A stretch of 44,860 bases of DNA, filler included, from Jimgerdemannia flammicorona (lineage: Eukaryota), in assembly GCA_003990765.1 (NCBI GenBank). It is 2 parts of 2 records of this genome, joined end to end, with 100 filler letters (N's around TTAATTAATTAA, not from the genome) between each part and the next. Parts side by side here need not be neighbours in the genome. Positions count along the whole stretch, not along the records: positions 1 to 22,380 come from RBNJ01001290.1; 1 more part is not named here. One strand, given 5' to 3'. A model generated the notes under the pieces. That model worked only from the letters and a program-made list of their open reading frames with translations. It ran no database searches and was not told where the DNA came from. This document shows, piece after piece, positions 1 to 44,860 of the stretch. The position numbers and the translations under genes were made by a program. Each line of letters opens with the position of its first letter. Position 1 is the stretch's first letter.

Positions 1-1330
1 CCTCCCCCCCTTCCCCCTCCCCCTTCCCCTTCTCCCAACTGGATAGCATGCATCTCCGCCACTTTCATGCATCGAACGCTGTCCGTGCGTCAATATCTGC
101 CATTTAGGAATAGGGTCTGGATGGGTGCGGTTTTCGCCTGGTACGTATCCCCTATCTCAGTTTATCGTTATATTTGGTTTCAATACAGTTTAAAATTTCT
201 CACACGCTCCTGAAACATATCCCCTGTTCTATCTGACTATCTTCTCAAGCATTGCACTCCAGCTCGTTTTTTGCGCGCTCTCCCTGTTCTCAGGTCCCCA
301 CTCCTTTGAATCGTTACCCTGGTACGTGTATGTTTTAGGCTTCGTATGGCCCGTGATCTTCTTGCCCGTACAAGAATTGGTCAAGATGCACGATAATAAG
401 GAGTACACGCGATTCCAGAAGAGGAGCAAGTTGGAATTTAATACCAAGTTGGGAATGCATTCGCCGTTGTAAAGAGGACAGTGCTCGTAGTAGTAGTACA
501 TGCAGTCGACATCAGCTTTCATTGGTTTTGGGTTTGGTGACATAGACCTGGATGGGAATGAGGCGTTTTTTTTTTTTTTTTTTTTTTTTCGCGGGTACTG
601 ATGAAATTTGAGGAACAGCCAAGCGCTGACACCAAATCAATAGAAATTATCGACTTGTCCAAAATACTGAAAGTGTGGGCTTGGCATTTTAATAAAGCCA
701 GATGGCCAGGTTTAATAAAAAGAAGGCGTATGTATAATGGCTGAAACATAATTTGGGCACCAGTAAAAACGATGGAAAGGCAAGCAGCTACCTGCAACAA
801 TAAATGAAATTATAAGTAAATGAAAGGGTGGAGAATCAGCTTATTGTATTGGTGCTCAGTAGGAGGCGCATCACTTCATCACCTATGTGTATTAGCTAAT
901 CGGCACGTTTTATCCGGTCAGACCGGGTTAGAGATCGACCGAAGTCATAGATGGACGGCCGATCCATCCGTAACTTGAGCATTGGCATTTCGGAGGTTAC
1001 CTTGATGACAATCCCTACCGTTTTCACTGTATTATAGGAGGACAATCGTATAGTGGACGCCAATTGGACCCACTATTAATGGCAGATATTTGGGATTTCT
1101 TCAAGAGGACAAGGCGGTCAAGAATACTAATTCGCTTGATTGGGGATTCGAAACGCGGGGGAGGCGGGGTTGGTATTTGCCAGCTCGTGATATGACGCTA
1201 TGGCGGAGAAGACTAGCGGAAAGCTTGGGCTGGTCATGAAACGCATCATGCGGGGTGGGGCTAGGGCGGGCTGGCTGGCTGGTTGGCTGGCTGGGACATA
1301 TGAACGTTGATTTCGTCAGCAAATGTACAG

Positions 1331-1391
1331 AGGTTGTGTATACATGAACACGACGGGGTTAGGTTGTGTATACATGAACATGACGGGGTTA
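1331..1391. repeat. Tandem 30-bp duplication
   Basis: aggttgtgtatacatgaacaYgacggggtt x2 with one mismatch. Confidence 0.9.
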
Positions 1392-2177
1392 CACTCAGCA
1401 GGTTACAGGATCAGAATTCAGCATTGCCCCGTCCTGCCATCATCTGTTTCATGTGTTTTTGTCGTTGCGGCCCAACAACTCGAGCACGGAAATAATGCCA
1501 AGCGACCAAGCGGTATTGCAAAGCAATGAGAGTTTTGCACAGACCACGGTTTCAGTTTCGCTGGCAATGTTTTTTCCTGCGCATGGACGGAGATGGGGTC
1601 TTCCGATCAGGGAAAGTTGTCTCAGTGGTTCGACCAGAATAACACGCCATATTGTAATGCACGTGGCGCTTGGGACACGGTAATGCGTGCTGAAATTCTA
1701 AACATGGCCATCCCGCGGACCAGATGATGGTACACCAAATTCTTGTTCATTTATCTAATTGACATTTTCGCGAAACCCCATTTACCGTGACCCTTGATGA
1801 AGCTTAGCGCCCGTGGGTCTGACCATGACGTGTTCGGACAGAGGCCACTGTCGCGTGAGCTTTGCTTTTGGGATATCTGTGTCGATCAGGGATCGAAGGG
1901 TCCCTGCCACGCGGCTAATCCGGCAAGGTGCGTCGCCGAACTGTGAAAACTAGGGGGCGAGATCAAGAATATAAGAATGAAACTGATCACCAGACCCACT
2001 TGCGAAACATAAACAAGCTCGAAGGCATTGCTTGTGAAAACACAAAAAGATTAAACTTTTTGCACGAGCAGGCGTAGCAGAGATTCACACGGGCCGTAGT
2101 GGAATATATATAATATATATCAGATCACCCAACAATCGAACCTCCAAAATTCAATTACAACAATACGCACACTAATC

Positions 2178-3669
2178 ATGGGCAACACGCCATCCTCTCG
2201 CCTTCCAAAGAAAACAATGGCCCGAGCCCTTCATCACAATCAACGCAAACCCCATACCAAACACGAATACGAGATCGAGTGCGGCAAGGATTCAACCTAC
2301 AAACCAAACAACGTTTTGCCGCTCGAACCGTCGTCGCATGGCGGTAAAAAACGGTACTCCCTCCTGCGCCTCCACCCATCGTCGCTTAGACCGTCGTTGA
2401 GTGTCACTTCGAGTACTGGCAGCAATCAATCCTCCACGTGCCCGTCCACGCCGTCGTGGTCGGGAGAGGATCCACATTTCCTCTGGCTGCAGCAGAGGAG
2501 GTTTTTGGCGAGTCCGGACTCGAATTTCTCTTACTCGCTTCCGGTTGATGACGAGGAGATTGATAGAACAATCGTTGAGGTATTTTTCCCCTCCCCCTCT
2601 TCTCTTCCCATTCTCTCTTGTTATTTTCAAAAAAAAAAAAAACCCCCCCGACGCACTTCCTCACACTACCGTTTCCTTACCGTAGCACTTCCTTCTTAAA
2701 TCCGCCTTCTCCGGTAATTACGCTGCCCCAGTCGACCACCTCCTTTCCCCCCCTCCCTTTACGCGCCCTTGCACCTACCACCCGCACGTCTTGGACGTTG
2801 GATGTGGGTCCGCCGGCGTGTGGCTGATGGAGACGGCGACGGACCACCCGCAAGCTAAATGCTACGGCGTCGACATTGTCGCGAGCTTCCCGACGACTAA
2901 GCCGCCCAATGTACATTTCCACACGTGCAATGTCGTCGATGGCCTGCCGTTCGAGGACGCCACGTTCGATTTCGTCCACATGCGTCTCATGTGGTTCAGC
3001 TTTGCAGCCGACCAATGGAATGATGTGCTGAAGGAATTGAATAGGGTGCTTAAGCCGGGCGGGTATTTGGAACTAATGGATCCGCATCCGGTGATCTATG
3101 ACGCGGGGCCGTTAACGGATACGTTGATCAATCATCAACGTGAGTAGTTTTCTATTCGTCTCGTATCTTTGGAAGAACCATAAACTCACGCAACCATTTC
3201 CACTTCCCAACGATCATCAGTACCGCACGCCCTCCAATCCCGCAACATCGACCCCATTCCCGCGGACAGCTACGCCGACGTCCTTTCCGAAACCCTGGGC
3301 CTTTCAGACGTGCGTCAGCACTACCTTTCGATGCCGCACGGTTGGGGCGGCGAGATTGGGCGCCTGAACCTCAACGACTTGGTCTCGATCATGATGGGAT
3401 TCAAGCCGTGGCTCTGCACCGGGCTCAGCATGACCAGCGAGGAGTACGACGAGCAGCTACACGCAATTGAGAAGGAATGCATCGAGCACGAAAGCTTTTG
3501 CAATTGGTACGTCGCGTACGGAATGAAACCCATTGCAGGGGAGGACGCGACGGTCGTCACCGCGGTGGTGGTACCTGACGCAGGGGTGATGGTGCAGGAA
3601 TGGGAGGATGAGAAGGGTGAAGCGTTGTGGGAGAGGTGGCAACCGTATGTCGATGGGTTTGTGGAGTAA
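2178..3669 (+). CDS. Class I SAM-dependent methyltransferase, LaeA/Methyltransf_25-like; exons 2178-2579, 2686-3139, 3221-3669 (~434 aa)
   Basis: GT..AG introns join three ORF-track frames into one open frame: YSLPVDDEEIDRTIVE|HFLLKSAFSGNYAAPV, SAM motif VLDVGCGSAGVW, LPFEDATFDFVHMR, RVLKPGGYLEL, MPHGWGG. These motifs are typical of fungal LaeA-like methyltransferases. Confidence 0.9.
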
Positions 3670-4739
3670 ATGAGGAGACCGTCCCTGAATTGTGAACATC
3701 TGGGCTCGTTGGGCCCATTATGCTTTGGGAATGGCCTCCCCCCCTCCTCTTCTTTTATTATTATTATTATGCTGCATAGAGACACTAGACAGAACGTGCC
3801 TTGTCGGCGACAAAACGAGCACAACGCGGCACGTTCATTAATGTACCATGTTTTTCGTGGTTTATGTAAATATATAATTCATATGTAGCCTTCGTAGTAG
3901 ACCGACTTATGCCACCATCGGTAAAAAAAAAAAAAAATCTCCTTAATATGGACATGGAATAAAATAAAAAGTCACACGTAAAATTTGAGCGAGGAGACTT
4001 GATTAAGCGGCGATAGCAAAGCCTGTGTAGCACATGCGACAAATTCAATCCGGATCGATAAATACACCCGCAATATCGGCCCGGGATGATGCGCAGATGC
4101 CGTCAAGGGAGCACGCGACGACGATCGATCCGTGAGATATGTAATGGACGAACACGAGCTCCGACCGTATGATCTCGGCGATTCTGTGAGACAAGCCACG
4201 CGATCTCGGGATGCACGGTGGTGGTCTCGAATGTTTCCATATCGAGCAGGAAATGATATCATTGCACTTTGTTTTAGATAACGAAATATATTTTTATAAA
4301 CAAGAGGCACTGAAAAGCTGTTCGGCCTTTGTGGTATATTATACACAAAGGATATCATGCGCGCATGAAGGGTGGGACAAAGGGCTCGAGGAGAAAGAAG
4401 ATATTACAAGTAATTGGGAATTTTACAAATAATGAAAGCAGCGCGCACAACGTATTTGGGAGATTAATTCCCATTTCCGCACATGCGGAAGGGAATGAAA
4501 AGAAAAAAAGAGGGAAGGGGGGAGGGAGGAAATATAAAACAAGAAATCGGGTTCACAAGCTAAAATTGTCAGACCTTCAAATGATGAACGCATGAGAGAA
4601 ATAAAATAGTAAAGAATGTTTCTGGCGTGAGGAACTTGCGCATCACAAAACCGGTTCATGGACGGGAGATCAAGAACACGTCACGTCCGCGCGCTCACGC
4701 ACCAAGGCTGACAACAATACTCGCGAGCCCGAGTCACCG

Positions 4740-5825
4740 TCACAAGATCTTGCACAGCTTGCGCCGTAGCCGCGTGATGCCGCCAGACATGGCGGCCTTG
4801 GTTGCGGCGGTGATGACTTCGTCGACGCCGATATTGGATTTGGCGCTGCACTCGTGGTAGTGGGCACCGATGTCGCGTGCGAGGGATTCGCCCTGGTGGA
4901 GGTGGAATGGAAAGGGATTAGTGATGAGGGTGGGAGTTGAAAGCGATGATAGAAATGTGTTTATTTTTATTTTTTTAAAAAGAATTGTCTGGCCGCAGAA
5001 GTCGAAATTTACCTCCTCATAGGTGATTAACTGATGGCCCATCGCGTTCAAGTGAGCAATGCGCTCAGCATTGTCACGGAGGTCGATCTTCATACCCACG
5101 AGGATCTTGGGAACCGTTTCGCAAAAGTGCGTCACCTCAGGCAGCCACTGTAGAAGTGAGTGAAGCAAGTTAGAAATCGCATTCCACGGACGAGCGACGT
5201 TTCTCCCTCGCTTCGACCTTGTCAAGTTTGCTATTTCTACGGAGAAATGAGTAAGCAAACAAACAAAAGAACACACCCTATCCTGCACGTTTGAGAACGA
5301 CGTCCGTTGGTCGATAGCGAAGCATATCAGGATGACGTCGGTTTCAGGGTAGGACAAGGGCCGGAGACGGTCGTAGTCCTCCTGACCAGCTGTGTCCCAC
5401 AATGCGAGCTCGACGGTCTTGCCATTTTCGAGCTTGACGTTCGCAATGTAGTTTTCGAAGACAGTTGGGACATAGCGCTATGTGGTGGGATTGGAGACGG
5501 TAGGGTGTGAGAATAGGCCATGTAAAACTTTACAGATGCATTTAGGAGTGGCGGGGTTGTCGGAGTTGTTGGGGGGACTGTGTGTGTGTGTGTGGGGGTT
5601 ATCTCGACAGGTTACCTCTGGGAAAGAGCCGTTCTGGTAAACGACTAGTAGACTTGTCTTGCCGCACCCGCCGTCACCAACGACAACCAGTTTCTTTCGG
5701 ATTTCCTGTTTCACGCGAGGTTATGGGTGATATATAATCAGTGAGATGTATCGGAGCATACTGATGCAGGGGTTTAGGGACAAATCAATGCGATGTATGA
5801 AGGAGAGACGACTCACTCTGGGCAT
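4740..5825 (-). CDS. RHO4: Rho-family small GTPase, Rho4-like; exons 5825-5817, 5705-5616, 5477-5277, 5147-5013, 4892-4740 (~195 aa)
   Basis: Spliced protein [23 protein letters not shown]...[13 protein letters not shown]...[25 protein letters not shown]...ECSAK...RRKLCKIL. G1/G3/G5 boxes, Rho effector loop and CaaX are present, and all introns are GT..AG phase 0. Rho family is certain; the Rho4 subfamily call rests on recalled similarity ([16 protein letters not shown]). Confidence 0.92.
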
Positions 5826-6442
5826 TATTGTTATTGCTGAAAGGGGGGGGGGGGTATGTTTGTATAAACAGTTGGGAGAACAAGGAAAGAGAGGGAGTTG
5901 CAGAGAAGCGTCCAGGTTATGAGGCAAGAAAGAAACGGGTGGGCGGTTTTCATGACTGCCTGATGACTTGCGGTCTTGGCCGTGTATGGCAGGCCGTACT
6001 CGACCTTACGTCACCTTGCCTAACCAAGCCAAATGAGATACGGGCGACGTCAGACAACATCAGCCCCCCCGAAATCAAAATAGTGTACCCAACCCCCAAT
6101 GTCATCACTTTAGCTCATGGACCCGTGTTGTTTCACTTGACCTCCTCGCGCCCATTCCTAATTCCTGGACCTCATCTGACAGACCGAAAGAACGCCACAT
6201 CCATAGCCACCAACCCCGCACACCCACTCCACCTCTCGCATGTGGTCAAACAGAGCCTACGACGCTCTACACTGCGCCACCCTGCCATCACGCCATGCAC
6301 ATACTCGCCATAATTTATTCAACACGCCAGCGAACCGTACAGCAAAGAGGCCACATTTGAATTACTATTACAACCCACATAGCACTGGAGAGGGAGCTGC
6401 AACCATTTTTTACACACACACTACTATTTCATAATCACCATC
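5826..6442. promoter_or_regulatory. Putative bidirectional promoter between divergent RHO4-like and CUE2-like genes
   Basis: 617 bp separate the two head-to-head start codons; no specific site identified. Confidence 0.4.
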
Positions 6443-9371
6443 ATGGCTAGCCGTATTCAAGATAATTACATGAAAGGCCGAAAGAAGAAGGTCGCTGAAG
6501 AGAGGGAGCAGGATTTGGCTAGACTCAAGGTACGGTACAATAAATCGATAGAGCATTCTATTCCCAAAGGTGATTGGAACATCGATGGGATAACAAACAT
6601 TGATAATTTGCGATCGTCATAAAAATTACGCCAAAAATTTACATCTCCCGCACACCAAAACCCGTCATATTCTTACTCCGCTCAATGACGTACCCACTTC
6701 TAGTCTTTCTTCTCTTCGACTCTAGACACGGCCTTGATCATCGATATATGGAACGACTCACACAACTACTCTAAGAGCTTCGGTACCCTGTCCACACTGG
6801 CCAAGGAGGCTGATGTGCTTACTTCCGAGGAGCAGAACGCGCGCGGAGGACAGACGCCCGAGCTGCCCGAGCCGCCTGAGCCGCCCGAGCTGCCCGAGCC
6901 GCCTGAGCCGCCCGAGCCGCCCGAGCCAATCGTAGCCGATCTGAGACCGGTGAAGGACATGACGTTCGGTGGGGCACCGGATGGTGGGGGTGGCGGGAGC
7001 GGAGAGAAGCAGGCGGGCAAAAGGAAGAAAAAGAAGGGCAAGGGGGAAAAGAAAAGCGAGGTGGCGGAACATGATGTGCTCAATATTCCCGGCCGCTTCC
7101 CATCGTCTCCCCAGGACGAGCTCACCACCAATTCCTCTCCCTCAGCTGACGACAACATAGTCCCCTCCACCACGCTTGACTTTCTCTGCAAATGCTTCCC
7201 CGCGCAATCGCCAGACGAACTTCACGTCTTTTTCGACAAAAATTCTGGCGACCTTGGGCAGACCATTGATGCCATCCTTAACGCTATCTATCTGGAATCC
7301 GAGTCTCTCGACGCGGAGGAGTCAGCCTCTGTTTCTTCGTCGTCATCTTCCGCATCCTCAGCCGCTCAGGAGGATGCCGAGTCCAACTCCACCACCTCTT
7401 GGGAGGAAGGCTACGGCGAGGAGACCGGCTACTGGGACACGACCATCACGACGGAGCAATGGCAGGCCGTGTACGGCGAGGAAATGGACGACGACGTCGC
7501 GGGCGACACCGACGCTATCATGAGCAACAAGGCCCGGCGGATGCAGGAGCGGCTCCGCAAGCAGCAAGCCACCCTTGAGAAGAAGAGCACTCTCCTGTTC
7601 GAGACCGAGGGCCATCCGAGCTATTACAACCGCGACGCACAGACCTCGGGATTGTCGTCTGACCTCTCACCCCCACAGTCGAACCAGTGGCACCAGTACA
7701 GCACGCAAATCGACTCCATCGCCGCCGTGTTCCCGTCCCTCCCTCGTACGACCGTCGTCACCGCCGTGCATCGCCATCGCGGCGACACGGTTGAGGCCGT
7801 GGACCAGCTAATGCGCGAGACAGGCACGGAGCCCGCGCGCGCGCTACACGACTGGCGAGAACTTAAAAAGTTCGACGGTGTGTTAGGGGACCTGGTTTCG
7901 TGCTTCCCTGAGCATGATGTCGACGCACTCCAGCGCGTGCTCGTCGGGGTCACGATCCAGGCGGGGGTCGAGGGATGGGACAGGGACAGGATCCCTCCGG
8001 CGGCAGCCGATGTCATACTGAAGAGGGATCATGCGACGGAGATCGAGGAGAAGGAGACGAGTACACCTTTCTTGCCGCCGGCGCTGGCATTCGACCATGC
8101 GACGGGTGAGTTTGTGAGGTCTAAGAAGGCGGTGGCGGCGGCGGCTACGGCGGCGGCTACGGCGGCTACGGCTTGGGGAAGGCCTGCGGCGGCGGCGACG
8201 GCTCGGGGAAGGCCTGCGGCGGCGGCGACGGCTCGGAGAAGGCCTGCGTCGTCGCCCAATGTACAGTGGCCCGGAAAAGGGAAGGCGGTCGTGGCGGCGC
8301 GGAAGGAGCATGCGCATGATGATCCGGTGTATTGCCGCAATATGGCGGCGGATTATGTAAAGCAGCGAAATGAGGCATTTCAGAAGGCGGCGGCGGCGTT
8401 CCAGAAGGCGAAGGGGAAGGGGCCGGCGGAGGGGGGAATCTCAATGTATTATTCGCAACAAGTAAGTGACGGAGTGGACGGATTTGTTGATATTGCGGGT
8501 GAGGGAAGGAGATTGTGCGTGGCTGAGAAGGTGGTGGAAATCTTAATAACCATGGGATGTGAAATGTCCGTCGGTCCTGAAACACGTATTCGCCAAAACC
8601 AATTGATCGGTTATATTGTAGTGTGGAGGAGGATGTAAAAAAAATTGAATTCGGGTGGATGACCACGAGATATTGGACGTGTTAAGACAGAGAATTGGTA
8701 TGCTGGAGCGATTAACCCCTCCTCATCAACAATGCGTATTGCAGGGTCACGAATTTGACGCCAAGGTCAAGGAGTGGAACATGCGCGCTGCGAGGGCATT
8801 GGTGGATAAGCATCGGTGCGTATGCGGTTTTTGGTTGCTTTTCTGCGTTCTGCGGGTTCATCAGTCTCTAGTATCATTATTATTTACCATCATTACCTCG
8901 TTCCATATTGACCTTAATCCCTCATCTCCAGCGTGAACGCCAACAACGACCATCTCATTGACCTACATGGGGTGACCGTCAACGAGGCCATCACGATTGT
9001 TCGTGAGGGCGTGACGCAGTGGTGGGCGAGGTCGACGACGCGGGCTGGTGAGTTGCGCTTATGATTAATATGAGTATTATCTGGGTATTTTGCAACGCGG
9101 TGGTGCTGGGCTAGTGGACGGAACTATCAGTGACAAGCGCATTGCACCCTTTTTACCCCGTTTCTCTTTCTTCAACAACTCCACTTTGATCGACACAGCC
9201 CACACGGCTCTGCGCCCACTCCAGATCGTCACAGGCGTGGGCAAGCATTCTCCACAGGGCATGTCGCGGCTGTATCCTGCCGTGACCAAGTGGCTGACGC
9301 AGGAAGGGTGGAGTTTTGACGGGAACAAGGGGGCGATTATGGTGAGAGGATTGGCGGAAAAGAAGAGATGA
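6443..9371 (+). CDS. CUE2: CUE-domain/DUF1771/Smr endonuclease (Cue2/N4BP2/NONU-1-like); exons 6443-6529, 6704-8461, 8745-8815, 8932-9047, 9199-9371 (~734 aa)
   Basis: Several CUE-like motifs (LDTALIIDI, FLCKCFP...DLGQTIDAIL, AVFPSLPRTTV...AVDQL, VSCFPEHD), a DUF1771-like helix (RNEAFQKAAAAF...YYSQQ|GHEFD...WNMRAA) and Smr motifs IDLHGVTVNEA and IVTGVGKHS. Splice phases are consistent through to TGA at 9369-9371. Confidence 0.85.
6857..6927 (+). repeat. Coding minisatellite (PEL/PEP repeats) in the CUE2-like gene
   Basis: 9-nt units such as cccgagctg/cccgagccg/cctgagccg encode PELPEPPEPPELPEPPEPPEPPEP. Confidence 0.85.
8128..8250 (+). repeat. Coding Ala-rich repeat with 30-nt units (ARGRPAAAAT)
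   Basis: gct(t/c)gg(g/a)gaaggcctgcggcggcggcgacg x~2.7, preceded by GCG/GCT-rich triplets. Confidence 0.85.
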
Positions 9372-10493
9372 GGCGGGGTGTGGTTCCGGGATCTGAATGG
9401 AGAAGTGGAATGAATGTTGGGACATGACTTTGAATGTGGATAAAGTTTTGGACGCCCACTCGCATTATATGTACATATTTTGTCGGAACCTTCTATTTAA
9501 CTTTTCTTACATGTCATCTGCGCTCTAACATGTAAAGTCGAAGGTCAGCGCTGAGCCGGTCACGGAACCGGATATCATAAACCGTCAACAGTCAAACACA
9601 CCCATTTTTTCTCTTTCTCTCACAGGCCGCACCCACCGAAATTCACTTCACCGAGTGGTGTATTCGCCCCATGTTTTATGTCAATGCTTAATTTTCATCT
9701 CGTAACCGGTCTGAGGTTGAAGACCGCGCGTTTTATCCATTTAAGGTTGACGTCAGAAGTCTTGATGTGGGGCTGTCACACTAACAAGGTGCTTGCCTGT
9801 TCAGCACTAGTAAATCGATATGCAGTGAAATGGTTATTGGGCCGTGTTTAGACCTAAAAATGTTGATTAAAGTAGTCTCGCTTGTATGCATGTACGCGAC
9901 TGTACATCAGCTCGGATTAAGAGGACTGGAATGGACATGTATGCGCACATGTGTGGAGGAAGGATAAGCGCCGGTAATGGAAAATTCGGCAGGTTTTGGT
10001 TTAAACTTTTCCGGGCGATCCATTGTCGCCGTATGGCGCCAAACATCACCTTTCCTCTCCTGGATGAAGTCCGCATCTCCGGCCTTAGCTCGGGATGATG
10101 CGTACCTAATTTATTTGACCCTGACGCCCTGACGGCCGTTCTTATCGAACTTAGCTCCACTCGTCATGCACGCCAGATTGAATCGGTCCATTTGTTGCCG
10201 TCGAGATCTGGGGTGATAAACGGGAGGGGGTGATGCGTGCTTGAGGTAATGTGTACAATATCATGCATGTCGATGAACGATCCCATTTGGAGCAAAAGAT
10301 AGTGCCAGGATTACCTGACGTACACGCTGATGATTGGATCTATGTGGTCCTTCTCCACTATTAAAATAAATACATAAATAACATTTGAACAAAGGATAGA
10401 TGCTGAGTGAGTGCTCGGCTTAATGTTAAACACACCCGCCACATATGACCATGAGTATATTGTTATGTGCTCAATTGTCTGAAAGCTTAGAGT

Positions 10494-10894
10494 TATAATA
10501 ATATATATATATTTAATATTTTGAATGGGTGGTACTTACCAATTAATATATTATTTTAATTTTTTAGTCTTGGTAATGACGAAATAGAAATAATAGATAA
10601 TAATAAATAATAAAATAATAACAAACAAGATAATAAATTGATAAGTAATAATAGATGATAATTAACTGTAAATATATTAATTAAATATTATTTGAATTTT
10701 ATTTATTTATCTTATTATTATTATATTTTATATTATTATAGGAGTTGTAGTTTTAAATAAATCAACTTATTCTGATTTGATTTGATTTATTGAGAGTGAA
10801 TAGTTTTCAGTATACATTTATTAGAATATTTTATATAGCGTTTAAATTAGTATCATAGGATTAAAATATTATATATATTTAGCTAAAGATTATC

Positions 10895-10925
<31 letters not shown>

Positions 10926-10930
10926 TTAAA
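10494..10930. other. Extremely AT-rich block bounded by (TA)n runs
   Basis: Abrupt composition change; (TA)n at about 10500-10512 and 10900-10925. Lies immediately upstream of the BTB-SPRY array. Confidence 0.7.
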
Positions 10931-11100
10931 AAAGACTATGCAGATATATGGAATAGAATTACAAACGAACGATTGCTCTTACCATTGAATGGAGCTCGTT
11001 CAGGTTTTGGGTGGCCCTCTGTAGAAGCAGGAAGAGAGTAACATGTCACAAGTCGCTGCGCCACACTTCATCTTGTCTAGGAATATCGTCAAAACTAAAC

Positions 11101-12632
11101 ATGGTCGTGCAATCCGACAGTGGTCTTAGCCTCAAGGACGACATCGCTTCCATTTGGAAAGACAAATCCTACCACGACGTAACCATCGTCTGTGCCGATG
11201 GGGTCGAGCTTGGCGCTTGCCGTGCTGTGTTGGCTGCAAGGTGTGTTTGATCGTTTCTTTATGTGTTTCATAGTTTTTATGGATTTATCTCATATCAATT
11301 TATGTCCTGTGGTTCCAAAGGTGTCCCGTATTCAAGGCAATGCTGTACGGAAATATGCAAGAGAGTGTCTCCCAGCGCATCGTCCTCCATGACATCAACT
11401 CTTCAGCGCTCACTGTCGTTCTCGGCTTCATCTACACCGAATCGATCGACGACACCAGCACCACCATCGCAGTAGATATCTACCGTGCAGCGAGCTTCCT
11501 TCTCCTCCCAAAGCTCATGACAATGGTTTTGGAGAGCACCCAAGACATTTCCGACTTTGGCGTCTCTTCGTCTCTCCTCAACGGGGCCGCCGCCTCCATC
11601 CCTTGGAGTGAGGCCAGCAAGGACCTCTATACTGTGCTCCTCAAGCCCTTCTACGCTTGCAAGCTCGAAATAGGAGAGTTGACAGACCTCTCTAAAGAGG
11701 CCATCGAGCTGCTCTTCACTGCATCCTACGCGACTCCCTTCGTCACTTCCGAATACGACCTACTTCTGTGTGTCGTCGACTGGGTCTGGGCGAATGCCGA
11801 AGAGCCGGGACCCGACGTTTCTGAGCGTCATGGTGTCTTGCGTGATGTTGCTAGTATGGTTCCTGGATGCGAAGGCAAAATTCGACTGAAAAATGACTCG
11901 TTGCTGAACATGATGAGACATGTGGACCTCAGCCTTGTGTGCCCGCATCGCCTGAAGATCCTCACAGAAGCGGTTGAAGGGTTTGCAGAGACGTCTCCGC
12001 ACTATACGGCCTTTTGTCACCACGCATGTAAGAACACTGTGTGTCCAACGGGACACCCATCCGGGTATCGCGGACGTAAAGATCGTGGACATCAAGATCT
12101 CCAGTGGGATCGATCGAAGGTCGGTTCACACATTGTCGTCTCTGATGATGGCAAGGTCGTGGAGCCTTCTGTCCGGGCGCCGACGACCGTGAGGCAGACG
12201 GCGTGGATATCCGTCCCCGGGACGACGACTCGGGAAGGATTGTGTGAATGGGACATAGTGGTCGAGTCCGTTGGATGGAATAATGGGGATGTGTCCTGTC
12301 CCCTTAGCGAGATCGGGTTGGTGGGTGAAGAATTCACAGGTTTCAATTCCTACATGCAGGGCAAGTCATCGGCTTGGATATTCCAGTCTTATAGGAATGA
12401 TCATCGGAAGGTGGTGACGTTGCAAGATACCCGTGACTATGGCGTTATTCTTCAGAGTGGCGATGTAGTGACTTTGCATCTGGATAAAGACAACCATACT
12501 TGCGCCTTTTCTGTCAATGGCATTAACCACGGGATTGCATGGACCAACCTTCCAGAAAAGGTGTACCCTGCGGTGACTTTGTGCAGTCAATCCAAGTATC
12601 GGATAAAAGATCGTTTCCCCTCCTCTTTGTGA
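11101..12632 (+). CDS. BTB/POZ-(BACK-like)-SPRY/B30.2 protein, copy A; exons 11101-11240, 11321-12632 (~483 aa)
   Basis: BTB motifs YHDVTIVC...ACRAVLAAR|CPVFKAMLYGNMQES...IVLHDI...GFIYT; BACK-like SEYDLLLCVVDWV; SPRY motifs WD..., EWDIVV, IGLV, YGVIL.SGDVVTLHLDK..HTCAFSVNG..HGIAWTNLPEKVYPAV. GT..AG phase-2 intron. Confidence 0.88.
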
Positions 12633-13356
12633 ATACGGCTTCTCTTCATCCATTTCTTAGCTATTGTATGAATTTGTAATAACCTACTAGTTTTTTATTT
12701 TATTTTATAAAAGATTCCGGTTTCCATTAATTACATACTTTAAACCTTCCCAATTTGGTCGTCAATAATATAAACTGGAGATGTTCTGTCGGAATGGCTA
12801 AACGACGCAAACTTTTTACTTTCTTTATATGCAGTGTCAGAAAACACATGTTTATGGGCAAAATAATGACCATAGTCGAGAACCGCCCATGAACGTCGAA
12901 CTAATATTTCATTTTTATTTATCTGAATGTATCGAGTTGACACACACACTCGCAAATCACTGTCGCAACCGCTCTGTCGTAATAAACTACCCAAATGTGA
13001 CAAATTGCCAGTAGTACAAAACATATCATTTTTTCGTTCCTCGGAAAATATACAAACAAACGATTTCTCTTACACTCACCATTGAATTGGAGCTCGTTCA
13101 GATTCACAAGGGTTTAGCCCCTGTTATTGGGCCTTGAGCAACTTGCCGATGACGTTAGCGATCTGCTCGTCGAAGAAATGATACTGACGCCTGGGTATCC
13201 ATCAGCCTGGCTGCAGCTGAAACTCTACTTGAAGTGTGTGTTTTACTGCAGTAGCATGCTTTCTCGAGTTTGTTCATGAACTCCGTCAGCTAAACTGGCG
13301 TTTCACCTTGTCCAGAAACATACACTTGAATCATCAACTCAAATCAAAAACTAAAA

Positions 13357-14043
13357 ATGGCCGTGCATTCCGACAGTGGTCTTAGCCTCAAGGACGATAT
13401 CGCTTCCATATGGAAAGATACATCCTACCACGATGTAACCATTGTTTGCGCCGATGGCGTCGAGCTTGGCGCTTGCCGTGCTGTGTTGGCTGCAAGGTGT
13501 GTTTGATTATTTCTTTACTGTGTTTCATGGTTTTTGTAGTATTAACTCAATGTCATAGGGTTCCTAAGGTGACCCGTCTTCAAGGCAATGCTATACGGAA
13601 GCATACAAGAGAGCGGCCTTCTGTCGGGGCGCCGAAGAATGTGAGGCAGACGGCGCGGATATCTGTCCCCAGGACAACGACTCGGGAGAGATTTTGCGAA
13701 TGGGACATAGCGGTGGAGTCTGTTGGATTGAATGTGTCTGAACCCCTAATCGAGATCGGATTAATGGGCGAGGAGTTCACTGGTTTCGATTCCTACATGG
13801 AGGGCAAGTCATCGGCTTGGGTATTCCAGTCTTATATGAACATATATCGGAAGGTAATAAGGTCGAGAGGGACCCGTGACTATGGCGTCATTTTTCGGAG
13901 CGGCGATGTAGTGACTTTGCATCTGTGATAAAGACAACCATACTTGCGTCAATGACATTAACCACGGGATTGCTTCCGGAGAAGATACACCCTGTCGTGA
14001 CGCTGAGTGTTAAATCCAAGTATCGGATAAAAATCGTCCTTAA
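13357..14043 (+). pseudogene. BTB-SPRY copy B pseudogene (exon 1 plus SPRY region only)
   Basis: Exon 1 (13357-13496) is intact, but the first full codon of exon 2 is TGA (13570-13572; Cys in the other copies). A ~796-nt deletion at 13615/13616 corresponds to copy A 11368-12163, and there are further small indels near 13925-13975. Confidence 0.9.
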
Positions 14044-14145
14044 TCTCTTTTTGAATAAGAACTCCTCTTCATTCTCAGCTGATTGATACTGTTGTATGAA
14101 ATTGTGTGGATTTATCTTTTTAGGCATCTGCTAAAAACCTACTAT

Positions 14146-14186
<41 letters not shown>

Positions 14187-14500
14187 AAATAAATAAATAA
14201 ATGAAAGAATCTGGTTTCCATTGTGTGCTTTTAAATGACATGTTTTAAGCCTTTACAGTTTGGTCGTCAGTGATATAAACTGGAGATGTTCTATCGGAAT
14301 GGCTGAACTTTCAATAATTCACAATCGTTGCAACAAATGCTTGGACGTCGATGACGTTGGCGGTTTGTTCGTCGAAGAAATGGCGCTGCCGCCTGGGTAT
14401 CCATCGGCCTGGCTGCGCATTTTGTTATTTGGTCACAAGTCTCTGCGCCACTTGTCTGAGAACATCCCTTGAAATCGTCAACCTAAATAAAAAACTAAAC

Positions 14501-16018
14501 ATGGTCGTGCAATCCGACAGCGGTCTTAGCCTCAAGGACGACATCGCTTCCATTTGGAAAGACACATCCTACCACGATGTAACCATTGTCTGCGCCGATG
14601 GCATCGAGCTTGGCGCTTGCCGTGCTGTGCTGGCTGCAAGGTGTGTTTGATCGTTTCTTTGTTTTTCATAGTTTTTATGGATTTATCTCATATTAATTTA
14701 TGTCCTGTGGTTCCAAAGGTGTCCCGTATTCAAGGCAATGCTGTACGGAAACATGCAAGAGAGTGTCTCCCAGCGCATCGTCCTCCATGACATCAACTCT
14801 TCAGCGCTCACTGTCGTTCTCGGCTTCATCTACACCGAATCGATCGACGACACCAGCACCACCATCGCAGTAGATATCTACCGTGCAGCGAGCTTCCTTC
14901 TCCTCCCAAAGCTCATGACAATGGTTTTGGAGAGCGCCCAAGACATTTCCGACTTTGGCGTCTCTTCGTCTCTCCTCAACGGGGCCGCCGCCTCCATCCC
15001 TTGGAGCGAGGCCAGCAAGGACCTCTATACTGTGCTCCTCAAGCCCTTCTACGCTTGCAAGCTCGCAATAGGAGAGTTGACAGACCTCTCTAAAGAGGCC
15101 ATCGAGCTGCTCTTCACTGCACCCTACGTGACTCCCTTCGTCACTTCCGAATACGACCTACTTCTGTGTGTCGTCGACTGGGTCTGGGCGCATGCCGAAG
15201 AGCCGGGACCCGACGTTTCTGAGCGTCATGGTGTCTTGCGTGATGTTGCTAGTATGGTTCCTGGATGCGAAGGCAAAATTCGACTGAAAAATGACTCGTT
15301 GCTGAATATGATGAGACATGTGGACCTCAGCCTTGTGTGCCCGCATCGCCTGAAGATCCTCACAGAAGCGGTTGAAGGGTTTGCAGAGACGTCTCCGCAC
15401 TACACGGCCTTTTGTCACCACGCATGTAAGAACACTGTGTGTCCAACGGGACACCCATCCGGGTATCGCGGACGTAAAGATCTTGGACATCAAGATCTCC
15501 AGTGGGATCGATCGAAGGTCGGTTCACACATTGTCGTCTCTGATGATGGCAAGGTCGTGGAGCCTTCTGTCCGGGCGCCGACGACCGTGAGGCAGACGGC
15601 GTGGATATCCGTCCCCGGGACGACGACTCGGGAAGGATTGTGTGAATGGGACATAGTGGTCGAGTCCGTTGGATGGGATAATGGGGATGTGTCCTGTCCC
15701 CTCATCGAGATCGGGTTGGTGGGCGAGGAGTTCACAGGTTTCGATTCCTACATGCAGGGCAAGTCATCGGCTTGGGTATTCCAATCTTATAAGAACACAT
15801 ATCGGAGGGTAATAGGGCCGGGAGATACCCGTGACTATGGCGTCATTTTTCGGAGTGGCGATGTAGTGACTTTGCATCTGGATAAAGGCAACCATACTTG
15901 CGCCTTTTCTGTCAATAGCATTAACCACGGGATTGCATGGACCAACCTTCCGGAGAAGGTATATCCTGCGGTGACGCTGAGTGTTAAATCCAAGTATCGG
16001 ATAAAAGATCGTCTTTAA
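14501..16018 (+). CDS. BTB-SPRY protein, copy C; exons 14501-14640, 14719-16018 (~479 aa)
   Basis: Same exon structure and motifs as copy A; nearly identical to A up to the SPRY domain. Confidence 0.88.
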
Positions 16019-16782
16019 TTTCTTTGTGAATACTACTCCTCTTCATTCTTAGCTGGTTGATACATATTGTGTGGATTTATCTTTTAAGCATCTGCTAAAA
16101 TCCTACTATGGTTATATATATATATAAGATTCTGGTTTCCATTTTGTGCTCTAAATTATATGCTTTTAAGCCTTTATAGTTTGGTCATCAGTGATATAAA
16201 CTGGAGATGTTTTATCGGAATGGCTGAACGACGCACATAAACTCTTCAATTTCCAATTATATTCATTAGTGGTCGAAATGCAACAAATACTTGGACACAA
16301 GATTATATGATGGTGCTCAACAATTGAAAAACGCATACTTATGGGTGAAATCATGACTATAGTCGTGAACCACGCACTGATATTTTCCTGGTTGCGAATT
16401 CATTCAACCTTTTTTTATCTATTTATCTAGATGCATTGAATTGACATACACACGGCGAATCCCGGGTTGTGGTAATAAGCTGGCCGAATGTGACATATTG
16501 CCAATAGTATATACAAATATTTCATTTTTCGTGCCTCAGAAAATATACAAACAAATGGTTGCTTTTATAGTCACCATAGAATTTGGCCTTGAGCGACTCG
16601 CCCATGACATTGGCGGTTTGCTCGTCGAAGAAATGGTACTGACGGCTTGGTATCCTCTGTTGAATATCAGTCTGGCTACAGCTGAAACTCTACTTGAAGT
16701 GTATTGCACCTGGCAGGAAGGCAGCAACATGTTTTCTCGAGTTCATTCCGTCAGCTAAACTGGTCACAAGTCGCTGCGCCAC

Positions 16783-17141
16783 TGTAATGAGTTGTCGCTG
16801 AGTGCTCGTCTATCTCTGTTTTCAATAGATTAGTTTAGCTTAGTCTTTTTTTTTCTTTATCTTTTATACTGCATTCTAGATGCCAAGAAGTGTTTCTTGG
16901 TGCCAAGCACCAAGTCATAGTTAATCTTGGCATTTGCCAAGCACAGCACTCGGATATTCTATATAAATACCCCTCTTTTCTATCTGAATAAACCTTAAAA
17001 TATTCTTCTGAACACTTCCAAACATTTCTCCTATAAATTCCCCTGAACTCCCAGAACCCAAGTAGCACTTCATGTTACTTAGTCTATGCTAAGATCCACT
17101 AGAACTTAGTCACTTCCTCATTCTAGACTACGCTCGTTACA
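16783..17141. mobile_element. Solo LTR (359 bp) with 5-bp TSD GCCAC
   Basis: Starts TGTAATGAG and ends CTCGTTACA (TG..CA, short inverted termini). GCCAC is duplicated at 16778-16782 and 17142-17146. The paralogous empty site is visible upstream of copy E (gctgcgccac|agttcatcttgtccagg). Internal TATAAATA near 16962. Confidence 0.88.
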
Positions 17142-17202
17142 GCCACTGTTCACCTTGTCCAGGAACATACCCTGAATCGTCAACTCAAATCAAAAACTAA
17201 AC

Positions 17203-18736
17203 ATGGTCGTGCAATCCGACAGCGGTCTTAGCCTCAAGGACGACATTGCCTCTATATGGAAAGACACATCCTACCACGACGTAACCATCGTCTGCGCCGA
17301 TGGCATCGAGCTTGGCGCTTGCCGTGCCGTGCTGGCTGCAAGGTGTGTTTGATCTTTTTCTTGATTGTGTTTCATGGTTTTTAAGGATCTATCTCATATT
17401 AATTCATGTCATATGGTTCCTAAGGTGCCTCGTTTTCAAGGCAATGCTGTACGGAAACATGCAAGAGAGCGTCTCCCAGCGGGTAGTCCTCCACGACATC
17501 AACTCTGCAGCTCTCACTGTCATTCTCGGCTTTATCTACACCGAATCGATCGACGATACCATCGCCACCATCGCAGTGGACATCTACCGTGCAGCGAACT
17601 TCCTTCTCCTCCCAAAGCTTATGACAATGGTGCTAGAGAGCGCCCAAGACATTTCCGACCTTAGCGTCTCCTCGTCTCTCCTCAACGGGGCCGCTGCCTC
17701 CATCCCTTGGAGTGAGGCCAGCAAGGACCTCTATGCTGTGCTCCTCAAACCGTTCTACGCTCGCAAGCTCGCCATAGGAGAGTTGACAGACCTCTCTAAA
17801 GAGGCCATCGAGCTGCTCTTCACTGCACCCTACGCGACTCCCTTCATCACCTCCGAATACGACCTGCTTCTGTGTGTCGTCGACTGGGTCTGGGCGCATG
17901 CCGAAGAGCCGGGATCCGACGTTGCGGAGCGTCATGATGTCTTGCGTGATGTTGCCAATATGGTTCCTGGATACGAAGGCAAAATTCGGCTTGGAAATGA
18001 CTCGTTACTGAACATGATGAGACATGTAGACCTCACTCTTGTGTGTCCACATCGCCTGAAGAGCCTCACAGAGGCGGTAGAAGGGTTTGTGGAGACGTCT
18101 CCGCACTATATTGCCTTTTGTCACCACGCATGTAAGAACACTGTGTGTCCAACGGGACACCCGTCCGGGTATCGCGGACGTCAAGATCGAGGAAGTCAAG
18201 ATCTTCAGTGGGATCGATCGAAGGTCGGTTCCCGTGTTAACTTCTCCGATGACGGCAAGGTCGTGGAGCTTTCTGTCGGGACGCCGACAACCGCGAGGCA
18301 GACGGCGCGGATCTCCGTTCCCGGGACAACGACTCGGGAGGGAATATGCGAATGGGACATAGTAGTAGAGTCTGTTGGATTGTATAGGGTGTCTGAGCCC
18401 TTAGTCGAAATCGGATTGGTTGGCGAGGAGTTCGTTGCTTTCGATTCTGATTCTGATTCCGATTCCGGGAGCGAGCCATCGTCATCGGCGTGGATATTCC
18501 AGTCTTGTAGGAATGATTGGTGGAAGGCAATAGGGTTGGGAGTGACCCGTGACTATGGCGTTATTCTTCGGAGTGGTGATGTAGTGACTTTGCATCTGGA
18601 TAAAAACAACCATACTTGCGCCTTTTCCGTCAACGGGATTAACTACGGAATTGCATGGACCAACCTTCCAGAGAAGGTGTATCCTGCCGTGATTTTGTGC
18701 AGTCAATCCAAGTATCGGATAAAAGATCGTCTTTAA
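17203..18736 (+). CDS. BTB-SPRY protein, copy D (most divergent); exons 17203-17342, 17425-18736 (~483 aa)
   Basis: Same exon structure and motifs; DSDSDSDS insertion in a SPRY loop. Confidence 0.88.
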
Positions 18737-19587
18737 ATTTATCTCCCCTCGTTTTTGTGAATACAATTCTCTTCATTTCTTAATGGAGTGATGAATTTAT
18801 GTGGATTTAGCATTTTAGGCATCTGCTATATGTTATTTTAAAATTACATATATATAAAAGATTCTAGTTTTCATTTTGCGCTCTCAATTACATGGTTTTA
18901 AACCTTCGCGATTTTGGACATCAGTGAATAATGCCTAACATAAATTGTCGAAAATGGCACATAAACCATGCGCCAAGTCACAGTCGCTATATTGATTGGT
19001 GGTCGAAATACAACAAATGCCTGAATACATGATTATTTGGTGGTGTTTAACAATTGTAAAACACGTGCTTGTTGGATGAAATAATGGTTATAGTCAGGAA
19101 CCGCCCACGAACGTCGCACGGATATTTTTCTGGTTTCGTGAATTCATTCAACCTTTATTTTTTTATCTGAATGCATTGAGTTGACATGCTCGAAAAACGC
19201 TGTCACAACCAAGCTGCGGTTAAGCTAGCCGAGTGTGACAACATTTCATTTTCTTGTATATATATATATATATACAAACAAACGATTGCTCTTGAATTGG
19301 GCTCGCCCAGCTCCACAAGGTTTTATGGGCCTTGAGCACCTCGCCGATGACGTTGGCGGTTTGCTCGTCGAAGAAATGGCACTGACGACTGGGTATTCTC
19401 AGCCTAGCTACAGGTGAAAACTCTACTCGAAGTATGTGTCATACCTGGCAGGAAGACATTCTAGAGTTTGTTTCATGAACTCCGACAGCTAAACTGTGTT
19501 TTGTTATTTGGTCACAAGTCGCTGCGCCACAGTTCATCTTGTCCAGGAACATACCCTTGAATCGTCAACTCAAATAAAAAACTAAAC

Positions 19588-21103
19588 ATGGTCGACAGTG
19601 GTCTTAGCCTCAAGGACGACATCGCTTCCATATGGAAAGACACATCCTACCACGACGTAACTATCGTCTGCGCCGATGGTGTCGAGCTTGGCGCTTGCCG
19701 TGCTGTGCTGGCTGCAAGGTGTGTTTGATCGTTTTTTTTATTGTATTTCGTAGTTTATATAGATCTATCTAATATTACTAATTCATGTTTCGTTGTTCCA
19801 AAGATGCCCCGTATTCAAGGCAATGCTGTACGGAAACATGCAAGAGAGCGTCTCCCAGCGCGTTGTCCTCCACGACATTAACTCTGCAGCGCTCACTGTC
19901 GTCCTCAGCTTTATCTACACCGAATCGATCGACAACACCACCACCACCATCGCAGTGGACATCTACCGTGCAGCGAGCTTCCTTCTCCTCCCAAAGCTCA
20001 TGACAATGGTTCTGAAGAGCGCCCAAGACATTTCCGACTTTGGCGTCTCCTCGTCTCTCCTCAACGAGGCCGCCGCCTCCATCCCTTGGAGTGAGGCCAG
20101 CAAGGGCCTCTACACTGTGCTCCTCAAGCCCTTCTACGCTCGCAAGCTCTCCATAGGAGAGCTGACAGACCTCTCTAAAGAGGCCATCGAGCTTCTCTTC
20201 GCTTCACCCTGCGCGACTTCCTTTGTCACTTCCGAATATGACCTGCTTCTGTGTGTCGTCGACTGGGTCTGGGCGCATGCCGAAGAGCCGGGACCCGACG
20301 TTGCGGAGCGTCATGGTGTCTTGCGTGATGTTGCTAGTATGGTTCCTGGATGCGAAGGCAAAATTCAACTGAAAAATGACTCGTTGCTGAACATGATGAG
20401 ACATGTGGACCTCACCCTTGTGTGCCCGCATCGCTTGAAGATCCTCACAGAAGCGGTCGAAGGGTTTGCAGAGACGTCTCCGCACTACACGGCCTTTTGT
20501 CACCACGCATGTAAGAACACCGTGTGTCCAACGGGACACCAATCCGGGTATCGCGGACGTAAAAATCGAGGACTTCAAGATCTCCAGTGGGATCGATCGA
20601 AGGTCGGTTCACACATTGTCGTCTCTGATGATGGCAAGGTCGTGGAGCCTTCTGTCCGGGCGCCGACGACCGTGAGGCAGACGGCGCGGATATCCGTCCC
20701 CGGGACGACGACTCGGGAAGGATTGTGCGAATGGAACATAGTGGTCGAGTCTGTTGGATTGAATGTGGGGAGAAGGTCTGAACCCCTCAGCGAGATTGGG
20801 TTAGTGGGCGAGGAGTTCACTGCTTTCGATTCGTACATGGAGAGCAAGTCATCGGCGTGGGTATTCCAGTCTTATAAGGATGATCATCGGAAGGTAATAG
20901 GGTCGAGAGGGACCCATGACTATGGTGTCATTGTTCGGAGTGGCGATGTAGTGACTTTGCATCTGGATAAAGACAACCATACTTGCGCCTTTTCCATCAA
21001 TGGGATTAGCCATGGAATTGCATGGACCAATCTTCCAGAGAAGGTGTACCCTGCCGTGACTTTGAGCGTTCAATCCAAGTATCGGATAAAAGATCGCCTT
21101 TAA
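19588..21103 (+). CDS. BTB-SPRY protein, copy E; exons 19588-19718, 19804-21103 (~476 aa)
   Basis: Same structure; in-frame 9-nt deletion after the start (MVDSG vs MVVQSDSG). Confidence 0.88.
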
Positions 21104-22380
21104 TTTTGTCTCCCCTCCTCTTTGTGAATGCAATCCCCTTCATTCCTGATTTGATACATTATATATATATATATTATATACTTTTTATTTTTTTTTATAT
21201 CTTTTTCAACACAAAAGATTCTAGTTTCCATTTTGCGCTCTCAATTATATGTTCTTATGGCTTCCCAACTAAGTCGCCAGTGATAATGCTTGAGACTGGA
21301 ACGACGCTCAAAAACTCTTCGCCAATTTCCATGTGTGCACAAATCGCAATCGCTATATTCATTAATACTTGAGATGATTATGATAGGGCAAATTTCTGTT
21401 ATTGCCCGCATTTTATAACAATTGTTTATGGATGAAACTATGGCAATAATCGGAACTGCTCACGAATGTCGCACTGGTTGCGTGAATGCATCCAACATCT
21501 GAATGCAGTGAGTTGACATACTCGCAAATCGCTGTCGCGGCCGAATGTGGTATATCGCCAATAGAGAAAGACTGCAGAAAATATTAACCACTATAAAACA
21601 CTTCTGATGCATATATATCACTTGAAACGTTTCGGAAAGGAATTATAGCTCTATGTGCGAAAGCTGCAGGGAATGCTTGGGATAAAATTACCGGTGCAAC
21701 CCTAAATCTATTCTTACTACCTCACACAACCCCGAGCCCGGTTTCTATTAAATTCGTAAAATCGCAAAATCCTCTAACCACGACGTTCATACCGTCTCTC
21801 CAATCCTCCAAACAAACATATTCTATAATCCGTCACTTTTTGATTCACAAATCGCCATCGCGGGCAGGTCCCAGCGGTACCCAAGGCTTGAGCCGATAGC
21901 TTCGAAGCTCCGGCCAGTGATGCATGGCGCGATGGGTTTAGCGCTTTCCGACGGGTCAAGACTTGAGCTGCATGATTCACATGTCGAGACGATGCATTCG
22001 TTTTCTTCTGACGCCATCCATTACGGTATATCCGGTTGAGGTGGGTCCCATCTTGAACCGTGCTCGGCGGATCAATTATTATAGGTGATAAGCAGTCGTA
22101 TACCCAGTTCAAGAACGTGATGTGGAACCTTGCAAACCCATTGATTGAACGTTCGCCAAACAGATTGGCAAGCGGGGCTATAGCGAAAAGTCGATTGCCT
22201 CTGTCAAAAGGAGATGGTCAACATTTTGATTCTATGTATCCAAAAAAAATAAACCGTCGATAAAAAGACTGCAAGGGTGACATCACGCCACGTTCAGAAG
22301 AAAATCGACTATTTGCTCGTTGAGGGGAGGGAAAAAAAAAGCTTCGCCTCCATTCAACACCGGATTAGGTAAAGGGGGGG

Positions 22381-22480
22381 NNNNNNNNNNNNNNNNNNNN
22401 NNNNNNNNNNNNNNNNNNNNNNNNTTAATTAATTAANNNNNNNNNNNNNNNNNNNNNNNNNNNNNNNNNNNNNNNNNNNN
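22381..22480. other. Artificial gap/linker: 44 N + TTAATTAATTAA + 44 N
   Basis: The 12-mer gives stop codons in all six frames and sits at the exact midpoint (22380+100+22380=44860). Confidence 0.95.
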
Positions 22481-23580
22481 TTTTTAATAGACTCATAGTC
22501 CTGCAGATTTTTATTGAAAGAGAACCTAGACTATATAGGCCAAAACCCTCCCCCACCACCCACTGAACAATATTCCTCCATTAACCTAAGCTACTAAATT
22601 ATCCAGCAGTCCCACTGCTCCAGCTATGCCTGTCAAACACTAGTTACATTGACCCCCATGACATAGACTAGACTTGTCTGCTCACCAGGGCTGGATCATC
22701 ATTTACATGTGAGAGCACACCTATACATCAGATCTAGCAGTACTGGGACTGAATAAAGAATAGCCTCTCAAACCCCAAAAGAAAGCCTAAGGTAAAGAAA
22801 AAACCCTCCAACTAACCAATAGAGAGCAAAGTGGATTCAAAGTAGGTGAGTAAAGGACTTATATGCAGAATCTTCTGCAAAGGACTTATATATGGGCTAG
22901 GGCCAGAAAAGATCCCACTCCCACTCCCCAAGCCTGTAGGCCTCAATCACATTGCCATATCAGCTCTCAGTTCCAGTTGGATACTGCTAAATGAGGAAAG
23001 TCCCACTCTCCAAGCCTGTGGGCCTCGATCATGTTACCATATCAGCTCCCAGTTCCAGTTGGGTATAGCCAGGACACTGGCCCCTACACTACCCCACCCC
23101 CTATCAGCCAATTGAAAGGCCCCACCAAAATATTGTCTGTCCCAGCCCTGATAACCACCCCCAGCCTGGCACCCTACTGGTTTACCATTATTGTCCTTCC
23201 TCCTATCTGTGATGACCATCTCCCCTCCCATCCTGACAATATCTGAAAAACAGTCACCTACACTAGAACCATGCTTGCCAGGAAGCTTGCCAAAGCCAGA
23301 GAGCCCCACCATAGGTACTGAGGACTTACAGGTAACCTATACTGAGCACTTAATGTCCAAGGTCAGCTGACTCTCTATGTAGCCCAAGACACACTGAGAC
23401 AGTACCTTGTTGGTGATGGCAAAAGGAAGAAGGCACCATACCAAAATAGATATACTCCAGATGCAGCTGAAGATACCAAAAACTATGAAAAAGTGGAGAA
23501 GATACTAATCCAACACTGATAAAGAAGTAACTCAACACTATTGCCCTCCTCCCACTATGCCCATATAGGTACAGCAAACC
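22481..23580 (-). mobile_element. Probable 3' end/UTR of a degenerate non-LTR retrotransposon on the minus strand
   Basis: G-rich on the minus strand like the neighbouring LINEs; minus-strand AATAAA near 22510-22515 shortly before an A-run at the contig edge; CpG-depleted. No diagnostic protein motif was confirmed. Confidence 0.4.
22920..23070. repeat. Direct repeat of about 68 bp with ~82-bp period
   Basis: cccactcYccaagcctgtRggcctcRatcaYRttRccatatcagctcYcagttccagttggRta occurs twice, differing by transitions. Confidence 0.85.
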
Positions 23581-23584
23581 AATC

Positions 23585-26500
23585 TGAGGTAGAGGGGATA
23601 ATAATAGGGGAAAGGGAACTCAGAAGGTTGTCTACCAAACTCTGTGACTGATAAGGTAGTGGAGAAAGGAGCAGAGAATTGGGAACATCTGCAAATAGTT
23701 CTCCAGAGTTCAAAGACTGAGGAGACAGTGAAGACTGAGGCAGCTAAGAGCCAGATGGAGGGAGTGGAGACAGCTGAGGTATCTTTCTTACAGCTGAGAG
23801 ATGTGGAGAGTTCTACTCATATACTGGTAACAGAGAAGTGGGCAGATAAGGAGAAGGTGGGAGAAGGGAGTTTTGAGAATATTACTGAGATAGTTCTAGA
23901 GACTCAGCTGGAGGATGATCAGATGGCAGGAGCTGTAAATATTCATTGGAGGTGCCTAGAGGCTGGTGAGGTGGTGAGGCTGGAGAAGATTACTGAGGAA
24001 GATGATCTAGTGAATATGGCCTCAGATATGTCAGCTGATAGAGAGATGCTTTAGGAACTGAGTAGGACCTCAAGGTCAGTCACTCCTAGGCCTCTAGTAA
24101 TGATAACTGATAGTTGGTATCAGGCAGTACTTGAGGAGCTTGCAGAGGAGGATATCAAGGAAGTAGATATATTTCATAGATCTTAGAAGGCTTGAGAGAG
24201 ATTTCTTAATATTATAATGTAAGGACTGAAGTTGGTGACAGTAATGGTGGCAGTACTGCTAGATGATGAGGAGTATAATATTGATGAGAGCCAGATGGCA
24301 GATATCAGGAAGGTGGCATTGGAGCAGGTGGAGGTATTTTGCAGAAATGTAAATAGAGTGTACATCTGGAGGGCTATCTGTGAGGAATAAAAGAAAATAA
24401 TCCATAGCAGGGCTGAGAAGGTAGTGGTGATTTCAGCAGAGCTTTAAACAAAATTTTTGATAATGATGAACAGTCTATATATATTATCTTTAAATGTTAA
24501 TAGGCTGTATGATAGAGTTAAGTGGTAGTGATTGTTTTGTTGGCTGAAAGTCAAGAGGTATGATGTAGTACTTCTTCAGGATGTTTGAGCTTATAGTGAG
24601 CAGGATTATATTGAGTAGAGTAGAGAATAGTATGGTGGTACTGGCTGGAATGAGTAGGTAGGCATCTTAGTGGGTGTTGGAAGAGAAGAGCTAGTGGAGG
24701 TGAAAATCTACAGAGATCAACTGGTATGGGTAGACTGAAAGGAAGAAAGGGTGATGGACTGATAGTGAGCTCTGTCTATCTTCTGGTAGTTGGCAGAGAG
24801 TGAAAGCAATGGGTGGAGGGTTGGCTGACATGGGAAGATCAGAAAGGGGTAGGGTTAGATATTTTGGGGGGAGACTTTAATATGGTGCATAACAGGATAC
24901 TAGATAGGTCTAATAGTGGAGTAGGTATAATAGTCTCAGCTGGGCTCACTCAGTAGCTCCAGGTTGAGAGAGATATGGGATTGGTGGATAGTATCTGATG
25001 ATGTCAAGGGGAGAAGCCTGGGCCCTTTACTCAGTGGCACTCTGTGGGCAAGAGTCTGGTTGGAACCAGAATTGACTGAATTCTGGTGGCTGAGGATTGG
25101 GGTAATGTACTGGATATTACAGGGGTATGGTGGTGCCCTTGGTCAGATCACTGGAGAGTGAAAGTATGTAGTAGATTTCAGATTATCAGTAGGGGTAAGA
25201 GTCACTGGTAGCTTAATGTAGCTCTTCTAAGAAGATAGGTAGAGTGGAAATGATTTGTGGAAATTGCAAGACAGGAGATATCATAGTAGAAGGAGAAAGG
25301 ATAGCTGATAATATAGTAGCAGGGTAAATTTAAATAGTTGGCAGATATCTATTGGTATAATGTTAGGGAGGTTGTCAGTAAGAAGTAGAAGAATAAGGAG
25401 AAGAGAGTTGAATGTGGACTGCAATAGCAGTTGAAGCTGATAGAAGGGGGGAACTTGTTAGGAGAAGAGTACTCCCAACTAGTAGTAGAGATGACTGAGT
25501 TGCAGCTAGACCTTAGGGGTGCTGAGGATAGAGTAGTGGATGGCCTGTTGACAAGGCTGTAGGCCAGGCAGCTAGAAGAAGAATAGTGGTCTATGAAGTA
25601 TTTATCAGGCATTTTAAAGGTTAGAAAGATATGATACAGCTGGGCCTCAGTGTTGTGAGAGAATGGCACTGAGGTTACTGGAATTGGAGAGATGCTGGGT
25701 GAGGTTTCTGGGCAATGGCAGGCTCTCTGACAGAATGAAGGGGGGCTAGTAGAGGGTGAGGTATTATAGGAGAATAATGACAATTTGGTGGGTAATTGGC
25801 CAGTAATAAATCCAAGATAGGTAGGGCAGTAATGGATATAATAACTCTGGAAGAGATGTTAGAGATGTTAGAGAAAGTGCAGACAGGTTCATCACCAGGG
25901 GAGGATGGGCTGCCTTGGGAATTCTGAAAAAAGTTCTGGGCCAAGTTCAGTATCTGGCTAGTAGAAATGGCATACTTTAAATTGAAGAAGAGTAGCTAGA
26001 TTGATAATAACTCCTTGGGGCTGATCTCTTAGCTATATAAGGAGAAGGAGATCAGCAGAAATAGTGGAATTGGTAGTCAATCATATTGCTGAATATAGAT
26101 AAGAAACTGGTGTCTAAGATTCTGGCTGGAAGATTGTAACAGTAAATTGGCAGACTAGTGGGTGAGGACCAGCAAGGCTTTAACAAAGAGAGATAAATTC
26201 GAGACAGCACAGCTTGGGTGCAGAATATTTTAGAGAGCTGTAGGAGCTGACAAGTGGATAGAAGGATGATTTTTTGGATCTGAAGAAGGTATATGATAGG
26301 GTGCAGTAGAATTATCTAGAGGCAGTAATACAGAAGACAGAGTTCAGTATAGTAGAGGCAGAGAGATTGATGGACTTAGTACATGACTGTAGAGTAGCTA
26401 TCTTAATGAATGGATAGAGTGGTCTGGAATTTACCCTGGGGAGAGGTGTGCCACAGGGTAATCCTCTCTCTCCCCTACTCTATATTCTCTCCTTGGAGCC

Positions 26501-27040
26501 TTTGCTGACTTGGCTGAAGAGATGGCTTATAGGACTATAAATGGAGAATGTGGTCTGGAAGCTAGGAGCATTCACTGATGATATGGTGGTTGGATTAGGC
26601 TGCTTGACAGATGTAGAATACCTATAGGAAGGGATTGGTCAGTATGAGAGATTGGCAAGAGTGAAATTGAACTGAGGCAAGTATGAGACAATGGAGTTAG
26701 ATACTAGCTTGGGAGAGAATAGGTGATTTGGACAAATAGTGGCTATGAGAAATGCTGTCTGATATTTAGATATTTGGTTTTTAGTATATGGGACAATATT
26801 ACTAAAGAAGTAGTAGTGTGATATAATACAGAAGTAGGAGGGGGTACTGACAGGTTAATCAGAGAGATACTTCTCCTTAATTAGGAGAGTAGTGGTTTTA
26901 AATATATATTGGTTGCCAAAGTTATAGTACTTGGAATACTATCTGGATTTTTCTAGATGGATGGTGCAGAGGCTGAAGAAGGTGGTGGAAGAATGGCTAT
27001 GGCAGAGAGGATAGTTATAAATTAGTTGAGAGACCTTCTG
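23585..27040 (+). mobile_element. Degenerate LINE (ORF1 tail plus APE endonuclease-RT ORF2 from ~24463; L1/Tx1-like), truncated
   Basis: ILSLNVN (24480), VVLLQD, GGDFN (~24867), SDH (~25143), SPGEDGLPWEF (~25890), DQQGF (~26167), RGVPQGNPLSPLLYILSLEPL (~26442), AFTDDM (~26568); many transition-derived stops. Confidence 0.9.
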
Positions 27041-27989
27041 AATAACAATCTAGATCAATGGCTTCAAGGTCTCTCTGGTCTCTTTGAAGGACTACTCATC
27101 CAAATAAATATCCCCAGACATAAGGATCAAGAACTCTACTTGGGTGGTCCCAACTGTATTATATAGAGAACCTCTATCTCACTATCTATACCAGTTTAAG
27201 AACCATTTGCAGATCTTATTGATTTCTCTATCCTAGATATTGAGCCATCAGTAACTACTCCTCTAACTACTAGTGGAGATAGCAATAATACTGAGAAGAA
27301 TTCCCTATCCTTTTCTCTCCTAGTTCTCAATTTTCAAATCAATGAGAATATTGATTTTTAAGGGGAAAAGAATATAATAAAATAAGTAACAAGTGAACAG
27401 ATGAGACACAATATATGATGAGCAATCATATGATCTGGTGATGATGTCATGATTGAGTACAATATATAACATATATAACAAATGATATAAATAATATAAA
27501 TGATGTAAATGATATAAATAAATAATATCTAGCTTATCTCTGGCAATTAGTACTACAGCAATTAGTACTATAGTAGCTGATTATTACCTAACAATAGAGG
27601 TTCTGATTACAAAGTATTCCTGATATCAAACTATCTGACAAAGGTTATGATCACAAATCTCACTATAGTTATCAAATTAGTCACTTATACTTAGTCAGAA
27701 ATTACAGACAAACTTGTATAAATACCCCCCAGTTTCTATTTGAAATAAAGCAGTTTTAGTTCAGTCCTTAATATAAGAATCAAGTTCCCCTCTATATATA
27801 TATATATTCCTGAGTCTTAGTAATGATATCTAAGTGACTTTAGTATTTCTGACTAAACTCCAGAAGTCTAGCTAACTTCTGCCAGAACTGAGACCAATAT
27901 ATAAATCACAAAGACTTAAGTAAACTCTAATTGAATCTAAATTCTAAGGTGAATTCAGTCTGTACATAGTAAAGAATAAGTCTCTTACA
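27041..27989 (+). mobile_element. 3' fragment of an LTR retrotransposon: ORF remnant, PPT (27360-27372), LTR (~27373-27989)
   Basis: Polypurine AAGGGGAAAAGAA, then TATAA (decayed TGTAA?) ... TATAAATACCCCC (~27717), AATAAA (~27744), ending CTTACA. No partner LTR in the window. Confidence 0.5.
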
Positions 27990-28835
27990 ACTATAGTTGA
28001 TAAGAAGAACACTGCTGCTATAACTACCTTTAAGCAAGTACTTCTTCATACTAAAGGCTTTTTGATATATATTATATACTAAGTCCCTAAGTAATACCTT
28101 ATTTCTCTAATTATCTAAAGGATAAGATAGGGTAGAAATAAGAGTTATTATACTATCTTCTATCTCTCTACTCTTTGGCCCCCATCAGCATTCATCCTTA
28201 CTGACTTATCTCAGTTCTCCTCTAGTATATTCTGCAGCTTATCTATCTTCTCTCTTCTAGTAGAGACCCTATACTGAACTTGGGCTCCCTCTACTATCAC
28301 CTCATCTTTAGCTACCTCACACTACTCCTGAGCTCTGTTCTCTCCCAATGTCTTCTCTTGAGTCCTTCTCTCCACACTACCCCAGGTACTAGCTCATGAC
28401 CCAGCTCTCTCAGTAGAGTCTACTTTCTCTTTACTCTCTTCTAAATTTACCAACAAATCTTTCTATCATTATTTCCAACAGCCTGATCCAGTCACACCTT
28501 CTTATTATTAACCATCTCTATTATCATCCTAGCCTCAAACTTCTTTTAAGCCAATCTTCTCCTTTTACAATACTAGTCAAATCCTTCAGTACCTCTAGCA
28601 AATCCTCCTCCTTCTTTAGTATCTCCTTTAACCTCAAGACCTTGTACTCTACTGGATTTTACTTCAATGTTGCCAGCCAGTCTCTCTCTTTTTCAGTATT
28701 CTTCTCTGCCAGCTATACCCTGATATTCACATCTCATATCCTGAACTCTATATCCTCCTAGACCCAGAAGCTGACATCTACAATATCTTTATACTCCTTG
28801 ATAGTATCTACAATAAACTTTCTGGCCACTATTTG
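27990..28835 (-). mobile_element. Minus-strand ORF1 fragment of the same LINE family
   Basis: Minus translation YKDIVDVSFWV*EDIEFRI*DVNIRV*LAEK...DWLATL aligns with LINE ORF1 at 40300-40440 (YSEVVDIGFQI*KGTLFQIKDVDIRLRLAGK...DWPSIL). Confidence 0.7.
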
Positions 28836-28859
28836 GTCTTGATGTTTATTTTTTTACTG

Positions 28860-30387
28860 GCTAGACTGATTAGTAAGATAGTAATTATAGAGTATCTCTG
28901 GATAAATCTTTAGTAGTATTTTACAATATTCAAGAAGTACTAGAGTAGTTAAGGGTAGTAGAGATAGAAATATTCTAGAGAGCTAATATCTTTTAGAGAT
29001 TCACATAGATACCTTTGGCAAAGATAATATATTCTAGATATTTTATCTAGTCTTAGTAGAACTTGTATTTTCTCATCTTAGTATAGAACTAGTATTCTTA
29101 TAATAGAGTTAATATCTGCCTGAGATAGATATAGTATTGTTCTACTATTTTACTATAAATCAGTATATTATCAATATATACTAAGATATAAATATTGAGC
29201 AATGGTCCAAAGATATTATTTATTAGATTTTGGAAGATTTCTGGTATATTAATCAAGTTAAAAGATATAACTTAAAACTAATAGATTTTAAAATATATTT
29301 AGAAAACTATTTTCTTAATATACTTTTTATCAATGAGGATCTGGTAGTATTTATTTCACAAGTCTAGTAGCTAGAATATCTTTATAATAGTATTTCTTTA
29401 CTATTATAGTAATTATATTCTTTAAGTTAATAATTCTTGATATTAATGACTTAAAGGTACTTATATCAGATATCTGTAGCTTAAGGAAGTGGCTGTCTTA
29501 ATGCCTAAGTACTATTTATTATACTTCTAATTGATCTAGTCTCCTTCTGATAGACTTGGATAACAATTTAGCAATTATGGACTTTAATTCTTTAAAATCT
29601 AAGTCTTTTAGTATATTCTTTTTGGATATAGTCTGGCTCCGAGAATTATATTTATATTCTTCAGAGTTTAGTATTTATAAAGTTCAGGACATCTAATTTT
29701 AGATGTAGTCTTTCTATTGGAGATCATTCTAAAACTTATTTATATATTATAGACTTAAGACTTAATTGTTCTTTTATTTAATATTCTGTAAATTCTTGAG
29801 TCATTTCTCTAGAGATATTTATATATTTTGAAGGTCTTTACATATTGACTAACTATTGATTAAAAGATATAAGACAGAAAGTTACTAGAAATAATATAAA
29901 AGTTACACTATAATGATATTATTATGAAGTCATAATAATACTATTTAATGATATTATTTTTATATGCTATTTATAAAGTAATGTTCTAGATTTTCAACTA
30001 AGACTTATGATGTAGTGTTTTATTATATCATGAAGTAGTAACAGACTTCTCTGAAAGAAGATAAGACTTCTCCCAGAGTCTTAGATTCAGATGATATATA
30101 TAATACTAAACTCATATTGAATAATACAGAAATTCTCTATAGCCAGATATTTATAGGTATCTGGACCTGTGAAGTGAGTGCTTAAAATAGACTAATAAGT
30201 CTATTGAAGACTTTATTCTCATATAGTCATATATCATTATTATAGTATTCTTATAGATTAAAGTCATTTATAAGATGTAGCTCAATTTGACTTATTAATT
30301 GATCACTAAGGCTATCAATTTCTGCAGGAGTTACTCCTCTTATACCACTAATAGCATAGAGTATTCTATGGAGTAATTAATAGATAT
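28860..30387 (-). mobile_element. Old, heavily hypermutated Ty3/Gypsy pol (RT) remnant, host of the nested dUTPase element; probably continues at 39051-~39400
   Basis: Minus translation LDL*NKYYQI...VISFNLINIPEIFQ (decayed VMPFGLTNAP; ~29242-29271), LVYIDNILIYS (decayed YIDD; ~29155-29184), KYLEYII, FLNIVKYY*RFI. Confidence 0.82.
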
Positions 30388-31917
30388 TGTCACATAGTAG
30401 TTACTGAGTCTTTTAAATATGTCAGATTCTCTTCAAGGTGTATCTCTTAGACTAACTCAAGTTTATTATAAGCAAGTTTTTATTAGAGTGTCTTTCCAAG
30501 GTCTTATAGTTCTCAAACTTCTATCTTTAAACTGTCTTATTATCTCTTTAGATTACTTGCAAGAGTTTATATATAAGTGAACTTGACTGACTTTATTTCG
30601 AAGGAAATAAGAGGAGTATTTATATAAAATATAATTTAATGATTACTAAGATATAAAGCTAAATATAAATTCCAATAATCAAATAAAATACTGGAACACA
30701 GAAAACTGCCAAGTTCCAGTTTAAGTATAGATAGTTGTACAGGTTCAGGATGCTAGTATAATTTCAGTAATATAGAAAAAGAGTACTGGAATAATTCTGA
30801 GTCATATAAGGTCAGAATACCAGTAGAGGAATAGCTGTTATATGGAAAAAGGATACTAGCAGAATTCTGTGTCACCAAGAACTTAGAGCAGAAAGTTCAG
30901 GACCATGGGGGCTTTATCCTTATCACTGTTCTCAAAGGAGATAAGATTCACAAATATTTTGTCTATCTTATCATATATGTCATGTGAGATGATGTCATTG
31001 CCAATGACATCATCACATTTAGTGGGGGCTCTCCAATATATGAGGTTCTCTTCCATAAAATAGAGAACAAATGTAGGGTCTTGGGGAGGTCTGATTTAGA
31101 TGCTGGGGCCTTAGAATGTAGAGATCAATTCTTATAGGAATTGATCTGAGTTATCCTGAAGGATGGGATGCCAGAAGTCTTCTACTTCATCACTATTAAG
31201 AGTGATAGTGGACTAGACTTCTATAGCCACCATGACTTCTAGTGCATTGATACAGTGGGCTGACAGATCTCTGAAGTCTGAGACTCTGATATACTCTAAG
31301 TTGAAGATCAACCATAGTGCATATCTGAAGATCTGATAAATCTTCTTGGTTATTCTTATTTCACATATATCTATGGAAGTGGAATCTTGTAGCTCTTGAG
31401 GACTGGCTTGAGGAAATTTCTGGCAGAGGAGGTTTCCTATTTTATATTCTTGTCATATCTGGAGGTATTTGGTAACAATGGTAATTCTTGTTTCCATTTT
31501 ATAGCAGTAGAGAATATAATGATAAGAGTCACCAGTACTCAGGTTGATACTAGGAGTCCTTGTGGTGAAGGTTCTTATGACTCTTTAGATGTCTTAGAAT
31601 ATTCTTTTCTAGACTGAGGGGCCTTGATCATTCCTTGACCTTGAGGTTTGGCAAGCAGCAGATATTTCATTTGTGATAAGTCTTTGAGCTATTTTGAGAT
31701 TGGTGGGTCTTGTTGAGTTGCTGCTACTGCAGTTCCTTGATTCTTCTTTTATATTTCTCAAGATACCTATATTATAGTCATAATGACTCACAGTTGGTCA
31801 TCATTACTCATCTCATAGCCTAGATGAGTCATGTTATATGATCTTCTTCTGATCTAGTAGCTTACAAAGAATTACTGTCTCTTGTGCTGATGTCATTATT
31901 CTGAGGTCACCATTATA
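30388..31917 (-). repeat. 3' LTR (~1530 bp) of the dUTPase-Gypsy element
   Basis: Collinear with 37546-39050; plus strand starts TGTCA; PPT AGGAGGAAGA (minus strand) at 31918-31927; minus-strand TATAAATA near 30617-30624. Confidence 0.92.
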
Positions 31918-32226
31918 TCTTCCTCCTGAATAAGGATCTTCTTGAATGTCCTTATTCATTGGTCCAGTCTTGAAAAATTTGCTAATCTCATAACCTCTGA
32001 CAGAGGGTTGAAAAGTGGTATTTATAGACTGATGTCTTCCTTATATATTTTGGTGTGATAGTGAAGGATCACTTCCTTCATATAGAGTAAGGACCTAATT
32101 CTGATCTTATCCAATCAGTTGATAGTTCAAACTCCTCTGACTTTGAAAGTCTTATGGATGAGTAGTTGCTAGTATTGTATCTCTTAGAGAATAGTCCAGA
32201 CAGATTGTCTGCTAGTTATAAGACAT
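30680..32226 (-). pseudogene. Putative accessory ORF3 (~460-515 codons) spanning the post-integrase region, PPT and U3 of the LTR
   Basis: One frame without frameshift from ATG 32226. Many stops in one LTR are CAA/CAG/TGG in the other, and the only indel seen in the main overlap is 33 nt (in frame). The 3' end is uncertain (30838 or ~30680). Confidence 0.6.
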
Positions 32227-34979
32227 GCTGTTATGATTTGCAGACTAAAACCTTGTAGGTAGTCATCATATTTTACTTCTCTTATAGGTTCATGGTACTT
32301 CTTAAGTCTGTTCCTATGTATCATAGTAGGCAGTATAGTCCCTGAGAGTTTTTTAAGCCAGAAGGTAGTTCTCTTGATATCTTGCATATAGAAGAGTTCT
32401 TCCCATTTGGGCTCCAGTTTTTGCAACTATGAGGCTTCTATACAGTAGGTTCTTTTCTCTGATCTGGATGGGTTCTAGGGTCTTGTAATTCTTTTCTGTA
32501 TTCTTTCTTGTCAGTGTTTGTGACTTAATAATATAATCTTCAGCCTTCTTTCTGATTTGGTATAGTCTCCAGATTTCTGAGTCAATCTATCTCCAAGTTA
32601 GGTCTAGATTTGGAGCTTAGGTTCCATTGGAATCTTCTTCTCTGAAGAGCAGTTCTCTTGGGGTAAAGTGTGTACTCTGTGGTCATATATCTCATAGGAT
32701 AGAGAGGGCAGTTGGGAGGTAGTTATTCCAATTCTCATATGTGTCTGAGATCTTTGCCAGGATGTTCTTGAGGGTCTTGTTGGTTCTCTCTATCTGTTAA
32801 TTTCCTTAAGGGTGGTACACAGTTGTCTTGATGTGCTGAATCTTGTATTTCTGATACATTATCTCATGAAATCCATTGACAAATTCTGTGCCATGGTCTG
32901 TAGTAATTTGCTTTGGTGTCTTGTAGTAACAGATGATTTCTTAGTAGGAAGTTAGCTATAGAGAGAGCATTGGCTTCTTGTAATACTCCTGCTTCTATTC
33001 ATTTGGTAAAGAGATCTACAATAACTATAATATAGCAATTTCCTGATAGTATTACTGGTAGTGGCTCAATAATATCTATTGTAATATAGTAGAAGAGGAT
33101 AGGCTCAATTCTTGATGACCCAGATGTTTGGTCTTGCTGATCTTTTTTCTGTTTTTGGTACTTATCACACCCTTTGACAAATTGATGCAGATTTTCTTCC
33201 ATCTTGGGCCACTATATGGTTCTTCTTATCTTGTCATATGTATTGGTTCCTCCTAAGTATCCTTGTTCATATACTTTCTTCATTACTTGATACTTCTTAT
33301 ATTCAGGTATTATAAGCTTTCCTCCTTTTCTGAGTATAGTGTTGTCTAGTTCAAACTATTTTCAAGTTCAATTGATGATGATAATTGTCCAGGGTTTGAG
33401 GTGGTTGGGTATTTTCCACTGCTCAAGATAGCTGATTAATCTATAGTATAACTCCTTATTCATATTGAATAGTCTTGATGGAAGTGTTTTGAAGTATCCT
33501 TGAGAGTGCATCAGTATTGGTGTTGGTTCTTTCTGAGCAGTACTTGACAGTACAGTCATACTCTTGCAGTCTGTAGATCTATCTGATATATATTCCTTTA
33601 GGATTCAGAGTGTGTAATAGTCAGATAAGAGCAGAATAGTCTGTTTAAATAGTGAAGTATTTTCTAGCTAGATAGTAGTAAAACTTATCTACTGCCCAAA
33701 CTACTGCTAAGTATTTGAGCTTACATAACTTGTAGTTCTGTTGCTCTGTAAGTACCTCAGCTTGTATAGGAGATAACATATTTATATCTATCTTTCTTCT
33801 GAGCTAGGACTGCTCTAAGTCCTATAGCACTTGCATCTGTCTGCAAGATGAACTCTAGATTCCAATCTGGTCTTCTGAGGATAGGTGCTTGGATCAATCT
33901 GATCTTGAGTTCATTGAAGGTTTCTTGGTATTTCTTAGTCTATTCAAATTTGGTCTCTTTCTTCAGTAGCTCATAGATTGGTGCTGCAATGTTGGAGTAT
34001 CCTTTGATGAATCTTCTGTAGTAGGAGGCCAGTCCAAGGAAGGCATAGACTTCTGTAGTTGTTCTGGGTCTTGGGTAGGCTGCAATAGCCTCAATCTTCA
34101 TAGAGTCTGTGTGAATTCCAGTCTGATTGATGAGGTGTCCTAGGTAGGCAATTTCCTGAGCTACAAACTTACACTTCTTGGGCTTGATGTAGAGGTCATG
34201 CTCCTTGAGCTTCTTGAGGACTAGCTGTATATAGTTGATATGTTTCTGTGCAATATTGCTGGATGATCATATCATCAACATAGAAAGAGCCATTTTCTAA
34301 TTTCATTGCTGAAGACTCTGTTCATAATTTACTGAAAACTTGCTGAGGCATTGTACATTTCAAATGGTATTTGCAGATAGATATAGGTGGTATCAGGTGT
34401 GATGAAGGCTGATTTTTCACTGGTATCTTGAGTGAGATCAATCTGATGGAAGTCTGAGAACAGATCTAAGGTAGTGTAGTATTTGGCTTCACTTTCAAGA
34501 GTGGTAAGGATTTCTTGAATATTTGGCAAGGGTTGTCTATCCTTCTTGGTGATTGCATTGAGCTTCCTGTAGTCAATGCAGAGTCTTGAGGCAAACTCTT
34601 CAGGCTTGCTTCCTTTCTTTAGAGTAAGGACAATGAGTGAAGCCTAGAGACTGATAGCTTGCTTGATGATTCTGGCTTCTTCCATTTTCTTGAGTTCTGC
34701 TTGCAGCCATTCTCTGTAGGCAGGTGGTATAGATCTGGCTTTCTGGTAGATGAGCTTGGTATTGCCAGTATCAACTTTATGGTAGTACTTGGGTTCTTGA
34801 TTATGGATATTCCTAAAGTCTGTAGCAAGTACTTCTTCATTCTAGTGCAGGATCTTAAGAAGTTGTTCTTCCAGGAGAAAGTTTTCTCCAATGATATATA
34901 TGTGCTTATTCTGGTCCTTGTCTTTCTTGTACTCAAGTTCAGTAATCTTAGTGGTAGTATAGGCTCCTCTTCCAGTGAT

Positions 34980-35330
34980 CTTAGGCTTCTTGATTTCATG
35001 GATCAGTATCTAGCCAATCCTATTATGCTTCTTGACTTCAAATAGAGTGGTGGGGTTGCTATTCCTGACTATGAGAAAGATCTCACTAGTATAATTAGGG
35101 TTAATTATCTCTCCTTTAACTGAGATTTTGCTTTTGGCCAGACTGCTCCTGGTCTTGATAATTCTAGCATAGTTCTCTGGCAACTTGACTCCAATTCTGA
35201 TATCAAGTAGAGTGGTGGTCTGTGGTTTGAGGGTAGTATCTTGAATGCTGACAAAATCCATTCCTATGGCTCCTTTAGTCTTATATTCTGGGATCTTAGC
35301 TTTGGGGTAAAACTTCTTGACCTTGAGGGT
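34980..35330 (-). pseudogene. dUTPase domain within Gypsy pol, between protease and RT
   Basis: PKI...KTKGAIGMDF (motif 1), TRSSLAK (motif 2), KGEIINPNYTSEI (decayed GGIIDPDYTGEI, motif 3), HNRIG (DRIAQ-like motif 4). Confidence 0.85.
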
Positions 35331-37524
35331 GATGTCTGGTTCTTGTTCCTCCTCATCATTACTGTCAGCTTGCAGCTCTGGGGGCTGGTCATCTTTTTCA
35401 GCTTTCCTTTTTACTTCAGCAGCTTCTTGCCTATACTTCTGTTAGTGGATTTATCTGACTTTACTGATATAAGACCAGCAGTTATTCAGGTGTTCAGAGC
35501 AGTACATCCTAGTACTATGGGGGTATCTTCCTTGAGGGGTATAATTATTGATGATCTTGTTGTACCACTGCTCATCTGTGAGCTTGGGTGTCTTGTTCTT
35601 ATTCTTGTTCACTTAGTGCATAAAGACTTCTGTGTCCTCTTTATTTCCTTTCTCTATATATGATAGAACTCCTTTGTGGACAATGATAGAGACTTGTATC
35701 TTTCTTCCTCTATAGTTGATCTATATCTTCTGGGCATTGAGATCAATGATGGCCTTAGCCTTGTGAAGCCATTGGTTGCCAATGAGAATATCATAATTAG
35801 TGGTACTTGTAACAATCATATCTACTGAGATAGTAGCTCCTCCTATCTTGATGGGGACTTCTTGGATTTTGCTAAAGAGGGTAGCTTATATACCATCTGC
35901 TGTAATATAGACTATCTTGGTAGACTCTTCAATGTCTTAGCCTAGGCAGTCAATTGTTTTCTTACTCATGAGGCATTCTCTAGCACCAGTATCAATGATG
36001 GCATCAAAGATATAATCTTCAATCTGATATGGAGTATAGGCTGATGTCTTGTGCTGATCTTCAGATTCTTTATCTGAGTTTTCAGATTCTTCTTGTGTAT
36101 TGTGAGCTTCTACAATCTTATACTCTTGATTCTTAGCAGTAGTTGCAAGTCTTACTCTCAACTGCTATCTGAAGGCAGGGACTTTAGCTAGCTATCCAAA
36201 AGTAGCATTGACCTTCTGTTTCTTAAGGTTCTTATAGATATCATACTGGTGGATCTTGGTCTTACACAGCTTCTGTTCCTTCTTGCTTTCAATTTCTCCT
36301 GAGACTGAAGTAGTATCTTCAATAATTTGGTAGGTAGCTTCATCTAACTCTATATCTTGATCAATCTCCTTGGGTTGGGTCTTGCTTTGGATAGTGACAG
36401 CTGAGGTCTTCTTCAATCTTCCAACTGGCTTACTGTTGCTCTTCTTATCATAAGGCTTAGATCAGGTTCTGGTACCTTCAGTAGTAGGGTAGAATTTGAG
36501 CTCTTTATAGTATTCTTCATCATCAGTATCACTGATCTCCTCAATGACTACTATATTGGTTTATTCTCTGGTTCTGATAGCATTACTTGATTGGGCTTTA
36601 TGTCTTGTTTTGGTCATGCAACTCTTTGTATAGTGGCCTTCTTTTCTACATCTGAAGTATATAATAATGTATTCTTCTATAGTAGCTACAAATCTCTGTA
36701 CTGGTCTCTTATTGGTACTTTGGACTTCTCTAACAATATCACTAAGGTATATAGTTATCTCAGCAAACTACTTGGCAAGTTTCTCCACTGGGTCAGCTTT
36801 GGCTACCTTGGAGGTAGGTGGAGATAGTTGTCTATTTACAACTATAGTAGATATGATACTAGTTGGCTTTGATAGCTCTATCTTGATGTCAGTTATTTTC
36901 TCTATTAAGTGTTTAGTAAGGTGTCTGGTAGTCCAATATCTCTGTGCAAAGACCACTTTCTGATCAAGAGTCAGTACAGCTGGGGTAGACTGGATTGCTA
37001 GAGTAATTTCAGGGTAAACTTCTTTAAGGAAGATTGAATCTGCTATTTGTTCCTTGAGGCAGTCATCATAGCCAGCCAAGACAATCTGATGGCAGATTTG
37101 AGTATAGAATGAGTTGGGGTCTTTACCAAGTTTCTGGCAAATAGTATTGAGTTGATTCTTGAGAGCTTGCTTGATCTCTTTGGTATAGTATATAGTTCTG
37201 AGGAAGGTCTTTATGTTGGTAAGTCTGGCTGTACCAGCATTAGCAATAGTGGCTATATTGAACTTATATATCTCTGGTAGGTCCTCTGAGGCTGACTGGT
37301 AGAAGAGCCAATTGTGTATCCACATTGAAGACTCATACAGTGGCAAATTGTTTAAAGTCTTCAATGAAGGTCAGGATTGACTCCTCAGTAGTATATCTAT
37401 AAAATGTGAGGGGATACATTTCTATCTTATCTTAAATTCTTACAGAGGTAACTCTTGTAGTCAGAGTAGTTGTTGTGGTAGTTATTTATTTTTTAGCTTG
37501 AAAGTGAGGGATTTGTCTTGAATC

Positions 37525-37542
37525 ATCAGCTAATGGGCACCA
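37525..37542 (-). promoter_or_regulatory. Primer binding site (TGGTGCCCATTAGCTGAT)
   Basis: A TGG-starting motif 3 nt downstream of the 5' LTR, complementary to a tRNA 3' end ...GGGCACCA; tRNA identity not assigned. Confidence 0.75.
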
Positions 37543-37545
37543 AGT

Positions 37546-39050
37546 TGTCATATAGTGAACACTGAGTCTTTCAAATATATCAGATTCTCTTCAAGGTATA
37601 TCTCTTAGACTAACTCAAGTTTGTTATAAGTAAGTTCTTATTGGAGTATCTTCCCAAGGTCTTATAGTCCTCAAACTTCTTATCTTTAAACTGTCTTGTT
37701 ATCTCTTTAGATTACTTATAAGAGATTGTATATAAGTAAACTTGACTGACTTTATTTTGACAGAAATCAAAGGAGTATTTATACAAAATATAATTCAATG
37801 GTTGCTAAGATATAAAGCTAAATATAAATTCCAATAACTAAATAAAATACTGGAATCTGGAATACAGAAGACTACCAAGTTTCAGTGTCAGCACAGATGG
37901 TTGCACAGGTTCAGGATATTGGTATAATTTCAGTGATACAGGAAAAGGGTACTGAAATAATTCTGAGTCACACAAGGTCAGAATGCTAGTAGAGGAATAG
38001 CTGTTACATGGGAAAAGGATGCTGGCAGAATTCTGTGTCACCAAGAACTCAGAGCAGAAAGTTCAAGACTATGGGGGCTTCATCCTCATCACTGTCCTCA
38101 AAGAAGATGAGGTCTATGAACATTTCATCTGTCTCATTATATATATCATATGGAATGATGTCATTGCTGATAATGTCATCACATTTGGCAGAAGCTCTTC
38201 AATCTATGAGGTTCTCTTCTACAAAATAGAAAACAAATATGAGGTCTTGAGGAGGTCTAATCTGAATACTGGGACCTTGAAATATGGAGATCAATTCTTA
38301 CAAGAATTGATCTGAGTTGTCCTAGAGGATGAGATGCCAGAAGTCTTCTACTTTATCACTATTGAGAGTGATAGTGGACTGGACTTCTGTAGCCACTATG
38401 GCTTCTAGTACATTGATACAGGTATACTTCAAGTTAGAGATCAATCATAGTATATGCCTGAAGATCTGATGAATCTTCTTAGCTGTCCTTATTTCATGTA
38501 TATCTATGGGAGTGGCATCTTATAGCTCTTGAGGGCTGGCTTGAGGGAATTTCCAGCAGAGGAGGTTTCCTATTTCATATTCTTACTACATCTGAAGATA
38601 TTTAGTAGCAATGGTGATTCTTGTTTCCATTTCATAGTAGTAGAGAATATAATAATAAGGGTCACCTATATTTAGGTTGACACTAGGAGTCCTTGTGGTG
38701 CAGGTCCTTATGGCTCTTTGGATGTCTTGGAACATCCTTTCTTAGACTGAGAGACCTTAGTAGTTCCTTGACCTTGAGATTTGGTGAGTAGTAGGCATTT
38801 TGTTTGTGGTAAGTCTTTGAGCTATTTTGAGATTAGTGGGTCTTGTTGAGTTGCTGCTACTGCAGTTCTTTAATCTTTATTTTATATTTCTCAAGATATC
38901 TATACTGTAGTCACAATGACTCACAATTAGTCATTATTACTCATCTTATAGCCTGAGTGAGTCATGCTGTATTATCTCCTTCTGATCTGATAGCTTATAT
39001 GGAATTACTGTCTCTTGTGCTAATGTCATTATTCTGAGGTCACTATTATA
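37546..39050 (-). repeat. 5' LTR (~1505 bp) of the dUTPase-Gypsy element
   Basis: Collinear with 30388-31917, with a 33-nt deletion near 38420 and mostly transition differences. Confidence 0.92.
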
Positions 39051-39440
39051 ATATAAACTAAAATACTCTATCTGAAAATAGAGACATTATATTCATCTAT
39101 AATCTCTGATAGAGTCAAGCTACTATTTACTAAAAGTCTATCAGTCTGGTAGTTTCTTAGTATTTATAAGTGTCTTATGATTGATAGTATTCTTATAGAA
39201 ATCTTATCAGTAGCTTCTAAAAACTACTTTATATTATAAGTGTCAAGATCAATAGATTTCTAGTTATATTGATACTGATCAAATATTGCTTTCCAGAGAA
39301 CTTCATAGATATATTCAGAAGGTGAGAGTATGATTTATTTATGTTTTAGTTTTGTTTTTGAGGAGTGTCTATGAGTTTGCATAGCTATTGTTTATTTGGT
39401 TGATTATTTCTCAGAGCTAATTTGTGGGGTATTTATTTGT

Positions 39441-42400
39441 TTATAATTCATATTATACAAACTTCAGGTGATACTTTTCAACATAATTCAGAGAAAAGAT
39501 ACTAGCAATATGTCTTTGAGCAAGAGTTCTGACAGGTGTACTGGGTTGGGTAGATTAGGGGCTTTTGGTTGGTAGTATATAGAGAGGGGTTATGGCCTGG
39601 AGATGTAGTACAAATGGTAGAGAAGGCTCTGAAGAGGGACTAGTATCTAGTGAGAAGGGAGGCAGTTCTAGACCCCTGAGCTTTGCTGATAAGGTGAAGA
39701 GGGGAGGTTGGCCAATGAGTGCTAGAGCTAGAGTAGCTGAGGAGAAAGGCAAGGCTAGCCTAGAGAAGGCAGAAGGCCCTCTACCCAGGGAAAAAAGTAG
39801 AGGGGCTAGAGAAACTATAACTGGGGGCAGTGGTGTAACTACTGATAGTGATATAATAGAGAATTAGAAAAAAAAAAAGAGATGTATTAGCTGATAGTAG
39901 TGCTATATAGAGAGATCATCAGAGGTAGAGAGATCTGGTCAATGATATAACAGGCCTAGTGGTGGCCCTATTACTTAAGAAATTGATTTTGGAGTTTGCA
40001 GTCACATTGTACTTCAGAGGCTTAGCAGTGACAGTAAAGCTAGTATTAGGGTTAAGCTTGAAGTAGATGGCTGGTGCTGCCTTGGTGAAGTTCTTAAAGG
40101 GGCTTGAGGGGGTTGAGGTAGGCTTTAAGGAGGCTGCCTCCTTGGAGGAGGTATTGAAGACAGGGATTACTGTGAGAGAGATGGTAGTTCTGATAGCTCA
40201 CTATCTGAGGTGAGACTCTAGAGTGGTCTAGCTTTTAGTGAAGAGAGTGTCTATGGTGACAACTATTGAGATAAGAAGAAGGGTAGAGGAAGTTATGGCT
40301 GAGTATAGTGAGGTAGTTGATATTGGCTTTCAGATCTAAAAGGGGACTTTATTCCAGATAAAAGATGTGGATATAAGGCTCAGGCTGGCTGGAAAGGAGG
40401 CTATAGAGAAGCTATGAGACTGGCCTTCTATATTGATATGGGGTACATTTATACAAGATGATGAGAGTGAAAGGGAGTGTGAAAGAGGAGAAGAATCTGG
40501 TAGAGGTACTAGAGAAGTTTGGTGAGATAGTGGAGTGGTGGACCAAGATATGGTAGATATATAGACTCAATATATCTGGAAGTAGTGGATGGAAAGTGTA
40601 TTCAGGTGAATAAGGGGTAGTGAGAGAGGGCTCAGAGGTATAAGAAGCAGAAAGAGTTACTGGCTAGTTTGGAGGTAAAGGAGAAGACATTACCCAGCTC
40701 TAATAGGGCTGCTAGGAGTACTAGAGAGAGTGTCTGAGTAGATGATGGTATGAGGAGGAGTGTGAAGGCTGGAGATGGGGGCCAGGAGACAAGAGATCAG
40801 GCTCTCTATGATGATAGTATACTGGAGATGTAGGAGGAGAGCAAGTATTTGGAAGGGCAATCTGGAGCCATATAGCTAAAGACTGGTGAGAATGTGGGGA
40901 TGTTGGGGACTTGCCATGTTATTTAGAGTACCTGAGATAGCAAGTGGGGGGTAGGTAGTTGAGGTTAGAGAGGATGAGCTGGTGGATATTTCTGAAGAGA
41001 AGTGGGATGAGTCAGCAAGTACTAGGGCAGATACTATGATGCTAGAGGCTGGTAGGCCAGTGATCTCTGGGGGTAAGGAGATTGGTGCCCTGCAGTGAAT
41101 GTGCTGGGTGATGAATAACTTATAGCTGAGGAGTTAGAAGATGTGGACTTATATGTTATCAGTAAGAAGCACTGGATAAGAATGCTGCAGAGAGATGATG
41201 TTGTGGGGGCTCTGGTAACAGAGGTGCTGGCAGTATATCTGAATAAGAAGAGGTATGCAGTAGATGATATGAGAGAGGTAGAGATGGCTATAGCTACTAG
41301 AGTACATATAGTCTTTTGGTAGAAACAGCAACATGGACTGAAAATCTGGTAAGAGGCTTACTTGGAATACTGAAAGAAGATGGAGAAGAAGGATGATACA
41401 GCAATGGCTGAGCTTTTGATTGAACTGGAGGCTAAGCAGATCAAGGGGGAGGAGACTGCTGCAGAACATAAATTGGACTTAGCCAGAGAGGAGACAAATA
41501 TAGAGCTATAAAGAGAATACTTCTATATTAATATTATTTCTCTATAAATAGTACAACTAACATTTTCTCATTAAATGTAAATAGCTTGAGAGGTTCTGAG
41601 AGATGGCATAACATTTTTATTTGGTTAAAAAGATTAGAAGCTGATCTCTTTCTTTTGCAGAATATATGATGTGAGGAGAACTTTGATCAACAGGAGTAGA
41701 TGAGAGAATGGGGGAGGGGGCTGCTGTCTAGAATAACAAAGTTGGGCTTCTGGTATAGAAAGAATAAGATGAAATATGTGGAAACAGAAATTGGAGAGAT
41801 CAGCTGATTTGGGGTAAATGGTATTATTCTGAGTAGAAGCCAATTATAGTTGGATCTTATTACTGCCTGGCAGATAGGAGTGAGCATATAGAGTAGATTA
41901 GTGGTCTTTTAAATAGTGGAGTCCTTATAGAGGTAAAGTAGATATATTTGGAGGAGACTTCAACATAGTTCACATAGCACAGTTGGATAGGACAGATAGA
42001 GAGAGGAGGACAGAAGGCAGAAGTAGTGGTCTGGAGAGTTGGGAGGAGGTGGAGCAACTTGGATCCTTAGTGGATACTAGTCAAGCAATGTGGAGAAATA
42101 GGAGAGTTTATACTCATTGAGTGAGAGACCTTGAAACTAAGATTGACTGAGTATTGATAGCTGATTGCTAGAGTCTATATCTGGAGGTAGAGTGGTGTCT
42201 ATGGTCAGACCATTGGGGCTTATTAGGGTATGGGTAGTTTGGGGAAAGTGAGGATGAGCTTATACATTGGTATCTCAATTCCTCTTTATTGGCTGAGATA
42301 GAGCTGTAGAACACTTGGGCTGAGGATTGTATATAGTTGAGTCTGAGTGGATACTCCAGTGGATATTTAATGAGTGAGGTTAAAGAAGACTGCTAGAGTT

Positions 42401-44545
42401 TACTAGGGTGAGACTGGCAGGGTAGTGGAAAGATAGCAGAGGAGGAGAGAGACTTGGGCCTCTGCTAGGTTGGCCTGGCTTCAAGAAAAATGAGCTGATC
42501 TTTTGGCCTTGGAGGGGGTTGAGGATTGGAGGTTAATGTGAGCAAAGCTAGAGATTGTTGAGTTATAACAGGTGCTGATGGAAGAGAAGGAGAATCTTAT
42601 AAAGAAATGAATGCAAGGCTGTACTAGCAGGGACTTGAGGAAGGGGAGAGGCCCTCTAAGTACCTCTTAAGACTTCTTTAGGTGAGGAAGGTGATGCAGA
42701 GGTGAGAGGGGGTTTTGGATTCAGAGGACCTGCTGGTATATGGTTTGCAAAATATTTTAGGCTCTCTGAAGGGGAGGTGGAGTGGTCTATAGAGTGAGGA
42801 GGAGGGCAGAGCTGATGCTGCTACCATTGAATACTCTTTGGAGAATTGGCACCCACTACAAGTAGATGGTCTTGACAGTTTGGTACTGCTAGTTCAGAAG
42901 GAGGAGATTCATTAGGTTCTTGCTACAACTAAGCAGAGCACTACACCAGAAGAGGATGGTCTGTCCTAGAACTTTTAGAAGAAGATGGTGGACCTGAGGT
43001 GCTGGAAGAGATGATGGCACTTTGTAACTCTATACTATAGTCAGAGAGAGCAGAATCTGGGGCTGATAGTACTGTTGTATAAGAATAAGAGCAGGAGAGA
43101 GAATTGAAAAAACTAGTAACTGATTATACTTCTGGATATAGACAGAAAGATAGTCACTAAGATAATTATTGTGAGACTATAGAAGGTGGCCCAGCAAGTA
43201 TTGGGTGAGGAGCAGTAGGGCTTCATTGGGGGCCAGCTCATTTGGAATAGCACAGCCTGGGTTCATGACATTATTGAGAGATCTGAGCTTATGGGCTAAA
43301 TGGGAGATTGGTCTTCCTGGATCAGAAGAAGGCCTATAATCATGTCTAAAGAGTCTGATTGATAAAGGTGCTCAATAGGATTAGAGTCTCTCAGTAGTTC
43401 CAAGTGTTAATAATCAGCCTACTGAAAGAGAGTAGGGCAGTGCTCATGTGCAATAATTATCAAGGGGTACTATTTCCTCTAGATAGGGGTGTTCCCCAGA
43501 GTGACCTTCTGTCTCTTATTTTGTATGCTCTTTTCTTAGAGCCTTTGATGGATAGGATTTGTTGCAGAGTGGTGAAGCTCTTGGTGTTCAGAATTGTCTA
43601 GAAGGTTGGGGCCTTTGCAGATGACATGGTGGTTGGCCTTAGTTCTATTGCAGATATGAGAATACTTAAGGAGATAGTGGAATAGTATGAGGTGCACTCT
43701 GAGACAAGACTCAACTGGCATAAGTGTGAAACAATAGTTTTGAGTAATAAACTAGTTGGAAGAGATGTTATTGGAACAATTGTCCCTACTAGAGATGCTA
43801 TATAGTACCTGGATATTTTATTTTTGGTTTATGGGTCAGTCCTGTCTAGAACTTGGTAAGAGCAGTAGGTAGTTATTTGGGAGAAGGCTCTGTGGAGCTG
43901 AGATGGCCATTACATCCTATTGATAGACTGTATTTCAATCCTGAATATCTACTGGCTTCTGAAGCTATAATATTTGGCTTATTATTTAGACTTTCCAACC
44001 TGAGTGGTGAAGAGGCTGTTGAAGCTGGCCAAGAACTAGATCTGGGCTGAGAGACAGAGTCAGGTTAGTTGGAATATTCTGTCATTGTCAGTAGATAGAG
44101 AAGATCTTGAGCTAGTTGACTTCCTGAAGAGGCTATACTGTCTGAGAGTATGGTGGCTGAAGAGAGCTGTGGAACTGAGGAGAGAAGGCTGGGTTCCTCT
44201 GATGCAGAAGGTCTGGAAGTTGAGATTTTCACCAAGGGGCTCCTCAGGGGATTTACTGTCTTTAGTTGTTCTTAGGGGCAGTGGGCACATATAATATAGG
44301 GACTTCTGGTAGAGAGTAGTTGATAGAATACACTATATTGGTCTTTGCTGGTATAGTACTAAGGGAGATATACTGTGGGGTCTAGTGATGTAGAGATGAG
44401 ATTACATACTACTGAGAGGTACTCCTCTAATTGACTTTAATATTGGTAATGGGGTAGAGTACTAGAGAGAGTTAGGACAGGATGTATGACATAGTGGCTA
44501 GCAGATAGTGGGTATTAGTAAAGAGTGGAACTGGCAACAAACATC
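39441..44545 (+). mobile_element. Near full-length degenerate LINE (ORF1 from ATG 39510; APE-RT ORF2 from ~41545), interrupted at its 3' end
   Basis: ORF1 MSLSKSSDR...SFADKVKRGGWPM; ORF2 IFSLNVN (~41562), GGDFN (~41950), SDH (~42204), TPEEDGL (~42943), FLDQKKAY (~43314), RGVPQSDLLSLILYALFLEPL (~43485), AFADDM (~43611). Confidence 0.9.
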
Positions 44546-44549
44546 TCTC

Positions 44550-44860
44550 TCCACTACAATTCATGTTACACACACTTTTCAACACACTTTCGAAGCATTT
44601 ATTGGAGAAAGATACTAAGGCAATGTCAACCAGCAAGCAAGCCGACGCACGTACTAGGTCGGGTGGACCTGGGGCCTTCGACTGGCAGACTGTTGGGAGA
44701 GGGTATGGATTGGGGATGGAGTCTTTCGGTGGCTCGAGTGGGCAGGGCGGCTCAGGTAGTAGAGGTGGCACTGGTGGGGGGGCTGGAGGGAAGCAGGGGA
44801 GGAGCTTTGCAGACACGCTGAGGGGTGGGGGCTGGCCGATGGGTACTTGTGGTGGACCGG
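44550..44860 (+). mobile_element. 5' end of a young, unmutated LINE of the same family; ORF1 from ATG 44623 open to the window end
   Basis: MSTSKQADARTRSGGPGAFDWQTVGRGYGLGM...SFADTLRGGGWPM aligns with the decayed ORF1 at 39510 (MSLSKSSDRCTGLGRLGAFGW*YIERGYGLEM...SFADKVKRGGWPM). The 5' UTR is also homologous, and CpGs reappear abruptly. Confidence 0.8.

Follow-up and report, generated by a model that had tools for sequence, protein, structure and literature searches.

By analogy, the expansions of MATH-BTB adaptors are the closest known counterpart of the locus described here. In Caenorhabditis and grasses, the MATH-BTB (BATH) proteins are BTB adaptors of Cul3 encoded in tandem clusters with pseudogenes, according to passages of PMC4091423, which also give these proteins as absent from fungi. 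Their cullin-binding module is conserved and their substrate-binding module changes fast, a pattern that our array resembles, and they have been proposed to act in an immune-like way on foreign proteins (Thomas 2006, as cited in a passage of PMC4334554). The two differ in that MATH lies N-terminal to BTB, whereas in the array a SPRY domain lies C-terminal to a BACK-like region, and in that positive selection has been reported for MATH-BTB and is not established for the array.

In TRIM proteins with a B30.2/PRY-SPRY domain (TRIM5alpha, fish finTRIM), a ubiquitin ligase likewise carries a SPRY beta-sandwich whose loops vary; the PRY-SPRY domains of TRIM9 and TRIM67 are close structural matches to the SPRY domain of the array (Z 21.2-21.3, rmsd 2.1-2.4). 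The main variable region of TRIM5alpha is the PRY side, whereas the N-terminal (PRY-side) sandwich segments of the array are conserved between copies. The array proteins gave no Pfam match to RING, B-box or coiled-coil, and ligase activity would have to be borrowed via Cul3; the label TRIM-like, used in an earlier note on this DNA, therefore holds as an analogy only. TRIM families, for their part, have expanded through duplication (passages of PMC2657112).

In SPSB/GUSTAVUS proteins (SPRY-SOCS-box, Cul5), SPRY is again the substrate receptor and a small docking module tethers a cullin-RING ligase; their SPRY domains match that of the array at Z 19.2-19.5, and loops A-E, which bind their ligand, lie on the opposite face to the termini (passages of PMC2923778). 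Docking there falls to a C-terminal SOCS box for Cul5, unlike the N-terminal BTB and BACK-like region of the array, and the contact residues are strictly conserved whereas the matching array loops vary. The succession of BTB, helical 3-box/BACK and C-terminal beta-rich substrate domain recalls KLHL/KBTBD (BTB-BACK-Kelch) and BTBD (BTB-BACK-PHR) proteins, although these carry a Kelch propeller or PHR domain where the array has SPRY, and Pfam BACK is undetected in the array. The best SPRY match is to RanBPM/RanBP10 (IUS-SPRY; Z 21.5-22.0, profile E ~2e-17), which belong to the substrate-receptor module of an E3 ligase, the CTLH complex, but are single-copy and conserved, lack BTB and place SPRY within a LisH-CTLH-CRA scaffold protein.

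BTB/POZ genes of AM fungi are high-copy, sometimes tandem and of unknown function; the passages of PMC8647823, PMC3886924 and PMC7550596 that report this describe BTB/POZ and BTB-Kelch/BACK genes and no BTB-SPRY class. These fungi belong to the same wider lineage, and full-length relatives of the array family are found across Glomeromycotina, namely in Ambispora, Paraglomus, Glomus cerebriforme, Rhizophagus and Funneliformis, as well as in Endogone, the nearest named relative for two different genes. A literature search for a BTB-SPRY class in Glomeromycot* found no report, and we regard BTB-SPRY here as an uncharacterised domain combination in a system of familiar kind.

Four intact genes and a pseudogene in tandem

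The array lies in Jimgerdemannia flammicorona (assembly GCA_003990765.1), at positions 11101-21103 of the window, by which we mean the whole stretch of DNA analysed (44,860 nucleotides, filler included); all features below are on the plus strand. It consists of four intact two-exon genes and one pseudogene, and its coordinates run exactly from first ATG to last stop. The tandem BTB-SPRY array of the earlier note is real; all five loop strings listed there were recovered in translations. Each intact copy has one intron with GT..AG ends and a single open frame after joining of the exons, encoding 476-483 aa in the order BTB, helical BACK-like region and SPRY. Copy c1 (11101..12632, 483 aa, Pfam BTB and SPRY) comprises exon 1 at 11101-11240, a phase 2 intron of 80 nt at 11241-11320 and exon 2 at 11321-12632. 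Copy c3 (14501..16018, 479 aa) has exons at 14501-14640 and 14719-16018 around an intron of 78 nt (14641-14718), and c4 (17203..18736, 483 aa) has exons at 17203-17342 and 17425-18736 around one of 82 nt (17343-17424). In c5 (19588..21103, 476 aa), where 9 nt are deleted just after the start codon, exons at 19588-19718 and 19804-21103 flank an intron of 85 nt (19719-19803).

Five copies had been claimed, but the second, c2 (13357..14032), is a pseudogene, as three-frame translation and tblastn revealed. It keeps exon 1 and the intron, is interrupted by a TGA where the exons meet and has lost approximately residues 63-327, which is most of BTB and BACK; its SPRY part carries two frameshifts, and its tblastn pieces fall in three frames (13357-13614, 13614-13925, 13927-13974 and 13973-14032). 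Such gene loss within the array is consistent with birth and death. A tblastn search with c1 found no copies in the window beyond these.

Contigs from two public runs, X1 and X2, presumed to be RNA (the type is a guess) and with reads matched at 90% likeness, contain exon-exon joints exactly at the predicted introns of c3, c4 and c5. Two X2 contigs cross the c4 intron (17339>17422, skipping 82, shorter side 51 letters). The other two of the three joints have fewer than 31 letters on the shorter side: one X2 contig crosses the c3 intron (14637>14716, skipping 78, shorter side 23), and both X1 and X2 have a single contig crossing that of c5 (19719>19805, skipping 85, shorter sides 28 and 27). 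Two further X1 contigs, of 472 and 341 nt, equal c4 18256-18727 and c5 20619-20959, each with 0 differences.

Variable SPRY loops and exchange between paralogs

Pfam SPRY matches all four intact copies above gathering scores (E 3e-9 to 5e-7). In the AlphaFold2 model of c1 exon 2 (mean pLDDT 86), helices extend as far as residue 238 and are followed by a beta-sandwich, for which structure and profile searches find the nearest folds in RanBPM, TRIM9/67 and SPSB (RanBP10 Z 22.0, rmsd 2.7 over 176 aligned; TRIM9 Z 21.3; SPSB2 Z 19.5). The four variable patches map to inter-strand hairpins or loops of this predicted SPRY structure, which agrees with the earlier placing of variable sites in SPRY loops. 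Loop 1 (in c1 12273..12308, residues 365-376, model 318-329) is a beta-hairpin whose length varies between copies through in-frame indels (6 and 9 nt), and most relatives lack its segment (gap fraction 0.84 at model 320-325). In loop 2 (12342..12365, residues 388-395, model 341-348), c4 carries an 18-nt GATTCT-type repeat expansion that encodes DSDSDS. Loop 3 (12390..12428, residues 404-416, model 357-369), another hairpin, is the densest variable window, with 13/13 columns variable. Loop 4 (12579..12590, residues 467-470, model 420-423) is the turn joining the last two strands and has two forms that differ by an apparent insertion and deletion within 6 nt. Every loop indel among intact copies is in frame.

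Three of the four patches lie at or beside SPSB ligand-binding loops, loops 1 and 2 by C and D and loop 4 by E (SPSB1 residues 216-218), in an approximate correspondence by offset (204-207) taken from the first and last aligned residues and not from residue-level superposition. None of the SPSB contacts described in passages of PMC2923778 corresponds to loop 3.

Variation is piled up in these short segments, as had been claimed, and its clustering goes beyond chance. Across the four intact copies 111/489 alignment columns vary: 37/47 in the loops, which were defined after inspection, against 74/442 elsewhere (Fisher p=6e-18), with 16/120 variable in BTB and 28/180 in BACK/linker. In an unbiased scan the 13-column window at columns 410-422 was variable throughout, while the permutation maximum was 11 and 0/5000 permutations reached 13. 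In 37 relatives, too, loops 2 and 3 belong to the segments of high entropy (~3 bits, where the core has 1.5-2.2), whereas model 284-301 reaches 3.1-3.4 bits across the wider family yet is conserved within the array.

The copies are mosaics produced by exchange between paralogs. From 11268 to 12265, intron included, c1 and c3 are 97-100% identical at the nucleotide level by sliding identity; after this tract identity is 77-96% per 100 nt in the remaining gene and 61-84% in the aligned 3' flank, and c1- and c3-specific differences rise from 0-2 per 100 nt to 1-9 beyond ~12300. The end of the tract is thus a border of exchange, or conversion, between paralogs. For the same pair, K is 0.026 in the intron against 0.335 in the 3' flank, and synonymous differences number 3/128 sites in BACK against ~18/125 in SPRY (Fisher p=5e-4). 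Within 12130-12632 all four gametes occur at 415/780 informative-site pairs, with splits spatially clustered, and conflicting quartet sites are concentrated at 12378-12586. The nearly identical BTB/BACK halves of the earlier note hold for c1 and c3, the remaining pairs being 85-98% identical. Its contrast between a constant module and a variable surface is present, but it is partly due to exchange between paralogs, which makes synonymous divergence uneven.

Tests of selection on the loops

Positive selection on the loops is not established, and these evolutionary tests all rest on four sequences, with low power throughout. By region, dN/dS is 0.08-0.13 for BTB, 0.22-0.41 for BACK/linker and 0.15-0.28 for the part of SPRY outside the loops. 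The loops themselves have values of 0.76-1.38, which exceed 1 significantly in 0/6 pairs (Fisher p 0.48-1.0) even though the loops were picked as variable. Standard site models favour M2a over M1a for the whole gene (-3148.83 vs -3156.85, LRT 16.0, p=3e-4; 3% of sites at omega 8.9), with 9/11 sites of posterior >0.5 in the four loops, and for the 3' segment when taken separately on its best topology (LRT 7.34, p=0.026); the 5' segment gave no such signal (LRT 1.5, p=0.46). Admitting double and triple changes into the codon model costs 2 parameters and raises M1a by 16.5 lnL for the 3' segment and by 21.6 for the whole gene; under this model the M2a signal is gone (LRT 0.0, p=1.0 and LRT 0.88, p=0.64, respectively), with 46% of 3' sites in the omega=1 class. 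Masking 18 codons near indels and a compensated frameshift gave LRT 4.98, p=0.083. Recombination is known to inflate such site tests, as Anisimova, Nielsen and Yang reportedly found in 2003. Loop nucleotide K, at 0.33-0.56, is ~1.3-1.5 times the synonymous divergence of SPRY outside the loops (0.22-0.41). On these tests, adaptive diversification may or may not have shaped the array, and a loop dN/dS near 1 is equally compatible with unimportant loops and with loops that set specificity.

Probable Cullin-3 adaptors and competing explanations

We favour, at a probability of roughly 60%, a lineage-specific BTB-BACK-like-SPRY tandem array of Mucoromycota that evolves by birth and death and encodes Cul3 adaptors differing in their SPRY loops. 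By homology, each protein would most likely form a dimer and serve a Cullin-3 RING ubiquitin ligase as substrate adaptor, its N-terminal BTB and helical extension docking Cul3 and its C-terminal SPRY beta-sandwich holding the substrate. Since three loops lie at or near SPSB ligand-binding positions, the copies probably recognise different degrons. Loop variation probably arose through substitutions at a roughly neutral rate, indels that keep the frame, a microsatellite expansion and repeated segmental exchange between copies (gene conversion or unequal crossing-over), the last of which would also keep the 5' docking half more alike. The earlier proposal of a constant Cul3-docking module with a diversifying surface survives in its architecture, BTB type and SPRY loops, and falls short in positive selection and in its one dead copy.

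The BTB half bears on whether Cul3 is the partner at all. Pfam BTB matches the four intact copies above gathering scores (E 9e-8 to 2e-5). A profile built from 41 members of the family matches SPOP (E 7e-20), KLHL22, KLHL3, KBTBD2, gigaxonin and KLHL11. Pfam BACK gave no match at E<=0.01 in the intact copies, so the 3-box is assigned from the profile match and the helices in the model. A very doubtful reading would have BTB serve for self-association only and SPRY act as a scaffold, like RanBPM in CTLH or Ash2L: the profile finds its best single PDB match in a ZBTB17/NAC1 BTB fusion (E 7e-21), BCL6, PLZF and further non-adaptor BTBs also match, the closest SPRY structures are the scaffolds RanBP9/10 (Z 21-22) and Ash2L (Z ~20), and the missing BACK match would fit as well. 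Against this, SPOP, KLHL, KBTBD and gigaxonin match nearly as well (E 7e-20 to 1e-15), and only matches of this group extend ~100 residues past BTB into 3-box/BACK (KLHL3 16-223, KLHL11 23-223, gigaxonin 9-217); a Pfam search found no DNA-binding or other effector domain. Further, Met59-Gln60-Glu61 of c1 (11355..11363), invariant in 4/4 intact copies, aligns in the profile alignment (3htm_A) with Met-Glu-Glu of SPOP, where the alpha3-beta4 loop makes its hydrophobic-x-Glu contact to Cul3; passages of PMC3597819 describe Cul3-binding roles for KLHL11 Phe130/Ser131/Glu132 and SPOP Met233. The profile match and the retained Met-x-Glu point to a BTB of the Cul3-adaptor type, in line with the Cul3-docking module of the earlier note.

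If the copies are Cul3 adaptors, it is tempting to speculate that they form a surveillance repertoire like that of TRIM5 or MATH-BTB, in which positively selected SPRY loops bind non-self and send it to Cul3-dependent degradation; mycoviruses, transposon proteins and endobacterial or host proteins would be speculative candidate targets. The standard M1a/M2a results and the raised loop K speak for this, loop variants shuffled among copies would yield new combinations, and Thomas (2006, via a passage of PMC4334554) argued in the same way for MATH-BTB and F-box adaptors. We nonetheless find it quite improbable, as the far better fitting multi-hit model removes the signal, masking weakens it, no pair has a nonsynonymous excess in the loops and recombination among the copies is pervasive. 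Neutral decay is also unlikely in our view; in it, redundant recent duplicates would share one task, their loops would drift as unconstrained surface, gaining indels and being shuffled by gene conversion, and copies would be lost singly, as c2 was. A loop dN/dS of ~1, the large omega=1 class, the slippage-type DSDSDS expansion, the c2 pseudogene and the family-wide behaviour of the loops (2 and 3 high in entropy, 1 mostly missing) all fit it. Against such decay stand the full frames of 476-483 codons in 4/5 copies, the strong purifying selection outside the loops (omega 0.08-0.41) and the in-frame state of all loop indels in intact copies. Conservation of model 284-301 in the array means that not every loose loop drifts, and three copies have exon-joined contigs in the presumed-RNA runs.

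Four intact genes and a pseudogene

Gene models built from the ORF listing, motif search and hand splicing resolve four intact genes on the plus strand of the array at 11101-21103: c1 (11101-11240 joined to 11321-12632, 483 aa), c3 (14501-14640 and 14719-16018, 479 aa), c4 (17203-17342 and 17425-18736, 483 aa) and c5 (19588-19718 and 19804-21103, 476 aa). Each is interrupted once, within the BTB domain, by a GT..AG intron of 78-85 nt in phase 2. The earlier note had counted five copies; four of them stand as genes, and the second (c2, 13357-14032) is a pseudogene with a TGA at the exon junction, two frameshifts in SPRY and a deletion of approximately residues 63-327, which takes out the whole helical middle and most of the BTB domain. 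No further copies were found in the window by tblastn with c1 as query. The contig carrying the array ends 1.3 kb past c5, at a spacer (22381-22480) in which 44 N flank TTAATTAATTAA (stop codons in all six frames) on either side. This spacer looks like an artificial contig join, so the array may extend beyond its visible part and the sequence after 22480 is not necessarily next to it.

Contigs from X1 and X2, two public sequencing runs of the same organism (0.23 and 0.20 of sampled words) whose RNA type is only guessed, were matched at 90% likeness, with 31 letters on the shorter side as the rule for a joint. Those that join exon 1 to exon 2 do so exactly at the predicted introns, skipping 82 nt in c4 (two contigs, 51 letters on the shorter side), 85 nt in c5 (one contig per run, 28 and 27 letters) and 78 nt in c3 (one contig, 23 letters), with c4 alone reaching 31 letters. 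Contigs with zero differences cover 18256-18727 in c4 and 20619-20959 in c5. The joints support the gene models and, if X1 and X2 are RNA, also support transcription and splicing of c3, c4 and c5; expression of c1 is indistinguishable in these contigs from that of c3 or other paralogs. The runs possibly come from the same sample as the window and are thus not independent of it. Contig cover is absent from the intergenic bins 12651-13350, 14051-14400 and 16151-16500, which carries no evidential weight.

The many joints that cross between copies (for example, 17343>19805 and 12117>18347) were rejected as biology and are taken as assembly chimeras or other paralogs. Measured against the array (10901-21400), 81 of 175 X1 contigs and 71 of 214 X2 contigs are only 90-95% alike, and this abundance, together with the joints between copies, suggests that more family members, whether paralogs or alleles, lie outside the window.

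The intergenic ORFs around the array units have no Pfam match. The kilobase directly upstream of c1 (10001-11000) is very AT-rich, at 31% GC with (TA)n runs, against about 50% GC in the genes. Capture of the units by a transposon was considered and set aside, as terminal inverted repeats do not flank them and only AT-rich chance pairs were found.

Domain architecture and predicted fold

The BTB-SPRY architecture proposed in the earlier note is confirmed, with both domains above the curated Pfam cut-offs in all four intact genes. The exon-2 ORFs score 24.9-32.7 bits for BTB (PF00651, cut-off 20.5), the exon-1 piece covers positions 6-33 of the Pfam BTB profile, and SPRY (PF00622) scores 30.3-37.4 bits against a cut-off of 26.3. 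A profile made of 41 family members and searched against solved structures matched the BTB domains of Cul3 adaptors: SPOP (E 7e-20), KLHL22 (3e-19), KLHL3 (4e-18), KBTBD2 (1e-16), and gigaxonin and KLHL11 (both 1e-15). Alignments with KLHL3, KLHL11 and gigaxonin extend about 100 residues beyond BTB and reach the 3-box/BACK region; for these three and KBTBD2 they end at about 208-223 of the profile, yet Pfam detects no BACK domain at E<=0.01. The BTB core is matched equally well by the non-adaptor BTB proteins ZBTB17 and BCL6. A candidate for the hydrophobic-x-Glu contact that BTB adaptors make with Cul3 through their alpha3-beta4 loop, Met-Gln-Glu (c1 residues 59-61), is invariant in the four intact copies and lies opposite Met-Glu-Glu of SPOP in the profile alignment. 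The structures of KLHL11-Cul3 and SPOP-Cul3 show the hydrophobic residue of this motif entering Cul3, with the Glu bonded to helix H2 (PMC3597819).

As modelled by AlphaFold2 (mean pLDDT 86), the 436-aa product of c1 exon 2 is helical up to residue 238 and then forms a beta-sandwich. Its nearest structural matches are the IUS-SPRY domains of RanBP10 and RanBPM (Z 21.5-22.0; RanBP10 at Z 22.0, rmsd 2.7, 176 aligned), followed by TRIM9/TRIM67 (Z 21.2-21.3), Ash2L (Z about 20), and SPSB2 and GUSTAVUS (Z 19.4-19.5), lists that are filled by the SPRY half and are uninformative on the BTB-BACK fold. The comparison with TRIM proteins made in the earlier note is no more than an analogy. Neither RING nor B-box nor coiled-coil has a Pfam match in the array ORFs, Pfam giving BTB and SPRY only, and the N-terminal half resembles BTB-BACK proteins. 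The best reading is that the array encodes BTB-BACK-type Cul3 adaptors in which SPRY would act as the substrate receptor, with Cul3 binding predicted from sequence.

Variable loops, exchange between copies and tests of selection

In the protein alignment 111 of 489 columns are variable, a share that is 13% in BTB, 16% in the BACK-like middle and 35% in the SPRY third, and 37 of these columns fall within the four short SPRY patches (47 columns, loops 1-4) named earlier. The loop strings quoted at that time are all correct, and the clustering they were meant to illustrate holds up in an unbiased scan that is independent of that choice: the 13-column window 410-422, which is loop 3, is variable at 13 of 13 columns, against a permutation maximum of 11 (n=5000). 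Numbered as in the model (47 less than the full-length residue), loop 1 (318-329) and loop 3 (357-369) are hairpins, loop 2 (341-348) sits inside a long loop at 336-350, and loop 4 (420-423) is the turn that joins the last two strands, so that all four patches are predicted to be inter-strand hairpins or turns.

In SPSB1, peptide contacts are made by Arg77 (loop B), Thr111 (loop C), Tyr129 (loop D) and Val216-Gly218 (loop E), and the peptide-binding face is opposite the termini (PMC2923778). Structural alignment pairs model residues 253-435 with SPSB1 chain residues 46-231, an offset of 204-207. By this end-to-end offset, which is approximate, loop E would fall on loop 4, loop C just ahead of loop 1 and loop D where loop 2 begins. 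Loops 2 and 3 have high entropy among 37 relatives, in which loop 1 is mostly missing; model residues 284-301 are variable in the wider family and conserved inside the array.

The copies of the array exchange segments. Over approximately 11268-12265, intron included, c1 and c3 are 97-100% identical (K=0.026); beyond 12265 the remainder of the gene is 77-96% identical per 100 nt and the 3' flank, where aligned, 61-84% (K=0.335), and c3 is nearest to pseudogene c2 in its 3' part and flank (84-95%). Synonymous differences between c1 and c3 number 3 at 128 sites in the middle against about 18 at 125 in the SPRY third (p=5e-4), and the c1-c4 and c1-c5 pairs are uneven in the same direction (p=0.004 and 0.016). 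Among quartet sites 62 positions favour grouping c1 with c3 and c4 with c5, and the sites within genes that instead pair c1 with c4 and c3 with c5 are clustered at 12378-12586. Once c2 is added, all four gametes occur in 415 of 780 pairs of informative sites within 12130-12632, and the splits that conflict are spatially clustered. The loops give examples: c1 and c3 have loop 1 in common, one form of loop 4 occurs in c1 and c4, the other in c2 and c3, and c5 looks recombinant there. Segment exchange could by itself make new loop combinations. It also accounts in part for the constant appearance of the 5' half, and it breaks with the single tree that site models assume.

Nei-Gojobori dN/dS is uneven across the domains: 0.08-0.13 in BTB, 0.22-0.41 in the middle (BACK/linker) and 0.15-0.28 in SPRY outside the loops. 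The 47 loop codons give 0.76-1.38, a value biased upward because the loops were picked for being variable, and in all six pairs their non-synonymous and synonymous proportions do not differ (Fisher p 0.48-1.0). Site models (M0, M1a and M2a) were fitted with our own maximum-likelihood implementation (GY94, F3x4, four taxa). Under the standard model M2a is preferred to M1a for the whole gene (LRT 16.0, p=3e-4; omega 8.9 at 3% of sites), and 9 of the 11 sites with posterior >0.5 fall in the four loops. The 3' 117 codons retain a signal on their best topology (LRT 7.34, p=0.026), and the 5' 360 columns give none in the same M1a/M2a comparison (p=0.46).

Two or three positions differ in many of the loop codons, and M1a gains 16.5 lnL units in the 3' segment and 21.6 in the whole gene once double and triple changes are allowed. 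With these multi-hit rates omega >1 is unsupported (3' segment: LRT 0.0, p=1.0; whole gene: LRT 0.88, p=0.64). If the 18 codons that adjoin indels and the apparent insertion-plus-deletion of loop 4 are masked, p is 0.083. Multi-hit models may also soak up genuine rapid adaptive change, so the loss of signal is no disproof of selection. Positive selection on the loops is not demonstrated by these four sequences, and the diversifying selection claimed in the earlier note is not borne out among the four paralogs. The case is a caution that a textbook site-model call of positive selection can vanish after allowing multi-nucleotide changes and recombination.

Relatives, interpretation and neighbouring sequence

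Full-length relatives are 25-51% identical and are all unnamed or hypothetical proteins, from named sources that comprise Endogone sp. FLAS-F59071, Ambispora leptoticha, A. gerdemannii, Paraglomus occultum, P. brasilianum, Glomus cerebriforme, Rhizophagus irregularis and Funneliformis geosporum. Endogone is also the nearest named source for a neighbouring ORF with a CUE motif, and on this ground the host is probably an Endogonales-like member of Mucoromycota. A search of 5.8 billion proteins returned 5 relatives, the best 47% identical, and a search of representative proteins returned 226 matches, of which 15 reach E<=1e-30 and all are too distant for synonymous-site analysis. The single match from a metagenome scan is a 74-residue BTB fragment at the end of a soil-type contig (L001, 1706-1927). 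No closer relative turned up in any search (77% identity, over residues 1-74 of c1 exon 2), but the fragment is too short for use.

In the portions of the literature consulted, BTB/POZ genes of arbuscular mycorrhizal fungi are described as highly expanded, with some tandem arrays and no known function (PMC8647823, PMC3886924, PMC7550596). Our searches found no literature linking BTB, SPRY and Glomeromycot*, or describing a BTB-SPRY class, though supplementary domain tables may list such combinations. Among MATH-BTB and F-box genes, a conserved cullin-binding part coupled to a fast-changing substrate part is an established pattern (Thomas 2006 via PMC4334554), and grass MATH-BTB clusters include pseudogenes (PMC4091423). 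The substrate domain is MATH in MATH-BTB adaptors and Kelch in KLHL proteins; here it is SPRY, in early-diverging fungi.

The array is best filed as an expanded Cul3-adaptor family of known kind, with SPRY replacing MATH or Kelch, and shaped by birth and death together with exchange between copies. At the level of architecture the interpretation in the earlier note is reasonable; an immune-surveillance role is speculative and unsupported by computation on four paralogs. It is tempting to go further and to imagine, in the plant-associated, early-diverging Endogonales and Glomeromycotina, a Cul3-based repertoire of intracellular recognition, in which BTB-SPRY adaptors would gain new specificities as gene conversion shuffles loop variants among tandem paralogs, indels and slippage supplying more of them, and would tag foreign or selfish proteins for degradation. 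We regard this as improbable, at roughly one chance in eight. If true, the targets would be mycovirus, transposon or endobacterial proteins, the array type would stand as the fungal equivalent of TRIM5/finTRIM and of the nematode MATH-BTB systems, and the unexplained BTB expansions of mycorrhizal fungi would gain a first functional handle. As an expanded Cul3-adaptor family, the array offers a compact and concrete case, with a Cul3-type docking half that is conserved, a substrate domain, four short variable loops and traces of exchange, through which an "expanded signalling family", vague until now, becomes experimentally approachable.

Several features elsewhere in the window were also observed. 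On the second contig, a pair of direct repeats of about 1 kb (30522-31589 and 37681-38722), spaced about 7.15 kb apart and with 84-90% likeness, resembles the LTRs that an old retroelement would carry; between them lies an ORF with a dUTPase domain (35010-35441, minus strand, Pfam E 1e-13) in an interior with otherwise few long ORFs. Strand composition is strongly asymmetric in two stretches, 24001-27000 and 39001-44000, where GC skew runs from +0.43 to +0.55 (0.29-0.34 towards the margins of the second), G being about three times as frequent as C on the plus strand. They are approximately 36-45% GC with few long ORFs, and no likeness between the two is detectable. Upstream of the array, 6704-8638 (plus strand) is an open frame of 644 codons with weak CUE and DMA motifs, whose nearest named relative is a hypothetical protein of Endogone (36% identity) and which contains in-frame tandem repeats of 9/27 nt (6855-6927) and 30 nt (8160-8248). 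Further upstream, a SAM-dependent methyltransferase gene (2686-3147, plus strand, Pfam E 3e-15) and a Ras-family GTPase gene (4740-5477, minus strand, E 1e-29) are represented by fragments, the latter matched in three stretches and therefore probably split by introns.

Follow-up and report, generated by a model that had tools for sequence, protein, structure and literature searches.

The right-hand contig of the window analyzed here is a nest of dead retrotransposons, in which a gypsy element flanked by its pair of LTRs and two LINEs lie alongside relics of older gypsy and LINE insertions. After insertion, these elements underwent strong C-to-T mutation, symmetric between the strands and dependent on context, as established from the substitution spectrum, its polarity, the order of the affected contexts, and the absence of the effect from gene paralogs. 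This fingerprint suggests a genome defence that targets transposons, is linked to methylation, and would be undescribed in this fungal group. The explanation that we favor, by a modest degree and from sequence evidence, is a transposon-targeted deamination that is coupled to methylation, accumulates with element age, and has a DIM-2-like preference, rather than a repeat-induced point mutation (RIP) triggered by duplication.

The window (the whole stretch of DNA, 44,860 nt) consists of two separate 22,380-nt contigs placed end to end across an artificial linker at 22381..22480. The linker is not biology and was read directly as N44 + TTAATTAATTAA + N44, with the N runs at 22381-22424 and 22437-22480. 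The left, gene-bearing contig was used as the control for the right contig; the two are unlinked. A Rho1 GTPase gene is found on the minus strand of the left contig at 4743..6060. Its exons are 100%, 98%, 91%, and 100% identical to P0008 (RHO1, Jimgerdemannia flammicorona), with 155/155 and 17/17 identical residues in the two 100% exons. The left contig is J. flammicorona (Endogonales), and the earlier placement of this half in the Mucoromycota is borne out by these exons. The evidence for hypermutation comes from one contig, the right one, which probably belongs to the same fungus. The caution in the initial annotation that its taxon was deduced from the other half is valid but was understated, as the assembly was obtained, according to the accessible portion of PMC10386755, from fruiting bodies collected in the field, and its two contigs are not linked to each other here.

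At its 5′ end, the right contig carries an unclassified, essentially CpG-free segment at 22481..23600 (GC 46%, 1 CpG, CpG o/e 0.02) that contains a 65-nt direct repeat with copies at 22919-22983 and 23001-23065. LINE1, a degenerate non-LTR retrotransposon on the plus strand, is located at 23601..27500 (bounds approximate; CpG o/e 0.01, GC skew +0.42). Positions 24481-27028 of LINE1 match 41562-44071 of LINE2 by blastn and tblastx, with ~60% DNA identity over the RT region, and 74/169 codons are identical to those of the RT fragment P0129. The oldest material appears on the minus strand at 27501..30386 (GC 29%) and comprises a gypsy-type RT relic and an inverted LINE fragment (~28579-28796). 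The relic was identified by a Pfam RVT_1 match at 29026-29382(-) that scored 36.9 bits (cut-off 29.6). The decayed motifs ISFNLINIP and YIDN that had been read previously were both located within this match, at 29242-29268(-) and, as YIDNIL, at 29161-29178(-), respectively.

The gypsy element is oriented on the minus strand. Its LTRs are located at 30387..31917 (3′ LTR in element orientation) and 37545..39050 (5′ LTR), and are 83% identical over 1539 columns. The LTR termini are TGTCA...TTATA, and the flanks ATAT/ATAT (or GATAT/AATAT) represent a possible target-site duplication. The internal region at 31918..37544(-) contains many stops and 0 CpG, and encodes an aspartyl protease, a dUTPase, an RT, an RNase H, and an integrase zinc-binding domain (Pfam RVP_2, dUTPase, RVT_1, RT_RNaseH, RT_RNaseH_2, and Integrase_H2C2). 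The order PR-RT-RNaseH-IN between the LTRs is that of Ty3/gypsy, and the dUTPase is positioned between PR and RT. LINE2, a second degenerate non-LTR retrotransposon, is found on the plus strand at 39420..44545 (RT at ~43308-43740, 0 CpG). Its RT provided an RVT_1 match in frame 3 (residues 1303-1446) and is identical to P0129 at 104/169 codons. The ORF1-like, G-rich start of LINE2 aligns from ~39442 with the start of LINE3, a younger LINE copy that is represented by its 5′ end at 44546..44860 (+; GC 61%), lies head-to-tail with LINE2, and is truncated by the contig end. CpGs restart at 44591 in LINE3, and 12 are present in the last 270 nt (o/e 0.48).

In the block from 22481 to 44545, 4 CpGs are observed, at positions 23026, 26200, 29640, and 30599, and 774 are predicted from the base composition (C 3367, G 5073). 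The initial annotation had counted about four in ~22 kb, and this number is exact; its observation is confirmed overall and proves stronger than it had stated. CpG is scarce in all of the old elements of the block, and the adjoining young LINE3 start retains its 12. The left contig contains 1355 CpGs (o/e 1.06). Depletion in TEs with normal values in genes is what methylation-driven CpG decay requires. For CpT, the o/e value is 0.86 in the left contig but 1.30 in the unclassified 5′ segment and 1.42-1.66 across the elements assigned to a class; in the oldest relic, CpA and CpT have values of 0.75 and 1.66, respectively. An age gradient is apparent toward this relic. The unclassified segment, which shows the least non-CpG decay, has 46% GC and a T after 35% of its remaining C; in the relic these values are 29% and 59%. 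In bulk, neither CpA (o/e 1.05) nor TpG (o/e 1.01) is depleted across the block, presumably because CpG decay refills the CpA/TpG pool. The strong decay of CpA/TpG to TpA proposed earlier is accordingly seen in alignments only and not in the bulk composition.

The substitution spectrum was obtained by comparison of LTR 30387-31917 with LTR 37545-39050 over 1498 aligned bases (85.4% identity). Transitions account for 205/219 differences, with 14 transversions (ts/tv 14.6). These include 109 CA/TA (equivalent to TG/TA), 38 CC/TC, 17 CT/TT, and 1 CG/TG, in agreement with the previous description of LTR differences that are almost all transitions and often CA>TA or TG>TA. The neighbor is variable for the remaining transitions, and there are 9 TG/CA doublets. 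The C/T sites that differ and that are conserved number 109 and 122 for CpA, 38 and 55 for CpC, and 17 and 203 for CpT, respectively. The differing share (of differing plus C-conserved sites) is 0.47 for CpA, 0.41 for CpC, and 0.08 for CpT; for CpG none is left. Fisher tests gave p = 4e-22 for CpA vs CpT and p = 2e-11 for CpC vs CpT. The decay of CpC to TpC, as strong as that of CpA, and the sparing of CpT were both absent from the initial annotation.

The mutations are split evenly between the LTRs, with 109 in one copy and 96 in the other, and the strands are likewise even. No strand tracts resembling the runs of RIP were found between the LTRs (runs test z of 1.3 and 1.6). The specificity is set by the 3′ neighbor and not by the 5′ neighbor. 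Among trinucleotides, 2/31 differ for CTG and 15/45 for CAG; plant-type CHG methylation was rejected on the basis of this sparing of CTG relative to CAG. The per-copy decay is estimated as essentially complete for CpG, ~0.37 for CpA, ~0.30 for CpC, and ~0.04 for CpT, with ~0.005 transversions per site. Each LTR is estimated from the 9 TG/CA doublets to have contained ~35-40 ancestral CpGs, of which 1 survives across both copies. The loss of CpG would thus be ~900 times the per-site transversion rate.

An intact relative, P0128, was used to polarize the changes. Positions 34332-35819 of the gypsy internal region are identical to P0128 at 395/496 codons, and 85/101 amino-acid replacements are explained by C>T/G>A alone. 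The mutated/retained counts are 41/115 for CpA, 25/98 for CpC, 14/3 for CpG, and 5/145 for CpT, and the context order is equal on both strands. The decay of CpA and CpC is ~10-fold above that of CpT in both the LTRs and this comparison. For LINE2 against P0129, the corresponding values are 17/44, 17/45, 6/1, and 4/38, a similar trend that is weaker (p = 0.019) with a reference that is just 62% identical. LINE1 vs P0129 has the same direction as LINE2 but is not significant (p = 0.20), and neither are the LINE references P0133 (p = 0.17) and P0194 (p = 0.57).

Several other comparisons were rejected. P0132 provided p = 0.010 as a LINE reference, yet 69/107 replacements require other changes. 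The LINE2 5′ end is too divergent from the CpG-intact LINE3 start (133 differences, 66 transversions), and this divergent alignment gave uninformative shares of 0.31 for CpA, 0.29 for CpC, 0.53 for CpG, and 0.44 for CpT. LINE1 vs LINE2 was set aside for spectra at ~60% DNA identity, as were metagenome loci L001-L003 as the DNA of P0128 (38-42% identical). The LINEs have a GC skew of +0.42 to +0.43, but this was rejected as a mutational asymmetry because the unmutated LINE3 start is equally skewed.

Control pairs were taken from the plus strand of the left contig, where four intact BTB+SPRY genes and one fragment form a tandem array at 11045..21331 (Pfam BTB, SPRY; self-blast; units 84-94% identical). 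Six tandem paralog/intergenic pairs, one of them non-coding, were aligned over 719-2283 nt with 81-94% identity. In all six, the ts/tv is 1.6-2.4, no context stands out, and 25-95 CpG pairs are conserved, at transversion divergences of 1.9-7.4% vs 0.93% for the LTRs. The earlier claim of a C>T hypermutation in several contexts holds, well above this background of gene paralogs (ts/tv 14.6 vs 1.6-2.4). The claim that the process is TE-restricted stands insofar as the gene paralogs are unaffected, but the comparison is with a different contig; the right contig has a single internal boundary, at ~44.55 kb, and the sequences on its two sides are an old and a young LINE rather than a TE and a gene. 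Canonical RIP acts on every duplication that is long enough and similar enough. The tandem gene duplicates of 1.6-2.4 kb, with 84-94% identity, are CpG-normal with unbiased substitutions and no hypermutation. Duplication alone is therefore not the trigger, in a test that draws its pairs from the left contig and assumes the Neurospora thresholds for length and identity.

In the favored explanation, transposon heterochromatin would be densely methylated at CG and non-CG cytosines by enzymes of the DNMT1/DIM-2 class. The 5mC would then be deaminated, either spontaneously or with promotion by the methyltransferase, and the load would build continuously as the element ages. Sequence duplication would not be the trigger, unlike in premeiotic RIP. 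We infer both methylation as the cause and the choice of enzyme. The mutation contexts match the Dim2 order CG > CA > CC >> CT in three comparisons, with mutation taken as a proxy for methylation. In Zymoseptoria tritici, the available text of Moeller et al. 2021 (PMC8016269) describes Dim2-dependent 5mC and a mitotic C>T mutator in TEs. The Dim2-dependent 5mC reported there is 43-61% at CG, 10-22% at CA, 3-8% at CC, and <0.01% at CT, a methylation order equal to the rank order of mutation found here. According to the same text, the Zymoseptoria process is also aimed at TEs and heterochromatin, is independent of meiosis, and makes TA from CA. The two differ in that 98% of the new mutations in the Zymoseptoria evolution experiment were reported at CA with CG unmutated (PMC8016269), whereas here CpG is extinct and CpC behaves like CpA. 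Zymoseptoria is moreover an ascomycete, and the enzyme in the present case is a predicted one of the DNMT1/DIM-2 class. The DIM-2 of N. crassa is reported to favor CpT in the sections available from PMC13297926 and PMC8016269, opposite to the sparing of CpT here.

Support also comes from within the Mucoromycotina. In Phycomyces (Mucoromycotina), TEs are methylated at CG and CHH and both DIM2 and DNMT1 are encoded, and in the accessible part of that source (PMC11258239) Phycomyces is the only member of the Mucoromycotina for which a dim2/DNMT1-class gene and 5mC on TEs are known. Methylation of CG aimed at TEs is on record for both Rhizophagus (PMC8647823, as excerpted) and Phycomyces (PMC11258239). 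Decay by CG maintenance methylation (DNMT1/DNMT5; Basidiomycota, Rhizophagus, animals) is similar in that CpG is depleted only in TEs with normal genes. It differs from the near-total depletion (o/e 0.01) and the ~10-fold excess of CpA/CpC over CpT observed here, and because of this excess CG-only methylation is insufficient. The TpCpG hypermutation of Pucciniomycotina TEs, described as RIP-like in the portion of Horns et al. 2012 at hand (PMC3318451), is also CpG-centered and found in a non-ascomycete. In the present case there is no 5′ T requirement, since ACG, CCG, and GCG are lost as well with 4 CpGs of any kind surviving in 22 kb, and strong non-CpG targets are present. Of the two possibilities named in the initial annotation, methylation-coupled or RIP-like, the former is the better fit and the latter fits less well.

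More tentatively, Endogonales may possess an active, enzyme-driven, TE-targeted cytosine mutator for CpG, CpA, and CpC, but not CpT, that would be one outside Dikarya, has no duplication trigger, possibly operates in vegetative nuclei, and is unseen by standard RIP indices. Spontaneous deamination of 5mC is expected to be slower than the CpG loss seen in the LTRs, and this excess leaves room for an enzymatic mutator.

A true RIP-like defence, in which a RID/Masc1-type or other enzyme senses repeats, perhaps premeiotically, and deaminates CpG, CpA, and CpC but not CpT, is rather unlikely. A very fast process is suggested by the ts/tv of 14.6 and the near-saturated CpG loss at low transversion divergence, and every affected sequence is a repeat. 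The likeness to the canonical RIP of Neurospora and Pezizomycotina includes the dominance of C>T/G>A, the mutation of both strands and both copies, the inactivation of TEs by stops, and the drift toward AT. The differences are that CpG is hit first, CpC decays to the same degree as CpA, CpT is spared, the gene duplicates are intact, and strand tracts are absent. The CpGs are also intact in the young LINE3 5′ end adjoining the dead LINE2, and the decay gradient follows age. The canonical cut-offs given in the accessible text of PMC6714961 are a product index of at least 1.1, a substrate index of at most 0.75-0.9, and a composite index above 0. The block falls outside all three, with values of 1.05, 1.27, and -0.21, respectively, and the composite index exceeds 0 in just 6/22 1-kb windows. 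The substrate index stays high because CpG decay refills CpA/TpG. The oldest relic at 27501..30386 is the sole part that clearly passes the composite index (CRI +0.19 to +0.47). The comparison with CpA-biased RIP made initially is not sustained by these indices, nor by the equal decay of CpC and the sparing of CpT. RID is described as Ascomycota-restricted in the text available from PMC13297926, and there are hints of RIP outside Dikarya, in Zoophthora, in the excerpt of PMC11105155.

It is quite doubtful that the right contig originates from another organism in the fruiting body, such as a dikaryan with known RIP/Dim2, in which case nothing would be new for Mucoromycota. The two halves are unlinked, the fruiting bodies behind the assembly were collected in the field (PMC10386755, in part), none of 10 ORFs of the right contig had an exact match, the nearest TE proteins are environmental records only, and the context order is the same as that reported for ascomycete Dim2 (PMC8016269, as excerpted). 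A pure-TE contig is nevertheless expected for most of an assembly like that of J. flammicorona, a genome of ~240 Mb with >77% repeats and dominant Ty3/gypsy in the accessible account (PMC10386755). The equal lengths of the two contigs suggest a shared, length-sorted assembly. The canonical ascomycete RIP indices are not reached, and CTG is spared like other CpT, contrary to plant-type CHG methylation.

It is very improbable that an APOBEC-like deaminase edited the retroelement cDNA while it was being reverse-transcribed, prior to integration. Every affected sequence is a retroelement, and in the comparison with P0128 the sense strand of the gypsy element shows more G>A than C>T (63 vs 23 events). 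However, both LTR copies carry changes of either type, C>T or G>A, among the 205 sites with transitions (47, 62, 39, 57), and the damage therefore occurred post-integration and on both strands; the 3′ neighbor rule and the equal context order on both strands also oppose this reading. Ordinary neutral decay with a normal transition bias and no special process has next to no probability. The age of the elements and their many stops would fit it, but controls at equal or greater transversion divergence retain CpG with low ts/tv and flat contexts, and the 4 CpGs against 774 expected and Fisher p values down to 4e-22 refute it, provided that the left contig is a suitable background.

The order CG > CA > CC >> CT is a testable prediction for the methylome and the responsible DNMT. 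The LTR divergence of 14.6% overstates the age of the gypsy element ~five-fold relative to a transversion clock (0.93% transversions). RIP signatures are described as undetected in Mucoromycotina in the part of PMC8647823 available (citing Venice 2020), and RIP-like k-mer signatures as unique to Ascomycota in that of PMC12543289. Index- and k-mer-based screens can miss a process of the kind proposed here. If true, an Endogonales mutator invisible to standard RIP indices would explain the RIP-negative surveys of Mucoromycotina. Jimgerdemannia is an early-diverging mycorrhizal fungus, and with clear, context-specific TE hypermutation in an assembly from the Endogonales, the range of genome defence by mutation would be widened to a plant-symbiotic lineage that branched early. 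Such a mutator, if real, would be how this large, repeat-rich genome keeps its retroelements dead.

Positions 22381–22480 read N44 + TTAATTAATTAA + N44, which is an artificial six-frame-stop linker of the type used for concatenating contigs, and exactly 22,380 nt of sequence stand on either side of it. The 44,860-nt window thus joins two contigs and is no single locus, and features across the linker have no physical linkage. The Rho1 GTPase exons of the left contig are 100% (155/155 and 17/17 residues), 98%, and 91% identical to P0008, the RHO1 protein of Jimgerdemannia flammicorona, and the left half is a complete contig of this fungus (Endogonales, Mucoromycotina). A 644-residue open frame at 6704–8638 (+), in a GC-rich stretch (55–60%), has only sub-threshold matches to CUE and DMA motifs. 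Its equal length and its position suggest that the right contig comes from the same assembly. The J. flammicorona genome is described as ~240 Mb with >77% repeats, mostly Ty3/gypsy (PMC10386755), and a contig consisting purely of transposable elements (TEs) is therefore expected. Field-collected fruiting bodies were sequenced (PMC10386755), and the right contig may alternatively be a contaminant of that material.

The right contig opens with an unclassified segment (22481–23600), classed as CpG-free. It includes a 65-nt direct repeat (22919–22983 and 23001–23065; 82-nt spacing, 88% identity), whose second copy carries one of the four surviving CpGs (23026) where the first copy has CA. A degenerate LINE (LINE1, ~23.6–27.5 kb, +) is followed by the oldest material (27.5–30.4 kb), a gypsy-type reverse transcriptase (RT) relic (Pfam RVT_1 match at 29026–29382, −) and an inverted LINE fragment. 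The adjacent Ty3/gypsy element (−) is bounded by LTRs at 30387–31917 and 37545–39050 and encodes protease, dUTPase, RT, RNase H, and an integrase zinc-binding domain; the flanking ATAT/ATAT repeat may be its target-site duplication. The dUTPase domain (Pfam, E 1e-13) is placed between protease and RT. A second LINE with an RVT_1 domain (LINE2, ~39.42–44.55 kb, +) is followed head-to-tail by the first ~315 nt of a third copy (LINE3, within 44513–44860, +), which runs off the contig end; this arrangement could reflect tandem or 3′-end-targeted LINE insertion. The LINE sense strands (23601–27500 and 39420–44860, +) carry a strong excess of G over C (+0.42 to +0.43). Mutational asymmetry was rejected as its cause, since the unmutated LINE3 start is equally skewed, and the skew is native to the LINE lineage.

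The initial annotation estimated by eye about four CpGs in ~22 kb. The count for 22481–44545 is indeed 4, against 774 expected from base composition, and the gene-bearing left contig contains 1355 (o/e 1.06). CpGs resume at 44591 within LINE3 (12 in 270 nt, GC 61%). All members of the element series have lost CpG. Their GC drops from 46% to 29%, and the oldest relic is down to a CpA o/e of 0.75. CpT is strongly over-represented in the block (o/e 1.64; complement ApG 1.43). Its symmetric o/e is 1.30–1.66 in every right-contig element versus 0.86 on the left contig, and 35–59% of surviving cytosines precede T versus 22%.

The sister LTRs align over 1498 bases with 85.4% identity and differ by 205 transitions and 14 transversions, in agreement with the earlier impression of almost exclusive transitions, often CA>TA or TG>TA. 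With both strands pooled and sorted by 3′ neighbor, C/T differences and conserved cytosines number 109 and 122 at CpA, 38 and 55 at CpC, 17 and 203 at CpT, and 1 and 0 at CpG (Fisher tests: CpA versus CpT, p = 4e-22; CpC versus CpT, p = 2e-11). The proposed decay of CpA/TpG to TpA is thus visible in the alignment but not in the bulk block, where CpA (1.05), TpG (1.01), and TpA (1.03) are near expectation. Nine TG/CA doublets are footprints of CpGs at which one LTR was mutated on one strand and its sister on the other. The 5′ neighbor and the +2 base have little effect. CTG differs at 2/31 sites, as sparsely as other CpT, and CAG at 15/45, which argues against plant-type CHG targeting. Each LTR carries about half of the derived states (109 and 96), the strands share them evenly, and a runs test for strand tracts detected no clustering of the LTR mutations (z 1.3 and 1.6).

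Controls were taken from a tandem BTB+SPRY array on the left contig (11045–21331, +) of four intact genes and a fragment. The genes are apparently intronless (ORFs of 446–483 aa), with a truncated copy at ~13.3–14.1 kb and units 84–94% identical. Their closest proteins are 47% identical and the best named relative, from Endogone sp., 35%, so the array looks like a lineage-specific expansion. Five paralog pairs and one noncoding pair, all on this contig (719–2283 aligned nt, 81–94% identity), give ts/tv of 1.6–2.4 versus 14.6 for the LTRs, show no context bias (four contexts within about two-fold), and retain 25–95 conserved CpG pairs each. The LTR spectrum therefore departs from the neutral background. 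Transversion divergence is 1.9–7.4% in the controls and 0.93% in the LTRs; by this clock the gypsy insertion is younger than the gene duplicates, yet it lacks CpG. Ordinary neutral decay is ruled out and duplication alone is no trigger, as judged from these controls on the other contig.

Polarity was obtained from P0128 (514 aa, JGI/IMG record), the one close relative found when the dUTPase region served as query. It aligns to 34332–35819 (−) in a single frame with 395/496 codons identical; the gypsy copy has an 18-residue deletion directly after the dUTPase. C>T or G>A alone explains 85 of the 101 replacements (E>K 13, D>N 9, A>T 6, V>I 6, P>L 6, and Q>stop 4 among them), and 16 need other changes. 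Counting only sites where such a change alters the protein, mutated/retained numbers are 41/115 at CpA (0.26), 25/98 at CpC (0.20), 5/145 at CpT (0.03), and 14/3 at CpG, where the 3 "retained" sites are a reconstruction artefact with no CpG present now. The context order is identical on each strand. For LINE2, the best reference (P0129, an RT fragment; only 62% identical, 169 codons) gives CpA 17/44, CpC 17/45, CpG 6/1, and CpT 4/38 (p = 0.019), with C>T/G>A explaining 39/65 replacements. Three further LINE references and LINE1 trend in the same direction, mostly without significance.

A methylation-coupled or RIP-like defense acting in several contexts had been proposed. The multi-context C>T change is confirmed in sharper form, that interpretation is supported in part, and we lean modestly toward methylation-coupled deamination, in which cytosines of TE heterochromatin would be methylated and then deaminated. 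The mutation-context order matches the Dim2-dependent 5mC preference in Zymoseptoria TEs (CG 43–61%, CA 10–22%, CC 3–8%, CT <0.01%; PMC8016269). Phycomyces, also in Mucoromycotina, is reported to methylate TEs at CG and CHH, not CHG, and to encode DIM2 and DNMT1 (PMC11258239). Against this mechanism, the Dim2-driven mitotic C>T mutator of Zymoseptoria TEs acts almost exclusively at CA and spares CG (PMC8016269), Neurospora DIM-2 is said to favor CpT (PMC13297926), which is spared here, and CpG loss is very fast. Duplication-triggered RIP is improbable: gene duplicates are unaffected, young LINE3 still bears CpGs right beside the dead elements, decay increases with element age, and the block indices (product 1.05, substrate 1.27, composite −0.21) miss the cut-offs given in PMC6714961 (≥1.1, ≤0.75–0.9, and >0). 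The composite index exceeds 0 in 6/22 windows, mainly at 27.5–30.5 kb. Editing of cDNA is excluded by LTR differences on two strands and in two copies.

Published work did not recover RIP signatures from Mucoromycotina (PMC8647823) and describes enrichment of RIP-like k-mers as exclusive to Ascomycota (PMC12543289). Hypermutation in Pucciniomycotina targets TpCpG (PMC3318451), unlike the CpG loss here, which occurs regardless of 5′ base. The papers searched, which did not include Chang et al. 2019 or Venice et al. 2020, contained no account of hypermutated TEs or of 5mC for Endogonales. The result, from one contig presumed to be of J. flammicorona, is best filed as RIP-like, putatively methylation-associated TE hypermutation, with neither its lineage nor its context profile described previously.

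If the two LTRs decayed independently of each other, the C>T probabilities per copy are 0.31 (CpA), 0.26 (CpC), and 0.04 (CpT), or 0.37, 0.30, and 0.04 as −ln(1−p), and transversions amount to 0.0047 per site. The nine doublets suggest 35–40 CpGs per LTR at insertion; with one survivor in the two copies, CpG decay would be ~900 times the per-site transversion rate, to an order of magnitude. Because the elements form a decay series, the process looks continuous, with CpG >> CpA ~ CpC >> CpT. Dating by the raw LTR divergence of 14.6% would make the insertion appear about five times older than the transversions (0.93%) indicate. LTR dating in this genome needs a hypermutation-aware clock.
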